From contig SCUM01000001.1 of the NCBI GenBank assembly GCA_004297215.1, positions 481,181 to 545,180 of the forward strand: 64,000 bases of DNA, read 5' to 3'. The DNA comes from Patescibacteria group bacterium. GTDB lineage: Bacteria; Patescibacteriota; Patescibacteriia; UBA9934; GWF2-40-263. The notes under the pieces are model-generated. The model searched no databases, was not told where the DNA came from, and saw only the letters and a program-made list of their open reading frames with translations. Positions 1 through 64,000 of this stretch are shown here, in pieces. Numbering within the stretch: the first letter of the stretch is position 1; the number at the start of each line of letters is the position of its first letter. The translations under genes were made by a program, and so were the position numbers.

Positions 1-512
1 AAACTTGAAGGACCAAAACTTGAAGGACCAAAGGGCTTGAAAAAGGACGAAATTTGAAGAGAAAGGCGTTTATACGACGACTTTGCCGATGATGGCACCG
101 AAAATACGAACCAGTTCCCCTGCCTCGGCGGTCAGCCGTCCTCGTTCCTTCGCAAGCACGACACTGGAACCCACATCAAGGATTCCAAGCCAATACCCGC
201 TTTCACGCGATTCCTTCTTTGCAATCTTCAAACGAAGAACGAAATCTTTCCGACTTACCCCTTCGTTCCCTTCCAAATAATTCGCCCCAATGGACCCGGA
301 CGACCGAATGAGTTGTTTGCCATCTTCCTTGTTCCAAGGATTCATCGGCAGCCGCTTCACCAACTGACGGACGTCCATGGCGAACTCAGATGTCCGCCGC
401 TCAAGATCATAAATCCTCATAACTTCTTTCTATGCTATTTCAATCCTTCGCCCTTTCACCCTTCGTCCTTTCACGTTTCCATTGGTCCTTCAAGTTTTGG
501 TTCTTCAAGTTT
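1..512. mobile_element. Low-GC MITE-like element with terminal inverted repeats, carrying a four-helix-bundle gene as cargo. Left arm 1-66 is possibly truncated by the window edge; right arm 421-512.
   Basis: 1-30 aaacttgaaggaccaaaacttgaaggacc is the reverse complement of 483-512 ggtccttcaagttttggttcttcaagtttt. Both arms match the gene-less copies at 19901-20033 and 27920-28065. The arms are AT-rich within a roughly 65% GC context. Confidence 0.6.
70..420 (-). CDS. Four-helix-bundle protein (TIGR02436 family, formerly '23S rRNA intervening-sequence protein'; Avd-like).
   Basis: 116 aa. MRIYDLERRTSEFAMDVRQLVKRLP...GYWLGILDVG matches the conserved pattern of this family. Lower GC than its neighbours. 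Confidence 0.8.
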   Translation of the reverse strand: MRIYDLERRTSEFAMDVRQLVKRLPMNPWNKEDGKQLIRSSGSIGANYLEGNEGVSRKDFVLRLKIAKKESRESGYWLGILDVGSSVVLAKERGRLTAEAGELVRIFGAIIGKVVV

Positions 513-554
513 TAAGAAAATTGGCCCCAGGAGTCCCCCGGAGCCACATCGTCG

Positions 555-2660
555 TCACGGAATCATCAGAATCAGTCCACACCCAGTGCTCGTCGGGTCG
601 TCGGACGTGTCGATGTCCACCGCTTCCCCGTCCACGTCGGCGGCGGCCGTCCCTTGCCTCGTCCCGTACAGCCCTTGCGAGGCGTCGTAGGGGCCGATGC
701 ACGACCAGCTCACGTGGCCGTCCGGCATCTCGTATTCCGCCGAGAACCGGAAGCGGTCGCCGCTCCCCACCCCGTCGAGGTCGTAGGTGACGGTCGCGGC
801 GTCGTGGACCGTCCCGAGCTCGTGGTAGAAGAAGCCGTAGCTCCCGTCCGCGAACAGGTACTCGCCGGAGAGGGTGATGCGCTGTGCGGTCGCGGAGAAC
901 GGCGTGGTCCAGGTCAGGTGGAGCGCATGAGCCGCTCCAGCATCGTCTGCTCCGTCTGCGCCTCCTCCATCGTCCTCGGTCCCGTCCGTGTCGCCGCCAT
1001 CAGGCGGAACGCCGTCAGCAGCAGGGTCATCCGATGCCGCGCCGTCGTCTCCGTCGTCGCTTTGCGGCGGTTCATCTTCGTTTCCTCCATCGTCATCTCC
1101 TTGTTCCGGCTCCGGGTCGAACTCCGCCACGCCGGGGATGACGGTCTCGTGCACGCACCCGTCCGGGTCGAACCCGAGACGCGTCGTTGGAATAAGCGCG
1201 TCCGGCTCGTACCGGACCGCCAGGTCGCCCGCGCCTTCGCACGAACGGTTGATTCCGGCAACGTCGCCGGTGATGACCACGAACCGCACCAGGTCTCCGG
1301 GCACCAGGTCGTCCACGACCGCCACGAACCCGTTCCCGACAGGCTCGAACGGATACGGCGCGTAGGCGCGGATGAGGCTCTCATCCGCGTGCGCCGTCTC
1401 GACCAGGAACCAGGTCTGGTCCGGGACGTTGCCGGGCACATAGGCGATGCCGAGCTGTCCCCCGTCGAGCGCGAGCAGCGCGTCGGGATCCGGCGACCCG
1501 TCCGGCGTCTGCTCCCCGCCGGCACCGCCATCATCGGACAGGCCGAACGCGACGGGCTCGTCGCAGGTCGAGACCCTCGCGCGCGTCACGCAGCCGAACC
1601 CGGTCGTGCAGTCCCCGAGCGGGAGCCCGGAGGCGGCGAGCGTGCCGTCAGGCACGAACCGGATGCGTGCCGGCGCATACCCGAGCATGAGCAGCGTCGG
1701 CCAGTCCGCGATGGGCATGAGCCCGCGCGGGGTCACGGCGTACACGTCGCTCCTCGACATCTCGCGCACGAGCGTGCCGGTCACGAGGCCTGGCGCCGGC
1801 GTCCAATCGAGGTCGGCGGGCGAACTGATGGTGGCGCCGACCCCGTAGCAGGCGAGCTCCTCGTCGGAGATCGTCAGCACGTCGTCGAAGTCGTAGCCGA
1901 GCGCGTAGAACGCGTTCTCGTCCACGACGTGGCGCGCTCCTCCGCCGTCCAGCTGGTACACGTGCGGGTCCGCGGGGGTCTTCACGAGCGCCCCGTCGGG
2001 ATGCCGCAGCGGCACCGCGAGGTCCGACGCATACGAGCGGCCGCCCGGGATGCCGCACACGGCGTCGCTCCCATCAAGCCGCAGGCTCGTCCCGTCCGCG
2101 CCGCGCACGAGCACGGCGGAGGGGATGCTTTCGCCGCGTTCCGCCGGGAGGGCGGCATCGCCGCGGTGCACGCCAACGTGCACGTGGTCGCCGTCGCAGG
2201 CCCCGGTGCACCCCTCGTAGCCGATGAGCGTCCCCACGGCCACTTCCTGGCCGTCGGTGACGAACGCCCGCTTGAGGTGCGCGACGAGCGCGTAGGTGCC
2301 GTCGCCAAGGTCGACGTTCACGTGGATGCCGAAGCCCGTCGCCGGGTCCTCGTCATGCACCCGGGCGATGCCGGCGATCGGCGCGTACGCCTCCTCGTCC
2401 CGGTCATTGCGCGTGTCCAGATCGAGGTCATGCCTCGTGGATCGCGCGCGGTGGCTGTGCTCCCCGTCCGTTCCTTGGGTGCACAGCATCGAGGCGCCAG
2501 CCGGGACGGGAAGGTGAAGCGCGGCGATCCCGTCCGTCGCCCCTCCCACGTCGAGGTCGGGAGGCGTTTCTTCTGCCGATCCCGTGGTCGGCGCGAGGTG
2601 ACACCCATACGCGAGGAGCGCGATGGCGAGAAGGGCGAGACAGGCGTTCGTGCCTTTCAT
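555..2660 (-). CDS. Secreted M23-family metallopeptidase with an acidic D/G-rich low-complexity region.
   Basis: Lipoprotein-type signal MKGTNACLALLAIALLAYGC at the internal Met (start 2660). HxH motif in GCTGACDGDHVHVGVH. Long run DDGGNEDEPPQSDDGDDGAASDDPAADGVPPDGGDTDGTEDDGGGADGADD. Confidence 0.75.
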   Translation of the reverse strand: MKGTNACLALLAIALLAYGCHLAPTTGSAEETPPDLDVGGATDGIAALHLPVPAGASMLCTQGTDGEHSHRARSTRHDLDLDTRNDRDEEAYAPIAGIARVHDEDPATGFGIHVNVDLGDGTYALVAHLKRAFVTDGQEVAVGTLIGYEGCTGACDGDHVHVGVHRGDAALPAERGESIPSAVLVRGADGTSLRLDGSDAVCGIPGGRSYASDLAVPLRHPDGALVKTPADPHVYQLDGGGARHVVDENAFYALGYDFDDVLTISDEELACYGVGATISSPADLDWTPAPGLVTGTLVREMSRSDVYAVTPRGLMPIADWPTLLMLGYAPARIRFVPDGTLAASGLPLGDCTTGFGCVTRARVSTCDEPVAFGLSDDGGAGGEQTPDGSPDPDALLALDGGQLGIAYVPGNVPDQTWFLVETAHADESLIRAYAPYPFEPVGNGFVAVVDDLVPGDLVRFVVITGDVAGINRSCEGAGDLAVRYEPDALIPTTRLGFDPDGCVHETVIPGVAEFDPEPEQGDDDGGNEDEPPQSDDGDDGAASDDPAADGVPPDGGDTDGTEDDGGGADGADDAGAAHALHLTWTTPFSATAQRITLSGEYLFADGSYGFFYHELGTVHDAATVTYDLDGVGSGDRFRFSAEYEMPDGHVSWSCIGPYDASQGLYGTRQGTAAADVDGEAVDIDTSDDPTSTGCGLILMIP

Positions 2661-2912
2661 CCTGATCTTCCTTTGTGAAGGTCCGCTGATGAGGCCTGCC
2701 GCGGTGTGCGACCGCCTCGCCCGGCGCGCCAGATCTTTCGCGCCGCGGCGAGAGCGTTCGACATGGCACGACCCTTGTCCCATGCCCGGTTTCCCCGACC
2801 GCCCGTCCCTTCCGCTCCGCGATGCCGCCCCGTTGGCTTCATTCGTATGCATCTACCGCCGCCGGTCGCGAGCTGGGCAGAGGATGGAAGTGGACGCGTG
2901 CGATCTTGCCTC

Positions 2913-2942
2913 CATTTCACTCGTTTTTTTCGCTCTTGTCAA
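2913..2942 (-). promoter_or_regulatory. Candidate sigma70-type promoter for the M23 peptidase gene (-35 TTGACA, -10 TGAAAT, 18-nt spacer).
   Basis: Read on the minus strand: ggTTGACAagagcgaaaaaaacgagTGAAATgg, about 250 nt upstream of start 2660, inside an AT-rich intergenic stretch. Confidence 0.3.
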
Positions 2943-2973
2943 CCATTTTTTTGCTAATTTTAGCATAAAATCG

Positions 2974-2996
2974 TGTCATGTCGATTTGACATGACA
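2974..2996. promoter_or_regulatory. Perfect 9-bp inverted repeat TGTCATGTC-n5-GACATGACA, operator-like, just upstream of the candidate -35.
   Basis: Sequence tgtcatgtcgatttgacatgaca lies between the serS terminator and the M23 promoter. Confidence 0.3.
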
Positions 2997-3004
2997 ATGC
3001 AAAA

Positions 3005-3022
3005 TACCGCCGTTTGGCGGTA
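3005..3022 (-). terminator. serS rho-independent terminator hairpin.
   Basis: taccgccgtttggcggta forms a perfect stem-loop. On the minus strand it is followed by TTTTGCATT, 27 nt after the serS stop. Confidence 0.45.
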
Positions 3023-3048
3023 CGTTGCGCGACCATCCCGTTGTCAGC

Positions 3049-4344
3049 TTAGGCGAACGTCTTGGGGTGGATAACATCCGTTCCCATCCACTGGCGCAAG
3101 ACGACGGGGACGACGACCGACCCGTCCTTGTGCTGATAATTTTCAAGGATGGCGATCAGGATGCGGCCGATGGCGAACGCGGTGCCGTTGAGCGCATGCG
3201 CGAGCCCCTTCGCCTTCCCAGCCCCCCCTGAGCCTGCCGAAGGGTCCTTGTAGCGGATGTTGAGGCGACGGGTCTGGAAGTCGGTCGTATTGCTCGTGGA
3301 ATGCGTCTCGCGATAGCGGTTCTGCCCCGGCATCCAGGTCTCGATGTCGTACGTGCGGGCGGAGGGAGCCCCGATGTCGCCCGAGCACAGCGCGACCACC
3401 TGGTACGGGAGCTTGAGCCCTTGCATGAGCCGCTCCTGAAGCGACAGGATGAGCGCGTGCTCCGCGTCGGACTCCTCCGGCTTCGTGAAACTGAACATCT
3501 CCACCTTGTCGAACTGATGCATGCGCAGGATCCCCTTCGTGTCCTTGCCGTAGCTGCCAGCCTCACGGCGGTAGCATGGAGAAATGCCCACGTAGCGCAG
3601 CGGAAGGTCCTTCGCGTCCAGCGTCTCGTCCATGAGCATGGGGCCGATTGCCTGTTCGCTGGTGCCGATGAGCACCGCGTCGTCGTTCTTCAGGTGATAC
3701 ACCTCCTCCTCGCCTCCGTGATCGAGGTATCCCATCGCCGCCATGGCCTTGGTGGAAATGATGTGCGGCGGAAGCACGGGGACGAACCCCTCTTTCATGA
3801 GCTCGGAAAGGGCGTACTGCACGAGCGCCAACTCGAGCTGCACCGCGGCGCCGGTGAAATACGCGAATCGCGCTCCGGATACCTTCGCGGCGCGTTCCAC
3901 GTCGATCATCCCGAGCGCGGTCGCGAGCTCCATGTGGTCCTTCGCTTCGAAGTCGAACGTGGTCGGCTCCATGGATGTCCGGAGAACGACATTGCCGGTC
4001 TCGTCCTTCCCCTCCGGGACGTCGGCGCGAAGGATGTTGGGATACATCCGCACCTCACGCGCGAGCTCGGCTTCGATCTGGCCGAGCTCCGCCTCAAGCG
4101 CCTTGGCCGCCTCCTTCACTTCTTTCCCTTCCGCGGCCAGCGCCGGACGGGCCTCGGCGGAGGCCGTGGGAATCGCCTCGGCGATCTCATTCCCTCGGGC
4201 GCGCAGGGCGTCGATCTTGCCGATCTTCTTCGCGCGTTCCGCGGCCAGGCGCGAGGCCATGGACACGTCGATGGGCTTGCCGCGCTTGCGGTTGTTCTCG
4301 GCCACCAGCTCCGGGTTCTCCACGATCAGTTTCGGGTCGATCAT
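3049..4344 (-). CDS. serS: Seryl-tRNA synthetase.
   Basis: Full-length class II aaRS with an N-terminal coiled-coil arm and catalytic core (…GISPCYRREAGSYGKDTKGILRMHQFDKVEMF…). Start taken at MIDPKLIV. The longer ORF-track N-terminus reads through REP palindromes. Confidence 0.9.
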   Translation of the reverse strand: MIDPKLIVENPELVAENNRKRGKPIDVSMASRLAAERAKKIGKIDALRARGNEIAEAIPTASAEARPALAAEGKEVKEAAKALEAELGQIEAELAREVRMYPNILRADVPEGKDETGNVVLRTSMEPTTFDFEAKDHMELATALGMIDVERAAKVSGARFAYFTGAAVQLELALVQYALSELMKEGFVPVLPPHIISTKAMAAMGYLDHGGEEEVYHLKNDDAVLIGTSEQAIGPMLMDETLDAKDLPLRYVGISPCYRREAGSYGKDTKGILRMHQFDKVEMFSFTKPEESDAEHALILSLQERLMQGLKLPYQVVALCSGDIGAPSARTYDIETWMPGQNRYRETHSTSNTTDFQTRRLNIRYKDPSAGSGGAGKAKGLAHALNGTAFAIGRILIAILENYQHKDGSVVVPVVLRQWMGTDVIHPKTFA

Positions 4345-4389
4345 ACGTGGACATCTTGCCGGAGAAGGGGCAGGTTGTCCAAGCCCGAA

Positions 4390-5229
4390 TCCAACACCAG
4401 GTGTTGGATTCGAAGATCGCACCCGTCCAACACCCGGTGTTGGATATTTGACTTTTCAAGGTTTTTCATATAATCTTAACTCAATCTCATTCATGACCCT
4501 CCGGTTTTCGGGGGGTTTTGCTTTTCCAACACCGGGTGTTGGACCAAACTTATGCGCGAGACGTCATTTATGAACGGAGAGTACTATCATGTCTATAACC
4601 GTGGTGTGGACAAGCGCCTCATTTTCCAGGCTGAAAGAGACCGACTGCGCTTCATGAAAGGAATCGTGGCCTTCAATGATGTCGGACGCCATGCTACCAA
4701 GTCGCTCCAACGCATCAGCCCTGTGGTACCGAGCAAAACGCCCTACGTAGAAGTGGTAGCCTACACGCTGCTACCAAACCATTATCATTTTCTTCTTCGC
4801 CAGGTCGCCGATCGTGGCGTCCCTGAATTCATGCGCCGTGTCGGGACTGGGTTCACGAAATACTTCAACCTTCGCTATCAGCGAAATGGCCGGCTATTCC
4901 AATCACCATTCCAGGCAAAACATGTGATGGATGATGGCTACTTGCTCCATCTCTCTCGGTACATTCATCTCAACGTCCTCGATCTTTCATTCCCTGAATG
5001 GCGGGATGCTGGGATTCAAGATTGGCCAGCTGCCATACGCTCGATGCGAGGCTACCTTTGGTCAAGTGCCAAGGATTATCTGGAAGGAACCAAAAGATTC
5101 TATATTCGACCTGATTCCATCCTCGAACAGTTCAAGCTCCCGGACGCATATCCCCGCTTCCTGAAAGACTGGGTCCAACACCCGGTGTTGGACCCGTAGA
5201 TGGTGCCCGTCCAACACCCGGTGTTGGAC
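4390..5229 (+). mobile_element. REP-RAYT unit: a RAYT gene flanked by 3 upstream and 2 downstream REP palindromes.
   Basis: Copies of TCCAACACC(A/C)GGTGTTGGA at 4390-4408, 4425-4444, 4525-4543, 5173-5193 and 5209-5229. The RAYT CDS is about 48% GC versus about 65% in the flanks. Confidence 0.8.
4552..5199 (+). CDS. REP-associated tyrosine transposase (RAYT; IS200/IS605 TnpA-like HUH-Y1 enzyme).
   Basis: HUH motif NHYHFLL and a downstream conserved Tyr region (YIHLN). 215 aa. An alternative start is 4570 (MNGEYYHVYNRG). The C-terminus reads into REP4. Confidence 0.8.
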   Translation: MRETSFMNGEYYHVYNRGVDKRLIFQAERDRLRFMKGIVAFNDVGRHATKSLQRISPVVPSKTPYVEVVAYTLLPNHYHFLLRQVADRGVPEFMRRVGTGFTKYFNLRYQRNGRLFQSPFQAKHVMDDGYLLHLSRYIHLNVLDLSFPEWRDAGIQDWPAAIRSMRGYLWSSAKDYLEGTKRFYIRPDSILEQFKLPDAYPRFLKDWVQHPVLDP

Positions 5230-5392
5230 GGGAGGAAAAAGGCTAACCTTCGCCCCGCTCTTGACATATCCCCATTTTTCTGGCCACCATGGAAGTGCAA
5301 GTGGGCCCACGCGGGCTGGCCCAACGCTCTTTCAAACAGCCCCAGAACCACCCGCCGCTCCCCAAAGGACGACGGGCAGAAAGGAGGGCGCC

Positions 5393-6073
5393 ATGCGTCC
5401 CTTCCTGATGATGGCGACACTCGCCGCCCTGCCCCTCTTCGGAGGGTGCCCGAACGGCAACGGCCCGGACCCGAACGAGGGCGAGGGCGAAGGTGAGGGC
5501 GAAGGTGAAGGTGAGCCCGATAGGCTGGCCTTCGACATCCAGGCACCCGATGGTGTCTCGGCATGCGACTTCTACGTGCTGCCGATCTCGACAGAGCTCG
5601 ACTACGGCACGCTCTCCGACTTCACGTCCGAGATCGAAGGGCTCGTGCCGGACTGCACGGACACGCGCACGTGCAGCATCGAGAAGGCTGGCAGCGACCC
5701 GTCGCTCTTCCACACCTACATGAGCTGCGTCAACCATCTCGCGGCGGACATCGTCGGTGAGCTGAACAACGAAGGCAACGTGGAGGTGCGCTGGCAAGAC
5801 GAAGGGATTTGCGGCCTGGCGCCTGAAGCCACCTACTCGGGACCCACCGGCACGTTCTCGGTGACGACCTACATGGATGGCGGCACGCTCATCCTCGACG
5901 GCCTGCCGATCATCGGCGCCGTGGTGACGGGTACGACCTTCACCGCCGTCTCGGAGTTCGACGCGAACCAGACCATGACGGGCGAGATCCTGGATGACGA
6001 CACCATGTCGCAGATCCACTACATGTGGTGCGACACGGTCACGTGTACCGAGGATGTCATCGACAGGCAGTAA
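5393..6073 (+). CDS. Lipoprotein with a poly(Gly-Glu) linker.
   Basis: RBS aaaggaggg precedes the start. Signal plus lipobox MRPFLMMATLAALPLFGGC. Linker EGEGEGEGEGEGEP is encoded by hexanucleotide repeats at about 5476-5514. Confidence 0.65.
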   Translation: MRPFLMMATLAALPLFGGCPNGNGPDPNEGEGEGEGEGEGEPDRLAFDIQAPDGVSACDFYVLPISTELDYGTLSDFTSEIEGLVPDCTDTRTCSIEKAGSDPSLFHTYMSCVNHLAADIVGELNNEGNVEVRWQDEGICGLAPEATYSGPTGTFSVTTYMDGGTLILDGLPIIGAVVTGTTFTAVSEFDANQTMTGEILDDDTMSQIHYMWCDTVTCTEDVIDRQ

Positions 6074-6077
6074 CGCA

Positions 6078-6108
6078 ACTGGCACAGCAGAAGCTGTGCC
6101 AGTTTTTT
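6078..6108 (+). terminator. Rho-independent terminator after the lipoprotein gene.
   Basis: actggcacagcagaagctgtgccagt followed by tttttt. Confidence 0.6.
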
Positions 6109-6123
6109 CATTAGGCGACCGCG

Positions 6124-9100
6124 TTAAGGCTGCACGATAACGTATCCATTGTAATTGACCCATGGATTATCATCCGGGCAGCCGGTACCACCAGGGCACT
6201 GCAAGGGACGGCACTCATTTTGACTAAGGCCACCCTGACTCTCACCGTCGTAACACTTATCCGATGCATCAACGCCACCGGGACAGACGCCTGTGCAATA
6301 TCCCCAATTATCCTTCACGAACACGCGGGGCTGGAACACGCAGGCGCCGCCGGCCTCTGGCACCTGGCCGCCCGTGCAGGGGGCGTTCAGCAGGCGGCCG
6401 TTATCCGGATCGATGCGGCAGGTGCGACCGGCGGTTTCCAGGTCGGCCACGAGCGTCGCGCTGCAGCGGTAGTCGTGAGAGTAGGATCTGTACGTAGAAT
6501 CGCATGCCCGCGGAGTGAGGCCGAAGTTTGCCGGGCTGCTCCCGCCGCAGATGGGTTCGCCGTCGCGCGTAGCGCCGCGGTGGTTCTTGTAGAAGTTCCC
6601 GTCGTCGGTGGAACCGCTCTGGCTGTCGGTGGGCCAGTCGGCAGGCCCGTTCCCAGGTCCAGGATGTCCGTCGCCCCAGTCCACCACGATGTTCTTGATG
6701 GGCATCTGGTTGGAATTCGCGTACGTATAGAAGCTCACGGCCACGTGCTGCCGGCCGTCGATGCCCTTCACGTTGCCGCCCGCGAGTTCGTTCACCGTGA
6801 AGGTGCCGGGCGACCCTTCTTCGCACGTGCTTCCCTCGCATTTCTCCACGGACGTCACGACGGGGACGGTGCCGGACTTATTCGAAAGGTCCAGATCATC
6901 CGACGTCGGGACGTATGCGCCGCCCGTTTCCCCGTCCGGATCGTCCTCAAAATCGTACTGGAATCGGTTGAACACCTTCGTGAAGAACCGCGAGATGCCG
7001 CTCTGCACGCTCACGCCGAATCCCGTAAGGCCGTTGTCAGGCGTCGGTGCGGCCGGATCGCTGCTCCCGACCGCCGCCAAACCCGCAAGCGTGGCCGACA
7101 CCTCGCCATTTACCGCCTTCCGCTCGTCGCCGCTGCCATCGACCGCATCCAAATCCTCGAACGGCCGCGCGAGCGCGAACGGGAGCATCCCTTCCTTCAG
7201 CGCCGGACCCTGCGCGTACTCCCCTTCGCCTGGATATGTGCGCGCGCCCGCAGAGCAGGCGTCGGCCAATGCGGTCTCGTCCCCGACATTCAAACCGATC
7301 GTGCCTATTCCCCCTCCGGTTCCCGCCCCATCATCGTCCGCGCACACCGGCAGCGGCCAGCTATCGCTCCCGACGACGTTTCGAGCCATCGCGAATTCGC
7401 CCGTATCGGGATCGCGCACGAACATCTCGTCCAGCAATGCGCGGCCGGCCGGGGTGGGGATCGTCTCCGGCCCGTACGGGAACGCTTGCCCGCCGTACGC
7501 GTACGATGACGTGAATCCGCTGTCACTCCAGAGGTTGTCGGTCTGCGCCTTGTTATCGAGCCCCTTGCTGCCGGTGCCTGTGACCTGCACGAGCTCCTGA
7601 CAGGCGTAGTAGGGATAGACGCTTCCGGTGACGAACGGCCCGTCGGACACGCATTCGTTCGCGTCGGAGAGGTCATCCACCGCCGAAGAGCCCAGGCAGA
7701 TTGTCATGCAGATCCCGAAGGATGTCCCGCCCACCACGTACGCGGCCGGGTTGCTCGCACAGCTCGCAAGGCAGTCTGCGAGATTGTCCGTTGCGGCTCC
7801 TGTGCCCTCGATCCGGCAATCATCCTTCACGGCGCAGCGTTTGCCAGTGAGGTCGCAGTGCTTCACCTTCGCGCCCGGGGCGCGATGGGCGATCCCGTAG
7901 GATCCTTGCGGGTCATTTTGCAGTCTTTCGTCATTGTTGTTGTCATCCTTGGGCGTCCCGTTGTCCGTCTGCACCCACCCGTACCCTCCCGGTCCCCACC
8001 CGCGGCCAGGCATCCCGTCGAACGTGCGGATCCAGATCGGGTCATAGCCGGTGCCTGGCGTCATGGGCACGCCGCGCACCGAGCAGTCCGCGAGATATTG
8101 GAAATCCGACACGCTCCCCGGGCCATTTGCGATGTCCCCAAGGCCGTACACAGGCGTCTCGAACACGGACGTACCTAGCTTGGAATAATGCGCGAGGCAA
8201 TCTTCTCCCGGGTTCGCCCCCGCCGCATGGTGAGAATTTTGGGGGATGCAGATGTACGGGCAGTCATCCGTGGGGCGCGTCTCGCTCACGGCTAACGGAT
8301 CAGGGATGCGCGGCTGATCGAAATCCGATGCGTTGTTCCCCGCTTTGCAGAATGTGCCTTTGTCTTTGGTCTCATCCGAACTCCCACCGTTCCCTTTCTC
8401 GTCGCTGTCGCAATAACCAAGCATGGCCACATACCCGTCCGGACAGAACGCGTTGCGGATGCAGCCGGTGTCATCGTTATTTTTTTGCGGAGAGTGGGAA
8501 TCATTCTTTTCCCCGTATGAACCAAAGTCGCAATAGCCGCCTGGCCCGGCTTCCGCATCGGACGCTGCGCACGCATAATCCACGCTCCGTGTATCAGGGT
8601 CGGGCGAAGTCGGAAGGCCTGTCGTAGAATCCAATTGCACGCCCAACGGCCACAAATCCGCATACACCGCCGTCTCCGCGCAGTAGTAGATTTCCCCGGT
8701 GGCGTCGGCCGGGCGCTCGAAGCCAGCTTCGATGGACTTGCCGAACAGGTCGGTGGCGCCGGAGAGCTGGTCCACGGGGAGCCAGGTGAGGCAAGAACGG
8801 TCGCTGGGATCCTGGCTTCCGAACAGCTGGAACGAGGAGTCGCGCTCGAGACAGTACCCTTCCCACCCGAGCAGGGTATCCTCGGCCGTGCGCTTGGAGC
8901 AGCTGCCCGGACGGAATCCGGCGCTCACGGGGTTTTCGGACGTCGGCGGAGTGCCGGAATCGCAATCGGCGTCGTATTCGCATTCCATCCCTTTCTTCTC
9001 CGGGTTGGTGCACACGCCCGTGGGCGGCGCATCGGCGCGATCCGTGCCGTAATACCTGGTGATGGCCCCGTCGCCGTACGTCACCTTCTGGTACGAACAC

Positions 9101-12100
9101 AGGCAGTCGTCGCTCGTCGCCCACCCCGAGCCGGATGCGACGGGGGCGCAGGTGTTGCTGCCGGAAAACTGGGGGATGAACGTAACCGGGGTCGGCGGTT
9201 GGAGATGTTCGCTGTCCCCGGCATTGATGTCAGGGCTATGCACCGAGACGATCTTCCCGGCGTCGAACGGCGAGGTGGGTTCGGGGTATGCGCGGCAAGC
9301 CGTGGACTCGGCGGTGGTGAGCTGAAGCTTGGCAATGCCGGAGACGTCGGTGAGGCAGCTGTCGTTGTAGCAGGCTCCAAGCTTCGCCTTGGCGCTCGAG
9401 ATGCACTGCTGCGTACCGGAACACGCGACGGAACCGTCGGGCGAACAGGTGTCATCGAGCGTCTTCAGCTGGTCCACGCACTTGAGGTCGTCACAGATGC
9501 GGAATCCGCTCGCCGTGCAATCCGCGTCGGTCACGCATCCGGCGTTGTTCGTGGCCTGGCAGAAGCCGAACACGCACGTGTCGTCGCTCACGGAGGAGGA
9601 ACAATCGTTGTCCGTGACGCATCCCGCGTTGGAGTTCTTGCAGAACCCGACGGCGCACGAACCGCCGCGGCCCACGCCGCCCGTTCCCGCTTCTTGGCAG
9701 CTTCCGGCCACGTAGGCGAGGCGGAAATCCTCCGGGGCGTCTTCGCAGGTCGCGTCCGAGGCGCAGTCGTCGTCGGAGGCGCAGGCGATCTCGCGACCGA
9801 CGATCGTGCCCGGAAGGGTGACGCCCAGGTCGAGGATGGGATTGAGATTGACGCCGCGGTTGGGGATATTGATGTTGACGGAGGGGGCGGAACCTTGGGC
9901 CGGGTTGCCGTCCGCATCCACGCACCACCTCCCCGGGTTCACGTTGACTTGCGACAGGAGGTCCATCGAAAGCTGGTTCGGGATGGCGTACCCGGAGTAC
10001 TCGAGCCCGTTCCAGCTCACGTCGCGGCTTGTGTAGACGGCCTCATCGAGCGTGATGGGCTGCGGGTCCACGAACCCGGCGCAGGCGTTGTCGCCGGTGC
10101 CTTGCCCGCGCGTCTCGCACAGCGCCAGGCCGTCGCAGATGGTGCGGAAGGTGGACGTGTTGGGGTCCCAGCTCGCGTGCGAGCTCGCGCACTGCAGCCA
10201 CTCCGCACAGTCGCGGTTGCGGTTCACCTTGATGACGTCGTTCGCGTCGTTCTTGAACGCGGCGTCGATGCTCACGGCGGCCACCGCGGTCCCGTCGCTG
10301 CCCTTGCCCGTGCGCAGGTCCACGCAGGTACCGGAAACGGCGTCGCCGCGGTCGTCTTCGAGCGACGGGCAGTCCGAGTCCACGAGGCAGGAACCGGCGT
10401 ACTCGGCGGCGGCATCGGCCGTGGACGTGTCAGAATTCCCCACGGCGAGGTCGCGATCCGCGCCCACGGGATAGCGGCACCGACGGCTGCACAGCGCCTG
10501 CGGGTCCGGAAGGCCGGCGAGATTCGCGAGGTCGTACCCGGCGGAGGTCGCGGGGCAAGACACCGGGTCGCGCAGGTCGAACGGGCGGCCGCCGAACAGC
10601 ACGTCGGCATGCTCGGAGGCCACGTAGCTTGGACCGGACGCGAACTTGAGCGACGGGTCGGTGACATTGCGGAACACGGCGCAGCCGAGCTTCTGGCTCA
10701 CCTGGCCTTCGCAGCGTTCGCTGCCGGTAGCGGTATCGGAGAGCGCATCATTATCGAGGAAGGTGTACTGCACCCCCTGCGGATACGCGCCGTGGTCGGT
10801 GTCGGACGGGTCCACGAACGCGGTGCACAGGTCGTACTGGGAGCCGCACTCCCCCACCCAGCCTTCGTAGCCGGCGTCGCCGTTGCGCCGTATGCCGAAC
10901 GTGTTGCCGCTGATCACGACGTCCTCGTCGCACGGGACGATCGTCCCCTTCACGAACCATCCCGAGGCGTTCTGGCCGCCCACCCTGATGTCGGTCTTGA
11001 ACTCGCAGCGCTGGTCGAGGGGATCCTTGAAGTAGAAGTTGCCGTCCTTGGTGGAGGAGAACTCCTGGCAGAACAGGTCCTCGTGCCCGCACAGCACCTG
11101 GTCGTACGTGTCCGGGTCGTCGATCACGAACGCGCTCGTAAACGAGGTGACCGCGGTCTTGTCCTGATTGAACTTGGGAGTGCCCACTTCGGTGCAGCCC
11201 ACGGCGGCCACGGAACACTGGTCGGAGCCGTCGTCCACGAGATAGAGCGGGGAGTCGTTGTACACGACGCGCGCCTCCGGGCCCATCGTCACGTTTGGCG
11301 TCCCCGGGGGGATCACGCCGTCAGCATCGAACAGGCAGAATCTCTTTCCCGGAGCGATCTGGCATGCCGTGCGGCCCTGCACCGCGCACGGGGTGAGGAC
11401 GGACACGGCCGCGCCACCCGTCGCGACGCAACGCGCGTTAAAGGTCTGGCCGTACTCCGACTCCGACGCATGCGTGTCGAAGAACGCTTCGCAGCCCACC
11501 GCCTGCTCGCTGCACAGCCGGCCGAAGCGGTAGAACTCGTCGGTCGCGCCTGCGCGATCCGTGTACGCTTCGCAGCCGAGATAGAACTGCGGCGCGTTCT
11601 GGCCGTTGGGGGCCGTGTCGCAGGAGGCCGGGGTTACCCAGGAATCCTTGATGAGCGCGAGCGTGTCGTCGGCCATGGTGACCCGGACGTTATCCAGGAA
11701 GAACTCGGTGCCGCCGCTCACGGCCGTGAACTGCAGGGCGGACTGGTCGTCGAACCCGTCGATCGTGGAGGAATCGATGGGGCCGAGGGAGTACGGCCGC
11801 CAGTCCGTGGTGAGGTCGGCTGGGACGTCCGAAATCGGGGAGGGCGTTCCATCGACGGGGCGGAACGCCACGTTCACGTCGCCGGTGCCACGCGCGAAGA
11901 AACTCACGGTAAACGTCCTCCCAGGGACGACGTTCCCCACAAACGGGCTCACGCTCCCTTCAAGGGTGGAAGCCCCTGCCCCGGCGGCGGCGTTGCTCAC
12001 GCGCAGCGAATGCCCGCCCGCGGAAACCGCGTCGTTGCTCACCGCGACCGTGGCGCTCCCCTGCGCGGTCCAGTCGGTCGCGCCGTTTTCCTCGAACGTC

Positions 12101-15100
12101 TCCTCAAGCACGGTGGCCACGTTGCGGCCCCCGCCGCCGGTGTAGGCGCGGCACCCCGCGGCAGAGGCGGGACATGAGCGCGATCGCGACGGCAGGCCGA
12201 AGTAATGGCATTCGCCGGAAGCGGTGAAGAACCCGCCCGTGACGAAACAGGTGTCCCGCGCCGCGGCGGGGTCGGAAACGAGCTGGGTCTTGCGGTACGG
12301 GTGGCAGCTCTCGTCCACGAACACCGTCTCGCTGAAGCGGCGGTAGTGGATGTCCCCGTCGCCGTCGTAGAATTCGCCGCAGTCGAGATCGGTGATGGTG
12401 TCGGAGTGCTCGTCGCACGCGGCGTCCGCGCGCGTCGCCGGATCCGCGTCGTCGCACCTGATCGAATTCGGGTCGTCCATCACCGTGGCCGTGCACGGCG
12501 CGTCGTCGCGATTGGACTTGAGCAGCTGCGTCGGGCGCAGCTGGAACCCCTGCGCCTGCGTGCCGGTCCAGGTGAAATAGGTGACGCGATCCGCCCCGGC
12601 TTGGACGGGGGTGGTGCACGCGCGCAAATCGGTGTAGTGCTCCACCGCTTCCCCGCCCGCGGCGAGCGTATCGAGGTTCGTGAACGCATCGCAGCCGACG
12701 TTTGCCTCGGAACAGGCCTGTGCGGTCGTCGGGATGAAATTCACCGGGAACGCGGAGGCCTCGTACTTGGTTTCCTCCTGCTTGAACGCGGCGTACCCCA
12801 CGCACGCGGCCGGGCAGCGGTCGATGTCGGAGGCGACGGCCGAGACGGACGGGTCGCCGTCCTCGGGCCGGTAACGCTCGCACCCGACGTCCACGGCCGC
12901 GCACACGGGCGCGAAGCCGGCGCATTCCTTGGGATCCGTGGGCAATCCGCGGCAGTCGAGGTAGCTCGGCGGAACCTTGAGCGAGGCGACGGCCGCGTCC
13001 ACGTTGCCGGCATACCCGTCGGTGAACGGCGTGGCGTTTTCTCCCCGTTCAAGTTGCACCGAGTCGAGCGTTGCGCCGGACGGGGCGCTGAACGAGACGC
13101 TCGCGAGCGCGTTTGCGGGGAGGCTGAACGTGCAGGTCGTCGCGGCGTACGCCGCCGAAAGATTCGGCGCGGCCTGCACCTGGTTGCGCGGGGCAGCGGC
13201 GCCGATCACGGCGCACCCGCGCGTGGAGACATTGGTGAGGTCGATCGCGACGCCGGCAAGGGTGGTGAGCGTGACCGTCCCGACGGCCGTGCCGCTCCCC
13301 TTCGCCTCAAAGCTCAAGGTATAGAAGGAATCCTTGGACAAGAACACGCCGGATTGCGAAATCGTCCCATTCGTCCCGGATCCGATCCCCACGGCATCGG
13401 ACCCCTGATCGGCGCCGAGCGCATCGGAGTACGTGACGGCCGATCCGAGCTGCCAGCCTTCGACGACGGGCGGGCTCCCGGCCGTGCCGCGCTCGAAGCT
13501 CCCGTTCTGCAACAGGTTGAAGGTGACGTTTTCCGCGCGAAGCAGCCCGGCGCATCCGGCATCGTTGCCGTTGCAGGACTTCACGTCATTGTTGAAATAC
13601 GCGCGATCCCTGAACGCGTCCTGGGCGGCGTCCTTGGCGGCGACCACGTACGTTTGGCCGGCGGGGAGGAACTCGAACGTGTCATCGGCCGTGTCCGACG
13701 CGGTCCCGTGCGTATCCGGGAACTTGTTCACCCTGGACCACAGGCAGCCGGCGTTCCCGGAGTTGCAGCCGGCGAAATCCACGGTGTTGAGCAGGAACCC
13801 GTTGCGCTGGTTCGTCTGCGTGTTCTGGAGCGCCAGGCACCCGGCGAAGTCGGCCGGACAGGCGTCGCCGCGGAACTGCCAGACGTTCTTCTCGCGCACG
13901 CAGTAGCCGAACCCGCCCGTGCACTCGCCGTCGGCGTTCTCGGACAGGCAGCTCGGGGTGTCTGCGCACACCGGGGCGCGCGCGCCGGAGTTCGCCGCCG
14001 CGAGCGTCTCGCCGTTCACGAACGCGCGGCACTGGGTGTCGGGATACTTGAGGATCCAATTTGGATCGATGAGGTGGCACCAGCGGTGCATGTCGTCGGC
14101 GGTCCCTGCGGCATTGCAGTCGTCAAACCCGGCGATCACGTCCTCGAGCTTCACCGTCTCGTTGGGCTTCACCTTCCCCGCCGCCATCTCCCAGCCGATG
14201 GGGAGGATGCGCGCCTTGCGCAGCTTCACCAGATTGCCGAAACAATAGGCGCTGTCCTTGCACAGGATGTCCTGGTTCTTGGGGTCGTCGGGTCGCACGA
14301 GCGGCCAATCCTTGTGGATGAACCGCTCCTCGATCGCCTGCGCGACCGTGAGCGGATTGTCCGTGGCTCCGCGCGAGACCGCTTGGAAGAACGGCTGGTC
14401 GATGACGCAATGGTTGGGTCCGCGCATGACCACCCCGCCCGTGGGACAGGTGATGAATTCGCCGAGGATGTTGTAGTTGTCGACCGACGTGGGCGTGACC
14501 GCGATCAGCTTGGAGAAGTGCTCCTGGGCCTGCTCGCGCGCGTTGCTGACCACGGCAAGCGAATCGAACGGATTGCTCGGGAGCTCCGGGGCCGGGAAGA
14601 AACCCTCGTAAAGCTGCTGCGTCCATTTGGAGCCGAGGGTGCTCGTGAACACGCCCACCGTATGCCAGAGCATCCCCCACCAGAACTGCGGGTTGGCCGC
14701 GATGAGCGCCGCCACCCGCTCCTGCTTCTTCTCGTCCTTGCCCACGTTGGCGTGCAGGAAATCCTCGCGCAGGAGGACGGCGGGGGTCTTTATCTGGCCG
14801 GTCACCACGTCGGTGACGTCCTTGAATCCGCCGTTGAACTCCCGGTCGAGCAGGTCGAGGGTGCGCTTCTTGTTGTATTCCTCGCGCGTGGAGAAGGCGA
14901 GGTCGATGGACATGGACAGCTCGTTCTGGCCCGGTCGCAGCCCCTGCGCAAACGCGGCGAGCACGGGGCCGGTGGGATCCTTGGCGAGTTCCGCGGCCGA
15001 AGAAAGGAAGCTATTCCAGTTCTTGCCAATGGAAAGGAAATCGCATTTGGGCTTCTGTACCGTGTAAGATGCCTTGATGCCCAACGAGAGCGCAAGCTTG

Positions 15101-15627
15101 AAACCGTCCGTAAGCAGGCCTGGGTTGCAGATGTCGAACTTGAAGCCGGTGAGCTCGCCGAACCCGGTGTTCAGGAAATCCATGGACCCCCCCACGATGT
15201 CGAGGCCGATCGGATTGTTCCCGGAATCGAGCGGGTCGAACACGTGGTAGAGCGGCTGGTCGCCCTTTCCGCCGCTTGCCACGAACAGGGCGGACTCGTA
15301 CGCGAGGCGATCGAGCACGAACGACATGAAATCGAACAGGGCGAACACGATGTTCGCCTCTACGATCGGCTTGAGCATCCCCTTGTCCACGGTCTCGATG
15401 GAGGCCGCCGCATGTTCCGCGATGCACCCCTCGCTGTTACCGGCAACGACAGGACAAGGGACGGCTTTCAGCGCCGCCTCCGTTGCGGGCACGGCCGGAC
15501 TGGACGCGCTTTCATCCGCATGCGCAGGAACGGCAAGGAAGAACCCGATGATCGAGACCGAACATACGATCGCGACCGCCCCGGCGACCCATCGGCTCAA
15601 CGCTGGAATGCCTCCCGTTCTACGCAT
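6124..15627 (-). CDS. Giant secreted Cys-rich surface protein (3167 aa).
   Basis: Single 9.5-kb ORF with cleavable signal MRRTGGIPALSRWVAGAVAIVCSVSIIGFFLAVPAHA. More than 150 Cys. Repeated modules such as GFCKNSNAGCVTDNDC / GFCQATNNAGCVTDADC. All overlapping opposite-strand ORFs are Arg/Pro-rich shadows. Confidence 0.85.
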   Translation of the reverse strand: MRRTGGIPALSRWVAGAVAIVCSVSIIGFFLAVPAHADESASSPAVPATEAALKAVPCPVVAGNSEGCIAEHAAASIETVDKGMLKPIVEANIVFALFDFMSFVLDRLAYESALFVASGGKGDQPLYHVFDPLDSGNNPIGLDIVGGSMDFLNTGFGELTGFKFDICNPGLLTDGFKLALSLGIKASYTVQKPKCDFLSIGKNWNSFLSSAAELAKDPTGPVLAAFAQGLRPGQNELSMSIDLAFSTREEYNKKRTLDLLDREFNGGFKDVTDVVTGQIKTPAVLLREDFLHANVGKDEKKQERVAALIAANPQFWWGMLWHTVGVFTSTLGSKWTQQLYEGFFPAPELPSNPFDSLAVVSNAREQAQEHFSKLIAVTPTSVDNYNILGEFITCPTGGVVMRGPNHCVIDQPFFQAVSRGATDNPLTVAQAIEERFIHKDWPLVRPDDPKNQDILCKDSAYCFGNLVKLRKARILPIGWEMAAGKVKPNETVKLEDVIAGFDDCNAAGTADDMHRWCHLIDPNWILKYPDTQCRAFVNGETLAAANSGARAPVCADTPSCLSENADGECTGGFGYCVREKNVWQFRGDACPADFAGCLALQNTQTNQRNGFLLNTVDFAGCNSGNAGCLWSRVNKFPDTHGTASDTADDTFEFLPAGQTYVVAAKDAAQDAFRDRAYFNNDVKSCNGNDAGCAGLLRAENVTFNLLQNGSFERGTAGSPPVVEGWQLGSAVTYSDALGADQGSDAVGIGSGTNGTISQSGVFLSKDSFYTLSFEAKGSGTAVGTVTLTTLAGVAIDLTNVSTRGCAVIGAAAPRNQVQAAPNLSAAYAATTCTFSLPANALASVSFSAPSGATLDSVQLERGENATPFTDGYAGNVDAAVASLKVPPSYLDCRGLPTDPKECAGFAPVCAAVDVGCERYRPEDGDPSVSAVASDIDRCPAACVGYAAFKQEETKYEASAFPVNFIPTTAQACSEANVGCDAFTNLDTLAAGGEAVEHYTDLRACTTPVQAGADRVTYFTWTGTQAQGFQLRPTQLLKSNRDDAPCTATVMDDPNSIRCDDADPATRADAACDEHSDTITDLDCGEFYDGDGDIHYRRFSETVFVDESCHPYRKTQLVSDPAAARDTCFVTGGFFTASGECHYFGLPSRSRSCPASAAGCRAYTGGGGRNVATVLEETFEENGATDWTAQGSATVAVSNDAVSAGGHSLRVSNAAAGAGASTLEGSVSPFVGNVVPGRTFTVSFFARGTGDVNVAFRPVDGTPSPISDVPADLTTDWRPYSLGPIDSSTIDGFDDQSALQFTAVSGGTEFFLDNVRVTMADDTLALIKDSWVTPASCDTAPNGQNAPQFYLGCEAYTDRAGATDEFYRFGRLCSEQAVGCEAFFDTHASESEYGQTFNARCVATGGAAVSVLTPCAVQGRTACQIAPGKRFCLFDADGVIPPGTPNVTMGPEARVVYNDSPLYLVDDGSDQCSVAAVGCTEVGTPKFNQDKTAVTSFTSAFVIDDPDTYDQVLCGHEDLFCQEFSSTKDGNFYFKDPLDQRCEFKTDIRVGGQNASGWFVKGTIVPCDEDVVISGNTFGIRRNGDAGYEGWVGECGSQYDLCTAFVDPSDTDHGAYPQGVQYTFLDNDALSDTATGSERCEGQVSQKLGCAVFRNVTDPSLKFASGPSYVASEHADVLFGGRPFDLRDPVSCPATSAGYDLANLAGLPDPQALCSRRCRYPVGADRDLAVGNSDTSTADAAAEYAGSCLVDSDCPSLEDDRGDAVSGTCVDLRTGKGSDGTAVAAVSIDAAFKNDANDVIKVNRNRDCAEWLQCASSHASWDPNTSTFRTICDGLALCETRGQGTGDNACAGFVDPQPITLDEAVYTSRDVSWNGLEYSGYAIPNQLSMDLLSQVNVNPGRWCVDADGNPAQGSAPSVNINIPNRGVNLNPILDLGVTLPGTIVGREIACASDDDCASDATCEDAPEDFRLAYVAGSCQEAGTGGVGRGGSCAVGFCKNSNAGCVTDNDCSSSVSDDTCVFGFCQATNNAGCVTDADCTASGFRICDDLKCVDQLKTLDDTCSPDGSVACSGTQQCISSAKAKLGACYNDSCLTDVSGIAKLQLTTAESTACRAYPEPTSPFDAGKIVSVHSPDINAGDSEHLQPPTPVTFIPQFSGSNTCAPVASGSGWATSDDCLCSYQKVTYGDGAITRYYGTDRADAPPTGVCTNPEKKGMECEYDADCDSGTPPTSENPVSAGFRPGSCSKRTAEDTLLGWEGYCLERDSSFQLFGSQDPSDRSCLTWLPVDQLSGATDLFGKSIEAGFERPADATGEIYYCAETAVYADLWPLGVQLDSTTGLPTSPDPDTRSVDYACAASDAEAGPGGYCDFGSYGEKNDSHSPQKNNDDTGCIRNAFCPDGYVAMLGYCDSDEKGNGGSSDETKDKGTFCKAGNNASDFDQPRIPDPLAVSETRPTDDCPYICIPQNSHHAAGANPGEDCLAHYSKLGTSVFETPVYGLGDIANGPGSVSDFQYLADCSVRGVPMTPGTGYDPIWIRTFDGMPGRGWGPGGYGWVQTDNGTPKDDNNNDERLQNDPQGSYGIAHRAPGAKVKHCDLTGKRCAVKDDCRIEGTGAATDNLADCLASCASNPAAYVVGGTSFGICMTICLGSSAVDDLSDANECVSDGPFVTGSVYPYYACQELVQVTGTGSKGLDNKAQTDNLWSDSGFTSSYAYGGQAFPYGPETIPTPAGRALLDEMFVRDPDTGEFAMARNVVGSDSWPLPVCADDDGAGTGGGIGTIGLNVGDETALADACSAGARTYPGEGEYAQGPALKEGMLPFALARPFEDLDAVDGSGDERKAVNGEVSATLAGLAAVGSSDPAAPTPDNGLTGFGVSVQSGISRFFTKVFNRFQYDFEDDPDGETGGAYVPTSDDLDLSNKSGTVPVVTSVEKCEGSTCEEGSPGTFTVNELAGGNVKGIDGRQHVAVSFYTYANSNQMPIKNIVVDWGDGHPGPGNGPADWPTDSQSGSTDDGNFYKNHRGATRDGEPICGGSSPANFGLTPRACDSTYRSYSHDYRCSATLVADLETAGRTCRIDPDNGRLLNAPCTGGQVPEAGGACVFQPRVFVKDNWGYCTGVCPGGVDASDKCYDGESQGGLSQNECRPLQCPGGTGCPDDNPWVNYNGYVIVQP

Positions 15628-15633
15628 AACACG

Positions 15634-16317
15634 TTATGGGGCTGAGGGGGGGAGCACGTCCGTAAACTGCCCGGCGGCGACCGCGTCCTTCACGGTCTTG
15701 TCGAACAGGTCGCGCAACGCCTGGTCGTCCATGGAATCCACGGCTTCCTTGGGGAGCCCTGCCTGGATGAGCGCCGCGCGCAGCTCCTCCGGGGAGATGC
15801 TCTTGAAATACGCTTCGAGTTCCTCGGTGGAACGGAACGAGGTCGGGGCCGACGCGAGGATCGGGGCCTGCGGAGGCTCCGGCACCGCGATCGTCGCCGG
15901 GCGCGCGAATGCTTCGTACCCGCTCCCACGCCCGCATTCCTTGCCAAGCGGACAGTTGGGGTCGTTGCCAGCAAGCACCTCCGTCTTGTCGTCGATCCCG
16001 TCGGAGTCCGAATCCTTGAGGTAAGCGCTCGTGCGATAGACGTTCTGCTCGTCGTAATCGGACAGGCCGTCCTGATCGGTATCCCGGGACTTGGAAAGCT
16101 CGATGGACTTAGCTTCCTGCTGGCTCGGGGTCAGGTACCCGACGGCGCTTCGCGCCAGCTGCTCGTCGATGGGCCGATGGATGCTTGATCCGAAGGACGC
16201 GAGGCCGATGCCGGCCGCGGAAGCCCCCATGACGACAAGAAGGACAAAAGCGGTCTTTTGTTCCCGGGAGAGCGCCTGGAATTGACGAAAAAATTCACCC
16301 ACGGGAACGGGATTCAA
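15634..16317 (-). CDS. Small membrane-anchored protein with thrombospondin-type-3-like Ca-binding repeats, translationally coupled to the giant gene.
   Basis: One TM helix (TAFVLLVVMGASAAGIGLASF). DTDQDGLSDYDE and DSDSDGIDD fit the DxDxDGxxD pattern. Its stop lies 6 nt before the giant gene's ATG. The start codon is uncertain (TTG at 16317 or a nearby GTG). Confidence 0.55.
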   Translation of the reverse strand: MNPVPVGEFFRQFQALSREQKTAFVLLVVMGASAAGIGLASFGSSIHRPIDEQLARSAVGYLTPSQQEAKSIELSKSRDTDQDGLSDYDEQNVYRTSAYLKDSDSDGIDDKTEVLAGNDPNCPLGKECGRGSGYEAFARPATIAVPEPPQAPILASAPTSFRSTEELEAYFKSISPEELRAALIQAGLPKEAVDSMDDQALRDLFDKTVKDAVAAGQFTDVLPPSAP

Positions 16318-16337
16318 AACGGGATTCCCGTGCGGAA

Positions 16338-17267
16338 TTATACCACATCAAGCGCCCGAGCGAGCGAAACCCATTCATCCACAGCGAGCGTCTCGGCTCG
16401 AGCCTTCGGATCGAGCCCGGCCTTCGACAGCATTTCCTTCACTTGTCCGGTCGTCCCATACCCTGCCGCGACCAGATTCCCGTGCAATTGCTTGCGCGGA
16501 TGGGAGAAACCGGCTTTCGCGAGGCGTATCACCTTCTCCCTCGGCGCGACCCCCTCATGCTCCCCCTTTCCAAGGGGGAGATAGCTCGTTTCCGCTACCC
16601 TCCCCTTGGAAAGGGGAGGCATGGCGGGGTCTGTGCGCAGGTCGAGCCTCACCACCGCCGAATCCACCTTCGGAATCGGCCGGAACGCCCCGCGGGGCAC
16701 GTTCGTCACCTTTCGGACGTCGGCGTACAGCTGACAGACGACGGACAAGAGCCCCATGTCTCCCGGCTTGGCCGTGATGCGGTCGGCCACCTCCTTCTGG
16801 ACCATGAGCACCATTCGCGACGGCCGCGGCTCGTGTGCCAAAAACCGCTCGAGGATGGGCGAGGTGATGTGGTAGGGGATGTTGGCGACGAGCTTGAAAG
16901 CTCCACCCACGACCCCCTCATGCTCCCCCTTTCCAAGGGGGAGATAGCTCGCTTCCGCTACCCTCCCCTTGGAAAGGGGAGGCATGGTGGGGTCTGTGCG
17001 CAGGTCGAACTTGAGAGCGTCGCCTTCCACGAGCGTGATGCGGTCACCGAACCGTTCACGGAGTCCCGGAATCAGGTCGTGATCCGCTTCGATGGCGGTC
17101 ACCTTGGCGCCGGCGTCGACAAGGGCCTGCGTGAGCACGCCGGTGCCGGGGCCGATTTCGAGCACGGCCTCGCCCAGGACGATCCCGGCAGCCGAAACGA
17201 TCTTCCGCAGGACGGAGGCGTCCTGGAGGAAGTTCTGTCCGAATGATTTCTTGGCGCGAGGAAGCAT
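16338..17267 (-). CDS. rsmA: 16S rRNA (adenine1518/1519-N6)-dimethyltransferase with two in-frame 32-aa insertions.
   Basis: KsgA motifs QNFL, VLEIGPGTG, NIPYHITSPI and SHPRKQL. Two extra segments DLRTDP(T/A)MPPLSKGRVAE(A/T)SYLPLGKGEHEGV have no counterpart in canonical KsgA. Confidence 0.85.
   Translation of the reverse strand: MLPRAKKSFGQNFLQDASVLRKIVSAAGIVLGEAVLEIGPGTGVLTQALVDAGAKVTAIEADHDLIPGLRERFGDRITLVEGDALKFDLRTDPTMPPLSKGRVAEASYLPLGKGEHEGVVGGAFKLVANIPYHITSPILERFLAHEPRPSRMVLMVQKEVADRITAKPGDMGLLSVVCQLYADVRKVTNVPRGAFRPIPKVDSAVVRLDLRTDPAMPPLSKGRVAETSYLPLGKGEHEGVAPREKVIRLAKAGFSHPRKQLHGNLVAAGYGTTGQVKEMLSKAGLDPKARAETLAVDEWVSLARALDVV
16548..16645. repeat. 98-bp double-hairpin palindromic element, copy A, inside the ksgA coding region.
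   Basis: gaccccctcatgcTCCCCCTTTCCAAGGGGGAGatagctcgtttccgctaCCCTCCCCTTGGAAAGGGGAGGcatggcggggtctgtgcgcaggtcga. About 97% identical to copy B. Confidence 0.8.
16911..17008. repeat. 98-bp double-hairpin palindromic element, copy B, inside the ksgA coding region (direct repeat of copy A).
   Basis: Same sequence as copy A with 3-4 substitutions. The unique flanks differ. The two copies are 363 bp apart. Confidence 0.8.
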
Positions 17268-17340
17268 AGTTTCCCTGGGACCCGGTCCCGGCTGAAGGCG
17301 AAAATTTCGGGTTTGAAAATTCCAAACTTCGTTTGGAATT

Positions 17341-18282
17341 TCATGCTTGAGATTTCAGATGCGTCCTCATCCATGCCACCGTCTTCGCGAGCCCCTCCTC
17401 GAGGCCGACGGCCGGTTCCCATCCGAGGACCCGTTTGGCGAGCGACGCGTCGAGCACGCTCCGGCGTTCCTCGCCGCGGACCTCCGGGCCCGAACCGATC
17501 TTCCCGCGATAACCCGTTTCGCGCCGCAGCAGCCGGACGATCCCGTTCACCGACGTCTCGCGGCCGGTCGCGATGTTGAATACCCCGTGCGCGGACGGCT
17601 TCATCGCGAGAAGGTTCGCCCTGACGACGTCATCGACGTACACGAAATCCCGGCTCTGCTTGCCGTCGCCGTACACGACCGGCGTCTTCCCGGCGAGCAT
17701 CTGGCGCGCGAACACGCTCACCACCCCCGCTTCGCCTCGCGCGCCTTGCCTGGGACCATAGACGTTGGCGTACCGCAGCGCCACGTACGGCAACCCATGC
17801 GTATGGCACACGCTGTGCAGGTAGAGCTCGAACGCGAGCTTGGAAACCCCGTAGGGGGAACGCGGCAGGCTCGGGACGTTCTCGGGGGTCGGGATGACCT
17901 TGAGCCCGTGATAGATGGCGCCGCCCGAAGAGGAGAAGACGAGCCTCTTCGCCTTGGCGCGCACGCACCCCTCCAGCACCCGCAACCCGCCGATCACGTT
18001 CACGCGCGCATCGCGGATCGGCTCGCGCACCGACACCCGCACGTCGATCTGCGCGGCCATGTGGAACACGACGTCGGGCTTGAGCTTCTCGATGAGCGCG
18101 GAAACCTTCGGGCTCTCGACGGAGAGCCTGAAGAAGGTCGCGTTCGGGTTCAGGTTGTCCCGCCGCCCGAGGGAGAGGTCGTCGATGACGTACGTCTTGA
18201 TGCGGCGTCGGATGAGGGCGTCCGAGAGGTGCGACCCGATGCACCCGGCGCCTCCGGTGACGAGCGCGCGTTTGTATCTCAT
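17341..18282 (-). CDS. NAD-dependent epimerase/dehydratase (UDP-glucose 4-epimerase / UDP-sugar epimerase family).
   Basis: Rossmann motif VTGGAGCIGSHL at the N-terminus, YxxxK catalytic region, and extended SDR architecture. Start at MRYKRALVTGG. Confidence 0.8.
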   Translation of the reverse strand: MRYKRALVTGGAGCIGSHLSDALIRRRIKTYVIDDLSLGRRDNLNPNATFFRLSVESPKVSALIEKLKPDVVFHMAAQIDVRVSVREPIRDARVNVIGGLRVLEGCVRAKAKRLVFSSSGGAIYHGLKVIPTPENVPSLPRSPYGVSKLAFELYLHSVCHTHGLPYVALRYANVYGPRQGARGEAGVVSVFARQMLAGKTPVVYGDGKQSRDFVYVDDVVRANLLAMKPSAHGVFNIATGRETSVNGIVRLLRRETGYRGKIGSGPEVRGEERRSVLDASLAKRVLGWEPAVGLEEGLAKTVAWMRTHLKSQA

Positions 18283-18342
18283 AGTTCGTAGTGCGTAGGT
18301 GGTAGTGCGTAGGTGGTAGGACGAAATCCTACGCACTACGTA
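18283..18342. promoter_or_regulatory. Intercistronic hairpin / tandem repeat between prfB and the epimerase gene.
   Basis: gtagtgcgtaggtg occurs twice in tandem and is followed by its inverted copy cctacgcactac, giving a perfect 12-bp stem. Confidence 0.35.
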
Positions 18343-19462
18343 CTACCCCCTACCCCCTTTTAATTCCAGCTGCAAATAGGCTTCCATGAACGGCTCAAGC
18401 TCGCCGTTTAGCACTCCCTCGGCGTCGCTCGTCTCGTACCCGGTGCGGTGGTCCTTCACCAGCTTGTACGGATGCAGCACGTAGGAACGGATCTGGTTGC
18501 CCCATTCCGCGCTCTGGTAGTCGCCGCGCAGCCCCGCCTCCTTGGCCCGGCGCTCTTCCTCCTGCCTGGCCACGAGCTTTCCCATCAGGATCTTCATGGC
18601 GGTCTCGCGGTTCTGCTTCTGGCTGCGCTCGTTCTGGCACTGCACCGTGATGCCGGTCGGGACGTGCACGATGCGCACCGCGGAGTACGTGGTGTTCACG
18701 CTCTGGCCGCCCTTCCCTCCCGACATGAACGTGTCGATGCGCAGGTCCTTCTCGTCGATCTTGATGTCGGGCAGCTCGTCGAGCTCCGGCACGGCCTCGA
18801 CGAGCGCGAAGGTGGTGTGGCGCATCTTCTCGGCGTCGAACGGGGAAATGCGCACGAGGCGGTGCACGCCGTGCTCGGACTTGAGGTAGCCGTACGCGTG
18901 CCGGCCCGTGATGCGGAAGGTGATGCTCTTGAAGCCGACGTCGCCCCGGCTCTCGTCGAGCACGTCCACCTCGAAGCCCTTGGCTTCGGCGAAACGCATG
19001 TACATGCGGAACAGCATCGCGCTCCAATCGTTCGCCTCGGTGCCGCCGGAGCCGGCATGGATGGACAGGATGGCGTTGCTGCCGTCGTAGGGCCCGGAGA
19101 ACAGCACGGCGAACTCCATCTTGGCGAACCGCTCCTCGAACCCCTTGAGTGACGCGGCGATCTCGTCGCGCATCCCCCCCTGCCCTGAGCTCGTCGAAGG
19201 GTCCGCGTCGGCGAGCTCCGCGACGTCCTTCAGGTCGGAAATCTCCTTCAAGAAGGACTCCCAGGATCCCACTTCGCCCCGCAGGTCCGCCGCGCGCTTG
19301 CCCACCTTGCGCGCGTGCTCCTGGTCGCTCCAAAAATCCGCCGATTCCATCTCGGCTTCGAGCGCCTTCACCTCCGTCTTGACCGTATCGAGGTCAAAGC
19401 AACCCCCACGTGCGCAGGACGCGCTCGCGGAGGGCTTCGATCTGGCGGATGAGGTCTTTCAT
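18343..19462 (-). CDS. prfB: Peptide chain release factor 2, made by a programmed +1 frameshift.
   Basis: ORF1 MKDLIRQIEALRERVLRTWGLL ends at the classic shift site CTT TGA C (plus-strand 19393-19399), preceded by the internal SD-like GGGGG. The +1 frame continues DLDTVKTEVKALEAEMES… and includes the GGQ motif (SGGKGGQSVNTT). Confidence 0.85.
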
Positions 19463-19550
19463 ATCGAGAGGTCGTAAAGGTGGTAAGGGTCGTAAAGGTG
19501 TTGGAATCTTTTTTAAAAAATTTCCTTCACCTTTATCACCTTTCAAACCT

Positions 19551-19883
19551 TTACAACTTTATCGTCTTCGCGAACTTCCCCAGCACGGGCATCTCCCACT
19601 GCTTCCCGTTGTACGCGTTCACCATCCCGAGGATCATCAGGCAGAACAGGGCGAGGGAACCGAAGAGCCACACGACCGGTCCGATGGGCGGCACCGCGAT
19701 GCCGGCCCACAGGAGGATGAGGGCGATGAGCAGCACGAGCCCTTGCTTGCCATGGAACCGGGCGAACGGACTGTCCTTCGCGAGGAGCAACGGGACGAGG
19801 CACAGGATGCCGAGATAGCCGATGGCGGCAATGGCGCGGTTCTCCTGCGCGTCGTCGATGGGTTGTTTGGCTGAGTCTGACAC
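19551..19883 (-). CDS. Small membrane protein (DUF4870-like).
   Basis: Two or three hydrophobic helices (AAIGYLGILCLVPLLLA, LVLLIALILLWAGIAVPPIGPVVWLFGSLALFCLMILG). The ORF-track N-terminus (MKPFRFSF…) is the translated TIR element, so the true start is probably the GTG near 19883. Confidence 0.5.
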   Translation of the reverse strand: MSDSAKQPIDDAQENRAIAAIGYLGILCLVPLLLAKDSPFARFHGKQGLVLLIALILLWAGIAVPPIGPVVWLFGSLALFCLMILGMVNAYNGKQWEMPVLGKFAKTIKL

Positions 19884-19900
19884 AGCGGATGAAGCATAAG

Positions 19901-20033
19901 GTAAAACATGAAATCGTGAAAGGATGTTGAAAGACATGTGAAGGAATGAAAAACGAAACGGTTTCACCCGTTTCGCCTTTCACACGTTTTCACGTGTCCG
20001 TTCAAGATTTCAAGTTTTCACGTTTCAAGTTTT
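19901..20033. repeat. MITE-like low-GC TIR element, gene-less copy B.
   Basis: Right arm ccgttcaagatttcaagttttcacgtttcaagtttt, central hairpin cgaaacggtttcacccgtttcg, and a degenerate left arm. Lies between the groEL stop and the downstream gene. Confidence 0.6.
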
Positions 20034-20036
20034 CTC

Positions 20037-21737
<1,701 letters not shown>

Positions 21738-22028
21738 TTATTCGATCACCGCCATCACGTCGTCGGCCTTGATGACGAGGTACTCGTCCTTGCCGACCTT
21801 CACCTCGTCCGGCGCGTACTTCTTGAACACCACCTTGTCGCCCGCCCTCACCTCCATGGCGGCGCGCGACCCGTTCTCGAGCAGCTTGCCGGGGCCCGCG
21901 GCGATCACTTCGCCCCGTTCCGGGCGTTCCTTGTCCACGGTGTCGGGAATGATGATGCCGGAGGCGGAAGTCTCCTCCTTGGAGGAGGCTTTCACGATGA
22001 GGTGGTCGCTGAGCGGACGGAGGTTCAT
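21738..22028 (-). CDS. groS: Co-chaperonin GroES.
   Basis: MNLRPLSDHLIVKASSKEETSASGIIIPDTVDKERPERGEVIAAGPGK…; 96 aa; its stop is 3 nt before the groEL start. Confidence 0.9.
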   Translation of the reverse strand: MNLRPLSDHLIVKASSKEETSASGIIIPDTVDKERPERGEVIAAGPGKLLENGSRAAMEVRAGDKVVFKKYAPDEVKVGKDEYLVIKADDVMAVIE

Positions 22029-22150
22029 AGGGTTTAGCAGTCGAATATTTTGAGTGCTAATGCCGGCATCTTGAAGAAAACGGGGGGGGATGTCAAGGGA
22101 TGAAAAAAGCCCTGGCGAACCAGGACTTCGTGACGGGCGCGCAGCGTGCG

Positions 22151-23140
22151 TCAGCCGATCTTGATCTTGCGTCCGCCCGGCGGAAGCGGATCGGGGCAGA
22201 AGGAACGGTCGGTGACGAAGACGGAACAGGCGTCGAACGCCTGGTCGCGGGCGGCGGTCACGGATGCGACGAGGAGATTCATCGGGTCGTCCTTGTCTTT
22301 CGACGGGATGAAGACGGACGCCTGCCTGATCCCCGACCGGTCCATCAGTCCTTTCAGGATCCCGACGGCTTCCGCGTCCCAGTCCCATGCCGACGGACGT
22401 GCCGCCATCTGGTTGACGTCGGCTCCCAGGCGGATCTTGCGTTCACGAAACCCCGTCGGGTCGTCATGGAACGTGGCCGCGTCCCCGTCCAAGACGAGGA
22501 CCGCTTCGGCGTGGATCGTCCTGCTCACCTCAAAATCGTCATGGACGGCCACGGCCCGGTCGAACTCCTCGCAGGTTTCCCGCTCGAGGAAAGCGATGGC
22601 CGACAGCCCCATCTCCCGCACGAAGGCGCGCGCCTGCTCCGCCTTCTTGCCGCGCGCGCATTCCTCGAACAGGAGCATGATGGCCGCGTCCACGGTCGCC
22701 TCTCGCTCCTGGGAGCGCGTCGCCATGGTGGCGCGATGCTCGGTCCCTTCCAGCGCGACGAGCACGAGGCCCGACCCGATGACCTTGACCGGGCCGTAGA
22801 GCACGCGCCGGTCGGCATCGGCGTCCTGGAGCATCCGCACGCCGGCGGACCCGAACGCCTTCTCCGTGTCGACGAAACGCCGGAGCTCCCTGGAACGCGC
22901 GTTGGGCGTCACCTGGTCCCAGATCATCTTCGCGCGCGACGCCGGATCCTGCATGGGCGGCGCGAAGTGCAACAGCGTCTCGAGGAACGCGCCATCGAGC
23001 GCGCCGCGCTCGCAGGCGAATGCCAGGCGGCCGCGCAGGTCATGCGTGCCCATCCTGCAGGCGAGGGCGGCCATCCTGTTGGCGCGATAGGCGTCGCGCA
23101 ACTCGGTCATCGAACGGGAAAAGGGGGAAAGATCGGACAT
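22151..23140 (-). CDS. Hypothetical protein.
   Basis: 329-aa ORF. Start at MSDLSPF is preceded by GGAGG. No family recognised. Confidence 0.5.
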   Translation of the reverse strand: MSDLSPFSRSMTELRDAYRANRMAALACRMGTHDLRGRLAFACERGALDGAFLETLLHFAPPMQDPASRAKMIWDQVTPNARSRELRRFVDTEKAFGSAGVRMLQDADADRRVLYGPVKVIGSGLVLVALEGTEHRATMATRSQEREATVDAAIMLLFEECARGKKAEQARAFVREMGLSAIAFLERETCEEFDRAVAVHDDFEVSRTIHAEAVLVLDGDAATFHDDPTGFRERKIRLGADVNQMAARPSAWDWDAEAVGILKGLMDRSGIRQASVFIPSKDKDDPMNLLVASVTAARDQAFDACSVFVTDRSFCPDPLPPGGRKIKIG

Positions 23141-23210
23141 CGGATGCCTCCTTGGTTGCCCGCCAGGCATTGGTCGGGACGACAAAATCTACCAAGCCGG
23201 ACCCGACGCG

Positions 23211-24482
23211 TCAACCTTTCCCCCGTACGACCGAGGCGCCCGCCACGGCGGCGAGCGACAGCCCGGCCCAGAGGCTCCACAGGTAATGGTCGAACAGGCC
23301 AAGGGTGATGAGCAAGACGGTTCCGGAGAGGGCAAAGACGCGTTCGGAGCGGACGTGGATTCCGTTCACCGCCTTCCATCCGCGACGCAAGAACGGAAGG
23401 GAGGCGAACAATCCTACGAGGCCCACCTCGACGAGATACAAGAGGAATGCGTTATGGACCGGCTGATATTCGTACGCCGGCGCGCCGGGTCGGAACGTGG
23501 AAAGCGCGAGGGTGTAGAGCGACGGGCCCACTCCGGTGACCGGGCTGATCGCAAAGGCCTCGGGAGCCTCTCGGTACGAAGCCGAACGCTCGGCGAGCGA
23601 ACGGGCCTCGAGGCGCGCGCCGGGAGTGAAGCGCGTAAAAAGCTGGGTGTGGAACACGAGCATGGTGATGACGAGCGCCAGCAGCGATGCCCAGATGAGC
23701 GGCAGCCCGGCGTGCGCGCGAAGGCGGCCGTGCCACATGAGCGCCGCGACCACGAACCCGAGCGAAAGCGCCGCGGCAAGCCAGGCACCGCGTGAGAAGG
23801 TGATGACGAGCGTCGCGGCGAGGAGCATGGCGGGCAACGCGAGATGGTGTCGGCGCGCGTGGTCGCGCAAACGCGACGCGAGGACGGCCAGGGCCCAAAG
23901 CCCGACAGCCAAAAATCCACCGAACACGTTCGGATGCGGGAACGGGCCGTAGGCGCGCAGCGTGCGCTCCCCTGCCGCCGACTCGACGACCGACTGCCCG
24001 AGCGTCGCGGCATCATGACCGGCAAGCCCGAGCCATTTCTGCGGGAATGACGAGCCGGCAATGACCTGGTCCCAGCCGAGCAACGCCGCGGGGATGAGCC
24101 CGACGACGAATGCCGTGAGCGCCTGCGTCGCGTCCGTGCGTTCGTCGAGCAGGAGCAGGAACAGGAGCGCGGCCATGGCGGCATGGAAGGTGGCGCCTAG
24201 CGCGACCGCGGGGATGGGCGTGAAGACGGACGAGAACGCGCAGGCGAGGAGGATCCACGAGAGCGGGATCGCGAATCGCGACCTGTCGCCGAGCCGAAGA
24301 CGGCCGTAGAGCGCGGCGGAGGCGAGCACGAGCAGCTCCGCGGCGTAGAGGGAGACGGTGCCGTACTCCCAGGGGAGACCGTCCATCTTTCCGGATACGA
24401 CGATCCAACGCGTCTGCCAAGGAAGCAGCACGAGGGCGAGCAGGAGGGCGAAGCGCCCGAGGCGTTCACGCGTCATAGGCAT
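23211..24482 (-). CDS. O-antigen ligase family membrane protein (Wzy_C/RfaL-like).
   Basis: At least 10 predicted TM helices. Motifs GPFPHPNVFGGFL, ITFSRGAWLA and PVHNAFLLYLVEVGLVGL are typical of O-antigen polymerase/ligase domains. Confidence 0.7.
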   Translation of the reverse strand: MPMTRERLGRFALLLALVLLPWQTRWIVVSGKMDGLPWEYGTVSLYAAELLVLASAALYGRLRLGDRSRFAIPLSWILLACAFSSVFTPIPAVALGATFHAAMAALLFLLLLDERTDATQALTAFVVGLIPAALLGWDQVIAGSSFPQKWLGLAGHDAATLGQSVVESAAGERTLRAYGPFPHPNVFGGFLAVGLWALAVLASRLRDHARRHHLALPAMLLAATLVITFSRGAWLAAALSLGFVVAALMWHGRLRAHAGLPLIWASLLALVITMLVFHTQLFTRFTPGARLEARSLAERSASYREAPEAFAISPVTGVGPSLYTLALSTFRPGAPAYEYQPVHNAFLLYLVEVGLVGLFASLPFLRRGWKAVNGIHVRSERVFALSGTVLLITLGLFDHYLWSLWAGLSLAAVAGASVVRGKG

Positions 24483-25422
24483 AGGTCCGGCAAAGGGCCA
24501 TCCATCGGTCGCGGTATTCCGCACGGCGGTCGTTTTCGTGGAACTTGAGCATCTCGTCGTTCACCACCACGCGGGAGTCGCGGTTCATGAGGGTGCGCAG
24601 GGAGTGCGGGAGGCGGCGGAGTTGGATCCAGCGGGCCAGACGCTCGACATGTCCACCACGTCCAACACCCGGTGTTGGACGTGTCGTTTCCTTAGGAAAA
24701 CCAGGGTTCTCAAGATCTCGATTTTCAAAATCGCCAGGTTTTTTACAAAAACTGGAATTCCCAACACCAGGTGTTGGGTCCTGTGAACGGACATCTCCGT
24801 ACACCGTCCGCAGCGACCGGATCCACACCTCCAGATACGGATCCCCTCCCGGCAAAGCGAGCGTCTCGAGGGCGGGCGCGGCCGTGGACGCGAAGAAGCT
24901 GAAGCAGAACGGGTCGCGCGCGCCGTCTTCGGGCCTCTGGCGCAGGATCGCGAATGGCGTGACGCACATGAGCCGCGCGGTCCAGGTAAGCCCCGGCATC
25001 GTGCGTACGAACAGGTCGATGTCGCTCTCCGGCCGCGTATGCATGAACGCGAGCGTGTTCGCGGCCGCGACGGCGCGCACGCCCGGGACACGACGAAGGA
25101 ATCGGACGGCGCGGCGAAGGGCACGCATCTTGCGCAGCGCGTCACGACGACGCGCGTGGCGCGTACGCGCGAGCGCCACGGCGTCAGTGCCCGGAAGCGC
25201 ATGGAAGCCGTCCTTAGACGGGTATCCCCCGCCCCGTAGCGCGGCATCGACCTCGTCGAGGGACGGCTTCTCGCCCGTGACGAACAACCATTTCCAGGTC
25301 TCGAACGCCGTGGGGGCGTAGTCAAAAAGCGAAAACCAAGCGAGGGTCCGGAGAATGGCCTTGTGGAGCGCTTCGTCCATAAACGCAAAGGATGCCCGTC
25401 TGGGGCATCCTACATGCTTCAT
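24466..25422 (-). CDS. Hypothetical protein (possible minimal nucleotidyltransferase-like motif) that contains an in-frame REP doublet.
   Basis: A 318-aa ORF reads through two REP palindromes (translated PTPGVG…PTPGVG). TRPESDIDLFV resembles an NTase hG[GS]…DxD motif. Overlaps the ligase start by about 17 nt. Confidence 0.45.
   Translation of the reverse strand: MKHVGCPRRASFAFMDEALHKAILRTLAWFSLFDYAPTAFETWKWLFVTGEKPSLDEVDAALRGGGYPSKDGFHALPGTDAVALARTRHARRRDALRKMRALRRAVRFLRRVPGVRAVAAANTLAFMHTRPESDIDLFVRTMPGLTWTARLMCVTPFAILRQRPEDGARDPFCFSFFASTAAPALETLALPGGDPYLEVWIRSLRTVYGDVRSQDPTPGVGNSSFCKKPGDFENRDLENPGFPKETTRPTPGVGRGGHVERLARWIQLRRLPHSLRTLMNRDSRVVVNDEMLKFHENDRRAEYRDRWMALCRTYAYDA
24660..24778. 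repeat. REP doublet with an AT-rich spacer (BIME-like), located inside an ORF.
   Basis: gtccaacacccggtgttggac (24660-24680) and cccaacaccaggtgttggg (24760-24778) flank an 80-bp low-GC spacer. Confidence 0.75.
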
Positions 25423-26156
25423 CCGATGACCTCCACTGCGGCTGGTTTCTTCTTCCGGAACGCGACCATCTGCTGTCCGATCGACACCAGCGTGTTCGTG
25501 ATCCAGTACAGGAGCAATCCGGCCGGCAACCCGGCGCCGATCACGGCGGTCATCACCGGCATGGTGTACTGCATGGACTTGTTCATGGCCGCCAGCATGT
25601 CCTCGTCCTTGGCCCCTTCCGGCACGGGCTTCTTGACTCGGGTCGCCGTGAGCATCCGCATCTGGGCGAAGGTGGCGAGTCCGGTGACGAGCGCGAGCGG
25701 GACGTTCTTCTTGGTAAGGTCGAGGATGCCGAGGAAGGTCTCGTTGATTCCCCCTGGATTGGGCACGAAGGAGTACAGGTTTGAGAACCCTTCGGTCGTG
25801 AGGCCGGACTGGAGCACGGCATACAGGGCGAACAGCACCGGCAGCTGCACGAGCACCGGCAGGCAGGAGGAAAGCGGGTTCACCTTCTCGCTCGCGTACA
25901 ACGCGATCACCGCCTTGCCGAACGCGTCCTTATCGGCCCCGTGAGCCGCCTTGAGCGCGTCGATCTTGGGCTGCAACTCCTGCAGCGCTTTCTGGGACAA
26001 CAGGGAGGAGTGGTTGAGCGGCCAGAACACGAGCTTCACGAGGATGGTGAGCGCGATAATCGCGAGCCCCATGTCGTGCCCGGGAATGATGTCGTACAGC
26101 CCGATCAACAGGTTGTAGAGCGGCTGATAAAGGACGGCGTGCAAGAGACCTCCCAT
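25419..26156 (-). CDS. yidC: Membrane protein insertase YidC (short form).
   Basis: 245 aa with 5 TM helices and conserved YidC/Oxa1 segments (LLQSGLTTEGFSNLYSF…, AGLLLYWITNTLVSIGQQ). Confidence 0.85.
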   Translation of the reverse strand: MGGLLHAVLYQPLYNLLIGLYDIIPGHDMGLAIIALTILVKLVFWPLNHSSLLSQKALQELQPKIDALKAAHGADKDAFGKAVIALYASEKVNPLSSCLPVLVQLPVLFALYAVLQSGLTTEGFSNLYSFVPNPGGINETFLGILDLTKKNVPLALVTGLATFAQMRMLTATRVKKPVPEGAKDEDMLAAMNKSMQYTMPVMTAVIGAGLPAGLLLYWITNTLVSIGQQMVAFRKKKPAAVEVIG

Positions 26157-26162
26157 AGGATG

Positions 26163-27428
26163 TCAGGAGTTAGTCGTCGGGAGTGGGGAGTCGGTAGGCT
26201 CGACGACCGGTTCAACGGTCGCCGTTTCCAACGCGGCCTCGGCCACGACTTCGGGGGCCGGCTTCCCAGCTTCTACGATGTTGATCTTCCAACCCGTGAG
26301 GCGGGAGGCGAGGCGCACGTTCTGTCCGCCGCGGCCGATCGCGAGGGAGAGCTGGTCGGCGTCCACGTGCACGGTGGCCGTCTTCGACCCCTCGTTGAGG
26401 TCGACCCCTTTTACCTTCGCCGGCGAGAGGGAATGGGGGATGAACCTGATCGGGTCGGCGTTCCATTCGACGATATCCACCTTTTCCCCGCCCAGCTCCG
26501 AGATGACGGTCTGGATGCGGGTGCCGCGCTGGCCGATGCACGCGCCGATCGGGTCTACCGCGTCGTCGCCGCTCGACACCGCCACCTTGGAGCGGCTGCC
26601 GGCCTCGCGCGCGATGGCGTTGATCTTCACCGTCCCTTCCCCTACCTCCGGGATCTCCACCTCGAACAGCTTGCGCACGAGCTCCTCCGACGCGCGGGAG
26701 AGCAGGATCTCGGGGCCGCGCGTGGTAAGGGAGACCTGCTTCACGAACACCTTGATGCGTTCGCCCGAATTGTACCGCTCGCTCGAGACCTGGTCCTCCG
26801 GGCGCAGCACGCCCGTGGTGCGGCCGATGTCCACCAGCACGATGCGTCCTTCGCGGCGCTGCACGGTGCCCACGATCACCTTCCCCTCATGCTCCTTGAA
26901 CTCGCTGAACACGATCTCGCGCTCGGCCTCGCGCAGCTTCTGGGTGATGACCTGCTTGGCGGTCATGGCCGCCATGCGGCCGAACTCCCCGGCCATGGGC
27001 ATCTCGGTGCGCAGGACGTCGCCGACCTGCGCGCCCATCTTGAGCACGCGGGCCTCGGAGATCATGATGTCGGTCTTGGGGTTGAAGCGCGGCAGGCCCT
27101 CCTCGTCGATGCTCACCGAAGAGATGACCTCGCCGCGGGCGCGCGCCTCGCGGATGCGCTCGGTGAGCGCCTCGATGCGCGCCTTGCGCTCGAGCTCCGC
27201 GCGCTCGAGCTCCTCCGGGTCCACGTCCTCGACCACGGTCTTCACGTCGAACACCCGCGTCTCGCCGGTCTCGGGGGAGAATTCCGCCTCGACGTTCATG
27301 TTCTTGTCGCCGAAGTCCTTGCGGTACGCGGCCGCGAGCGCGGACTGGATCGCGTCGATGACCGCCTCGTACGCGAGCCCTTTTTCCTCGCAGATCTGAC
27401 GGATGGCTTGTTCGATGGGAGAAGGCAT
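26163..27428 (-). CDS. nusA: Transcription termination/antitermination factor NusA.
   Basis: N-terminal domain, S1 domain (GKVIVGTVQRREGRIVLVDIG) and two KH domains (IGACIGQRGTRIQTV, LAIGRGGQNVRLASRLTGWKINI). Confidence 0.9.
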   Translation of the reverse strand: MPSPIEQAIRQICEEKGLAYEAVIDAIQSALAAAYRKDFGDKNMNVEAEFSPETGETRVFDVKTVVEDVDPEELERAELERKARIEALTERIREARARGEVISSVSIDEEGLPRFNPKTDIMISEARVLKMGAQVGDVLRTEMPMAGEFGRMAAMTAKQVITQKLREAEREIVFSEFKEHEGKVIVGTVQRREGRIVLVDIGRTTGVLRPEDQVSSERYNSGERIKVFVKQVSLTTRGPEILLSRASEELVRKLFEVEIPEVGEGTVKINAIAREAGSRSKVAVSSGDDAVDPIGACIGQRGTRIQTVISELGGEKVDIVEWNADPIRFIPHSLSPAKVKGVDLNEGSKTATVHVDADQLSLAIGRGGQNVRLASRLTGWKINIVEAGKPAPEVVAEAALETATVEPVVEPTDSPLPTTNS

Positions 27429-27510
27429 AGTGAGGAGGCATGAAGGCCTCAGGCGGACAAGGCATCAGCGCTGAAGCCTTATCGCCTGCGGCCTTAATCG
27501 CCTTTTTTTA

Positions 27511-27534
27511 ACAGTCGAACCCGTCGCATGCGAC
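27511..27534. promoter_or_regulatory. 24-bp near-perfect palindrome between yraN and nusA.
   Basis: gaacccgtcgcatgcgacaggttc (1 mismatch), with the core GTCGCATGCGAC perfect. Confidence 0.3.
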
Positions 27535-27556
27535 AGGTTCCAGTGCACGAAGGCTA

Positions 27557-27916
27557 TCACCCTGCGCCCGGACTGTCAATCGACGGAAAATGGGTGATGG
27601 CCCCGCTCGGGTCGATCGCGATCACGTCGAGCCGCCACGGCCTGGCCTCCAAGGCCTTCGCCGAGACGTACGCCTCAGCGCTCAAGCGCATGGTCAGGAA
27701 CTTCTTGCGGGTGATAGCTTCCTCCGGCGCGCCGAACCTCGCGCTGCGCCTGGTCTTCACTTCCACGAACACGAGCTCCGGCCCGTCCTCGCACACGAGG
27801 TCGATCTCCCCGAACGGCGTGCGCGCCTGGCGCGCGACCATGGCGAGGCCCTTTGCGCGCAGGAACCGTTCCGCCGCACGCTCCCCCGCGTTGCCCAGCT
27901 GCCTTCGAGGATCCAT
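27557..27916 (-). CDS. yraN: YraN-family (UPF0102) endonuclease-like protein.
   Basis: RQLGNAGERAAERFLRAKG…GEIDLVCEDGPELVFVEVKTR is typical of UPF0102. Start at MDPRRQ; the upstream ORF-track residues are the translated TIR element. Confidence 0.75.
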   Translation of the reverse strand: MDPRRQLGNAGERAAERFLRAKGLAMVARQARTPFGEIDLVCEDGPELVFVEVKTRRSARFGAPEEAITRKKFLTMRLSAEAYVSAKALEARPWRLDVIAIDPSGAITHFPSIDSPGAG

Positions 27917-27919
27917 AGG

Positions 27920-28065
27920 CGAAAACTTGAAACATGAAAACTTGAAATCTTGAAAGGACACGTGAAAACGTTTGAAGAACGAAATGGCTAAAACCGTTTC
28001 GTCCTTGTTCCATTCGTCCTTTCACGTCTCCATTGGTACTTCAAGTTTTCACGTTTCAAGTTTTT
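27920..28065. repeat. MITE-like low-GC TIR element, complete gene-less copy C (146 bp).
   Basis: Left arm gaaaacttgaaacatgaaaacttgaaatcttgaaagg, right arm cttcaagttttcacgtttcaagttttt, and central hairpin cgaaatggctaaaaccgtttcg. Confidence 0.65.
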
Positions 28066-28067
28066 AT

Positions 28068-28472
28068 TCACGGCAGGTATTTCTCCTTCTCGCGACGCAG
28101 GCGTTCGGCTTCGCGCGCCTTCGGCGCCACGCGCAGCGCCTGCCAGGCGATCGCGCAGGCCCACAAGAGGGCGCCGAGGACGAGCGCGGCGTACCAGAAC
28201 CGGTCGCCGAGGAATCGGACGTTCTCGTAGCTCAGGAACGCGAGCACGAGCCCGACGATCCCGCAGGTGGAAAGCAGGCGGCCGACGCGGCGCAAGGCGC
28301 GCATGGCGTGGCGGTCGTACGAAGAGCGGGACGCGACCACGCGTACCACGACTCCCGAGACGACGCACAGGGCGAGGAGGCCGAGCAAAATCCGCCCGGC
28401 GACCGAAGAGATGTCCGGCGCGGCGCCGAACCAGAAGGAGACGGAAAAAAACGACTTGAGGAAAGAAATCAT
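28068..28472 (-). CDS. Small membrane protein (134 aa, 3-4 TM helices).
   Basis: MISFLKSFFSVSFWFG… with hydrophobic helices. Only the C-terminal 134 codons of the long track ORF 28068-29339 are coherent. Confidence 0.5.
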   Translation of the reverse strand: MISFLKSFFSVSFWFGAAPDISSVAGRILLGLLALCVVSGVVVRVVASRSSYDRHAMRALRRVGRLLSTCGIVGLVLAFLSYENVRFLGDRFWYAALVLGALLWACAIAWQALRVAPKAREAERLRREKEKYLP

Positions 28473-28513
28473 AGCGCCCAAAGAATGACAGCCGCGGCCG
28501 GAAACGTCAACGG

Positions 28514-29065
28514 TTATGCCGCCTTGAACACGAGGCCCCAATGGTGCGGGCCGGCGCGGAACGACTTGTGCTGCACGAACCCGGCGGACGTGACGATCGG
28601 GACGAGCTCCTCGGCGCTCAGGCGCCTCGCGGCGGGCGGGCCGAACGAGGCGCCGGCCTTGTCCCAATCCACCACGAGGAAGGTGCCGCCACGCTTGAGC
28701 ACGCGCTTCACCTCCTTGAGCACGTCCGGGCTCTTCTTGATGAGCGAGGCGATGTTCACGATGGACAGCAGGTCGGCGGCGGCGTCCGGGATGGATACGC
28801 CGTGCAGCCGTTCGATGTCGCCCCACACCGTGGTCACGTTGCTCATCCCCTCGAGCTTCATCCGGCTCTCCACGCCGGCGAGCGCGCCCTTCAGGATGTC
28901 CACGGCCCACACGCGGCCGTCCTTCCCCACCATCTCCGAGGCCGGGAACACGAAATGCCCGAGCGTGCCCGCGCCGAAGTCGGCGTACGAGGCGCCGACG
29001 GACAACCCCGCCTCGGCAAGGACGGCTTTCGGGTCGAGGAGCGCACAGCCGGTGGAGAGTTTCAT
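28514..29065 (-). CDS. Class I SAM-dependent methyltransferase.
   Basis: Motif I DFGAGTLGHF; motif post-I VWAVDI; …LKRGGTFLVVDW. Confidence 0.75.
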   Translation of the reverse strand: MKLSTGCALLDPKAVLAEAGLSVGASYADFGAGTLGHFVFPASEMVGKDGRVWAVDILKGALAGVESRMKLEGMSNVTTVWGDIERLHGVSIPDAAADLLSIVNIASLIKKSPDVLKEVKRVLKRGGTFLVVDWDKAGASFGPPAARRLSAEELVPIVTSAGFVQHKSFRAGPHHWGLVFKAA

Positions 29066-29068
29066 AGG

Positions 29069-29317
29069 TCAGCGGACGAACACGCGGGCGAGCGAGGTAA
29101 GCATGTCGGAAACGATGTTGGTGGCGATGAAGATGCCGAGGAAGGCGACCGCGAGGCCGATCAGCTTGAGGAACAGCCGGGTCTGCCCCACCCCGATCCT
29201 CTGCTCGGCGAAATCGATGGTGCCGGTCCAGGTGAACACGACCTCGGTCTTCCACACGAGGAGAAACCCGAGAAAAGCCACGACGAGGCCGAGCGGGATG
29301 CGCGCGATCGGGGACAT
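29069..29317 (-). CDS. Small membrane protein (82 aa, 2 TM helices).
   Basis: MSPIARIPLGLVVAFLGFLLVW…LIGLAVAFLGIFIATNIV. Confidence 0.45.
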   Translation of the reverse strand: MSPIARIPLGLVVAFLGFLLVWKTEVVFTWTGTIDFAEQRIGVGQTRLFLKLIGLAVAFLGIFIATNIVSDMLTSLARVFVR

Positions 29318-29370
29318 AGATGGCGGAAGTATACCACAAACCCCCCGTCGGCCTGACAGGGGGTTTCGGG

Positions 29371-29444
29371 TGGGCGCTGTAGGGATCGAACCTACGACCT
29401 TCTCGGTGTAAACGAGACGCTCTGACCAGCTGAGCTAAGCGCCC
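29371..29444 (-). tRNA. tRNA-Val (anticodon TAC).
   Basis: Reverse complement GGGCGCTTAGCTCAGCTGGTCAGAGCGTCTCGTTTACACCGAGAAGGTCGTAGGTTCGATCCCTACAGCGCCCA folds as a cloverleaf with anticodon loop TTTACAC. Confidence 0.85.
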
Positions 29445-29535
29445 GGGTTGACGAGGGCGTTTCCGAAGGGTATCTTAGCCGACGCGTCGCTTCAAGGAAG
29501 CGCGCGCATCACCCTACACGCAGCGGAGAAGCACG

Positions 29536-29925
29536 ATGCTCACCAGCAGGGTCCTGAACCGAGAACCGGCCATCAACGAGAAGAACGTCCTGGAAGCCCT
29601 CAGGAACGGGGCGATGGACCGGGACAGGCTGTTCGTCCGCCTTGATGCGGCCTACCCGAACAAGAAGCCGAACAGGGACGGCATCCGCGGCGGCCGCCTC
29701 CATGACATGCTCGAACGCATGGAGCGCGGGGGACAGATCGCCGTCACGCGCGTCGAAGCCGCGGGCTACGGGTCGAAGCCGTGCGTCTTCTACTCCCTCC
29801 CGCCGGTCGTCGAGCAAAAGAACGCGACCGAGATGGACCCGTCGCCCGTCGGCATGCCGACGGCCGATGTCGCGTTCCTCCCGCCACAGGTCCCGCCGGC
29901 CCTCATGCCGTCCCACGGGACCTGA
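29536..29925 (+). CDS. Hypothetical small protein, possibly a winged-helix fold.
   Basis: 129-aa ORF between the two tRNAs; no recognisable family. Confidence 0.35.
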   Translation: MLTSRVLNREPAINEKNVLEALRNGAMDRDRLFVRLDAAYPNKKPNRDGIRGGRLHDMLERMERGGQIAVTRVEAAGYGSKPCVFYSLPPVVEQKNATEMDPSPVGMPTADVAFLPPQVPPALMPSHGT

Positions 29926-30036
29926 TCCCTCCTTCCCCGTCGACGGGAAACGCCTGACCTGCCCCGTGCAGGTCTTTTTCATCCGTCCATGCTTGCCAAA
30001 CGGCGGGTCGGCTGTTATCCTGCCGGCACCAATTTC

Positions 30037-30122
30037 GCGGACGTGGCGGAATGGTATACGCACTAGCTTGAGGTGCTAGCGCCCGCAAGGGCTTGAGAGT
30101 TCGACTCTCTCCGTCCGCACCA
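30037..30122 (+). tRNA. tRNA-Ser (anticodon TGA), class II with a long variable arm, CCA encoded.
   Basis: GCGGACGTGGCGGAATGGTATACGCACTAGCTTGAGGTGCTAGCGCCCGCAAGGGCTTGAGAGTTCGACTCTCTCCGTCCGCACCA. Confidence 0.85.
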
Positions 30123-30154
30123 TCGACGACATCCTTGAACCGAGGAAACACGAG

Positions 30155-30186
30155 GAAAACCGACCATTCGTGGCCGGTTTTCTCGT
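30155..30186 (+). terminator. Hairpin followed by a T-rich tract after tRNA-Ser.
   Basis: aaaaccgaccattcgtggccggttttctcgtt. Confidence 0.4.
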
Positions 30187-30261
30187 TGCTGCAGGGTGCA
30201 AGGACGCGAACGTCATTTGCGACCTGTGGATAAATCACGATGGTACGTCTGGGCGGCCGCT

Positions 30262-33200
30262 TCATCTATAGACAGCGGCTGATCCCTGGTTTGCATTGCC
30301 TCCGACATCGTCGAGGTCAGCACCCACGATAAGTGTCTCCGCCGATTCTGATACCGAAACGCCAAAGTGATCGATCGTGGCGCCGTCAGCGGCGCTGAAC
30401 TTCTGGGCCTGATTCCAGGTCGATCCGGCACGGACGAATACGTACGCGGAACCCTGGTCGACGTTCGCGCCGACGGTATCTCGCTGGGCGCCAACGGCGA
30501 CGACGTCGCCCGAGATGCTCACGGAAATCCCGAAGTCAGCGTTCGTGGAGCCATCCGAGGCAACGAGCTTCTGCTGCTCGGTCCAAACAGAACCGCTGCG
30601 GACGAACACGTAGGCGCTACCCTGGTTCAGGTTGCTTCCGACGTCGTCTCGGTTCGCGCCGACGACGACCGAATTTCCGGAGATGCCGACGGAGATGCCG
30701 AAGACGTCGTTCCCGGCCGCGTCGCTCGCGACGAGCTTCTGCTGCTGATTCCAGGTCGAGCCGACGCGGAGGAAGACGTACGCCGCGCCCGGCTGCCCGC
30801 GGCCGGCGATGTCCACCCCGTCGGCGCCCGCGACGACGGAGTCACCATCGATCGCGACGGACCGGCCGAGGAAGTCCGAGGCGACGCCGTCGCTCGCGAT
30901 CAGCATCTGCTGCTGCGTCCACACCCCGCCGCTGCGCACGAACACGTACGCCGCGCCCTGCGCCGACCTGCCGGATACGGCATGGAAGAAGGACCCGACC
31001 ACGATCGTGTTGCCAGAGATCGCCACGGCGCTGCCGAACTGATCGTCCGCGGCTCCGTCGGTTGCCACGAGCTTCTGTTGCTGCGTCCACACCCCGCCGC
31101 TGCGCACGAATACGTAGGCGCTTCCTTGTCCCGTGTTGCCGTTGACGGCGTCGAAGAAGGCGCCGACGACGGCGGTGTCCCCGGAGATCGACACGGCTTG
31201 CCCAAACTGCTCGCCCGAGCCGGGCGACGTGGCACCGTCTCCGGCGACGAGCTGCTGCTGCAGGGTCCACTGCGCCCCGTTGCGGATGAAGACGGACGCG
31301 GTGCCCTGGTTCGAGCTGCCGCCGACGTCGTCGCCGGGCGCACCGACGATCGCCGTTTCACCCGAGACGCTCACCGAATGCCCGAAGGCGTCGCTTGCGG
31401 CGCCGTCCGCGGCCGTGAAGGCCTGCTGAAGTCCGGTCGGGAAGATCGGCGCCTGGACACAGCCACCTGGCGGTGAGGTCGCGGCCCCGCTCGCCCAGAA
31501 GGCGCTCCCGTCGAAGGACACCGCCAAGCCGCCCGTCCAGTCGCAGCTCACGTCGAAGCCGGTCCACCAGAAGTCGGCGGTCTGGGCGAGGTCGGCCTCG
31601 GCGACCATGTAGTGGGAGGCCGACAACACGTCGCTTGGCTCGCAGCGACGGAAGTTGAATCGCCAGGGAAGGCCGTTCGTACAGCTGGCGCACTCGTTCG
31701 GGAACGGCGCGTCTCCGACAGGCAGGTCGGGGAGCAGGTACTCGACCCAGCCGTCTCCGTCGCTGTCGTCCACCGGGATCTCCTGCCCGCTCTCTGCGAT
31801 CCCTTGCGCCCATCCGATGACGCATAGGTCGCTTCCCGCGACGAGGTTCGAGAGCGCCGTGCCGTCGTGGAGCTGAAACGCGCTCGGGTCGAGGAGCACC
31901 ACGCGGCTGTCGAGCGAATCGAGGCGCAATGGGGGAAGCGGCAGGCACGTGCCCGCCAGGCATTCCTCGTTGTACGCGCATGAGCCGCATGAGCCCCCGC
32001 ACCCGTCGGAACCGCACGTGCCCGCACACTGCGGCGTGCATGTGTCGACCATGAAGGAGCAAGACGATCCAAGCCCTGGCGACTCCGTCGGGTCATCGAC
32101 GAGCGTGATCGGTCGCTCGTCGCTGTCGAGCACCACGAGCTCCGCGGCGCAGGCCGAAACGTCGGCCGGCGTCGGACAGAACCAGGCGTCGCTCGACGCG
32201 ACGGTCGCTCGAAGGTCGAAGCGCAAACCTTCGCCCTGAGGCGGCGTGAGCAGGCATGCGTCCTGCGACCCGCTCGTCGAGCACATCGAGACCCACGGAC
32301 CGACGGGCTGTCCGGTGGCGAGGTCGAAACGCTGCGCGAGCAGCTCGAGGCCCGTGACGGAGGGCCCGAGGCAGCGGTAGATGGCGTAGACGTCTCCGCC
32401 GGCGATGTCGCAGTAGTCGAGGTTCGCCCAGCAGTCCGGATCCTGGCAGTCGATCCACCCGTCGCCGTCGTCGTCGACCGCGTCGAAGCAGGATTCCGCG
32501 CAGACGCCCTCGTCCACGAGCGCGTCGCAGTCGTTGTCGATCGTGTCGCAGCGCTCCAGGGCGCCCGGGTTGACCAGCGGATCGCCGTCCCCGCAGTCGC
32601 CGGCGGCGCACGCCGCGCCGTCGAGCCGCGTCATCGTGAGGTCGCAGTACCCATCCCCGTCGCTGTCGCAGAACTCGTCGACGTTCCCGTCGCAGTCGTT
32701 GTCCTGGCCGTCGCACACCTCGCTCGACTCGATGCACGGGCCGACGCAGCCCGGCTCGCCGACGAACAAGCAGCAGCGACGCTGCGCGGGGTGGCAGCCG
32801 ACGTCGCCGCAGTACGTGAGCTGAAAGTCGTTCCACTGGCACTGGCCGTCGAAGCAGCCGCCGGGCTCGTACACCTTGAGCTGGGTTTCGCCGTAGCACT
32901 CGGAGGGAGGGATGGTGTCGCAGGCGTCGGGCTCCCCGCAGGGGTCGCCGCAGTTGTCACTGCCGCAGATGGCGTTGCGGGCGGCGCAGTCGGACACGCA
33001 GTCGGGAACGCACACGGCGGTCGTAGAGCTGGTATTCTCGCAGTGCTCGCCGAAGCCACACGGTGGCGGAAAGATGTAGAGCCCTTCCCCGTTCTCGTCG
33101 AGTACCCAAGGGTGAACGGTGTCGCCTGGGTTCGGCGCCCAGCACTGCACGACGTCGGGCGTCGTGCAGATGGGGACACCAGCGCAGTCAGGATCGGCGC

Positions 33201-35226
33201 AGCCGATGAGGCCGTCGGCATCTTCGTCGGTCTGGGCGCCAGTGCACTGCTGGTCGACCGCAGGACACCCATCGACACAATCCTCCGGGGACGATGAGCA
33301 GTCCTCGGTCACCGTGGAGCAGACTCCATCGCCTCGGACGGGGCCGAAAGGTGGGTTGGAGCAGAGCGCGAGCACCTGTTGGCAATCGGCGCTCGACGCG
33401 AGCGTGGCGCAGTCGCTCGTGCTCTGATTCTGGGGGTTCGCATACAGATGAATGCGGACGCGTCCGTCGAACCCCGGCAGACTCCTCGTGGCTTCCCACC
33501 ACATGAAACCGCGCGAGAAGTACTGGCATGGATGGCTCGAAGGACAGAGCGGCTGGGACGCTGGCGCGCTCGGCGCCAGCTTGCGTTCGTCCGCGTCGCT
33601 ACCAGCGATATGCTCCTCGGACTCGGGAGCACCGAGCTTCGTCGGGCCGCCGGTCGGGTCGTCGTCAACCGGATCTTCCCCGTCGGCCATCAAGCACTTG
33701 AACGCGCCCCAGAACCCGCACCTTATCTGATGAACCGCGGTCTTGTTGTCGCGAAGGATGAGCGCACTGTCACGCGATCCCGGGCAGAGATCGTTGGGTG
33801 CGATGAAATCCTGGATCCAGACGCGTGGAGTGCCGGACTCGGGCCAGGGATGAACGGGATCGAGCGCGTCGCCGAGCTCCGCCGGACGGTCGATCCCGTC
33901 GACATCCCGACCTTCGATGTATCGCTCGACGAACGCGTATGAGTCGACATCGACGATGCCGTCTTGATCGAACGGTCGCCAGACTGCGGCGGTGGAACTT
34001 GTGCCTTCGAGCTGAACCCATCCAGGCCCGCATCGATCGCAGTAGGGATACTCATGCGCGGTAACCGCGTTGCCGTCCCACAGGAGGAAGCCGCGGTGGA
34101 AGTCTTGACGAGCGCCGTTCTCGAAGGAGTACTCGTCGGTGATCGGCAGGCCGAGCGTTTCCTCGGGGTTCTCTCCGAATGCGCACTGCGGCCCAGAGCC
34201 GGAGCAGGAACGGTAGAACTCACCGAATCCAAGTTTCAGGATTACTGCGCGATGTGCACCACCGAGGGCGTCGAAAACGATATCAACGCTGCCATTCAGC
34301 AGATCGGGCGCAGCGCCGTGATCGAACCTGTAGAAGTTCCTTGCCACACCACTCGGTCCGAACGAAGAAGCCACCACAGGCACCGCACTAGATCGAGCCC
34401 ATGCTTCATAGGGGTGGGCCCACGTTGCTGGGACCAGGGTCGTCCCCGTGAGTGAAACACCGAGCCTGACGACGGCGTCACGCATCTTCGCGTCGTTCCA
34501 TGACCTCAACCGCTGTGCTCGGTTGATGCAGCCCTCATCGACGCCGATGGGCTCAACAAGCTCCGCGCTGCCGTCCGCGTTGGTGTCGGCGCTGAGTTCG
34601 ACACCAAGATACTCCGAGCAGATCTGAGTATCCTTCTGGTGATCGAAATGAAGATGTGGCGCGAAACAGTCGTCGTAAGAAAGAGCGCCCGGACGACAAT
34701 CACAATCTGCTAGACGGCCTGCACCGCCAAGGTATCCGACAACATCCCCTGCCGCAAGCAGGTTCCCCTTGCGAACTTCAACGGAGGACATGTGGGCAAA
34801 TCGCGCGTACGTCCCTCCGTCGCCACAGCTATCGACATCCTCGTTCCCGTATCTAACCACTACGATCCGGCCATAACAACTCGACGCCTTCTCCGCACGA
34901 CAAACAACACCGTCCTGTGGCGTTACGATGGGAATCCCTTCATCATTATAGCCTTCAAACGACGTGCAAGCTGACGCCGAGACGTTGGGGTAGGTAGCCG
35001 CGTATCGTACCCAATCGATCCAGTTGAGATCCCAGGCGGCCTCATGTGCATGACTTGTTCCGCCACACCATCCGCGAGCCAACCACACCGCCTCGCCGCC
35101 GATAATCGGCATCGCAGCGTCGAGCGAGTCGCTCGCACACCCGTCATCACGATCAGGGCAGGGTGTGGCCAGTATCCTTGTGGCGACAGACACCACGGAA
35201 AGAAACACGATAGTCTGCTGTTTCAT
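30262..35226 (-). CDS. Giant secreted multidomain protein (1654 aa): M23-like N-terminal region, Cys-rich CxxDxDCDG repeats, and C-terminal FG-GAP beta-propeller repeats.
   Basis: Signal MKQQTIVFLSVVSVATRILA. HLHFDHQKD follows GDVVGYLGGAG (M23-like HxH). CDGQDNDCDGNVDE and CDTIDNDCDALVDEG are Myxococcus-type Cys-rich repeats. At least seven repeats of FGxSVxISGxTxVVGA…GSAYVF (FG-GAP). Confidence 0.8.
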   Translation of the reverse strand: MKQQTIVFLSVVSVATRILATPCPDRDDGCASDSLDAAMPIIGGEAVWLARGWCGGTSHAHEAAWDLNWIDWVRYAATYPNVSASACTSFEGYNDEGIPIVTPQDGVVCRAEKASSCYGRIVVVRYGNEDVDSCGDGGTYARFAHMSSVEVRKGNLLAAGDVVGYLGGAGRLADCDCRPGALSYDDCFAPHLHFDHQKDTQICSEYLGVELSADTNADGSAELVEPIGVDEGCINRAQRLRSWNDAKMRDAVVRLGVSLTGTTLVPATWAHPYEAWARSSAVPVVASSFGPSGVARNFYRFDHGAAPDLLNGSVDIVFDALGGAHRAVILKLGFGEFYRSCSGSGPQCAFGENPEETLGLPITDEYSFENGARQDFHRGFLLWDGNAVTAHEYPYCDRCGPGWVQLEGTSSTAAVWRPFDQDGIVDVDSYAFVERYIEGRDVDGIDRPAELGDALDPVHPWPESGTPRVWIQDFIAPNDLCPGSRDSALILRDNKTAVHQIRCGFWGAFKCLMADGEDPVDDDPTGGPTKLGAPESEEHIAGSDADERKLAPSAPASQPLCPSSHPCQYFSRGFMWWEATRSLPGFDGRVRIHLYANPQNQSTSDCATLASSADCQQVLALCSNPPFGPVRGDGVCSTVTEDCSSSPEDCVDGCPAVDQQCTGAQTDEDADGLIGCADPDCAGVPICTTPDVVQCWAPNPGDTVHPWVLDENGEGLYIFPPPCGFGEHCENTSSTTAVCVPDCVSDCAARNAICGSDNCGDPCGEPDACDTIPPSECYGETQLKVYEPGGCFDGQCQWNDFQLTYCGDVGCHPAQRRCCLFVGEPGCVGPCIESSEVCDGQDNDCDGNVDEFCDSDGDGYCDLTMTRLDGAACAAGDCGDGDPLVNPGALERCDTIDNDCDALVDEGVCAESCFDAVDDDGDGWIDCQDPDCWANLDYCDIAGGDVYAIYRCLGPSVTGLELLAQRFDLATGQPVGPWVSMCSTSGSQDACLLTPPQGEGLRFDLRATVASSDAWFCPTPADVSACAAELVVLDSDERPITLVDDPTESPGLGSSCSFMVDTCTPQCAGTCGSDGCGGSCGSCAYNEECLAGTCLPLPPLRLDSLDSRVVLLDPSAFQLHDGTALSNLVAGSDLCVIGWAQGIAESGQEIPVDDSDGDGWVEYLLPDLPVGDAPFPNECASCTNGLPWRFNFRRCEPSDVLSASHYMVAEADLAQTADFWWTGFDVSCDWTGGLAVSFDGSAFWASGAATSPPGGCVQAPIFPTGLQQAFTAADGAASDAFGHSVSVSGETAIVGAPGDDVGGSSNQGTASVFIRNGAQWTLQQQLVAGDGATSPGSGEQFGQAVSISGDTAVVGAFFDAVNGNTGQGSAYVFVRSGGVWTQQQKLVATDGAADDQFGSAVAISGNTIVVGSFFHAVSGRSAQGAAYVFVRSGGVWTQQQMLIASDGVASDFLGRSVAIDGDSVVAGADGVDIAGRGQPGAAYVFLRVGSTWNQQQKLVASDAAGNDVFGISVGISGNSVVVGANRDDVGSNLNQGSAYVFVRSGSVWTEQQKLVASDGSTNADFGISVSISGDVVAVGAQRDTVGANVDQGSAYVFVRAGSTWNQAQKFSAADGATIDHFGVSVSESAETLIVGADLDDVGGNANQGSAAVYR

Positions 35227-35814
35227 TTATCTCTCGATCTCGAGGCTATCGACGATTCCATCACAGGCATCCGAAATTGGTTGCGCTTGGGCATCAGCCA
35301 CCAGTTCCGAGCGGACTGTGTTTGAGACCTCAATAACTGTCCGCGGATCAATGACAACGAATCTTTGCGCTAGAACCATGACGTTCTCGGTCTCCACTAG
35401 ACGTCTAAATGCGACATTGCCTCGCAATGTAGTGAAGGTGTTCTCGTCTCCTACGCCCGCGGGAAGGTCTCCATCGTCACGCAGAGAATTCGCGAACTCC
35501 TTCAGGTCCTCGTCCGTTCGTATTGCGAAGGGACTCTCGTACAGCTTCATCGCGCACAAGAGCTCATTCCACCGAGCGGTGTTCCCATCTGGGGAGGCGT
35601 GCCATACGTTGCTAATGGGTTCACGGACGCTCCAGCCGAGTGGTGTCGTGAAGCGGGCTGTAACTGCGCCACCGAGTGAGATTCTCTCAACCCCATCCGG
35701 GAGCGGCTGCACGGGCTCGTCGGTGCATCCAGCGCCTGCGAGTGCCACGACGAGCAGAGCTAGTGCGAGAGCCTTTGCGAGGTGTCGTCGATGTCCTGGT
35801 GTTTCGGTCGGCAT
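35227..35814 (-). CDS. Lipoprotein, translationally coupled to the giant gene (its stop abuts the giant ATG).
   Basis: MPTETPGHRRHLAKALALALLVVALAGAGCTDEP: signal plus lipobox Cys. 195 aa. Confidence 0.55.
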   Translation of the reverse strand: MPTETPGHRRHLAKALALALLVVALAGAGCTDEPVQPLPDGVERISLGGAVTARFTTPLGWSVREPISNVWHASPDGNTARWNELLCAMKLYESPFAIRTDEDLKEFANSLRDDGDLPAGVGDENTFTTLRGNVAFRRLVETENVMVLAQRFVVIDPRTVIEVSNTVRSELVADAQAQPISDACDGIVDSLEIER

Positions 35815-36060
35815 AGTGCTGGTACCCTCGGTCAAGCCGTCGGGCGATGATAGCGCGGTCAGCGGATCCGCGTGGAGGCGCACCGACTTGCGTCCCGACT
35901 GCGCCGCCCAATTGATGAGGCGCAGTCCACAAGTCGGTGACGCTCGCACCCTCATGGTGCCCGACGTCGCCACTGCCGTCCAGACTACGGCGCCGTTGCA
36001 TCTATGTGGCGAAGTTGGCAAGGCTTCCCGACGGCGCCCTGGCGCCCTTGGAGGCAGCGC

Positions 36061-36978
36061 ATGCGCATCGACGAGGCGGCGCGGCTTTTCGTGGCCCACG
36101 TCCGGGATGAACGCCGATTCTCCCCGGCCACGGTAGTCAGCTATCGAGCCGAGCTACACCTGCTCGGCGTGTTCGCCGTGACTCGCGCCGTCGCCGATGT
36201 CGAGGGCGTCACGCACGTCCTGCTCGTCGAGTACCTCGGCTCCGGGGAGCCGCCCGTCGCCCCCTCGACCCGCAACCGCAAGCTCACGGTGCTGCGCAGC
36301 TTCTTCGCCTTCCTGGTGGATCAGAGGCTCGTCGCGGCGTCCCCCGCCCAGGACGTCCCCTTCGCCCGCGCCCCTCGGCGCGACGAGCCGAGCCTCTCGG
36401 CTCGCGACGTGGGCAAGCTCCTCGCCGTCCTCGCCAAGGAGGTCAGCTGGCGGGGCGTCCGTGACAGCTGCATCGTCCTCCTGCTCTTCCACACCGGGCT
36501 CCGGCTCTCGGAGATGCTCTCCCTCGACGTGGGCCAGGTCGACCTTGGCAACGCCCTCCTGCGCGAGGTGCGGCGCAAGGGAGGGCGCGAGCAGCCGCTT
36601 CCGCTCAACGCCGACGCCCTCTCGGCGCTCAAAGCGTGGCTGGAAGCCCGCAAGGGGCTTGTAATCGAGGGAGACGCCCTGTTCGTCTCACGCCTGGGCG
36701 GACGGCTGTCCAAGCGCGCCGTGCAAGGCCGGGTGAAGGAGGTCGGAGAGGCCGCAGGGGTCCCGTCCCTGCACCCCCACCTTCTGCGCCATAGCTTCGC
36801 CACCGAGGTGCTGGCCGCCGGTGGGAACCTCGAGGAGGTCCGGCGCCTGCTCGGGCACGCGAGCATCACGACGACGAGCCGGTACAGCCACCCGAGCGAC
36901 GAGGCGCTCCGGCGCGCCGTGGACCGCCTCTCGACCCCACCCAGCCCGCCCAGGCGTCCTCCGCGGGGAGCGCGATGA
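36061..36978 (+). CDS. Tyrosine recombinase (XerC/XerD-like, phage-integrase family).
   Basis: Catalytic R…HxxR…Y residues: LLFHTGLRLSEM, LLRHSFAT, LLGHASITTTSRYSH. Confidence 0.8.
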   Translation: MRIDEAARLFVAHVRDERRFSPATVVSYRAELHLLGVFAVTRAVADVEGVTHVLLVEYLGSGEPPVAPSTRNRKLTVLRSFFAFLVDQRLVAASPAQDVPFARAPRRDEPSLSARDVGKLLAVLAKEVSWRGVRDSCIVLLLFHTGLRLSEMLSLDVGQVDLGNALLREVRRKGGREQPLPLNADALSALKAWLEARKGLVIEGDALFVSRLGGRLSKRAVQGRVKEVGEAAGVPSLHPHLLRHSFATEVLAAGGNLEEVRRLLGHASITTTSRYSHPSDEALRRAVDRLSTPPSPPRRPPRGAR

Positions 36979-37127
36979 GAGCGCGGCACGACCGTGCGCT
37001 GTCTCGCGCGCTTGACTTCCTCCCGCGTAGTCTAGATGCTTCTGCGCCGTCGGTCGGGCGGCGCGCCGCACCCACGGAACCGCGGGGGCGAGTTCTCGTC
37101 AAGGTGCCGCACGACCCAGGAGGAAAG

Positions 37128-37892
37128 ATGAAGACACGCCATCGGATCGTTCAGGTTCTCGTCGCTGCGGCGACGCTCGTGGTGCTCGTGGCGTGCGGGA
37201 CCATCAAGACCACGCGCGATCGGTACGCGGTCGTCCCGTACGACGAGAAGGAGTTCCGCCAGGAGAAGGACGGCCTCATCGTCGAGTTCAAGCCGGTGGA
37301 TACCTACCCGCCCGAGCTCATCGTGAACCTCGCCTCGTGCTCCGAGACGTACCAGCAGCAGATGCAGCGCCAGAAGACCGGCGGGGAGGCGCCGCGCGAA
37401 GACGTGCTCATCCTCGATCCCCGTCGCGGCGAGTACTTCTCGCGCGTGACGGTCACCAACACGAGCGACCACGTCGTGCGCATGACCACCGGCGTCTTCA
37501 AGCTCTTCGACCCGGCGAACAACGCCAACGACGCCATGACCAAGGACGACATCGTCGCGTCCATCGAAGGGGCGCGCTCATGCGCCAACACCGCCGAGGC
37601 GACGGCCAAGGCGCGCAACATCAAGCTGTTCGACCGCGCCGTGGAGTTGGTGCCCAACAGCAGCTTCTCGGGCTGGATCGTGTTCAAGGTCGCGCCCGAG
37701 ATCATGTCGACGCCGGGCACATGGAAGGTCGCGCTGTATGAGCTGCCCATCGCCGTCGACGACGCCGGCAAGGTCACGAAGACGACTCGCTTCGAGATCC
37801 GCTCCATCTCGAAGAAGTTCGTCGACCGTTACGAGCAGGCCAACATGTTCGCCGCGCCACAGCTCGTCGGCACCGACGAGGTGACGCAATGA
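37128..37892 (+). CDS. Lipoprotein.
   Basis: RBS aggagg precedes the start. MKTRHRIVQVLVAAATLVVLVACG lipobox. Confidence 0.6.
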   Translation: MKTRHRIVQVLVAAATLVVLVACGTIKTTRDRYAVVPYDEKEFRQEKDGLIVEFKPVDTYPPELIVNLASCSETYQQQMQRQKTGGEAPREDVLILDPRRGEYFSRVTVTNTSDHVVRMTTGVFKLFDPANNANDAMTKDDIVASIEGARSCANTAEATAKARNIKLFDRAVELVPNSSFSGWIVFKVAPEIMSTPGTWKVALYELPIAVDDAGKVTKTTRFEIRSISKKFVDRYEQANMFAAPQLVGTDEVTQ

Positions 37893-38464
37893 GGCCGGCG
37901 ACCGAGCGGGCCACGCTCGCGTTCGCCCTTTGTGCACTGAGTGCGTGCGTCCCGACGCCGTCAAGCGGTGAGGGTGAAGGCGAGGGCGAGGGTGAAGGCG
38001 GGACTGGCGGAACAGGCCTGGCCCTTGGAGTAATCTGCATCAGTGCTGGCGGCGACGAGATCTGCCAGAATCAGGATGAGCTCATCGACCCAAGCATCAG
38101 CCGTTCCTCCGGTGGAGGGAACGTGTCGCTCTCCATCGAATTTGGCGACCCGTTCGATGGGCCCCTCAGCGCAGGCAGCTATGTATCGGGTCTGTATATC
38201 CTCGGCATTCCCGACGATGCTGAGGTGCCGTATGAATTCTTTGAGATTGGAAACGATGCACAGTGGTCAGTGTCGTGTGGTGCGTTGGCAACGAACAACC
38301 ACAACAATAACCCAGAAGATGGACATATATATTCATATTCATCATCATCGTTTGAAGGTGATTTTCATATGACTGAAAATGGATATGATCCATTTTCAGG
38401 ATCACTCGACGGGTGTCCGACTGTTGCGCCCGATCTGTCTGTTCGGTTCAATCTCATTCCGTAA
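37889..38464 (+). CDS. Lipoprotein with a poly(Gly-Glu) linker and a low-GC C-terminal patch.
   Basis: Lipobox ALCALSAC. Linker SSGEGEGEGEGEGG. ATGA overlap with the upstream gene. 38280-38400 is about 33% GC. Confidence 0.6.
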   Translation: MRPATERATLAFALCALSACVPTPSSGEGEGEGEGEGGTGGTGLALGVICISAGGDEICQNQDELIDPSISRSSGGGNVSLSIEFGDPFDGPLSAGSYVSGLYILGIPDDAEVPYEFFEIGNDAQWSVSCGALATNNHNNNPEDGHIYSYSSSSFEGDFHMTENGYDPFSGSLDGCPTVAPDLSVRFNLIP

Positions 38465-38487
38465 TGCGACGCGGCAGTCCAAGAAAA

Positions 38488-38510
38488 GTGCGCCACTTCG
38501 GGTGGCGCAC
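38488..38510 (-). terminator. GC-rich hairpin terminator between convergent genes.
   Basis: gtgcgccacttcgggtggcgcac forms a 9-bp perfect stem. The A-run aagaaaa on the plus strand gives a U-run for the minus-strand gene. Confidence 0.4.
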
Positions 38511-38520
38511 GCGACGTTGA

Positions 38521-39843
38521 CTACCGAACCGCCATTACCAGCCTCCCAGCCGCGCGCTCCAGCTCTTCGCGCACGGACATGTTCCAGGTCGGGACGAGAT
38601 GCGCGGCTCTCGTGAGGGCATTCACGGCGTCGGCCAGCGTGTCGCCGGGCTCCTGCTTCCAGGCGTCGACGAGGGCGTTCACGACGGCGTCGCCGTCGCG
38701 TTCTCCGGGGACGACGACCTCCCTCGTCTCGACCCAGCGCTTGAACGTCGCCAACGGCTCGACCTTGAGCGTGCGGGCGTGGCCCCACGCGTCGAGGAAG
38801 AACCCGATCTTGGAGCGAGCCGCCTCGACGGCGACGGGGAGCGCGGCGCGGATGCGCTCGCGGTCGCCGCGGTGCACCTGGCTCGTGGTCTCGACGTCGC
38901 CCTCGGCCACGATGATGAGGTTGAGGCAGAGGTTTCGCAGTACGACAGCCGTGACGCGGATGCGCCCGCGTCCGGTGTCGTCGCACTCGAGCCTCACGCC
39001 GACGCGGAAGACGTCGCCTGCGGCGAGGTCGACGACATGCTCGGGCATCCACAGCGCCGTCGCCGTCAAACGTGCGTCCTCGTACAGCAGCTCGACGCGC
39101 GCATCGGCGAGCGCGGGCATCGCTGCCGTCACCACCTCATTCGCGTCGACGGAGGCGTACGTCGGCGTGACGACGGCGAAGGCCGACCTCCCACCGTCGT
39201 TCCGCCTGGTCCGGAGCACCACCGGCCGGGAGCTGCGCAGCTTGATCTGGGCGTTCACGTTCCTCGCGCGCAGCTCCGGCGTGCACAGCTCGGCGAGGTA
39301 CTTGGCTCCCGCGCCGAACCCGAGGTGCTGGCAGAACGCCTGGAACGGCCGCGCTTCGAGGTTCATCGAGGCGCCGTCGGCGTAGCAGAGGCGGCCGTCG
39401 GGTTGGAGCCACAGCTCCTCGGGCTTCACGGTGATGTCGCTGCGCCTCTCGTTGCGGATCCGCTCGACGAGCGCAGCGGCGGCCATCGGGAAGAGCGGGA
39501 GCGCTTCGACCTGCTCGCGCTCGACGCGGAAGTTGCGGTCCCCGAGCTCGACGACGCGCGTACCGGGCGCGAACAGCGGCGGAGGCAGGGCGAACCCGCT
39601 GCCGACGAGTTGGCGCTCCTGCTCCTCGATGCGCTCCTTCGCGACGAGCGAGAGCTTGCCGGCGGCGGTCGTCGCGGGGGCGAGGAGCGCGACCGCCTCG
39701 GCCGCTTCCTCCTCGTCCTTCACCGACACCAGCGCAGCGGTCTGGTCGCCCGCCTCTCGTGCCTGCCAGTACGTGCGCATGGCATCGGCCTGCTGTTCAT
39801 CCTGAATGAGCGTGGTCTCTCCAGCGATCGTGAGACTGAGCAT
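38521..39843 (-). CDS. Hypothetical protein (mobile-element-associated; possibly DUF932-like).
   Basis: 440 aa. RBS gaggag precedes the start. No confident family. Confidence 0.45.
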   Translation of the reverse strand: MLSLTIAGETTLIQDEQQADAMRTYWQAREAGDQTAALVSVKDEEEAAEAVALLAPATTAAGKLSLVAKERIEEQERQLVGSGFALPPPLFAPGTRVVELGDRNFRVEREQVEALPLFPMAAAALVERIRNERRSDITVKPEELWLQPDGRLCYADGASMNLEARPFQAFCQHLGFGAGAKYLAELCTPELRARNVNAQIKLRSSRPVVLRTRRNDGGRSAFAVVTPTYASVDANEVVTAAMPALADARVELLYEDARLTATALWMPEHVVDLAAGDVFRVGVRLECDDTGRGRIRVTAVVLRNLCLNLIIVAEGDVETTSQVHRGDRERIRAALPVAVEAARSKIGFFLDAWGHARTLKVEPLATFKRWVETREVVVPGERDGDAVVNALVDAWKQEPGDTLADAVNALTRAAHLVPTWNMSVREELERAAGRLVMAVR

Positions 39844-40050
39844 GTCGTTCTCCTCGTTGCCGGCTTTGCTTCATGCAGAGACCGGAGGGCGCCCTCGACT
39901 CGGTTGGTCGTCGAGGTACGCCCTGCGATCTCCGTGACCGTCTCCCCCGCCGACGTAGCGGCCGTGCACCGCAACATCGGAGTCCGTCCCATCGCGCACG
40001 GCGACGGGAGCGGAGCAGCCACCTCGGGTCTCCGGGGGCCGCGGGGAGGG

Positions 40051-40212
40051 TCAGGCTTTGCAGCGAGAGCAGCGGGCGATACCGGTGCCGTCGACGGCGT
40101 GCTCGGCGTCGAGACGTCGGCGGCAGTCGCGGCAGCGGCCCGAGAGCATGCGCCGCACGCGGCGCCAGCGACGCATCCGCGCCTTCGCCGACGGGCGCTT
40201 CCTCGTCGTCAT
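40051..40212 (-). CDS. Small zinc-ribbon protein (53 aa; CxxC…CxxC).
   Basis: MTTRKRPSAKARMRRWRRVRRMLSGRCRDCRRRLDAEHAVDGTGIARCSRCKA. ATGA-coupled to the upstream mini-gene. Confidence 0.35.
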   Translation of the reverse strand: MTTRKRPSAKARMRRWRRVRRMLSGRCRDCRRRLDAEHAVDGTGIARCSRCKA

Positions 40213-40364
40213 ACGTTGCCGACCCGCTTGCAGCACCAGTAGCAGCGGGGCTTGCCAGCGACGGACTTGTACGGCCCGGTGATCTTCGCCTTGCACAGGC
40301 CGCACTTGGGTTTCGGCCGGTGGAACCGCTGGAATCCACGTCGGGGGGAGTACACGAAGCGCAT
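40209..40364 (-). CDS. Small zinc-ribbon protein (51 aa; CxxC…CxxCC).
   Basis: MRFVYSPRRGFQRFHRPKPKCGLCKAKITGPYKSVAGKPRCYWCCKRVGNV. Below the ORF-track size cutoff. Confidence 0.35.
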   Translation of the reverse strand: MRFVYSPRRGFQRFHRPKPKCGLCKAKITGPYKSVAGKPRCYWCCKRVGNV

Positions 40365-40380
40365 ATGGTCGGTGGTGAGG

Positions 40381-41220
40381 TCAGAACAAAGGCTGCTGAT
40401 CGTCGTCGACGGCCGACGTGTGCCAGACGGGGCCGAGGAGCTTCGCCGGCTCCTTGATGTCCGCGGCCTCGGCGAGGAGTGCGAACCAGAACAGGCGGGA
40501 GGTCGCTCCAGGGAGCGCGGCGCGCGCCGCCGCCCGAAGGCGATCGAGCCTGGGCTTCGTCGTCGTGAGGGTCAGCACCCGGTGCGATGCGCATCCCCCG
40601 AAGGCGAGCGCCCGCGTTCGCCTGGAGCGCCAGTACGCGGCGTATCGGTCGGCCATCCTCTTGGGCGCCACCGTCCCCATGTCAATCTCGACGTCGAACG
40701 CGTGGGCTTGCCCGCCGTGCTGGAGCGTGACGGAGGCGTCGGGGACGACGCGGACGCGACTGGCGTTCCAGCCCTCGCTCGGGGCACGGAACTCGACCTC
40801 CTCGGGAACCTGCTTCCAGCAGAGGAGTCCCACGTCGCGCGCGAGGTCGCGGTCGAGCGTCGTGAGCGCGAGGCGGAGGTCGTTGCGGCGCAGCGTATGG
40901 TCGAGGAACAGGCCGCTGCGCCGCTCGGACTCGGACACCGTCCGGCGCTCCGCCTCGGGACGCGTCTGCTCGAGGGCGCGGGATCCCTTCCTCGAGAGCG
41001 CCCACACCGTGCAGCTGCGCCGGTCGTATGGCCGCACCGGCATGAACACCTTGGTGACGAGCGACGAGGCGTGCAGGCGACGCAACCGCGCGGACGCGGC
41101 CTCCTCGGTCGGGAACCAGAGCGTCGCGAGCTGCGGCGTGGTCGCGAAGCGGCATGCGCCCAGCGTCGAGAGCACGTCGAGGTCGCGTTCGGTCGTGAGC
41201 AGCGTGATGGGCTTGCTCAT
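40381..41220 (-). CDS. Replication-relaxation family protein (Replic_Relax).
   Basis: MSKPITLLTTERDLDVLSTLGACRFATTPQLATLWF…, 279 aa. The ORF-track N-terminal extension is an out-of-frame shadow. Confidence 0.6.
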   Translation of the reverse strand: MSKPITLLTTERDLDVLSTLGACRFATTPQLATLWFPTEEAASARLRRLHASSLVTKVFMPVRPYDRRSCTVWALSRKGSRALEQTRPEAERRTVSESERRSGLFLDHTLRRNDLRLALTTLDRDLARDVGLLCWKQVPEEVEFRAPSEGWNASRVRVVPDASVTLQHGGQAHAFDVEIDMGTVAPKRMADRYAAYWRSRRTRALAFGGCASHRVLTLTTTKPRLDRLRAAARAALPGATSRLFWFALLAEAADIKEPAKLLGPVWHTSAVDDDQQPLF

Positions 41221-41780
41221 ACGGGGAGGTTGGATTCGAGCCGGGCAAGCACCTGCTCTTCGAGGACGAGGACGCCGCAGAGCACGGCGAGGAACAGGCG
41301 CGAGTGGTACCGGTCCTTCCCGTTGCGCTCGCGGCTGCCGGCCTCTTCGTCGAGGCGCGAGGCGAGCTCCGGGAACAGCTCGATGGCCGCGTGCGCCACG
41401 GCGAGGTTCGTCGCGAGCCCGGCCTTGGCGCGCACCATGGCCTTCGCGCGGACGTGCTGCGCGAGGCGCTTCTCGATGGCGATGCCGCGCCGGCCCGCCT
41501 CGCTCTCGATGAGTGCCAGTTGGGCGTCCATGGTCGCGTTCGTGTCCTTGGGCTTCTGGGTGACGACGGCGATCGTGGTGACCCGTCCCTCGTCGAGGAT
41601 CTCCCCGATCTGGGCGCCGAACTTTTGCTCGCGTCCCGACGCCGACGGGAGCTTGCGGACGTTCAGGACGAACTGGTCGAGGAGCCGCTCCGAGGTGACG
41701 AGAGCGAAGCCTACTTCCCGGCCGCTGGGTGCGATTGCCAGGCAAGTGGGCGTGCATGGCACGCGGCGCACGGGCCTCAT
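41217..41780 (-). CDS. Hypothetical protein.
   Basis: Coherent from MRPVRRVPCTPTCLAIAPSGREVGFALVTSERLLDQ… ATGA overlaps on both sides. Confidence 0.35.
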   Translation of the reverse strand: MRPVRRVPCTPTCLAIAPSGREVGFALVTSERLLDQFVLNVRKLPSASGREQKFGAQIGEILDEGRVTTIAVVTQKPKDTNATMDAQLALIESEAGRRGIAIEKRLAQHVRAKAMVRAKAGLATNLAVAHAAIELFPELASRLDEEAGSRERNGKDRYHSRLFLAVLCGVLVLEEQVLARLESNLPV

Positions 41781-42139
41781 ACCGAGAGGCCGCCCTCCTC
41801 GTCGTACAGCACCTCCTCGAACGCGGCGGTGAGGTCGTGCAGCACCACGAGCGGCGCCATATGGAACGAGCAGACGGGTGTGAGCGCGTCCTCGACGAGC
41901 GCACCGGCAGCAGCGTCGACGGCGATGAGCACCACGCGGTTGGGCCATCGGGCCTCCAGCATGCCGGTGACGGCCTGGGCAAGACGCTCGATCGACGGCT
42001 GGTCACGCGGCGCGACGACGAGGAACACCTTGCCGCCGGCTGCGGAACTCCGGGAGAAGATGACGCGTTCTGCCGTGACAGCGATGACGAGGTCGACCTC
42101 CTCGCCTGTCGCGGTCGCCGGTGATGTCGTGGGTTTCAT
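41777..42139 (-). CDS. Hypothetical protein.
   Basis: MKPTTSPATATGEEVDLVIAVTAERVIFSRS…; first gene of the minus-strand operon. Confidence 0.3.
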   Translation of the reverse strand: MKPTTSPATATGEEVDLVIAVTAERVIFSRSSAAGGKVFLVVAPRDQPSIERLAQAVTGMLEARWPNRVVLIAVDAAAGALVEDALTPVCSFHMAPLVVLHDLTAAFEEVLYDEEGGLSV

Positions 42140-42548
42140 ACCCCGACATCGTCCCAACGATCGCCAATCCCATTCAGGCGGTGCCGTATCGCCCCCGAGC
42201 TATGCGCCCCTGTGGATTGCCCCCTTGGATCCCCCTATCACTAAATTACTAATAGTCACCTGAGAGAGATGGCTGGAGAGGAATGGAGGGTGCAGGGAGG
42301 AAGGGGAGGAGAAAGGGAGAGACCGACAACTTCCTCGATCCACAGGCCGTCCGTCCGTCGATGGAAGATGGACACATCAGCGTGGACAACGTCCTCGACC
42401 GTTGGATGGGGCAGTCGCCATGCCGGGCCGCACCCACGGTCTGGGCACGGGTCCGAGGACGACAAGAAGACATGGCGTTGAAGCCATGTCCGTCATCCTC
42501 ATCAACGCTCATGTTGCTGGTACGATATCGGCAACTAATCGTCGACGT

Positions 42549-42818
42549 ATGTCACGAACAATCCGATATCGGAACGCCATCAAGTCCCTGCGGCTCCTGA
42601 AGAAGCTGCGCCAGCGCGACCTGGCAGAGCGTGCAGGCTGCGTCCAGGCCGACATCTCGAAGTATGAGCACGGACGCACGGTGCCAGACCTGCTCATGGC
42701 CATGAAGATCGCCACGGCGCTCGGTGCCCCCGTGGAGCGCGTGTTCTACGACGTGAGCGACGTGGCCGTCGCAGAGGTCGGCGAGAACATCCTTGGCGCG
42801 CAATCTCCTCCAGCCTGA
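42549..42818 (+). CDS. XRE-family helix-turn-helix transcriptional regulator.
   Basis: MSRTIRYRNAIKSLRLLKKLRQRDLAERAGCVQADISKYEHGRTVPDLLMAMKIATALGAPVERVF; diverges from the minus-strand operon. Confidence 0.7.
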   Translation: MSRTIRYRNAIKSLRLLKKLRQRDLAERAGCVQADISKYEHGRTVPDLLMAMKIATALGAPVERVFYDVSDVAVAEVGENILGAQSPPA

Positions 42819-42879
42819 GCAGGGAGGCCCATGCGGGGCACGCTGGATTACGTCGGCACTTCGTCGACGTGGAGGAGAC

Positions 42880-43575
42880 ATGAACCAGCCGCTCACCGTG
42901 AAGATCCCGATCAAGGACCGCGACGGCCGCGTCGTCGGCGAAAAGGAGGTCGCCACCTTCGCCGGCTTGCTCAACCGCGCCCATGAGGAAGGGCTCAAGC
43001 GCATCGAGACCAAGGTCGTGCAGTTTCCGCATCCGGACAACGGCGAGACGGCCGTCGTCGTGGCCGTGGTCGAGACCGCGAAGGGCACGTTCTCCGGCAT
43101 CGGCGACGCGAACCCCGGCAACGTGAACCGACGCATCGCAAGCTGCCTCATCCGCATGGCAGAGACGCGAGCCAAGGCCCGCGCGTTGCGCGACGCCGTG
43201 AACGTCGGCGTGCTCGCCGCCGAAGAACTCGGCGACGACGGGGACGGCGCAGAGCCCCCACCCAGGCGCGCGAGCGGCCAAGCGCGTCAGCAGCCGCCGC
43301 GGACGTCGGCGAACGGGCACCGCGAGCGCGAGCTCGGCGACGACGGCAACCACTCGGGCAACGGCCGCGACGACCTGATGACCGTGCCCCAGCGGCGGAT
43401 GCTGTACCGCCTCCTCTCCGAGCGCGGCTGCGAAGGCGAGGAGGCCACCGTGAAGCTGCGGGAGGCCGCGGGCGTCGAGTCGACCACGCAGATTTCGAAG
43501 TCGACGGCCAGCCGTCTCATCGAGCGGTACCAGAGCGAGCGTGACCGCCCGACAGAGAACGGTCACGCGAGGTGA
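42880..43575 (+). CDS. Hypothetical protein.
   Basis: MNQPLTVKIPIKDRDGRVVGEKEV…; acidic/Gly-rich linker; no family recognised. Confidence 0.4.
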   Translation: MNQPLTVKIPIKDRDGRVVGEKEVATFAGLLNRAHEEGLKRIETKVVQFPHPDNGETAVVVAVVETAKGTFSGIGDANPGNVNRRIASCLIRMAETRAKARALRDAVNVGVLAAEELGDDGDGAEPPPRRASGQARQQPPRTSANGHRERELGDDGNHSGNGRDDLMTVPQRRMLYRLLSERGCEGEEATVKLREAAGVESTTQISKSTASRLIERYQSERDRPTENGHAR

Positions 43576-43649
43576 CCACCAGCAAGAGGACTCGTGGCGC
43601 TGAGCGATCCCCTCGTTTTTCGCGATTGCGTAGCCCGTGAGGATGCAAC

Positions 43650-45010
43650 CGGTACGATGTCGGACAGGTCGACCCGAACCTCGGTGAGCGGGTAGCCTTG
43701 CATGGCCGTGACGATGGCACGTCGCACCGGCGCCATCGATCGGACGCCCGATCGATGCTTGCCACTGCGGCCCGTCGTATGCGGCGCCATGAAGAACCGC
43801 GCCCGCAAGAACGACAAGTCCGTGACCACGACCCAAGTCCACCAGTTCGTGCAGGGGATCCTCGAGGAGGATTTGCACGCTCGACGCGTCCTGTCGCTCG
43901 CGAACGCCGTGACCGGCGCCGTCCATGCGGCGGCGCTCTCGATCCACGCGATCGGTGCGGCGCTCGCGGCGGCGTCGGACCTCAACAAGAAGCACGCGGT
44001 CAAGCAGGTCGACCGCATGCTGAGCAACGCCGGGATCGCCATCGAGGAGCTCTTCCCTGTGTGGGTCGCGTTCGTGCTCGGAGTGCGCAAGAAGATTCGC
44101 ATCGCGCTCGACTGGACCGACTTCGAAAAGGACGACCAGGTCACGCTGGCGGCGTATCTGATCACGGAACACCACCGCGCGACGCCGCTGGTCTGGAAGA
44201 CCTACGCGAAGTCGACCCTCCGTGGAAACCAGTCGGACTACGAAGCGGAGTTCATCGACCTGCTGGACCGCGTGATTCCCGAAAGAGCCGAGGTCACGAT
44301 CGTCGCTGACCGCGGCTTCGCCAGCGTCGAGCGCTACGGCCACCTCGACTTCCTGGGCTTCAAGTACGTCATCCGATTTCGCGGAGAGATCCAGGTGACG
44401 GACGCGGAAGGGACCACGCAGACCGGGAACCAGTGGGTGCCGCCCAAGGGGCGGGTGCGCCGAATCGAGGATGCGCGCGTGACGGCGGCCAAGGGCGTCG
44501 TGCCCGTCGTCATCTGCGTGAAGAAGGCGAAGATGAAGGACTCGTGGTGCTTGGCGACGAACCATGCGGAGCTGACGAGCGCCGAGATCATCAACTTGTA
44601 CGGCCGGCGGTTCACGATCGAGGAGACGTTCCGCGACGTGAAGGACCAGCGCTTCGGCATGGGGCTCAGGGCGACGTCGATTCGCCAGCCCGAACGACGT
44701 GATCGCTTGTTGTTCGTCGCGGCGCTCGCGCACGCGCTTCTCAGCCTGCTCGGCGCGGCTGGGGAACGGCTGGGCCTCGACCGGATGTTGAAGGTGAACA
44801 CGTCGAAGACGCGACAGCTCTCGCTCTATCGCCAGGGGCTCTTTTGGTATCAGGCGCTGCCGAACATGCGGGAGGAGCGCTTTGCCGCACTGATGACCGC
44901 CTATTCCGAGATTATTCAGGAGCATGCCGTCATGCGGAGAGTGTTCGGTGTTCTGTGATGGAAACGAGGGGATGGTTCAGCTCGTGGCGAGAACTCTCAG
45001 TGACGCAGGC
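43650..45010 (+). mobile_element. IS4-family insertion sequence; ends approximate, terminal inverted repeats not resolved.
   Basis: A single transposase ORF that interrupts the element's gene array. Confidence 0.45.
43702..44958 (+). CDS. IS4-family DDE transposase.
   Basis: DDE triad contexts IALDWTDF, VADRGFAS, YGRRFTIEETFRDVK. 418 aa. Confidence 0.75.
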   Translation: MAVTMARRTGAIDRTPDRCLPLRPVVCGAMKNRARKNDKSVTTTQVHQFVQGILEEDLHARRVLSLANAVTGAVHAAALSIHAIGAALAAASDLNKKHAVKQVDRMLSNAGIAIEELFPVWVAFVLGVRKKIRIALDWTDFEKDDQVTLAAYLITEHHRATPLVWKTYAKSTLRGNQSDYEAEFIDLLDRVIPERAEVTIVADRGFASVERYGHLDFLGFKYVIRFRGEIQVTDAEGTTQTGNQWVPPKGRVRRIEDARVTAAKGVVPVVICVKKAKMKDSWCLATNHAELTSAEIINLYGRRFTIEETFRDVKDQRFGMGLRATSIRQPERRDRLLFVAALAHALLSLLGAAGERLGLDRMLKVNTSKTRQLSLYRQGLFWYQALPNMREERFAALMTAYSEIIQEHAVMRRVFGVL

Positions 45011-45087
45011 GCACTGAGAACTGAGACCGCCTTGCCGCCTTGCTCGCCGACTTCCATTGGAGTCGGTTTTTCAGACAGAAGTCTGCT

Positions 45088-45609
45088 CTACTTCGTTTTC
45101 TTCTTTCCTGACTTCCCCCCTCTCGTTGGCGAAGAATCCTCCGTCTGCTTTTCAGCGGCCTTCCGGTCTGCAACCGCTAGGTGATGGAGGTGCTTCGCAT
45201 AGCGTGCGAGCGCTTTCTCCTCGTCGACGTCGGTCTTCTCGGCCATGACCATGCCTTTTTGGGGATTGGTCAGACCAAAGCACCATAGCTCCCCGTCGAC
45301 TTCGAGCCGCGCTGTGAACCGATGCCGGTAGATGCAGACCGCAACCGTGTTGCGACTGTTGGATAGCTGCTCCGCTAGATCGACAATCCGCATGCGGTGT
45401 CGCGGGGCCTTGATGAGGAGAGCAAGAATTCGTTTCGCTAACGGCTGCCCTGGCTCCCCACGCAGATAGCCGAGCGCCTCCTGCACCGCCCGAATCATCT
45501 TGTCGGTGACCTTGAGCTCGTCTCGCGACTTCGCGATGCGAGCCTCTATCTCAAGACGAAGCGCCAGCTGCTGATCCAGCTCTGCTTCGAGTTCCTCGAT
45601 CGTCTTCAC
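45088..45609 (-). CDS. Hypothetical protein (N-terminal coiled coil).
   Basis: MKTIEELEAELDQQLALRLEIEARIAKSRDELK…; Lys-rich C-terminus. Confidence 0.4.
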   Translation of the reverse strand: MKTIEELEAELDQQLALRLEIEARIAKSRDELKVTDKMIRAVQEALGYLRGEPGQPLAKRILALLIKAPRHRMRIVDLAEQLSNSRNTVAVCIYRHRFTARLEVDGELWCFGLTNPQKGMVMAEKTDVDEEKALARYAKHLHHLAVADRKAAEKQTEDSSPTRGGKSGKKKTK

Positions 45610-45624
45610 CGGGCGGAGTCTCTC

Positions 45625-45700
45625 TCAAGTCGCAAGGAAGCTCAATGACGAGACATCACACATGTATCCTACATGTAATATCCCATGTAATGTTTCTTGT
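45625..45700. promoter_or_regulatory. AT-rich divergent promoter region with direct repeats.
   Basis: tacatgtaatatcccatgtaatg contains catgtaat twice, followed by ttgacaacatgacagcatg; lies between divergent genes. Confidence 0.3.
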
Positions 45701-46515
45701 TTGACAACATGACAGCATGGGCAGCGCAAGATGAAAAACGCGCCCAGGCGGGCGCGAAGGAGGGGAGGCAGCGAGTGATTAGTGACGGGGTCGACAGCCA
45801 GCGGTGGACGCCGCCCGGTTGCCCGGCCCGCCAACAAGCGCGGAGGACGCGCATGTCGAAGAGAGACCATCGGCCCCGTCGGCCACGGCCCAAGCAAAGG
45901 CCGTCGACGACAGGGGCCGAAGCAATCCCTCCCCAAGGTGCCTTGGGGCATGGATCCCGTCAAGACGACGTCGCCTCCAGAGCGCGAACGCTAGTCACAT
46001 TTGATGAAGTCGCGCGGCTCCTGGAAGCGGCGCATCTGCCGACCTCGTCGGGCGCTCACGACAATGTGGCGCTCGCCGCAGCCTTCCTTGCGGAAGGCAT
46101 GGCCCGGCTCATCGTCACAGTGATTACCCGTGCCGCTCGCTCGGGCCCGATGCCGCTCGACAATCCCCACGCTCTGCACCCCGCAGAGGAGCGCATGGTC
46201 GCCGGCGGCTATGCGTTCGATCTCCGCTCTGGCGTCGCATTCGCGCTCGACGGGTCGCGACCGCCCATCAAGTTGAAGCCGGCGATCCATCAGCTCCTCC
46301 GCTTCCTGTGGCTGCGCCCCTCGCGTGGGGCGACAAGCGCGGAGATTCACGATCACCTCCGCGCGCTCGGCGTGTACGGCGGAGACATTGAGAACGTGAG
46401 AAAGATCGTGGATCAGTTCCGGCGCGAACTTGGCCTTGGGCCTCGGGACGTCCTCGTCGGGCGCGCGGGGACCAAGGGCGGCGGATTCGACCTGGCTCCC
46501 GAGGACACGGCGTAG
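45697..46515 (+). CDS. Hypothetical DNA-binding protein with an OmpR/PhoB-type winged-helix C-terminal domain.
   Basis: QLLRFLWLRPSRGATSAEIHDHL…VRKIVDQFRRELG; start uncertain. Confidence 0.4.
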   Translation: MFDNMTAWAAQDEKRAQAGAKEGRQRVISDGVDSQRWTPPGCPARQQARRTRMSKRDHRPRRPRPKQRPSTTGAEAIPPQGALGHGSRQDDVASRARTLVTFDEVARLLEAAHLPTSSGAHDNVALAAAFLAEGMARLIVTVITRAARSGPMPLDNPHALHPAEERMVAGGYAFDLRSGVAFALDGSRPPIKLKPAIHQLLRFLWLRPSRGATSAEIHDHLRALGVYGGDIENVRKIVDQFRRELGLGPRDVLVGRAGTKGGGFDLAPEDTA

Positions 46516-46605
46516 TCCCGAGGTGCGCACCCGATCCGGACGAGGTTTCTCTCGGGTGCTTCTGGATCGTGCGCGCGATGGATCTGTCTTCACCGGAGGC
46601 AGACC

Positions 46606-48549
46606 ATGCAGCAGTACCGCAATCGCGCCGACATCCTGGAGGCGATCCTCCAGGCGCTCGCGTCCCTCGACAAGGCCGGACGCCTGGCCGTCGCCACCGC
46701 GCCGACCCCGAAGGCCGCACGCGCGGCCGTCGAAGGGATGGAGCGCGAGAAGCGCCGCGACAATCGCCGCAAGGGGATCGAGGTGCCCGCCGACCTTCCT
46801 CGCGAACAGCACGCCGGTTGGCGGGCCGAGGTCGAGGAAGCGCCGGAGCGCGGCACGAAGGGCAAGCAGGAGACGCCGGCGTTCATCGTCGAGGCACAGA
46901 AGGCCGCCGTCGCGGCCGAGACGCAGCTGACGGCGTTGGGCACGGACCTCGGCCAGGTCGACACCGCTCTCGCCTACGCGCAAGAGCGCCGCATCCTCGG
47001 ACTGCGCCGCAGTCGCGTCGACGTCACCGCGCTCCTGAAGAAGCTGCGGCAGTACAAGCTCGTGAAATCCGTCGCCATCCTGCTCGAGCTCCTGCTCGGC
47101 CTCGCGGCGGTCGCCTCATACGAGGGGCTCCTCGACGTCTCTTCGGTCTCGGACGTCACCGCGGGGGAGTGGATCGAGACCATCCTGCTTGCCATTCCCG
47201 TCGACGGTGCGCTCGTGCTCGTCTCGTTCGGCCTTGCCTGGTGGCTGAAGAGGAAGGACATCACCAAGCCCACGGGCCTGCATGCCGCGGCGCTCCTCGG
47301 CGTCCTCGTCGTGCTCGTCGGCTGCCTCACGATCCTGCGGGTCGTCGCCGCCACGCCCGCCGACCATCTCGACGGCGCCGTGAGCGCGCTGGGAGCCATT
47401 GCCCTCACGATCCTGTCGGCCGCGGGCTCGGTCGCCACCGCGGTGGCCGTCGCGGTGACGAGCTTGCTCGCCGAACCCCTTCAGAAGGCGCTCGACGTGC
47501 ACAACGCGCTGGTGCGCGACCTCGACGAGGACGTGGCGCAGGCGCACAGGCAGCATGCGCCGCCGCACGCGAAGGCGACCGAGCTGCAGGAGATTGTCGA
47601 GCGCCCCGCGCGCTGGACGCTCACGTTCAACGCGGCCGCCAAGGCATACGCGCTGCGCTCCCGCGACGACGAGGAGCAGGTGAAGTTGCTCGGCGACCAG
47701 GCGGAGTCGCTCTCCGCACGCGTGCTCGAGCTGTCGAGGCCCAGCCGCGAGGACCTGGTCCGCGACCTCGAGCAATACGAGATCGTCGACCGCGACAAGC
47801 ATGGCGGCAACGGTGTCGCGAAGGGCATCGTGGCCGGGATCGCCGCATTCCTTCTCGCGCACGCCGCGGCGTGCCAGGAATCGGTGCCGCTGAACGCCGT
47901 GGTCATCTGCGACGCCACGGGCAAGCTGCCCGCATGCACGCCCTCGGTGCGCCAGGGCGTCGCTGCGCAGTGGGCGGGCACCGCCTTTGACCGTCCCGGC
48001 AGCGAGCTGCGCGTCATCCTCACCGCCGACACCTTCGAGAGCACCCGCTCCGTCGTCGTCGCTACCTCTCCCGAGCGCGAGAAGGGCGATCGCCGGCTCG
48101 CCCGCGTCCGATTCGTCCGCGAGGCCGTCGCGGACATGGGGAACCTCGACGTGCCCGGCGACGAGGGAGGCAGGAAGAACCGTTCCAACCTCGTCGCCGC
48201 CCTCGCGGTCGCGACGCTCGACGCCCGCGAGAAGCGCACGCCTCCCCAGCTCATCATCGCCACGGACGGCATGGTGGTCGTGGACCACGACAACGGCGAG
48301 CGGGATCCGACGGCATACGAGCGCATCGCCGGTCACCTCGGCGACATGGGCGTCGAGATCGACATGGGCCGGTTCGCGAGCGTCGTCGCCTGCGGTTTCC
48401 GCCGGGAGGGCTTGCCGCCCAGGCTCGTCGCCGCCCGGGACCGGTTCTGGGCGACGATCCTCGGTCGCTCGCCCAACGATCCTGTGCCCCCGTCCTCATG
48501 CGCAGGGCTGTTCAACGTGGGGAAGGGCGATCTGCGGGGGACGCCGTGA
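46606..48549 (+). CDS. Large membrane protein (647 aa) with a coiled-coil N-terminus and several TM helices.
   Basis: Hydrophobic helices ILLELLLGLAAVASY, LVLVSFGLAWWL, LLGVLVVLVGCLTIL, AIALTILSAAGSVATAVAVAVTSLLA. Confidence 0.55.
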   Translation: MQQYRNRADILEAILQALASLDKAGRLAVATAPTPKAARAAVEGMEREKRRDNRRKGIEVPADLPREQHAGWRAEVEEAPERGTKGKQETPAFIVEAQKAAVAAETQLTALGTDLGQVDTALAYAQERRILGLRRSRVDVTALLKKLRQYKLVKSVAILLELLLGLAAVASYEGLLDVSSVSDVTAGEWIETILLAIPVDGALVLVSFGLAWWLKRKDITKPTGLHAAALLGVLVVLVGCLTILRVVAATPADHLDGAVSALGAIALTILSAAGSVATAVAVAVTSLLAEPLQKALDVHNALVRDLDEDVAQAHRQHAPPHAKATELQEIVERPARWTLTFNAAAKAYALRSRDDEEQVKLLGDQAESLSARVLELSRPSREDLVRDLEQYEIVDRDKHGGNGVAKGIVAGIAAFLLAHAAACQESVPLNAVVICDATGKLPACTPSVRQGVAAQWAGTAFDRPGSELRVILTADTFESTRSVVVATSPEREKGDRRLARVRFVREAVADMGNLDVPGDEGGRKNRSNLVAALAVATLDAREKRTPPQLIIATDGMVVVDHDNGERDPTAYERIAGHLGDMGVEIDMGRFASVVACGFRREGLPPRLVAARDRFWATILGRSPNDPVPPSSCAGLFNVGKGDLRGTP

Positions 48550-49001
48550 AGAACGCGCTCGTCGTCATCAGCAGCCTCATGGTCGCTGCGGCAATCGGCC
48601 TGCCGCTCGGCCAGCCCATGCGCCTGGTGGCACTCATGGCAGTGGTCGGGGGCGCGTTCGCCTTGGTCGTCAGCGCGAAGGAATGGAGCGGCAAGCTCTT
48701 CGCCGTCGGCATCGGCCTTGCCGTCTTCGGCACGTTCTGGGACGGGCTGTCGTTCCAGCTCCACCAGCTGGCCATGCTGGCGCTGCACGATCCGTCGGTG
48801 GTCGTCGTGCTCGTCATCATGGCTCTCGCCGCGCTCGCGCTCCTGCTCGCCAAGGCGTGGGCGCGTGGCACGCACGCCAAGGCGTCGACTCCGCGGGCCC
48901 GCGAGCGCGCGCGCCTCGTCGAACCGCACGACGGCCCTAGCCGGATTCCGTCAGCGAGCGCGCCTGACGATCTCGGGCTGTTCGGACCGCGGCATGACTG
49001 A
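48546..49001 (+). CDS. Small polytopic membrane protein.
   Basis: GTG start overlaps the upstream stop (GTGA). 4 TM helices. Confidence 0.45.
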   Translation: MKNALVVISSLMVAAAIGLPLGQPMRLVALMAVVGGAFALVVSAKEWSGKLFAVGIGLAVFGTFWDGLSFQLHQLAMLALHDPSVVVVLVIMALAALALLLAKAWARGTHAKASTPRARERARLVEPHDGPSRIPSASAPDDLGLFGPRHD

Positions 49002-50409
49002 CGACCTCGTCCCCATCGGGTTCTCCTTCGACGGGGGGCCGTTCGTCCTCCCCATCGAGCGGGTGCTGCGCCACGCGCTGGTGACGGGCGCGACTGGCGC
49101 AGGGAAGACCGCCTTCGTCGTCGGCGCCGTGCTCTCGATCGCCAAGCGGTCGCCCTCGACCAGGTTCGTGCTCGTCGACCCCAAGGGAGAGCTGCTCGAC
49201 ACCATGCGGACGTTCGTGGGCGCCCTCGGGGAGCGGCCACCCTTCCTCGCCCGCCAGCTCCTGGTGATCGACCCGTTCGCTGCGGGGATGACGACGCCCA
49301 TGAACCTGCTCGCGCCGGAGCCGGGGCTCGAGCGCTCGGTGCAGGCGAACGTGATCGTCTCCTCGCTCTGCGAGCTGTTCGACGGCGGGTTCGGCCCGCG
49401 CATGATGTCGGCGCTCACGACCTGCGTGCGCGCCGCCATCGAGGCCGGTGGCACCTTGCTCGACGTGCTCGAGCTGCTGCGCCGCCCCGCATACGGGGCA
49501 CGCCTTGCCTCGCTCATCGCGGATGCGGAGGTGCGCCGCGCGGTCGTCGAGGACTTTCCGGAAGAGGCGGAGGCGACGCGGGCAGCGTTGCGTGCCCGAC
49601 TCGAATGGCTGGTGTCGTCCAGGCCGCTGCGCGCCTGCCTGTGCGCCAAGGACGCCGCCACTGGCACCCAGATGCTCGAGCACGGCCTCACGCTGGTCTC
49701 CCTCGGCCCGCCAAGCGGGATGGGCGCCGCCGGAAAGGCGATGGCGGCGCTCATCATGGCCAAGATCTCGGCGGCGGTCTTCATGCGGGCGGTCGACCAG
49801 GCCGCAGACGTCCTCGTCGTCATCGACGAGGCGCCCGAGGTGCTGCGGCGCAGCGCCGCCGACGAGATGGAGCGCCTGCTCTCGATGGCCCGCTTCAAGC
49901 GAGTGGCCGTCTGGTCCCTTGCCCAGGGCATGCAGCAGGTCTCATCGTCGTCGGTGACCCTCGCGCGCTCGCTCGCGACCAACGCCTCGCTGCGAGCGTG
50001 CTTCCGCGGTTCGTCCCAGGACGTCGCCGACATCGCCCATGCCCTGCCGGTCACGGGCAGGATGCGCGACCCGCATCAAAGAGACCGGCTGCTGTCGGTC
50101 GCGCAAGAGCGTGCGCTTCTCGTCGAGCGTACCGTCTCGCTACCGCCCCGCTGCGCGCTGTTCGTCGAGGCCGGCGTCGGCGCGACCCTCCTGCGCACGC
50201 CGACGCTCCCGTTCGAGGAAGCGCGCGAACGGTTCGAGGCGCTGCCGGCGGCGGAGCGGGAGCGCGTGCGGTACGGGAGCAACTCCGTTCAAGTCGACGA
50301 GCTGCTGCGCACGGCAAAGCTCGCCGCATTGTCGGTCACCACGGCCACTGCGAGAGGTGCTCGGCCGGCAGCATCGACGAAGCACCGTCCGCGCCTGGTG
50401 CTGCCATGA
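48994..50409 (+). CDS. P-loop NTPase of the TraD/VirD4/HerA-FtsK-like superfamily (candidate DNA-transfer ATPase).
   Basis: Walker A VTGATGAGKTAFVV, Walker B VLVVIDEAPEVL, arginine-finger region. 471 aa. Overlaps the upstream gene. Confidence 0.6.
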   Translation: MTDDLVPIGFSFDGGPFVLPIERVLRHALVTGATGAGKTAFVVGAVLSIAKRSPSTRFVLVDPKGELLDTMRTFVGALGERPPFLARQLLVIDPFAAGMTTPMNLLAPEPGLERSVQANVIVSSLCELFDGGFGPRMMSALTTCVRAAIEAGGTLLDVLELLRRPAYGARLASLIADAEVRRAVVEDFPEEAEATRAALRARLEWLVSSRPLRACLCAKDAATGTQMLEHGLTLVSLGPPSGMGAAGKAMAALIMAKISAAVFMRAVDQAADVLVVIDEAPEVLRRSAADEMERLLSMARFKRVAVWSLAQGMQQVSSSSVTLARSLATNASLRACFRGSSQDVADIAHALPVTGRMRDPHQRDRLLSVAQERALLVERTVSLPPRCALFVEAGVGATLLRTPTLPFEEARERFEALPAAERERVRYGSNSVQVDELLRTAKLAALSVTTATARGARPAASTKHRPRLVLP

Positions 50410-50753
50410 CCCGCGCCCTCGTCGCCGCCCTTGCCGACCTGCATGGCGGCGCCTTCGTCGCCGGCACGCTGGTGGTGGGCGCCCTGCTCCCCGTGGCAAC
50501 CCTTATCGACGGGATCTGCATTCTCGTCCGGCTGCGTCGCCGTGCCCGCGTCCTTGCCGCTTCGCGTGCCCTCTGTCCTGCCGGCCACGAGGTCGACCTC
50601 GTCGGGGGCTGGCGATGCGAGGGCTGCGGCGCCGGCTTCGACGGGCACGGCCTTGATCGCTGCCCGTGCTGCGGTGCCGTGGCCGCCCGCGTCACATGCG
50701 CGTGCGGGCGGTACGTCGCGAATCCGCTCTTCGCCGACCTGGACGCGCCGTGA
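50406..50753 (+). CDS. Small TM protein with a C-terminal Cys-rich zinc ribbon.
   Basis: TM helix FVAGTLVVGALLPVATLIDGICILV. CPAGH…CEGCGAG…CPCCG…CACG. ATGA overlap. Confidence 0.45.
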   Translation: MTRALVAALADLHGGAFVAGTLVVGALLPVATLIDGICILVRLRRRARVLAASRALCPAGHEVDLVGGWRCEGCGAGFDGHGLDRCPCCGAVAARVTCACGRYVANPLFADLDAP

Positions 50754-51667
50754 GAAAGCGCGAGCAACGCCAGGACCCCGGTGGCGCGCGCCTCATGCCC
50801 CGCGACCTGCGCGCGCTCGAGCTCGTGGCGCTGGCGCAGCCGGTCACCACCTCCCAGCTCGCCCGGTACCTGGGGATGAGCCTGCCCATGGCGCGCCGGC
50901 GCGTGCGCGCCCTGCGCGACCTCGCTCTCGTGAACGTCGCCGCGCCCCGGCTGGATGCGGAGAACAACGTCCTGCTCGCAAAGCGCGGGAGGCGCCTGCT
51001 CGTGGAGGAACGAGGCTTCGACATGGACGCCATCGCCGTCATGCGGGGGATCTCGAAGATCCACCTGGCCCACCACGCTGCCGGCGTCAGCTTCTTCGTG
51101 GGGCTCACGAACGCCTGCGAGCGCTCGACGAAGGTGTCTCTCGCGCGCTTCGCCTTCGAGGCCGAGCTGCGACGCCTCGCGGGCGGAAGCCCCGAAGTCC
51201 AGGTGCCCGATGCCGTCGCCGTCGTTCAAGGCCGCGGCGAGCGTCTTGCCCTCGCCATCGAGATCGACATGGGGAGCGAGAACCCGTCGTTCGTCGTCAC
51301 CCGCAAGGCCCACCCGTACGCGCGGATGCATGCCTGCGGCGCGCCGCTCTTGGGCGAGGCGTGCTGGGTCGTCGCGTTCGTCGTGACGAGCGAGCGCCGT
51401 CGCAACCGCCTCGTCAGCGCGTTCCACGAGGCCGCGGTCCCCGAGGGGATCCTGTACCTCGCCGTCGGCCCAGGGCTCGACGAGCAGACGCTGCTCACCG
51501 ACGGCTGGTGGACGACTCGCACGTCGCCGGACGGCGAGCATGCGCGGCTCGTTGAGGAGTCGCCTTTCGCGCCCGTGCTGACGGACCGTTCCGACCGTCG
51601 TCACGGCCAGGCGCCTGCGGACCTGATGGGTTCCGCGGGCTTGCCCGGTCGAGGGGTACGCGGATGA
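50750..51667 (+). CDS. Replication-relaxation family protein, second paralog.
   Basis: MPRDLRALELVALAQPVTTSQLARYLGMS… is homologous to the first paralog's N-terminus. GTG start overlaps the upstream stop; an alternative ATG is at 50795. Confidence 0.55.
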   Translation: MRKREQRQDPGGARLMPRDLRALELVALAQPVTTSQLARYLGMSLPMARRRVRALRDLALVNVAAPRLDAENNVLLAKRGRRLLVEERGFDMDAIAVMRGISKIHLAHHAAGVSFFVGLTNACERSTKVSLARFAFEAELRRLAGGSPEVQVPDAVAVVQGRGERLALAIEIDMGSENPSFVVTRKAHPYARMHACGAPLLGEACWVVAFVVTSERRRNRLVSAFHEAAVPEGILYLAVGPGLDEQTLLTDGWWTTRTSPDGEHARLVEESPFAPVLTDRSDRRHGQAPADLMGSAGLPGRGVRG

Positions 51668-52240
51668 CGCGCCCCCTCGCTCCCCATCATCACCCTCTTG
51701 CCGCCGTGCCTGTCGCGGTGGCGAACAACCTCGTGGAGGGGGCGACCAGGCACCTGCGGGTCGATTTCTTTCACGAGCCGTGGCCGGTCGGTGCGGGGTC
51801 GCCCGCTCCGGTCGTTAGCGCGCTTCGCGTGCCTTGTCCGATCCGCTCCGGCGGCGAGGACCGGCGCCGCGCCCGGGCTCCGTCGTCATCGACGGACGCC
51901 TTCGCCTGTCCGTCTGACGCGCACGTCTTCACGGACGTGCGCGCGGATGGCTGGCGTTCGCATGACGGTGGTGGGGAGCAAGTTCCAACGGCGTCAAAGG
52001 GTCGTACGCCGGCGCGCCCGCTCCTCCGCTCCCTCGCTGGCTCCTTCCTTTCCCGAAGCGCCCTGGTGCGATCCGCACGCTTCGTCGAGGAGGCCCCGGC
52101 GCCGAGCGGCACCATGCACGCCGTCGTCGACGGGCCGGCGCCATCCTCGTCGTCTGGAAGGCAGGGACGGGTACGCGAGCGCGCGGCGACAGGCGGGTGC
52201 TCCGCACCGGCCGGCCCACGGTTTTCGGTTGGGGCATTGC

Positions 52241-52477
52241 ATGGCGACGGATGAACCGACCGATCTGCTCACGGGCGACGGTCTCCCGGCCGTCCTCACC
52301 GTCGACGAGGTCGCCGGCCTGCTGCGGGTGAACCGCAAGACGGTGTACGCGGCGGTCGCACAGGGGGCGATCCCTGGCGTGGTGCGCGTGGGCGGCACCA
52401 TCCGCGTCTGCCGCGACGCCGTGCTAGCCTGGCTCGCAGGTGAAGGTCGCGTCTCGTCGTCACGGAGGGATCCATGA
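52241..52477 (+). CDS. Excisionase-family HTH DNA-binding protein (Xis/AlpA-like).
   Basis: LTVDEVAGLLRVNRKTVYAAVAQGAIPGVVRVGGTIRV; ATGA overlap with the integrase. Confidence 0.65.
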   Translation: MATDEPTDLLTGDGLPAVLTVDEVAGLLRVNRKTVYAAVAQGAIPGVVRVGGTIRVCRDAVLAWLAGEGRVSSSRRDP

Positions 52478-53673
52478 CGGTGAGAAAAGAGAAGCGGCGC
52501 GACCCGGCGACGGGACGCGTCCGCGAGTTTTGGATGGTCGACGTCGACGTGGAGTTGCCCGACGGGAAGCGCACGCGGGTGCGCAAGGCTTCCCCGGTGC
52601 AGGCGAAGCGCGACGCCGAGCGATACGAGACGGAGCTGCGCCGGGCGATCCTCGACGGCAGCTACGGGAAGGAAGAGGAGGTCGAGAAGGTCGTGCCGCT
52701 CATCAAGGACTTCGTCCCCGCGTTCATCGAGGGCCACTGCCGCGCCGAGCAGCTGAAGCCCTCGACGATCGCCTCGGTGCGCCAGGTGCTCACGCACCGC
52801 ATTGTGCCGAGGATCGGGGACAAGCGGCTCGACGAGGTGACAAGCAGCGACGTGCAGCGCATCAAGGCGGAGCTGTCGTCGCTCTCGAAGAAGACGGTGA
52901 ACAACACGCTCGCGTGCCTGCGCGTGATGCTGCGCAAGGCAGCCGAGTGGGACGTCATCAAGGACGTCCCGTGCGCGATCAAGCTATTGAAGGTGCAGAA
53001 GGAGGAGATGAAGTTCCACGACTTCGACGACTACGAACGCCTCGTCGAGGCCGCGGGACGCGTGGACGCGCGAATCCAGCTCGCCATCCTGCTCGGCGGC
53101 GAGGCGGGGCTGCGCATGGGGGAGATCGCAGCGCTCGAATGGGGCCGCATCGTGTGGGCGAGGAACACGATCGTGGTCGCCGCCTCCGATTGGCGGGGAC
53201 ACGTGACGAAGACGAAGAGCGGCAAGGTCCGCGAGGTGCCGATGACGACGAGGCTCGCTGCCGCGCTCCGGGCGCACAGCAAGCTGCGTCGGCTCGACAA
53301 CGACCTCGTGCTGATGCTCGACAACGGGAGGGCGTTTCATCGGGACGCTTTCCGCAAGGGCATCATGCGCGTGGAGCGACGGGCGGGGCTCGAAGTGACG
53401 GGAAGGGTCCATATCCTCCGTCACACGTTCTGCGCTCACCTCGCGATGCGCGGCGCGCCGGCGAAGGCGATCCAGGAGCTCGCCGGGCACGCCGACCTGT
53501 CGACCACGATGGGGTACATGCACCTGACGCCGTCGGCCCGCGCGGCGGCCATCGGCCTGCTCGAACGACGAGGACAACCGCAGGGTTACGGCAACCTGAC
53601 GGCAATGGAAGGCACGAACGCAGAGGTTCTGGCGGTCGGCGAAAAGAAAACCCTCGGTTTCCCGAGGGCTTAG
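52474..53673 (+). CDS. Tyrosine-type site-specific integrase (phage-integrase family).
   Basis: SAM-like N-domain plus catalytic R…HxxR…Y: LLGGEAGLRMGEI, ILRHTFCAHL, LAGHADLSTTMGYMH. Confidence 0.85.
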   Translation: MTVRKEKRRDPATGRVREFWMVDVDVELPDGKRTRVRKASPVQAKRDAERYETELRRAILDGSYGKEEEVEKVVPLIKDFVPAFIEGHCRAEQLKPSTIASVRQVLTHRIVPRIGDKRLDEVTSSDVQRIKAELSSLSKKTVNNTLACLRVMLRKAAEWDVIKDVPCAIKLLKVQKEEMKFHDFDDYERLVEAAGRVDARIQLAILLGGEAGLRMGEIAALEWGRIVWARNTIVVAASDWRGHVTKTKSGKVREVPMTTRLAAALRAHSKLRRLDNDLVLMLDNGRAFHRDAFRKGIMRVERRAGLEVTGRVHILRHTFCAHLAMRGAPAKAIQELAGHADLSTTMGYMHLTPSARAAAIGLLERRGQPQGYGNLTAMEGTNAEVLAVGEKKTLGFPRA

Positions 53674-53863
53674 CAGGACGAAAAACTGGCGGAGCGGACG
53701 GGACTCGAAGACGAAACCGCTTACGCCCACAACATGGCGACGCGACGCGACTTCCACCCATTTCTCGTCGACGAATCGCAGAAAAGAGACGTCCATCCTG
53801 TGCCGCGCCGTGCCGTCCGATCCCGCCGTTCGGTGCAGGGTCACGGCAACATGGCGGCAACAG

Positions 53864-54103
53864 CTACTTGGGCTCCGCCCAGCCATCAGGCGGGGTCCTC
53901 TGCGTCCTCACCCACTCTTCTGCGCTCTCCTTCGCGTGCCGTTCGGCGGACGTGTGCACGCGGCCCTCTCCAGAAAAATCCGGGCCGACACGATCGCCCG
54001 TGTCGCGGCGAACGACCGTCGCCGTTGCCTGCCATCCGACACGAACCTTCTGCTTCCCGCTCACCGTGATGCTCCAGTACTTGTTGATGTCGTACGTCGC
54101 CAT
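53864..54103 (-). CDS. Hypothetical small protein (79 aa).
   Basis: Good RBS ggagga 7 nt upstream of the ATG. Lies downstream of the lipoprotein gene. Confidence 0.3.
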   Translation of the reverse strand: MATYDINKYWSITVSGKQKVRVGWQATATVVRRDTGDRVGPDFSGEGRVHTSAERHAKESAEEWVRTQRTPPDGWAEPK

Positions 54104-54127
54104 GCATCCTCCGGCTCCCGCCAGCGT

Positions 54128-55186
54128 TCAATCGCACGTCGGGTGCAATTCCCGCCTTGTCGAATCCCCGCACGTGGCCCAGCTCGACGAGGCGTTGTAC
54201 TTCGTGTTGAAGTACTCGGCCATGCTGTCGTCGTTGCAGACATGACCACCGGTTGTCGGCTCAATGGCGTCGTAGGGCGTGGAGCAGCCGCCTGCGTTTC
54301 CGTAGAGAAAGGTGTCGCTCGACTTGAACGGTTGGAGCGGAGGCAGATAGTTGGAGCGGTCGCCCCACGTCTTCGGGCAACCCGCGGCATCGAACATCGA
54401 GTTGTGTGTCGCCGCGGTCCCGTGGTTCTTTGTGTCGATAGTCTTCAGGAGCGCCGTTCCGCTCGAGTTATATACAAATACCAGCGCAGCAGAGTGTTCG
54501 CCGAACGACCAGCAGCACGGCTTCCACCGGATGTATGCCCTGTGCATATATCGTACTGAGGTCGCAGTGAATCCTTGCATCATTGAAGAAAAATCGAGGA
54601 TCTCGCCATTGGCTTGATCCTCGACCTCCGACACATCGGGCTGTGGGTCAGCTGCGGGCAGTTTCACGCCGCGCCATGTCTCGTCTTGCAAGGTGATATT
54701 CGCGATGTCCCGGAGTCCTTCTAGGCTCCACTTGAACTGTGCAAGGATCTCCTCATCGTTCTCCAGAAAATCGGCGGCGTCTCGGGCAAGAACCAGATCC
54801 TCATATCGCTGCTTCATGTTCAGATCGTCGGGGGGAGGCCGTATGCGTTCCCCCACATCGGGATCCAACGCTGTGTCTCCGCCGAACTGCGTAAGGAACA
54901 CGAGGTCGTTCCGATCCGCAACCAGCAGATCGTCAAGAGTGCTCGATTCTTCGTCCGGGTTCCCAAGCCAGCTTTCTGGTCGCAGGGGTCCGCGCTCGAA
55001 CTCGATCGACACGCGGGCCTCGCCGCGCTCGACGACAACCTTGAGTTTCGTCGCCGAAATCTCCTTGGAGACCATCTGGACATCGCTGAGTGCCGTCTCG
55101 TTGGCAGGATCTTGCACGGCGCACCCCATGCCGACGAGGGAGACGGCGGTTGCAAGTGCCAGGACGGTAGTCGTGAAGTTGCGCAT
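54128..55186 (-). CDS. Secreted lipoprotein (low-GC gene).
   Basis: MRNFTTTVLALATAVSLVGMGCA lipobox; about 52% GC with AT-rich codons. Confidence 0.6.
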   Translation of the reverse strand: MRNFTTTVLALATAVSLVGMGCAVQDPANETALSDVQMVSKEISATKLKVVVERGEARVSIEFERGPLRPESWLGNPDEESSTLDDLLVADRNDLVFLTQFGGDTALDPDVGERIRPPPDDLNMKQRYEDLVLARDAADFLENDEEILAQFKWSLEGLRDIANITLQDETWRGVKLPAADPQPDVSEVEDQANGEILDFSSMMQGFTATSVRYMHRAYIRWKPCCWSFGEHSAALVFVYNSSGTALLKTIDTKNHGTAATHNSMFDAAGCPKTWGDRSNYLPPLQPFKSSDTFLYGNAGGCSTPYDAIEPTTGGHVCNDDSMAEYFNTKYNASSSWATCGDSTRRELHPTCD

Positions 55187-55440
55187 AGAAGGCTCCCATG
55201 TAGGAGAAGGTATCACCCGGAGCCTTGGTTTGGCGAGCTGACCCCCTAGATCAGATCTGAAGTCAAGTGCTTTCCTCACATTTCGGGGACTTGCGTGGGC
55301 GACCGCCGCGCAGGGACAGCCAGCCATGTGTCAGGCTGGCAGCAAGGGGCCGCAGGCATCGTCGACAAACGCCACCGCGCGCTGGCTGAGCAGCGGTGCG
55401 AGGCGCCCACTATACTGGCGAGGTCAACGACGAGGTTTCG

Positions 55441-55875
55441 ATGACCGCACCCGCCACCATGCACACCCTCGCCCTCACTATCACCAAGCCGTACGAACAC
55501 CTCCGCCCGCGCGTGAACAAGCTCCTCGCCAAGCGCTTCCACCTCACGCCCGCCGTCCCGTGGTCCAGCTACCTCGGCCCGCAGCGCTTCCCGCCGAAGA
55601 TGACGGTGGCGCTGCTCAAGCGGCTCTTCGCGCGCATCGGGCTGCCCGCCGAGGGGTACGACGCGCTGCTGTCGCCGTCAAACCACCTCCCCATCGCCTT
55701 CGGGATGCTGTCCACCGCCCGTCGCCGCGTCGACTACGGCCTCGTCGCGCACCTCCTCAAGGAGGCCGCGAACCGCATCGAGAGCGGAGCCCCGGCCACG
55801 GGCTTGATGCGTCAGATTCGGGCGGCGTCCACCGAGCTTCATGCGCGCCAGGCACGCCACCCGCGTTCGGCATGA
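55441..55875 (+). CDS. Hypothetical protein.
   Basis: MTAPATMHTLALTITKPYEHLRPRVNKLLAKRFHLTP…; 144 aa. Confidence 0.4.
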   Translation: MTAPATMHTLALTITKPYEHLRPRVNKLLAKRFHLTPAVPWSSYLGPQRFPPKMTVALLKRLFARIGLPAEGYDALLSPSNHLPIAFGMLSTARRRVDYGLVAHLLKEAANRIESGAPATGLMRQIRAASTELHARQARHPRSA

Positions 55876-55887
55876 GCCGGCTGCGGT

Positions 55888-56232
55888 GTGTACGATCCAG
55901 CCGTGGAACTTACTGGCAGCGGCTCCATCCGATACGGCTTCGAAGTGCGCGTCCGATTGCGCGCGAGCGCCGACCCCGGTGCGTTCATCGACCGGCTCAT
56001 CGACGCGGTCGAAGTCGGCGGACTGTCGTTGGGCGGTGGCGGTCGCGTGGATCACTTCGCGGGCTTCGTCGCCCGCATGGACGACTTGAGCGCGACGGAG
56101 GCCGATCGCACATGGCTTGGGGCGTTTCTCGTTGCAGACGCCGACGTCGAGCACCACGAAGTCGGTGGACTGGTGGACGCGGACGCCGAGCCCGATGCCG
56201 CCGACCACAAGACGCGTAGCGGAGCCGCCTGA
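55888..56232 (+). CDS. Hypothetical protein (GTG start).
   Basis: 114 aa; ATGA-type overlap with the HIT gene. Confidence 0.35.
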   Translation: MYDPAVELTGSGSIRYGFEVRVRLRASADPGAFIDRLIDAVEVGGLSLGGGGRVDHFAGFVARMDDLSATEADRTWLGAFLVADADVEHHEVGGLVDADAEPDAADHKTRSGAA

Positions 56233-56768
56233 TGACCTGCATCTTCTGCGACATAGTTGCCGGCAAGGCGCCTTCGCATCCCATCTGGGAGGACGACCAT
56301 CATCTGGCGTTCCTCTCCATCTTCCCGAACACCGAAGGCGCTTCCGTCGTCGTCCCCAAGCGTCACTCCCCGAGCTACGCGTTCGACGTCCACGACGACG
56401 TGCTCATCGACCTCGTTCTCGCCACCGGGCACGTGGCGCGGCGCCTCGACGGGGCGCTCCAGGGCGTCGGACGCACCGCCATGGTGCTGGAGGGGTTCGG
56501 CGTCGACCACCTCCACGCCAAGCTGTTCCCCATGCACGGCACGCAGATGGCCGAGTGGCGTCCGGTTTCCTCGACGGTTCGTACCCACTACGCGACCTAC
56601 CCGGGCTTCATCGCTTCCCACGACGGGGAGCGCGCTGACGAAGCCGCGCTCGCCTCGCTCGCGGCGAAGATCCGCAGCCACATCTCAAGAGCCGACATGC
56701 ATGAGGACCACTTGGATCGGAAGGTGCCGGTGCAACGGAAATGGATACGGACAGGTGATATGCCCTGA
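56232..56768 (+). CDS. HIT-family (histidine triad) hydrolase.
   Basis: CIFCDI N-terminal zinc-binding region; histidine triad GVDHLHAKLFP. Confidence 0.75.
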   Translation: MTCIFCDIVAGKAPSHPIWEDDHHLAFLSIFPNTEGASVVVPKRHSPSYAFDVHDDVLIDLVLATGHVARRLDGALQGVGRTAMVLEGFGVDHLHAKLFPMHGTQMAEWRPVSSTVRTHYATYPGFIASHDGERADEAALASLAAKIRSHISRADMHEDHLDRKVPVQRKWIRTGDMP

Positions 56769-56809
56769 TTGATCTTGGTTTAAGTAGTGACAATTAGTCG
56801 GAGGCATGG

Positions 56810-57025
56810 ATGTCACAGCTGAACGTTGATGGGCTCACTCCCGAAGAGATCAAGCTCCTTGAAACGCTCGCGAACACGCTGCGCGCGTCGCGCGACCGGG
56901 AAGCGGTGCGCGAGAGTTTCCGGACTCGCTGGGAGGAGTGGACCCGGACGGCCCCCTCGCTCTCGGAAGAAGAGGTGGGCACTGCCATCGCCGAGGCGAT
57001 CGCTGAGGTCCGGGGACATGTGTGA
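56810..57025 (+). CDS. Hypothetical small protein.
   Basis: 71 aa, acidic, helical. Confidence 0.3.
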   Translation: MSQLNVDGLTPEEIKLLETLANTLRASRDREAVRESFRTRWEEWTRTAPSLSEEEVGTAIAEAIAEVRGHV

Positions 57026-57267
57026 TTAGGGCGGCTGTTCGGCGCCGACGAGGCCGGAGCCGATGGTCGTCCCGGGCGCGTCCGCGCTCTGGCGGATTTG
57101 GCGCCGCCGACGGAGCGGCGCCATGACCGAGATGCCGAAAAGGCCGAGGGCGTTGGCCCACGGTTGCATTGATATCGTGAATGCTGGACAATTCCTTTAT
57201 TTCATGGTTAGTATTTGTCGATCCGTGGATGCGCCACGGTTCACGGAAAAACCAAAGGGAGTCGGTC

Positions 57268-57546
57268 ATGGCATCCCCCATCCAAGTCTCGTTTGAGGCG
57301 CCGATAAGCAGGGCGCGCAAGGCGGAGGTCGTGCGTCGAACGCGCCAGCGCATCGCGATCGAGCTCTTCAAGGACAGCACGTGGTCCGCGGGGCTCGCGG
57401 CCAAGATGTGCGGCCTCACCTACCGTGACTTCCTCGAGCTGCTCCGGAAGGAGGGCGTCACGTATTCGCGCCCCGTGAAGGGGGCCACGGCGGCAGGGCG
57501 ACGGGCACTCTCCGGTGTCAGGCGTCGCGGCGCCGTGGGCCGATGA
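57268..57546 (+). CDS. UPF0175-family antitoxin-like protein.
   Basis: RBS aaaggga precedes the start. MASPIQVSFEAPISRARKAEVVRRTRQRIAIELFKDSTWSAGLAAKMCGLTYRDFLELLRKEGV fits the UPF0175 HTH pattern. Confidence 0.55.
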   Translation: MASPIQVSFEAPISRARKAEVVRRTRQRIAIELFKDSTWSAGLAAKMCGLTYRDFLELLRKEGVTYSRPVKGATAAGRRALSGVRRRGAVGR

Positions 57547-58046
57547 AGCTGATCGTTGACGCCGGACCGGTCATCGTCCTTTCCCAGATCGGCCGCATCG
57601 ACATCCTCCCCGAGTTCTTCGACCCGGTGGTCGTGCCCAGGGAGGTCGCGCATGAGCTCGCACGCCCGGGGGACACACGGCCGGGATCGGGGTTCGTCAG
57701 CTTGCCGTGGGTGCGCGTCGAGCATGCCGATCCCAGACACGAGAGCCTCTTGCCGCCCGCGCACGGTCTCCACCGCGGAGAAGCCTCGGCGCTCATCCTG
57801 GCGGTTCAAGCTCTCCAAGCCGGCGAGGAGATGAGGGTGCTCATCGACGACGCCGCGGCGGTCAAGGCGGCCACCGCCTTGGGCGTGCCCTTCTTCCGAG
57901 TCGGCAACCTGCTCGTCCATGCCGCGCAGGAGGGCGTCATCGACCTCGCGGCCGCCGAAGCCGCGGTGCGCCAGCTCGCGGCTTGCAGGTACATCGACGC
58001 GCGCGTGGAACGCCGGCTCCTCGCCGACCTCGCGAAGCGACGGTGA
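57543..58046 (+). CDS. DUF3368 / PIN-like nucleic-acid-binding protein, the putative toxin partner.
   Basis: MKLIVDAGPVIVLSQIGRIDILPEFF… D-rich PIN-like N-terminus. ATGA overlap with the antitoxin. Confidence 0.55.
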   Translation: MKLIVDAGPVIVLSQIGRIDILPEFFDPVVVPREVAHELARPGDTRPGSGFVSLPWVRVEHADPRHESLLPPAHGLHRGEASALILAVQALQAGEEMRVLIDDAAAVKAATALGVPFFRVGNLLVHAAQEGVIDLAAAEAAVRQLAACRYIDARVERRLLADLAKRR

Positions 58047-58284
58047 CGAACCTCCGCCACGACGATCAGGAACGCAGAGGGTCCGAAAGGGCCCTCTTTT
58101 TTTCGCCTTCCCTCGGCACGGCATGGGGGCATGACCATGGCTTCCAGCCTCCCACGCGCGGGCGAGGCGGCGCACGATCCGCTCGTATGGCCCGCCTCCG
58201 CGATTTGACGCGTTCGTCGCTTCGATCAATTGATGGAGGCGGCCTCCCTTCGACAGCTAACCCTGCCCTATGACCCCCTGCGTG

Positions 58285-59736
58285 ATGTACACGCGGGTCT
58301 CGTCGGAAGAGCAGGCGAAGGTGGGGTACTCGATCCCTTTCCAGCGCGCCCGGCTCGAGGCTCACGCGCTCGACCGCGGCCTCGAGGTCGTCGAGCGCTT
58401 CGAGGACGTCCACAGCGCCAAGCAGACGGGGCGCCCGTCCTTCGAACGGCTGCTGCGATACGTCGAGGCGCACCCCCTCGTGCGCACGGTGCTCGTCCAC
58501 CGGGTGGACCGGCTCATCAGGAACCACTACGAGTACGGCCTGCTCGTCGAGCAGCTCGGGCTGCGCGTGCTCTCCGTCGTGGAACCGGCCGAGGACAGCG
58601 CGGCCGGGCGCCTGCAGCACGGGGTCTCGGTGGTGATGGCCAAGTACCACTCGGACAACCTCTCCCAGGAGGTCGTGAAGGGGCTGCGCGCGAAGTTCGA
58701 GGCCGGCGGCTGCGTCACGAAGGCGCCCGTCGGCTACAAGAACGTCACGCGCACCCGCACGGAGAAGGCCAAGGTCATCGTCGACGGCAAGACGGCTCCC
58801 GCCGTGCGTCAGCTCTTCGAGACGTACGCGACGGGGCAACACAGCCTGGGCTCACTGGCCGAGGAGTTCTCCGATCTCGGGCTCACGACGAAGGACGGCC
58901 ACCGCTTCACCGACGAGCGGGTGAAGCGCGTCCTGCAGCACCCGTTCTACGCCGGCCTGGTCCGCTATCGCGGTGACGTCCACGAGGGCACCCACCCGCC
59001 CCTCGTGTCCCGCGAGCTGTTCGAGCGCGTGCAGAGCGTCATCCGCGGCCGCAGCGACGTGCACGGAGCCAAGGGGAGCAAGTTCTTCCTCCTGCGCGGG
59101 CTGCTCTGGTGCGGCACGTGCGGCACAAAGCTCACCGCCGAGGACCACCCAAAGGGCAGCTATTACCGCTGCCTCCCTGGCCCCGATGGACGACGCGGAT
59201 CCTGCCCGTACGTGCGGGTGCGCGCCCTCGACGGCCAGGTCGTCGCGCTGCTCAAGCTCATCGAGCTCACGCCGGCATTGAAGGCCGAAGCACTCGTGAG
59301 GCTCCAGGCTGAGGACGCCGCGCGGGCGAAAGCTAGGGTGACAGACGAACCCAAGCTGCTTGAGCGCAAGCGCAAGCTCGAGGACAAGCTCGCCCGCCTC
59401 ACGGACGCCCTCGCCGACGGCACCCTTCCCAAGGAGGAGTACCGCGCCCGCCGTCTCGCGATCGACGACGACCTCCGCGAGGTCGATGAACGGACCGCCT
59501 TCCTCAACGAGGACTTCACGGCGCTGCTCGGCAACCACGAGGTCGCCATCGAGACCGCCGCGTCCCTCACCGCGTTCTACGGGTCGGCGGCCACCGAGGA
59601 GGAGCGCAAGACCCACCTGCGCCGCGTCTTCCAGCGGATCGAGGTCACGAACAAGGAAATCACAGGAATCGAGTACAACCCGCCGTTCGACCTGCTCCTG
59701 ACGAACCCCGTCAAAGCAGGTTCGAGGATGTCGTGA
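58285..59736 (+). CDS. Large serine recombinase (resolvase N-domain, recombinase domain and zinc ribbon).
   Basis: YTRVSSEEQ catalytic-Ser motif, …VLVHRVDRLIRN…, zinc ribbon CGTCGTKL…CPYVR, and a coiled-coil C-terminus. Confidence 0.85.
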   Translation: MYTRVSSEEQAKVGYSIPFQRARLEAHALDRGLEVVERFEDVHSAKQTGRPSFERLLRYVEAHPLVRTVLVHRVDRLIRNHYEYGLLVEQLGLRVLSVVEPAEDSAAGRLQHGVSVVMAKYHSDNLSQEVVKGLRAKFEAGGCVTKAPVGYKNVTRTRTEKAKVIVDGKTAPAVRQLFETYATGQHSLGSLAEEFSDLGLTTKDGHRFTDERVKRVLQHPFYAGLVRYRGDVHEGTHPPLVSRELFERVQSVIRGRSDVHGAKGSKFFLLRGLLWCGTCGTKLTAEDHPKGSYYRCLPGPDGRRGSCPYVRVRALDGQVVALLKLIELTPALKAEALVRLQAEDAARAKARVTDEPKLLERKRKLEDKLARLTDALADGTLPKEEYRARRLAIDDDLREVDERTAFLNEDFTALLGNHEVAIETAASLTAFYGSAATEEERKTHLRRVFQRIEVTNKEITGIEYNPPFDLLLTNPVKAGSRMS

Positions 59737-59812
59737 AGTGCGCGCTCGTGGGGAAGCATCGTGACTGGACGATGCCGCCCCGCCCCTCAAGGAATCTCCC
59801 TTGATGAGCACC

Positions 59813-59845
59813 AAAAACACCCGCATGAAGCGGGTGTTTTTGTTT
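59813..59845. terminator. Bidirectional rho-independent terminator.
   Basis: aaaaacacccgcatgaagcgggtgtttttgttt serves the convergent genes on both sides. Confidence 0.7.
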
Positions 59846-59848
59846 GTG

Positions 59849-60604
59849 TCAGAACATCCTGCTGCGTCCGGTGATGACCTTCAGCATCTTGGGCTCGATG
59901 GAAATGTCGAACCGGTCGGAGGTCATCTCCTCGCCGTCGGCCACGATGGTGAACGGCTTGTCGTCGCGCAGCTCCATGCGCGTGAACGGGAGCACGGTGC
60001 GGCCCATCTTGGGCTTCCGGAAGAACCTCCATCCGCGCGGCTCCTCCACCTCGAGGACGGCTTCCAATTTGCCGTCGCGCGGATCGGCCACCTGCTCCGG
60101 GCTGGGTACGAACCCCACCGCCAGGTTGCGCACCTGCAGGCTCCCGGCCTTCTTGGGCCGCATCCGGAACGACGCGCAGGAGATCTCGGCCCTGAACGGG
60201 GCGCAGGCGATGCCGGCCAGGAACCGCTTCCCGTTCACCACCCCCATGTCGATCGTCTCCACGATGCGGCCGGACAAGACGTCGCAGGCCTCCACCCCCT
60301 CCGGGATGCCGAGCAGGCGCGCCAGGAATGTGGGGGCGCCAAGCGGGATATAGCCGAAGGTGGTGCCGGGATATTCCGCCACCACGTCGAGCACGCGCCG
60401 CGCCGTCTCGTCGTTCCCGACCGCCACGACCGTCGCGAGCCCGCGCGACACCTCGCCCGCGATGATCTCGGAGGGGTCGCGAAAGAGGGCCAGGCGCACC
60501 ACCTTGCCGCTCAAACCGAGATCCGTGAGGCGCGACTCGATGTCGGCGAGTTCCTTCTGGAACTTCGGTTTTTGGACGAACTCATCGTAAATGTACCCGT
60601 ACAC
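59849..60604 (-). CDS. Diacylglycerol-kinase-catalytic-domain lipid kinase (YegS/BmrU-like).
   Basis: …ATVVAVGNDETARRVLDVV…GYIPLGAPTF… matches the DAGK_cat fold pattern. 251 aa. Confidence 0.5.
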   Translation of the reverse strand: MYGYIYDEFVQKPKFQKELADIESRLTDLGLSGKVVRLALFRDPSEIIAGEVSRGLATVVAVGNDETARRVLDVVAEYPGTTFGYIPLGAPTFLARLLGIPEGVEACDVLSGRIVETIDMGVVNGKRFLAGIACAPFRAEISCASFRMRPKKAGSLQVRNLAVGFVPSPEQVADPRDGKLEAVLEVEEPRGWRFFRKPKMGRTVLPFTRMELRDDKPFTIVADGEEMTSDRFDISIEPKMLKVITGRSRMF

Positions 60605-60608
60605 ATCG

Positions 60609-60983
60609 CTACTCCTCCGTCGCGGCGGCCTCCACGACGCCCATGCTGATGCGGCCGTTCACCACCGCGCCCGGCGCGACGGAGAGCATCTGCGCCTCGA
60701 TGTCGCCGTGCACGCGCGAGGACTCGAGCAGGTCGAGCCGGTCCGTGACGCGGATGTTGCCGGCCACCTCGCCGGCCACCACGGCGGAGGCGGCCGAGAC
60801 GTCGGCCTGGATGCGGGCGCTTTCGCCCACGCGCAACGACGCGTCGGTGTGCACCGTCCCCATCACCTCCCCGTCGATCACCACGTCGCCTTTGCTCTGA
60901 AAATCCCCCTCCACGCGGACCCCCGTGGCGATGATGGTGTCGGCATGGCTGTTCTGCATGCCTCCCTCGGAACGTTTGAACAT
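60609..60983 (-). CDS. Bactofilin-family cytoskeletal protein.
   Basis: Beta-helical repeats IATGVRVEGDFQSKGDVVIDGEVMGTV…ARIQADVSAASAVVAGEVAGNIRV. Confidence 0.8.
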   Translation of the reverse strand: MFKRSEGGMQNSHADTIIATGVRVEGDFQSKGDVVIDGEVMGTVHTDASLRVGESARIQADVSAASAVVAGEVAGNIRVTDRLDLLESSRVHGDIEAQMLSVAPGAVVNGRISMGVVEAAATEE

Positions 60984-61040
60984 ACCCGATATTCGTTTGT
61001 TTCCCTTACGGTACCGCGCCTCCGGACCATTGTGAAGGCG

Positions 61041-62390
61041 TCAGGGCCTTGAAAGCGGCAGGCGCACGGTAAACGCGGAACCCTTCCCCGCGCCTTCGCT
61101 TTCGGCCTCGATGGACCCGTGCATGGCCTCCATGAGCTTGCGTACCACGTACAGCCCGAGCCCGGAAGAGGATTTCACGTTCTTCGACGCGCTCCCGCGG
61201 GCGAATTTCTGGAACAGCTTCCGCTTGTCCGCCTCGCTCAGCCCGTAGCCCGTGTCCTTCACCTCGACCACCGCCTGGCGGCCTTCCGCGCGCACGGTGA
61301 CGGTGACCTTCCCCTCAGCCGTGTATTTCACCGCGTTGTCGACGAGGTTCATGAACACCTCCTTGAGCTTGTCGGCGTCCGCGAGCACGGTCACCGGCTT
61401 CTTCGGCGCGTCGCAGGTGAGCGACAGCCCCGCCTCCTTGGCCTTGGGACCGATGAACGACGTGATCCATCGGCAGATCTCGGTGACGTCCACCTTGTCC
61501 TCGCGCACGGCGAGCCGCCCGGATTCGATGCGGGTGAGGTCGAGCAGGTGGTTCACGAGCAGGATGAGCGACTCCGTGCTCGTGCGCAGGGTCTCGAGCG
61601 CCGCATGCTGTTTCTTGTTGACCTTCCCTACCATGCCGTCCTCGAGCATGGCCACGTACCCCTTGGTGACCGCGAGCGGGGTACGCAGCTGGTGCGACGC
61701 GATGGAAAGGAATTCGGTCTTGAGCGCGTCGAGGTCCTTGAGCTTCCTATTGGCCGCGCGCAGCTTCTCCATGGCGTCCTGGAGCGACTCGTACGTCTGC
61801 GCCTTCTGGATGGCGATCACGATGAGGCTCATGAGGCCGTCGAGCGTCTCGCGCTCGTACTCCGTGAGGTCGCTCCCGTCCCGGTTGAGGCCAACGGCGA
61901 TCACCCCGACCGCCTCCTGGTCGGAGTGGAGCGGGAGAACGAGGACGCTCTGCACGCCGGACTCCGTCTCGAACGCGGTGACGCGCGAGGCGCCGTAGGA
62001 AGGGACGAACACGTCCTTGAGGTCCTTCGTGCGGACGATCTTTCCTTGCCGGATCGCCTTCACGCAGGCGTTCGTCCTGCTTGCCAACGGGATCGGGCGA
62101 CCGGTAGGGACCTCGGCGCACAGGCCGTCGTGCGAGCTGGCGCAGGCGACCGCGCGCCAATGGAGCGAACGCCCTTCGGCAAGCGCGATCGCGATGATGC
62201 GGTAGTTGAACTCGGCGGCGAGGATGCGCACGATCTCCGCCGCCATGGGCGAGACCTCGAGCGAGGTCATGGCCGAGGCGTCGAGCCGGCGCAGGAGCGC
62301 CATGGTCTTGTTGCGCACCGCGAGCTCCGCGTTCTTCGCGTACAGCTCGCGGTTGACCGAGTCGAGCAGCTGGCGGGACGCGACCGCCAT
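61041..62390 (-). CDS. Cytoplasmic GAF-domain sensor histidine kinase.
   Basis: GAF region, HisKA H-box FLSIASHQLRTPL, and HATPase N/G boxes (NLVDNAVKYT, DTGYGL, GLGLYVV). Confidence 0.85.
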   Translation of the reverse strand: MAVASRQLLDSVNRELYAKNAELAVRNKTMALLRRLDASAMTSLEVSPMAAEIVRILAAEFNYRIIAIALAEGRSLHWRAVACASSHDGLCAEVPTGRPIPLASRTNACVKAIRQGKIVRTKDLKDVFVPSYGASRVTAFETESGVQSVLVLPLHSDQEAVGVIAVGLNRDGSDLTEYERETLDGLMSLIVIAIQKAQTYESLQDAMEKLRAANRKLKDLDALKTEFLSIASHQLRTPLAVTKGYVAMLEDGMVGKVNKKQHAALETLRTSTESLILLVNHLLDLTRIESGRLAVREDKVDVTEICRWITSFIGPKAKEAGLSLTCDAPKKPVTVLADADKLKEVFMNLVDNAVKYTAEGKVTVTVRAEGRQAVVEVKDTGYGLSEADKRKLFQKFARGSASKNVKSSSGLGLYVVRKLMEAMHGSIEAESEGAGKGSAFTVRLPLSRP

Positions 62391-62392
62391 AG

Positions 62393-62665
62393 CTAACGCA
62401 ACACGTCGGGCACGTCAGCGGCGGCCATGTCCGGGATGAGCGTCTTCACCGCGTCGCGGCAGACTTCCACGGACGCCGGGCCGAACAGCCCTTCATAACG
62501 GCCGACGAGGCGCGTGAGGACCTCCTTCGAGCTCCCCGAAATCCCCACCTTCTTTCCCGACACCTTGAGCCCGGGCACCTTTTCCGCCTCACGCCAAGCC
62601 AACGGCCCGATCACGAGCTCCTGTTCCTTGATGATGCGTTCGGCGAGGATGGATGCGGCGGGCAT
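62393..62665 (-). CDS. Hypothetical small protein.
   Basis: 90 aa; abuts the HK gene start; no family recognised. Confidence 0.3.
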   Translation of the reverse strand: MPAASILAERIIKEQELVIGPLAWREAEKVPGLKVSGKKVGISGSSKEVLTRLVGRYEGLFGPASVEVCRDAVKTLIPDMAAADVPDVLR

Positions 62666-62745
62666 ACTCCGTCAAGGGTATCACGTTTCCATTTGCCGCG
62701 GGAGTGCCCGGCGCGTACCATGTGCCGCGAACCGTATCCCCACGC

Positions 62746-63648
62746 ATGCCAAGCGCCTTCCCGAACTTCGAACCGCTGGGACTCGAGCACAAGCCGCTCG
62801 TCGAATCGTACGCATCCAAGTTCCCGCCCTATTCGGATTTCAATTTCACCAGCCTGTACTGCTACAACACCACCGGAAGCGTTGGCGTGTGCACCCTGAA
62901 CGACAATCTCGTCGTCCGCTTCAGCGACTACCTCACCTGCAGGCCATTCTATTCCTTCCTGGGGGACGTCAAGACGAGCGAGACGGCCCACGCGCTGCTT
63001 GAGCACGCGAAAAAGGAAGGAGGAGAGGCGGAGCTGAAGCTGGTCCCCGAATCTGCCGTCCACGGCCTCGACCGCGCGAAATTCCGCGTAGAGGAGGACG
63101 GGGACAACGTCGATTACGTCCTTTCGATCGATAGGCTCGAATCGTATGAGGGAAGCAAGCTGAAGCCCCATCGGAACGCCGTCACTCGTTTTTTGCGTTC
63201 GCATCGACCCGAGACGCGCCGCCTGGACCTGACGGATCCCGCCATCGAGGAGATGCTTACGACATTCTTCCTGCATTGGGTCGAACAAAGGAAGATCCCG
63301 TTCTCCGAGGCGGAAAACGAGTTCAAGGCGATGTCCAACCTCTTCAAGCTTCTTCCTCACGAACCTATTTTCGGCATCGGCATCTTCGTCGACGGGACGC
63401 TTGCGGGTTTCTCGATCAGCGAGATCCTCTCCGAAGGATATGCGACCATCCACTATGAGAAGGGGGATCCGTCGCGTTATATAGGCATCTACGAATACGT
63501 CACGCAGGAGACGGCCAAGATCCTTTCAGGAATGGGCTGCATGCACATCAATTACCAGCAAGACATGGGGCTGCCAGGCCTCAAGGCATACAAGAAGGGA
63601 TACCACCCCGCCTCCTACCTCCGAAAATTCCGCGTTTCGTGGAAGTAG
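62746..63648 (+). CDS. DUF2156-domain protein (related to the C-terminal aminoacyl-phosphatidylglycerol synthase domain of MprF).
   Basis: About 300 aa with an acyltransferase-like fold pattern (…FVDGTLAGFSISEILSEGYATIHYEKGD…). Confidence 0.5.
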   Translation: MPSAFPNFEPLGLEHKPLVESYASKFPPYSDFNFTSLYCYNTTGSVGVCTLNDNLVVRFSDYLTCRPFYSFLGDVKTSETAHALLEHAKKEGGEAELKLVPESAVHGLDRAKFRVEEDGDNVDYVLSIDRLESYEGSKLKPHRNAVTRFLRSHRPETRRLDLTDPAIEEMLTTFFLHWVEQRKIPFSEAENEFKAMSNLFKLLPHEPIFGIGIFVDGTLAGFSISEILSEGYATIHYEKGDPSRYIGIYEYVTQETAKILSGMGCMHINYQQDMGLPGLKAYKKGYHPASYLRKFRVSWK

Positions 63649-63679
63649 ATCCGCGCTTGTGATACCATTTCCTTACCTA

Positions 63680-64000
63680 TGAAGTCCCCCGAATCGAAAC
63701 GGCTGCGAGACGACTGGTCCTTGATGGTCGCCGTGGTGCTGTTCGCGGCCCATCTGGCATGGTGGGCGGCGTTGACCTTTACGAACGCCCCCGATGAGAC
63801 GAAAGCGATCTGGGGGGCCTCCTATCAGACGGTCGCGCTCTGGGGCGGCATCTGTGGACTCATCATCGCCCGCTCCTGGGGCGGGATGGGAAGCGTGATG
63901 GGGCGGTCCGTGGGCGCGTTCGCGCTCGGCCTTCTGCTGCAGAACCTCGGACAGAGCGTGTTCAGCTATTACAACGTCATCGCGCACGTGGAGATGCCCT
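63680..64000 (+). CDS. Membrane protein, 5' partial (runs off the window end).
   Basis: MKSPESKRLRDDWSLMVAVVLFAAHLAWWAALTF…; hydrophobic helices; no stop within the window. Confidence 0.4.

Follow-up and report, generated by a model that had tools for sequence, protein, structure and literature searches.

This locus raises the question of what a 1654-aa multidomain protein and the small lipoprotein encoded immediately upstream of it do for a Patescibacterium, and how their genes came to lie beside a tRNA gene that is conserved in its relatives. The window, the whole 64,000-nucleotide stretch analyzed here, belongs to a genome of Ca. Uhrbacteria (Patescibacteria). The gene pair and its immediate neighbors are as follows.

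30037-30122, plus strand: tRNA-Leu(GAG) (ARAGORN; Rfam RF00005, 55.7 bits)
30155-30182, strand unassigned: 12-pair hairpin in the gap from the 3' end of tRNA-Leu to the stop codon of the large-protein gene (terminator-like site in the scan, and sequence)
30262-35226, minus strand: large-protein gene, 1654 aa (open reading frame, translation, exact NCBI match EPO34_02605)
35227-35814, minus strand: lipoprotein gene, 195 aa (NCBI EPO34_02610)
36004-36978, plus strand: Xer-like tyrosine recombinase gene (Phage_integrase and Phage_int_SAM_1), divergent from the gene pair

The sequence-only reading had proposed a 5-kb gene for a 1654-aa protein whose ATG abuts the stop of a lipoprotein gene. The minus-strand open reading frame and the TAA|ATG junction agree with this, and NCBI annotates both genes in the same way. 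A terminator scan between the two genes found none. Within the joint explanation favored below, we hold a single operon to be an even bet, and the two genes are probably translationally coupled. The tRNA had been called tRNA-Ser with the lipoprotein gene directly after it; ARAGORN and Rfam both give tRNA-Leu(GAG), and because it lies on the plus strand it sits beyond the 3' end of the minus-strand large-protein gene. This tRNA-Leu and a tRNA-Val(TAC) form a pair beside the NusA cluster that is conserved in relatives. The hairpin is likely a bidirectional terminator. The tyrosine recombinase reported near the pair is present, and was considered as a XerC/XerD dimer resolvase. This identity was rejected, as its scores of 200 bits against XerC (TIGR02224) and 178 bits against XerD (TIGR02225) fall under the equivalog cut-offs of 335 and 330.

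With 231 D+E versus 80 K+R the large protein is strongly acidic, and it has 84 Cys residues. Five regions can be distinguished, all encoded on the minus strand.

35167-35226, minus strand: putative signal peptide, about aa 1-20, MKQQTIVFLSVVSVATRILA (sequence; predicted helix at aa 2-16, then a disordered linker)
34612-35109, minus strand: M23 zinc endopeptidase domain, about aa 40-205 (Pfam PF01551, conserved residues, Foldseek)
33427-34509, minus strand: LGFP-type repeat region, about aa 240-600 (weak Pfam match, family matches, fold)
31447-33426, minus strand: Cys-rich acidic region, about aa 601-1260 (Pfam MopE; Cys and motif counts)
30265-31428, minus strand: seven FG-GAP_2 repeats, about aa 1267-1654 (Pfam PF14312)

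Profile searches bear out the domains that had been proposed, namely an M23-like N-terminal region with an HxH motif, CxxDNDCDG repeats and at least seven C-terminal FG-GAP repeats. Peptidase_M23 (PF01551) matches aa 96-200 with 37.6 bits against a gathering score of 28.7, beginning at profile position 12, and the HLH motif of the domain corresponds to H191/H193. In a trimmed alignment of 14 rows D66, H145, H191 and H193 are invariant and H59 is kept in most sequences; in the 37-sequence alignments D66, H145 and H193 are at least 90% conserved. None of the expected active-site residues is missing: the domain has the zinc ligands H, D and the second H of HxH, as well as both catalytic histidines. 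The first zinc-ligand motif reads H-x6-D, with that ligand assigned by alignment only, whereas the textbook M23 motif is HxxxD. An AlphaFold model of aa 1-625 (pLDDT 73.6, pTM 0.80) retrieved LytM, LasA, lysostaphin and others with Foldseek (E 1e-5 to 1e-3), and the M23 fold matched LytM, LasA, lysostaphin, EnpA, ShyA and others with a probability of 1.00. Further structural neighbors of this part include DipM, EnvC and Csd1/2, and its top match is a cyanophage A4 pre-ejectosome protein. We thus infer that the domain is a peptidoglycan endopeptidase; because all M23 catalytic residues are present, it would be expected to cut peptidoglycan cross-links.

Between the M23 domain and the Cys-rich region lies an LGFP-type domain that the sequence-only reading had missed. 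The Pfam LGFP match (PF08310, aa 358-391) scores 18.8 bits, under the gathering score of 22. Foldseek aligned the region with the LGFP domain of C. glutamicum mycoloyltransferase A (6sx4, 6swz) over 247-358 columns with E of 3e-4 to 5e-4 and a target-normalized TM of 0.43, which indicates the same repeat fold, and the two have the motif LG.P...E...Q.F..G..W in common. Unlike the mycoloyltransferase domain, the region is below threshold in Pfam, is attached to a peptidase and belongs to a bacterium without a mycolate envelope. It is a putative cell-wall-binding domain.

The Cys-rich region matches Cu-binding_MopE (E 8e-11) through two CxxDNDCD repeats within aa 838-934 (CDGQDNDCD at aa 838 and CDTIDNDCD at aa 893). 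It also holds five DxDxDG motifs, and an NCBIfam acidic double-disulfide repeat matches it under the cut-off. Presumably it is a stalk stabilized by disulfides and Ca. FG-GAP_2 (PF14312) matches seven stretches (E 1.6e-102), the DNA shows a periodicity of 168 nt in five copies, and the repeats are predicted to form a seven-bladed beta-propeller. They are 33-47% identical to the propellers of bacterial FG-GAP/integrin-alpha-like surface proteins. Other giant propeller proteins align over the propeller only (23% of the query), and the rest of the large protein is not shared with them.

Among the closest parallels are lysostaphin, zoocin A, LasA, beta-lytic protease and EnpA, which likewise combine an M23 domain (H/D/H zinc site and catalytic histidines) with a wall-targeting domain. 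Such secreted bacteriolytic peptidases are exported against the peptidoglycan of other cells and are often carried on mobile DNA. The large protein is six to ten times their size, and its targeting domain is LGFP-type, whereas that of lysostaphin-type peptidases is SH3b. It differs from them also in its Cys-rich stalk, its propeller, its H-x6-D motif and its status as a predicted enzyme. Its partner is a lipoprotein, in contrast to the FemABX-type immunity enzyme of lysostaphin-type systems.

The 195-aa partner has a signal peptide followed by a lipobox-like LAGAGC (it reads KALALALLVVALAGAG-C), which we take to match the PROSITE lipobox rule. Pfam and NCBIfam scans of it gave no match, and its structure model has no usable fold (pLDDT 55). 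Its sequence can be aligned to the lipoproteins whose genes precede those of the two closest homologues of the large protein. The upstream partners of most family members are PsbP_2-like (PF18933). The window lipoprotein has no Pfam match to PsbP_2, it scores 2.9 bits with the partner-family profile (shuffle maximum 2.5), and hhalign aligned it with that family over 15 columns at 19% probability. These comparisons give no support for PsbP_2-like homology; what the partners have in common is position, size and membrane anchoring.

To place the large protein among its relatives, we collected 37 members by the N-terminal module. This M23+LGFP module defines a family with variable C-termini. PF01551 is matched by 33 of the 37 and LGFP by 10 (E<=0.001). 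The C-terminal binding domains are swapped between members (FG-GAP, CBM_4_9, PKD, FlgD_ig, Laminin_G), and 12 of the 37 end in a type IX secretion sorting domain. In diderm bacteria, type IX sorting leads to export past the outer membrane. The fusion of a peptidase to a propeller had been described as an unusual architecture. FG-GAP_3 occurs in 7 and FG-GAP in 4 of the 37 members, and an unrelated 2788-aa protein also joins PF14312 to PF01551; the combination is not unique and turns up repeatedly in uncultivated bacteria. A gene for a small anchored protein almost always lies just upstream: in 9 of 10 family contexts, and in about 22 of 24 further metagenome loci, the gene there is on the same strand and its membrane-anchored product has about 200-240 aa.

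We then compared the locus across Uhrbacteria, using 80 loci that are syntenic for the NusA side. In 43 of the 80, the tRNA-Leu/tRNA-Val pair has a diacylglycerol-kinase-like gene (DAGK) on the same side no more than a few kb away, and in many of these the gene is directly adjacent. The closest relative (L001) has an empty site, with DAGK 50 nt from tRNA-Leu, and the window DAGK is 84% identical to this orthologue. In the window, 29.7 kb separates the two.

30123-59820, strand unassigned: insertion of about 29.7 kb reaching from tRNA-Leu to DAGK; integrated mobile element of composite make-up
40381-42006, minus strand: Replic_Relax (MobC-type relaxase) gene 1 (Pfam PF13814, E 3e-24)
43702-44958, plus strand: DDE transposase gene (Pfam DDE_Tnp_1, E 4e-16)
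48718-50409, plus strand: FtsK/TrwB-superfamily ATPase gene, coupling-protein-like (Pfam FtsK_SpoIIIE, 24.9 bits)
50666-51667, plus strand: Replic_Relax (MobC-type relaxase) gene 2, immediately following the ATPase gene (Pfam PF13814, E 1e-11)
52474-53673, plus strand: tyrosine integrase gene (Phage_integrase, E 2e-28, and Phage_int_SAM_3)
58270-59736, plus strand: large serine recombinase gene closing the island on the right (domains Resolvase, Recombinase, Zn_ribbon_recom)
59849-60604, minus strand: DAGK-like kinase gene, the first conserved chromosomal gene past the island (Pfam DAGK_cat)

Because the gap between tRNA-Leu and DAGK carries relaxase, ATPase, recombinase and transposase genes, the idea of an acquired island is supported, although the insertion is about five times the length of the interval first flagged. 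The adjacent Xer-like tyrosine recombinase, which had been cited as consistent with an acquired island, is one of three site-specific recombinases (one large serine and two tyrosine recombinases), alongside the one transposase. Integrase and relaxase genes in one block, inserted relative to the empty site of relatives, are features of an integrative mobilizable element, a type in which a coupling protein is optional. The left edge of the insertion is the tRNA-Leu 3' end and the right edge falls within 59737-59848. A search for flanking att repeats returned only weak repeats: a 15/16 inverted match between 30126-30141 and 59719-59734 (E about 0.4), and a 17/19 copy of the tRNA-Leu 3' end at 52290. 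Serine recombinases require almost no repeat. The gene pair is present in 0 of the 80 NusA-syntenic loci, which agrees with the suggestion that the locus is not core, and the island genes were not found in the tRNA/DAGK loci of relatives. As part of the same joint explanation, there are roughly even chances that the pair is cargo at the tRNA-Leu-proximal end of the 29.7-kb element.

The right half of the island, with its ATPase gene followed by a PF13814 relaxase gene and its terminal large serine recombinase, resembles the class 8 integrative mobilizable elements of streptococci, which carry a VirD4-type coupling protein, a MobC relaxase (PF13814) and a serine integrase (PMC5357655). It differs from them in its Patescibacterium host and in its composite make-up, which includes a second relaxase, a transposase and two tyrosine recombinases; its ATPase is weakly VirD4-like, with weak PDB matches to FtsK and TrwB, and the att search gave only the weak repeats described above.

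The composition of the island is not uniform. GC is 0.57 in the lipoprotein gene, 0.56-0.62 in codons 1-500 of the large gene and 0.64-0.71 in the remainder. Over the lipoprotein gene and codons 1-500, GC3 ranges from 0.51 to 0.70 (0.59 for the lipoprotein gene alone); elsewhere it is 0.77-0.96. The lower GC described for the lipoprotein gene and the 5' third is thus real, but the figures of 54% and 65% given for it are approximate only. The GC3 dip spans exactly the lipoprotein gene and the conserved N-terminal module; the low-GC patch is a sub-mosaic in a host-like, high-GC3 island and is not the signature of the island itself.

One may ask whether the pair serves the transfer of the element, as a VirB1-like wall hydrolase with an adhesin that joins donor and recipient. 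Of the first 10 family contexts, 5 (the window, L083, L085, L090 and L093) have a large serine recombinase, a TrwB/DUF87-type ATPase or both on the element that carries the family member. In the four non-window loci the distance is at most 10 kb, and in L085 and L090 the recombinase directly adjoins the family member; in the window the distance from the pair is about 13 kb for the ATPase gene and about 23 kb for the serine recombinase gene. The serine recombinase, ATPase and relaxase of the window are homologous to neighbors of family members: the recombinase has homologues in L090 (E 2e-57) and L093 (E 3e-42), and another beside tRNA-Leu in L048, and the ATPase is 24% identical over 325 aa (E 1e-18) to a TrwB/TraG-type protein beside the L085 member. 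Monoderm conjugation needs wall hydrolases, adhesins of the Patescibacteria type IV secretion system have yet to be identified, and some Patescibacteria VirB1 homologues carry Peptidase_M23 (PMC12102498). VirB1-like PrgK, TraG of pIP501 and CwlT are likewise multidomain peptidoglycan hydrolases on mobile elements. The large protein differs from these in lacking a transglycosylase or CHAP domain, in not lying beside virB4, and in having an N-terminal signal peptide and a separate anchored partner, and many of its family are found off mobile elements. Assignment to the VirB1-like class is not supported, as the scanned genes of the window include neither VirB4 nor other channel genes. Among the 24 family loci of a second sample, none gave a match to recombinase, ATPase or relaxase seeds, and many members of the metagenome sample lie amid DnaA, DnaN, tRNA synthetase, YidC and transglycosylase genes, so that the pair occurs on mobile elements and in core chromosomal contexts alike. 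Plasmid and phage collections gave no match, and the low-GC cassette resembles swapped cargo in a high-GC backbone. A transfer function is therefore unlikely, if still the strongest of the alternatives.

Somewhat less likely again is an ordinary autolysin for the wall of the producer (in growth, division or the insertion of pili or secretion machines), with the lipoprotein as a membrane regulator and the island incidental. M23 enzymes commonly act as autolysins on the cell's own wall, and ShyA, DipM, EnvC and Csd1/2 are among the structural neighbors. The Corynebacterium LGFP domain (6sx4/6swz) anchors its protein to the cell's own wall, and many partner-bearing family members sit amid core genes (DnaA, DnaN, transglycosylase). 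Against such a role, the syntenic place is empty of the gene in 80 of 80 relatives and the gene lies in inserted DNA; about 1000 aa of stalk and propeller would be superfluous for self-remodeling, the C-terminal domains are highly variable, and the type IX tails (12/37) put the enzyme outside the cell envelope.

A prophage identity of the region, with the giant protein as a virion-associated lysin, tail fiber or ejection protein, is very improbable: the cyanophage match of the M23 part, the LexA/CI-like repressor, SSB, RuvC-like and primase-helicase genes in related contexts and a weak match of the island ATPase to a PHROG terminase family are outweighed by a PHROGs scan of 10 island proteins that found no capsid, portal, tail or terminase family beyond that weak ATPase match, by MobC-type relaxases and a coupling-protein-like ATPase that indicate mobilization, and by searches of IMG/VR and INPHARED that returned no family member.

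We therefore favor, with a probability of about 0.5, a surface or secreted peptidoglycan endopeptidase-adhesin that acts on the wall of another cell, with the lipoprotein as its partner. The signal peptide would export the protein and the M23 domain, with its complete catalytic residues, would cut peptidoglycan cross-links, while the LGFP-type repeats may tether it to a cell wall. A stiff spacer would be formed by the acidic disulfide-rich region, and a ligand-binding head by the seven-bladed FG-GAP propeller. The lipoprotein would be a membrane-anchored partner, with a possible role in keeping or docking the enzyme or in shielding the producer's wall.

The housekeeping-gene context of many family members fits ordinary wall remodeling equally.

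Peptidase and lysozyme homologues are reported to be essential for the epibiotic growth of a Saccharibacterium (PMC12102498). For the endopeptidase-adhesin proposed here, a role in the producer's own division seems unlikely. The type IX tails in 12 of the 37 family members and the swapped binding C-termini count for a non-self target, which would be the wall of a touched cell: a host, a competitor or a partner in DNA transfer.

The lipoprotein and the large protein are encoded by co-directional genes that form an operon: the TAA of the lipoprotein gene directly abuts the ATG of the large gene with no gap, as the sequence-only reading had described, and a terminator scan found no terminator-like site between the two. 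The features at this end of the locus are as follows.

29369-29444, tRNA-Val(TAC)
30037-30122, forward strand, tRNA-Leu(GAG), 140 nt past the stop of the large gene
30262-35226, reverse strand, large-protein gene, 1654-aa ORF (NCBI EPO34_02605)
35227-35814, reverse strand, lipoprotein gene, 195-aa ORF (NCBI EPO34_02610)

The tRNA had been taken for a tRNA-Ser preceding the lipoprotein gene. It is a tRNA-Leu(GAG) on the forward strand and lies beyond the 3' end of the large gene on the reverse strand, from whose stop it is separated by a 12-pair hairpin. The lipoprotein begins with a signal peptide followed by a lipobox-like cysteine (MPTETPGHRRHLAKALALALLVVALAGAG-C). NCBI lists both products as hypothetical proteins, on an 842-kb contig assigned to a 'Patescibacteria group bacterium'.

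The M23-like, Cys-rich and FG-GAP domains recognized earlier in the large protein are backed by Pfam HMMs. FG-GAP_2 matches seven stretches (E 1.6e-102), Cu-binding_MopE matches at E 8e-11, and Peptidase_M23 scores 37.6 bits versus a gathering score of 28.7; an LGFP match at aa 358-391 is sub-threshold. The alignment of the family (the proteins that share the M23 and LGFP N-terminal module) conserves H59, D66, H145, H191 and H193, which are all of the zinc-binding and catalytic residues of M23, with H-x6-D as the first zinc motif. Foldseek searches with an AlphaFold model for aa 1-625, for which this alignment was the input (mean pLDDT 73.6, pTM 0.80), matched the first domain to LytM, LasA, lysostaphin, EnpA, ShyA and a cyanophage ejectosome protein, and the region after it to the C-terminal LGFP domain of C. 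glutamicum mycoloyltransferase A (6sx4, 6swz). Further along, most of the cysteines (61 of 84) fall within aa 601-1260, together with two CxxDNDCD repeats and five DxDxDG motifs, and the composition of the protein is strongly acidic. From the Pfam matches, the alignment, the model with its Foldseek matches and the cysteine and motif counts, the architecture is therefore a signal peptide, an M23 endopeptidase, LGFP-type wall-binding repeats, a disulfide-rich acidic stalk and a seven-bladed propeller. The window's other giant protein (3167-aa ORF, 6124-15627, reverse strand) shows no similarity to the large protein, so the two 'giant modules' are unrelated; it has one Pfam match, CBM_4_9, and the adjoining 237-aa ORF (15634-16347, reverse strand) carries TSP3/MtsD-like traces.

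No full-length relative of the large protein was found among 5.8 billion sequences, and the propeller alone aligned (23% of the query). Because this whole-protein search found propeller relatives only, we searched aa 1-625 exhaustively with HMMER and retrieved 65 proteins, many of which match ~aa 35 to ~aa 410 with the module in the same place at their own N-terminus. For the 37 members taken for alignment and domain counts, Peptidase_M23 was present in 33, LGFP in 10, FG-GAP_3 in 7 and FG-GAP in 4; in 12 a type IX secretion sorting domain stands at the C-terminus, and CBM_4_9, PKD, FlgD_ig, Laminin_G and CHAP also occur.

Pairing with an upstream membrane protein is conserved in the family. 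In 8 out of 9 other family contexts, the upstream gene on the same strand encodes a partner of ~200-240 aa with an N-terminal membrane anchor (L082, L083, where it is 296 aa as called, L085, L088 and L090-L093); in L086 there is no partner gene upstream of the family member. One further locus, L081, shares 4450 nt with the window at 100% identity and is thus not independent evidence. PsbP_2 was found at E<=1 in three of the nine upstream proteins scanned, a set that includes the window's lipoprotein. A degenerate DNA motif scan of JGI metagenomes for IVYDALGGAR added 24 family loci, bringing the contexts examined to 34, and in ~22 of these 24 the ORF directly upstream encodes a homologue of the PsbP-like partners. 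Five metagenome loci (L100, L103, L113, L114 and L117) contain two or three ~300-aa M23-LGFP genes in tandem, interleaved with PsbP-like partner genes as arrays of the pair.

The two closest homologues of the large protein's N-terminal module (P0013 and P0014) are 38-40% identical to it there, and their upstream lipoproteins align with that of the window over 17 invariant columns, including a C-terminal cysteine. Homology of the window's lipoprotein to the PsbP-like partners is unproven: a leave-one-out profile scored 2.9 bits versus a shuffle maximum of 2.5, and hhalign aligned only a 15-column 'f.f..P..W.v' motif. A structure model of the lipoprotein from 30 database homologues (pLDDT 55, pTM 0.29) was unusable for fold search.

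A NusA-based scan of GTDB species genomes yielded 80 loci, almost all from Candidatus Uhrbacteria, the best being RIFCSPHIGHO2_01_FULL_63_20 (L001, NusA identity 84%). The side of the locus with g29069, (methyltransferase), UPF0102, NusA, YidC, Wzy and GroEL is syntenic throughout. The pair is not core: the N-terminal module, the propeller and the lipoprotein, together with the Xer-like gene, are missing from all 80 of these NusA-side syntenic Uhrbacteria loci. In L001, tRNA-Leu is followed by a diacylglycerol-kinase-like gene (DAGK), a bactofilin and a GAF histidine kinase, whose counterparts in the window lie at 59849-62390; 43 of the 80 loci preserve this arrangement, with bactofilin, DAGK, tRNA-Leu/tRNA-Val and the NusA cluster in that order. 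Because DAGK follows tRNA-Leu in L001 and this order is so often kept, ~29.7 kb (30123 to ~59820) are inserted in the window between the tRNA-Leu 3' end and DAGK, at a recurrent rearrangement hotspot. The earlier idea of an acquired island beside a tRNA thus holds for the insertion itself, but the island is far larger than the interval first noted and the tRNA is a tRNA-Leu.

Among the 80 loci, the two tRNAs differ in order and orientation, with inserts of 0-8 kb around them. The window's promoter-plus-tRNA-Leu unit is inverted relative to L001, and L048, also from Uhrbacteria, carries a serine recombinase homologous to the window's ~200 nt from tRNA-Leu. By these comparisons, the tRNA-Leu/tRNA-Val site between DAGK and the NusA cluster is a Uhrbacteria-wide rearrangement and integration hotspot. 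Inserts of up to ~8 kb between or beside tRNA-Leu(GAG) and tRNA-Val(TAC) are found, for instance, in L017, L008, L010 and L064. A 129-aa ORF between the window's two tRNAs (29536-29925, forward strand) is without a family match; of the relatives compared, L001 alone conserves it, at the same place (45% identity).

The island contains the following genes.

36004-36978, Xer-like tyrosine recombinase (XerC 200 bits, under the equivalog cut-off)
40381-42006, first PF13814 Replic_Relax gene
43702-44958, DDE transposase
48718-50409, FtsK/TrwB-superfamily ATPase
50666-51667, second PF13814 relaxase, directly after the ATPase gene
52474-53673, tyrosine integrase
58270-59736, large serine recombinase, ending 112 nt from DAGK
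within the island, YggL-like and HIT genes

The tyrosine recombinase previously noticed near the pair is indeed there as the Xer-like gene, but it is one among three site-specific recombinases. Because there are two relaxases, three recombinases and a transposase, the content suggests a composite of at least two elements. PF13814 belongs to the MobC relaxase superfamily, and class 8 integrative mobilizable elements of streptococci combine a VirD4-type coupling protein, a MobC relaxase and a serine integrase (PMC5357655); the island likewise has a coupling-protein-like ATPase, a PF13814 relaxase and a serine recombinase. In Patescibacteria, MobC is the commonest relaxase class, orphan coupling-protein genes number in the thousands, and 39 relaxase genes adjoin such genes (PMC12102498).

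Repeat searches for att sites at the island returned nothing significant. A 15/16 inverted match, ACGACATCCT[T/C]GAACC (30126-30141 and 59719-59734; E ~0.4, not significant alone), is notable for its placement at both island edges: one copy lies 4 nt past the 3' end of tRNA-Leu, the other where the serine recombinase gene terminates. The 15-nt GAGGTCGACCTCGTC, which includes a 12-nt palindrome, is identical at 42087-42101 and 50587-50601, ~65-95 nt upstream of each PF13814 relaxase gene; it is a candidate oriT or operator, and its two copies hint at two related mobilisation modules.

The window has a GC content of 65%, and its ordinary genes have a GC3 of 0.77-0.93. GC3 is 0.59 in the lipoprotein gene and 0.51-0.70 over codons 1-500 of the large gene, rising to 0.8-0.96 downstream, and the dip coincides with the family-conserved part of the pair. 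The lower GC reported there earlier is therefore real, but it does not mark the whole island, most of whose genes are host-like (GC3 0.82-0.91). The low-GC3 stretch resembles a cassette acquired by a more recent exchange than the island backbone. High expression is not favoured as the source of the dip. The window's groEL (20037-21734, reverse strand), with 21737-22047, is equally low (GC 0.51, GC3 0.54; neighbouring core genes, GC3 0.77-0.93), and the syntenic groEL of L001 (74% amino acid identity) has a normal GC3 of 0.90. Because the groEL dip is absent from this orthologue, low GC3 in this genome is more probably a sign of imported DNA than of high expression, and the window's groEL seems to have been replaced in place with a copy taken from a relative of lower GC. 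Two island ORFs without a family match also have low GC3: 37889-38464 (0.56) and 54128-55327 (0.69), and the latter has a homologue (27% identity) that lies downstream of groEL in L026.

A large serine recombinase and/or a TrwB/DUF87-type ATPase occurs in the same element as the family gene in the window, L083, L085, L090 and L093, within 10 kb of it in the last four, and neighbours of family members there include homologues of the window's recombinase, ATPase and relaxase. LexA-like repressors occur in L090 and L093, and CBASS and type I restriction genes in L093. The L093/L094 element, integrated in candidate division KSB1 (GCA_003576975.1), carries a 1757-aa family member with its partner, a DUF87/TrwB ATPase, type I restriction, a LexA-like repressor, patatin and SMODS (CBASS) and a large serine recombinase. 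In the second set, the 24 metagenome family loci, recombinase, ATPase and relaxase seeds gave no matches, and the flanks hold tRNA synthetases, DnaA, DnaN, YidC, a transglycosylase and similar housekeeping genes. Because five loci of the first set share an element with recombinase or ATPase genes and the second set lies among housekeeping genes, the pair is a widespread two-gene module that is sometimes on mobile elements, and it does not belong to the backbone of any single element family. In view of the housekeeping neighbours in these 24 loci, we gave less weight to a backbone role of the pair in serine-recombinase/coupling-protein elements. That it is a transfer-associated hydrolase-adhesin of the mobile element is possible but unlikely.

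As we picture it, the large protein would be exported and its M23 domain would cut peptidoglycan cross-links. The LGFP repeats would bind a wall, the stalk and propeller may give reach and ligand binding, and the lipoprotein may dock, restrain or neutralise the enzyme at the producer's membrane. We favour a foreign wall as the target of the predicted enzyme because one third of the relatives have type IX sorting tails, a signal that takes a protein of a diderm bacterium past the cell's own envelope, because C-terminal binding domains are freely swapped in the family, and because the window's copy is accessory and compositionally mosaic. It is also favoured because wall-degrading enzymes are reported to be essential for an epibiotic Saccharibacterium (PMC12102498). 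An ordinary autolysin seems improbable. A phage lysin is very improbable: the PHROGs scan found no phage structural families in the 10 island proteins covered. Searches of IMG/VR, PLSDB and INPHARED found no family members (at most generic M23 matches by tblastn of PLSDB and INPHARED). A more novel reading, with a probability of roughly 0.2, is that the pair could be a contact device not described before. With it, ultra-small Patescibacteria and certain other uncultivated bacteria would attach to a partner cell and make a local opening in its wall. The role of dock or safety catch would fall to the anchored protein, and mobilizable elements like the one in the window would move alternative heads between strains, shifting host or partner range.

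Each single domain and the island type are of known kinds. Three things appear to be undescribed in the searchable literature: an M23-LGFP family with an upstream membrane partner and swappable heads, the presence of such a pair in a Patescibacterium on an element with MobC relaxase and serine recombinase genes, and the Uhrbacteria hotspot at tRNA-Leu/tRNA-Val. Should the enzyme prove to be an ordinary autolysin, what remains is one genomic island of a candidate phylum, documented in detail. Patescibacteria rely on other cells, and few of the molecules with which they hold and breach a partner's wall have been identified; a recent survey linked no adhesins and few wall hydrolases to their type IV secretion genes (PMC12102498). 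The locus described here supplies one such candidate, a predicted wall-binding M23 endopeptidase with a long stalk, a propeller head and a membrane-protein partner, and shows that an integrative mobilizable element at a Uhrbacteria tRNA hotspot can transport such a pair. Were the enzyme to act on a foreign wall, the variable C-termini would become candidates for determining host range.

Follow-up and report, generated by a model that had tools for sequence, protein, structure and literature searches.

The window, a 64-kb stretch of DNA, carries between 36061 and 53673 a block of genes whose features are collected in Table 1. An earlier, sequence-only reading had described this block as a mobile element, and its gene inventory held up well. 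Every listed gene lies at or near the position it had been given and each of the named domains was confirmed; the XRE repressor, the IS4 insertion, the ATGA-coupled xis-int pair, the lipoproteins and the zinc-ribbon mini-proteins are all there, as is the six-gene minus-strand operon, whose genes are also called in a second, independent assembly made from that sample (L051, L052). The tight packing was likewise found, with overlaps of 4 or 8 nt at many junctions (p126/p187, p187/RR1, zr1/zr2, mem647/mem151, mem151/ATPase, ATPase/zrTM and xis/int).

Table 1. Features of the element and its surroundings, with positions in the 64-kb window
Feature	Position	Strand	Remarks
Imperfect inverted sites ACGGCGC-N4-GCATCTA	~35988-36012, 37033-37060		on both sides of the XerC-like gene
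XerC-like tyrosine recombinase	36061-36978	+	Phage_integrase 5.7e-37 plus SAM_1 (Pfam)
Lipoprotein genes	37128-37892 and 37889-38464	+	lipoboxes LVAC, LSAC
Bidirectional terminator hairpin	~38488-38510
p440, DUF932-like	38521-39843	-	last core-operon gene; left edge of conserved backbone
zr2, zinc-ribbon mini-protein	40051-40212	-	CxxC...CxxC
zr1, zinc-ribbon mini-protein	40209-40364	-	CxxC...CxxC; overlaps zr2
RR1, Replic_Relax (MOBC-family, PD-(D/E)XK)	40381-41220	-	PF13814, 1e-24, 88 bits vs cut-off 25
p187	41217-41780	-	head of RR1 operon
p120	41777-42139	-	head of RR1 operon
XRE-type repressor	42549-42818	+	HTH_3, 2.6e-10; divergent from RR1 operon
p231	42880-43575	+	conserved; a 260-aa ORF in the sequence-only reading
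IS4-family insertion sequence	43607-44973	+	intergenic
IS4 12-bp terminal inverted repeats	43607-43618 and 44962-44973		ATCCCCTCGTTT
IS4-type DDE transposase	43702-44958	+	DDE_Tnp_1, 3.9e-16
p173	45088-45609	-	gene call from L052
p220/p272	45853-46515	+	gene call from L052; precedes transfer operon
mem647, 647 aa	46606-48549	+	5 predicted TM segments; C-terminal Cys-rich domain with vWA-like motifs
mem151	48546-49001	+	3 predicted TM segments
ATPase	48994-50409	+	GATGAGKT and VVIDEAP; conserved C-terminal PRLVLP tail
zrTM, 115 aa	50406-50753	+	N-terminal TM segment; C-terminal Cys-rich zinc ribbon
RR2, Replic_Relax (MOBC-family) with N-terminal wHTH	start 50696 or 50795, end 51667	+	PF13814, 9.8e-12, 46 bits; HTH_20
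Conserved, highly base-paired element, about 435-440 nt	51782-52216	+	between RR2 and xis
Invariant 19-mer	51784-51802	+	CCGGTCGGTGCGGGGTCGC; 5' edge of folded element
Excisionase (xis)	52244-52477	+	HTH_17
Tyrosine integrase (int)	52474-53673	+	Pfam 2.4e-28; ATGA overlap with xis
Degenerate direct copy of 19-mer region	53825-53844	+	GCCGTTCGGTGCAGGGTCAC; 150 nt downstream of int

The conserved backbone begins at the 440-aa gene and ends with the integrase (~38.47-53.7 kb). Its gene order recurs in metagenome genomes, at the loci L001/L045, L003 and L050 and in part at L004 and L049. The loci that share it have different flanks and non-homologous integrases; in L003 the backbone integrase adjoins a tRNA-Arg, and L047 holds a relative of the core module with an integrase beside the tmRNA. 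GC content is 0.69-0.71 in the element against 0.63 in host housekeeping genes, and the L004 module is likewise richer in GC than its own flanks. The block is a modular integrated mobile element and not core DNA, in agreement with what had been claimed for it, the backbone sitting in differing genomic contexts in L001/L045, L003, L050 and L004. It has four parts: a core module (XRE switch, p231 and the operon p120-p187-RR1-zr1-zr2-DUF932), a DNA-processing/export module (wHTH regulator, mem647, mem151, VirB4/VirD4-clade ATPase, zrTM and RR2), a folded cis element and a xis-int cassette. The core module also stands alone in integrative islands of Myxococcota. Most proteins of the element fall in no described family, and a search of 72,556 plasmids gave no close relative of RR1, RR2 or the ATPase.

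Of the bounds first drawn for the element, the integrase end coincides with that of the backbone and the XerC end does not, as the XerC-like gene and the lipoprotein genes lie, on these comparisons, outside the conserved part. The recombinase scores 200 bits on the NCBIfam XerC model and 178 bits on XerD, both under cut-off. With a GC content of 0.715 its gene resembles the element, and it is 77% identical in amino acids (79% in nucleotides) to a gene 7 kb past p433 in L045, relative to which its orientation is reversed. The lipoproteins have no homologues in L001, L003 or L045, the second of their genes has a GC content of 0.55, and the pair is variable cargo or flank. Positions 36061 and 53673 themselves are gene ends, not demonstrated element ends.

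Within the core module, identities to the related loci are 64-65% for zr1 and zr2 (L001 and L003; zr1 is also found in L048), 45-51% for RR1 (L003 and L048) and 50-52% for p231 (L001, L003 and L048; 34% in L047), the last having no Pfam or PDB match. The p187 and p120 genes are syntenic in L001, L003 and L048 and agree with the L051 gene calls; profile searches that included Pfam gave no family for either. The position of the XRE repressor is kept in L001, L003, L047 and L048. On the NCBIfam MobC model RR1 reaches 18.8 bits, against a cut-off of 200. To the right of this module, no clear TSD was found at the IS4 insertion, and two short-read contigs of the same sample both stop at most ~130 nt from its ends, which is consistent with IS4 being a repeat. 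Ahead of the transfer operon, p220/p272 is a probable winged-helix regulator, judging by its C-terminus, which is 34% identical to a Trans_reg_C-bearing protein of 467 aa at the same position in L003.

The export module contains three putative membrane proteins. The TM segments of mem647 are predicted at about residues 152-170, 193-211, 229-247, 265-283 and 404-422, and its C-terminal domain is probably extracytoplasmic; a CDxTG motif, a TDG motif and five Cys residues are conserved in four homologues. It is 66% identical to its counterpart in L003 and 27-30% in L001 and L050, with only two database matches and no family or PDB match in searches that included Pfam and NCBIfam. Homologues of mem151 occur in L001 and L003, and the L052 call overlaps mem647 by 4 nt. 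Identities for zrTM are 63-69% in L001/L003 and 38-46% in L004, L050 and L049, and for RR2, which has no NCBIfam match, 56-58% in L001/L003 and 40-44% in L004/L050. The order ATPase-zrTM-RR2 is invariant in 6/6 loci, with zrTM always between the other two, and this core is found in MAGs labelled as three different phyla.

Structurally the ATPase model matches VirB4 best, followed closely by HerA and DptH, and TrwB/VirD4 is also close. By its modelled fold the protein is, as had been supposed, a conjugation-type NTPase of the VirB4/VirD4(T4CP)/HerA clade and not a housekeeping enzyme. Its own score against TrwB_AAD_bind is under the cut-off; its homologues match the T4CP-specific domains TrwB_AAD_bind and TraG-D_C. 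No TM segment is predicted in it, whereas VirD4-type coupling proteins have an N-terminal TM anchor. The element shares with actinomycete AICEs of the pSAM2 type its small size, a tyrosine integrase with an excisionase and a single translocase-like ATPase. Nevertheless, the analogy that had been drawn with minimal actinomycete elements fails, since the ATPase is nearest to VirB4, TrwB/VirD4 and HerA and is FtsK/TraB-like only in the P-loop, and the relaxases present are of the MOBC type.

The ATPase also matches the defence HMM mad8 (1.8e-14), and together with a PD-(D/E)XK protein, RR2, and the membrane partners it might form a HerA-nuclease type of anti-phage system, carried as cargo on an integrative island, rather than a transfer apparatus. 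We regard this as very unlikely. The other MADS components are absent, the T4CP-specific matches of the ATPase homologues point away from defence, and RR2 belongs to Replic_Relax/MOBC and not to a defence nuclease family, with no significant PADLOC nuclease match.

The replication-relaxation genes had been described as duplicated. There are indeed two PF13814 proteins, although the word is misleading because RR1 and RR2 share only ~25% identity; both clades keep the H, PD and ExD motifs. The two genes belong to two old, separable modules and did not arise as a duplicate pair. PF13814 corresponds to the MOBC class of relaxases (PMC5357655, Table 1); its fold is PD-(D/E)XK, or restriction-endonuclease-like (PMC3424549; PMC12857230). 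Both proteins are predicted to be restriction-enzyme-like and to nick DNA, with RR2 as the candidate relaxase for the transfer module.

The name of the Pfam family, ‘replication-relaxation’, and the plasmid replication reported for some of its members (PMC3424549) suggest another role, in which RR1 and RR2 would be replication initiators or regulators, the ATPase would serve partition or segregation, and the whole would be an integrated plasmid-like replicon or a decaying remnant that no longer moves. In keeping with this, L048 has an RR1 core module without any ATPase, a 3'-end remnant of p433 in L045 shows tandem decay of such elements, and an IS4 has inserted here. Nor were the att direct repeats proposed for the element found: comparison of the flanks gave no direct repeat of at least 14 nt, and hence neither att repeats nor exact ends, and neither an excised form nor an empty site was seen. 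However, the backbone ORFs are all intact, being 55-75% identical to their L003 counterparts without frameshifts, the IS lies between genes, xis and int are undamaged, and the ATPase fold is of the secretion/translocase type and not ParA-like. We consider an immobile replicon or remnant unlikely. The integrase shares no homology with the L001 and L003 integrases, which indicates that the integration module can be exchanged.

The folded cis element is a new finding, having been missed in the sequence-only reading. As RNA it has an MFE of -309 kcal/mol and a z of -8.4, compared with background values between +1.5 and -4.0 across 35-55 kb, and the plus strand folds more strongly than the minus strand both as RNA and as DNA. 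In an alignment limited to three lineages the fold has 182 pairs, with compensatory changes in 30; the paired fraction of cells is 92%, whereas slid controls reach 39-51%. The L004 counterpart has a z of -6.7, and there is no match in Rfam. L001-3 and L004 carry exact copies of the 19-mer, which is thereby kept between elements whose ATPases share only 39% identity. A pattern search of the 64 kb returned two matches only (0.25 expected by chance), although the pattern was built from those same two copies and the test is not independent; an earlier search with a 13-mer from the first copy alone had found the degenerate copy at 2 mismatches. Candidate roles for the folded element are those of an oriT, a single-strand origin or a structured leader, and in the last case it could be an RNA leader of xis-int. 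A folded cis element with an invariant 19-mer, placed between RR2 and xis-int, would be needless for a defence operon.

The host appears to be a reduced-genome bacterium of the Patescibacteria, members of the ultra-small candidate phyla radiation (CPR), a possibility that had been raised before. Its nearest named NusA relatives are from Ca. Buchananbacteria, Magasanikbacteria, Parcubacteria, Nomurabacteria and Paceibacterota, and this grouping makes a reduced genome probable. An 842-kb contig encodes a protein labelled Patescibacteria that matches the ATPase at 100% identity, and the host YidC has only 245 aa. Searches of the element with Pfam, NCBIfam and other profiles detected neither a second ATPase nor a VirB4 N-terminal domain, nor any other MPF family, and no T4SS was found within the window. 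The element apparently encodes no VirB4-based mating channel, and the self-transmissibility that had been contemplated for it is not supported, there being no VirB4-type second ATPase or recognisable mating-pair-formation gene. By the counts in one survey of Patescibacteria, chromosomal T4SS without a relaxase are common, MOBC is the commonest relaxase class (58/109) and 39 relaxase genes adjoin a t4cp gene (PMC12102498).

It is conceivable that mem647-mem151-ATPase-zrTM-RR2 is by itself a full DNA-export machine, pushing DNA across a single-membrane CPR envelope to be taken up by the competence system of the recipient. The model here is ICEth1/TdtA transjugation in Thermus thermophilus, where an integrative element in the same size range of ~14-15 kb (14 kb, tRNA-integrated) likewise has no T4SS, and where one HerA/FtsK-type ATPase plus restriction-like nucleases are enough for donor function (PMC5365140). 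Consistent with this, the module has been kept as one unit that includes two or three dedicated membrane proteins, the outward Cys-rich, vWA-like domain of mem647 could touch a partner cell, the ATPase most resembles in fold VirB4, which is the signature motor in mating channels, and the ATPase-zrTM-RR2 core spans three labelled phyla. On the other hand, no membrane component is detectably similar to known channel proteins, and L004 has ATPase-zrTM-RR2 without a detectable mem647. ICEth1 also differs in having NurA and a type IIG restriction enzyme, no Replic_Relax protein, and generalized transfer (PMC5365140). We consider autonomous export improbable.

On balance we lean towards an integrative mobilizable element that brings a relaxase and a coupling-type ATPase of its own and most likely moves from cell to cell with outside help. 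From the gene content, family and fold assignments, synteny, conserved structure and host affinity we infer how each step might proceed. Xis and Int would excise the element as a circle. RR2, with a wHTH and a PD-(D/E)XK domain like pAD1 TraX and CloDF13 MobC, would bind and nick the folded region, acting as oriT. The ATPase may be anchored at the membrane via mem151, zrTM or mem647, a partner being proposed since the ATPase itself lacks a TM segment, and would be the element's own coupling motor, as MobB is for CloDF13. It would pass the DNA to a mating channel encoded outside the element, the most plausible being a chromosomal MPF-FATA-like T4SS, of the kind widespread in Patescibacteria. 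In the new cell the folded single strand would prime complementary-strand synthesis, and Int would integrate the element.

In CloDF13 the coupling role belongs to the T4CP-like MobB, and TraW of pAD1 is TraG-like; Francia and Clewell are said to have described, in 2002, a large inverted repeat in the pAD1 oriT. As in CloDF13 MobB/MobC and pAD1 TraW/TraX, a PD-(D/E)XK relaxase (PF13814/MOBC) with an N-terminal wHTH is encoded next to its own coupling-type ATPase, and the mating channel comes from elsewhere (PMC5357655; PMC12857230). In contrast to those systems, sequence similarity is very low, the ATPase lacks a TM anchor and has the conserved partners mem647, mem151 and zrTM, and the element is integrative, with a second, divergent Replic_Relax gene, a ~435-nt folded cis element, a CPR host and no close relative among the 72,556 plasmids. 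It also fits the relaxase/t4cp pair category that Quinonero-Coronel et al. 2025 counted in Patescibacteria (PMC12102498); the survey is confined to counts and describes neither the architecture of such elements nor their integration module, cis element or relatives in other phyla. Firmicutes IMEs (Coluzzi et al. 2017, PMC5357655) similarly combine an exchangeable integrase-excisionase module with a relaxase and sometimes a coupling protein, and have no mating-pair-formation genes, whereas the proteins here fall mostly outside described families, in another host phylum and with accessory membrane proteins.

Genes were called across the GC-rich window (GC 0.65) from third-position GC and ORF lists, and then scanned against Pfam, NCBIfam, PHROGs and PADLOC. 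The gene inventory of the sequence-only reading was borne out by these calls and scans, and the features are collected in the table.

Features of the block, its surroundings and its counterparts (window coordinates unless another locus is named)
Feature	Position	Strand	Remarks
Giant ORF	6124-15627		3167 aa
Low-GC stretch	20001-22000		GC 0.50-0.56
nusA, yidC	25419-27428		yidC directly after nusA
Giant ORF	30262-35226		1654 aa
XerC-like segment	35985-37105		L045: 18150-19180
XerC-like tyrosine recombinase	36061-36978		first gene of block
Two lipoproteins			after XerC-like gene
Operon p120, p187, RR1 (first Replic_Relax), two overlapping zinc-ribbon mini-proteins, p440 (440 aa, DUF932-like)	RR1 40381-41220; p440 38521-39843	minus
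XRE repressor			divergent from minus-strand operon
p231			conserved, 231 aa
IS4-family insertion	43607-44973		12-bp terminal repeats
Small gene		minus	followed by probable winged-helix regulator
Intergenic region	45575-46025		upstream of regulator p220/p272
Operon mem647 (5 TM), mem151 (3 TM), soluble Walker A/B ATPase, zrTM (TM + zinc ribbon), RR2 (second Replic_Relax)	ATPase 48994-50409; RR2 ~50700-51667	plus
ATPase C-terminus	50389-50409	plus
p196 ORF	51664-52254		rejected as gene
Folded element	51782-52216		435 nt; L003 13139-13580; L001 13160-13601; L004 ~13385-13970
GCTCC repeats	within ~52.0-52.1 kb		conserved pyrimidine-rich run
HTH_17 excisionase, tyrosine integrase (xis-int)	52244-53673		ATGA overlap
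Degenerate 19-mer copy	53825-53844		direct; 150 nt downstream of integrase
Second putative mobile element	57181-59736		4 kb to the right
p433-like remnant	L045: 11977-12107		130 nt

Comparison with related loci indicates that the block is a mobile element, as the sequence-only reading had proposed, with limits other than those first drawn; its backbone was found in differing genomic contexts and is not a syntenic core. Thirteen relatives of the ATPase were detectable among 5.8 billion clustered proteins, while a scan of genome collections gave two close loci and ∼40 actinomycete loci with P-loop-only similarity, a metagenome scan gave two loci, and a word-based search with the membrane protein mem647 gave two matches. 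All the way from the 440-aa gene to the second Replic_Relax gene, with an integrase next, gene order is the same on a contig from Logan (L001/L045) and in a MAG from groundwater that is labelled Deltaproteobacteria (L002/L003), to whose element that of the window is 55–75% identical. The right-hand module recurs as mem647, a small membrane protein, ATPase, zrTM and RR2 in L050, as ATPase, zrTM and RR2 in a MAG labelled Gammaproteobacteria (L004), and as ATPase and zrTM on a 2-kb contig (L049). The left-hand module (XRE, p231, p120-like, p187-like, RR1, zinc ribbon and DUF932-like genes) stands beside its own xis-int pair without the ATPase module in a Myxococcota MAG (L048) and, in reduced form, beside tmRNA in a 9.4-Mb genome (L047). 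Flanking genes are unlike one another in the window, L045, L003, L004 and L050, and the integrases of L001 and L003, the latter adjoining a tRNA-Arg, are non-homologous to that of the window. As a result of this separate recurrence and of the non-homologous integrases, the element is taken to be made of at least two separable modules and an exchangeable integration cassette. In the window the cassette consists of an integrase (Phage_integrase, 2.4e-28) and an excisionase (HTH_17, 9.3e-13), which supply the recombinase and directionality factor of a generic integrative mobilizable or conjugative element.

The xis-int pair lies on the right side of the block, and the left end proposed at the XerC-like and lipoprotein genes is not supported. 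The left modules of L045 and L003 share 93% nucleotide identity, ending 40 nt past the stop codon of p433 (the 440-aa gene at these loci) at a terminator hairpin; on this basis the conserved backbone of the window has its left boundary at ∼38.47–38.52 kb. Neither lipoprotein has a counterpart at the other loci compared. The XerC-like gene, with a 77%-identical counterpart in L045 that lies 7 kb from the backbone in the opposite relative orientation, may be counted a candidate member of the element outside the conserved backbone. The gene lies between imperfect inverted sites, which read ACGGCGCCGTT-GCATCTA on one strand and ACGGCGCAGAA-GCATCTA on the other; against the arrangement in L045, its segment is inverted relative to a conserved 70-nt flank, with the breakpoint exactly at GCATCTA, and variable secreted or lipoprotein genes adjoin the gene in both. 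This arrangement suggests an att core, or a recombinase whose own segment can invert. At L045, a fragment with 78% identity, left over from the 3′ end of a p433-like gene and keeping a separate terminator, lies 0.7 kb past the intact p433; it is evidence that related elements have accreted in tandem and decayed there.

The att repeats anticipated at the ends of the block did not appear: exact and near-exact comparison of 29.3–38.6 kb with 53.6–57.2 kb gave no direct repeat of at least 14 nt joining the two flanks and chance-level matches only, and the tRNAs closest to the block lie 6 kb to its left. A 16-mer abutting tRNA-Leu was rejected, its partner copy being inside a lipoprotein gene. In L003, a repeat of the tRNA-Arg 3′ end was sought in the 780 nt available on the left and nothing was found. 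The modules have a GC of 0.69–0.71 against 0.63 for the neighbouring housekeeping genes, so composition supports a foreign origin; in L004 the module is likewise above its flanks, and in L003 element and host match.

Both Replic_Relax proteins are members of PF13814 (88.1 bits for RR1 and 45.8 bits for RR2, gathering cut-off 25.3), which is listed as the MOBC relaxase class (PMC5357655, Table 1). The fold is that of PD-(D/E)XK restriction endonucleases, usually fused to an HTH (PMC3424549), and TraX of pAD1 and MobC of CloDF13 are the members that have been studied (PMC12857230). RR2 and its L050 homologue match the wHTH families HTH_20, MarR_2 and HTH_5, and H108, P160-D161 and E178-x-D180 are invariant in eight sequences from both the RR1 and RR2 clades, so that the wHTH and the PD-(D/E)XK-type acidic residues of MOBC are present. 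With the NCBIfam MobC model NF041423, RR1 scored 18.8 bits against a cut-off of 200 and RR2 gave no match, which places neither in that subfamily. The two had been described as duplicated genes; at ∼25% identity, and each far closer to its positional counterparts at other loci, they are instead old paralogues in separate modules.

The identification of the ATPase as a transfer-type motor held up. In the fold comparison it gave 27.4 with the VirB4 C-terminal domain, 26.4 with DptH, 23.3 with TrwB (352 residues aligned), 22.9 with HerA, 20.7 with DotL, 20.4 with Cagbeta, 17.0 with FtsK and 15.9 with TcpA, and the model has a RecA-like NBD with an inserted all-alpha domain, as in TrwB and as expected of a coupling protein (T4CP). 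Its Pfam score for TrwB_AAD_bind is 17.5 against a cut-off of 20.5, and several homologues do match the T4CP domains TrwB_AAD_bind and TraG-D_C: P0006, P0008 and P0009 carry PF10412, and P0010 and the L050 protein carry PF12696 (23.1 against 22). The modelled fold and the domains of the homologues thus indicate a motor of the VirB4/VirD4/HerA clade, neither a housekeeping NTPase nor an actinomycete TraB. It is like a T4CP in fold but differs in lacking a TM anchor: none was predicted at the N-terminus, which starts MTDDLVPIGF, and the sole hydrophobic stretch above threshold (residues 249–267) falls within the soluble part of the model. Most family members share a terminal P-R-L-V-L-P on a C-terminal tail that is otherwise disordered, and these residues look like a short docking motif. 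In Actinomycetota, ∼40 MAG loci (L005–L044, mostly Streptosporangiaceae and uncultured Actinomycetota) encode proteins that are 28–33% identical to the ATPase over its first ∼130 residues. A HerA–nuclease-type defence system is a rival reading of the operon, since PADLOC matches the ATPase to mad8 at 1.8e-14; however, none of the other nine proteins scanned matched a defence family, leaving the MADS/HerA-type system without its other components, and a defence operon would have no need of the cis element described below.

The membrane partner mem647 has a cytoplasmic N-terminal part of ∼150 aa, a four-helix membrane bundle, a loop of ∼120 aa, a fifth TM and a 225-aa C-terminal domain with five conserved cysteines and vWA-like CDxTG and TDG motifs; this domain has no detectable relatives in any library searched. 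Searches of Pfam, NCBIfam, PHROGs, PADLOC and PDB profiles gave no usable match for p231, mem647, p187 or p120, and p440 has a single weak phage match. Judged by these searches, mem647, zrTM, p231, p187, p120 and the DUF932-like fold are without characterised relatives, and most backbone proteins lie outside described families.

In the interval separating RR2 from xis, stretches of nearly perfect DNA identity to L003/L001 stand out in the window against a ∼70%-identical background, and the 435-nt segment there is predicted to fold as an extended multi-helix hairpin. As plus-strand RNA its MFE is −309 kcal/mol, against −249 ± 7 for shuffled sequences (z −8.4), and the minus strand gives z −5.5; with DNA parameters the values are −7.0 and −3.9, respectively. 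Sliding 450-nt windows over 35–55 kb ranged from +1.5 to −4.0. Folding the three sequences together gives a consensus with 182 pairs, of which 30 show compensatory double changes, and 92% of cells are paired, compared with 39–51% when partners are slid by 1–3 columns. None of 500 column shuffles reached the observed values, these counts representing effectively two lineages. Independent support comes from a third lineage, L004 (ATPase 39% identical), where a region of ∼470–580 nt at the same position folds with z −6.7 and the 19-mer that starts the element at its 5′ end, CCGGTCGGTGCGGGGTCGC, is identical. No Rfam family matches the folded element, and with its invariant 19-mer it appears to be a new conserved nucleic-acid structure, hitherto undescribed. 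The overlapping p196 ORF is probably spurious, given its atypical GC3, the absence of a called gene in L002, a tblastn frame different from that of L001, and the conserved base pairing. The second-strongest folding z in the block (−4.0) is that of the intergenic DNA ahead of p220/p272, the regulator.

Because a relaxase gene is adjacent, the strands are asymmetric and the motif is invariant, our best guess is that transfer would start at the folded element, a candidate oriT that may double as a single-strand origin. The same plus-strand fold immediately before xis-int could alternatively be a structured leader RNA of that pair. A pattern search of the window gave two matches only, the 19-mer region and its degenerate copy, with 0.25 expected by chance, although the pattern was derived from both copies and so is not independent of them. 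Two similar 20-mers thus bracket the folded element, xis and int, and the copy could be a relic of oriT–oriT or cassette recombination, or due to chance.

Self-transmission, as first suggested, is not supported. A T4SS-type ICE would carry a VirB4-family ATPase beside the T4CP together with MPF proteins, and a search of every ORF with Pfam, NCBIfam and PHROGs found a single ATPase and no MPF family; the element is therefore not an ICE. The likeness to actinomycete elements (AICEs) also fell away. These have an FtsK/SpoIIIE-type TraB translocase, transfer double-stranded DNA independently of a relaxase, carry Rep/Pif/Spd genes and live in actinomycetes, whereas the window element has no such translocase, no Rep, Nudix or Spd family (Pfam) and carries MOBC-type genes, and the NusA of its host groups with Patescibacteria. 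One rival is an autonomous ‘push’ system like that of Thermus ICEth1/TdtA (PMC5365140), which would likewise have a single motor. More speculatively, mem647, mem151, the ATPase, zrTM and RR2 with the ∼440-nt folded origin might form an undescribed, self-sufficient DNA-export system that moves DNA between ultra-small CPR (Patescibacteria) epibionts and their possible high-GC hosts (Myxococcota or ‘Deltaproteobacteria’); it would explain both the similarity to the ‘Deltaproteobacteria’ MAG element and a GC above that of the CPR host, and we consider it improbable.

The best-supported reading, by analogy, is an integrative mobilizable element (IME) with its own putative relaxase and coupling-type motor and a mating channel encoded elsewhere. 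It would work like an IME with a MOBC relaxase, as an analogue, known here from sequence, of CloDF13 MobB/MobC or pAD1 TraW/TraX. Xis and Int would excise the element, RR2 would nick within the folded region, the ATPase would dock through mem151, zrTM or mem647, and transfer would proceed through the external mating channel, after which the folded strand would prime synthesis before integration. We infer every one of these steps, from excision to integration, and the argument for mobility is drawn from gene order and sequence comparison. The IME reading fits a survey of Patescibacteria in which a chromosomal MPF-FATA-like T4SS, of unknown purpose, is carried by nearly all and almost always lacks a relaxase; among the relaxases, MOBC is the class met most often (58/109), and 39 relaxase genes adjoin a t4cp gene (PMC12102498). 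A plasmid-like or decaying island is a further rival. RR1, RR2 and the ATPase have no close relative in 72,556 plasmids, and the ORFs of the element are intact, with one intergenic IS insertion.

A large part of bacterial diversity is patescibacterial and, to our knowledge, descriptions of mobile elements from this group are very few. A concrete 15-kb element with a candidate origin of transfer, a relaxase-like nuclease and a coupling-type ATPase makes it testable whether CPR bacteria give or take up DNA by conjugation, and would be a concrete instance of a CPR bacterium with DNA mobility of the conjugation type. The closest relatives are in MAGs labelled as other phyla and the GC exceeds that of the host, pointing to cross-phylum exchange if the labels are right.

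The host is probably a CPR bacterium, as judged from its NusA neighbours and short-type YidC (245 aa). Proteins labelled Patescibacteria (locus tags EPO34_) match the ATPase, p440 and mem647 at 100% identity. Among 1.8 billion representatives, the nearest named relatives of NusA are from Ca. Buchananbacteria, Ca. Magasanikbacteria, two Parcubacteria, Ca. Nomurabacteria and Ca. Paceibacterota, the sole exception being one partial Solirubrobacteraceae sequence. These two proteins argue against a binning error behind that label, a suspicion raised by the GC-rich sequence, by giant surface proteins rich in Cys and by relatives of the element in Myxococcota. A chimeric assembly is a possible alternative explanation of the host assignment; housekeeping genes are on the same contig within 10 kb of the block. 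Two short-read contigs (L051 and L052, sample SRR8426588) carry genes identical to those of the block, with the same calls, in the integrated arrangement only, and each breaks off on one side within ∼130 nt of the IS ends, which fits repeat-induced assembly breaks.

Several neighbouring features were also apparent. The short yidC, and not infB, directly follows nusA, an unusual order consistent with a rearranged, reduced genome. The giant ORFs resemble myxobacterial surface proteins, yet are in a CPR genome, and in the smaller there are 168-nt tandem repeats of FG-GAP-like type together with numerous Cys-rich motifs of the CDGxDNDCDG type. GC skew is strongly negative in the low-GC stretch. 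To the right of the block, a UPF0175-family antitoxin-like gene, a 167-aa gene and a large serine recombinase (Resolvase, Recombinase and Zn_ribbon_recom) probably represent a second, separate mobile element.
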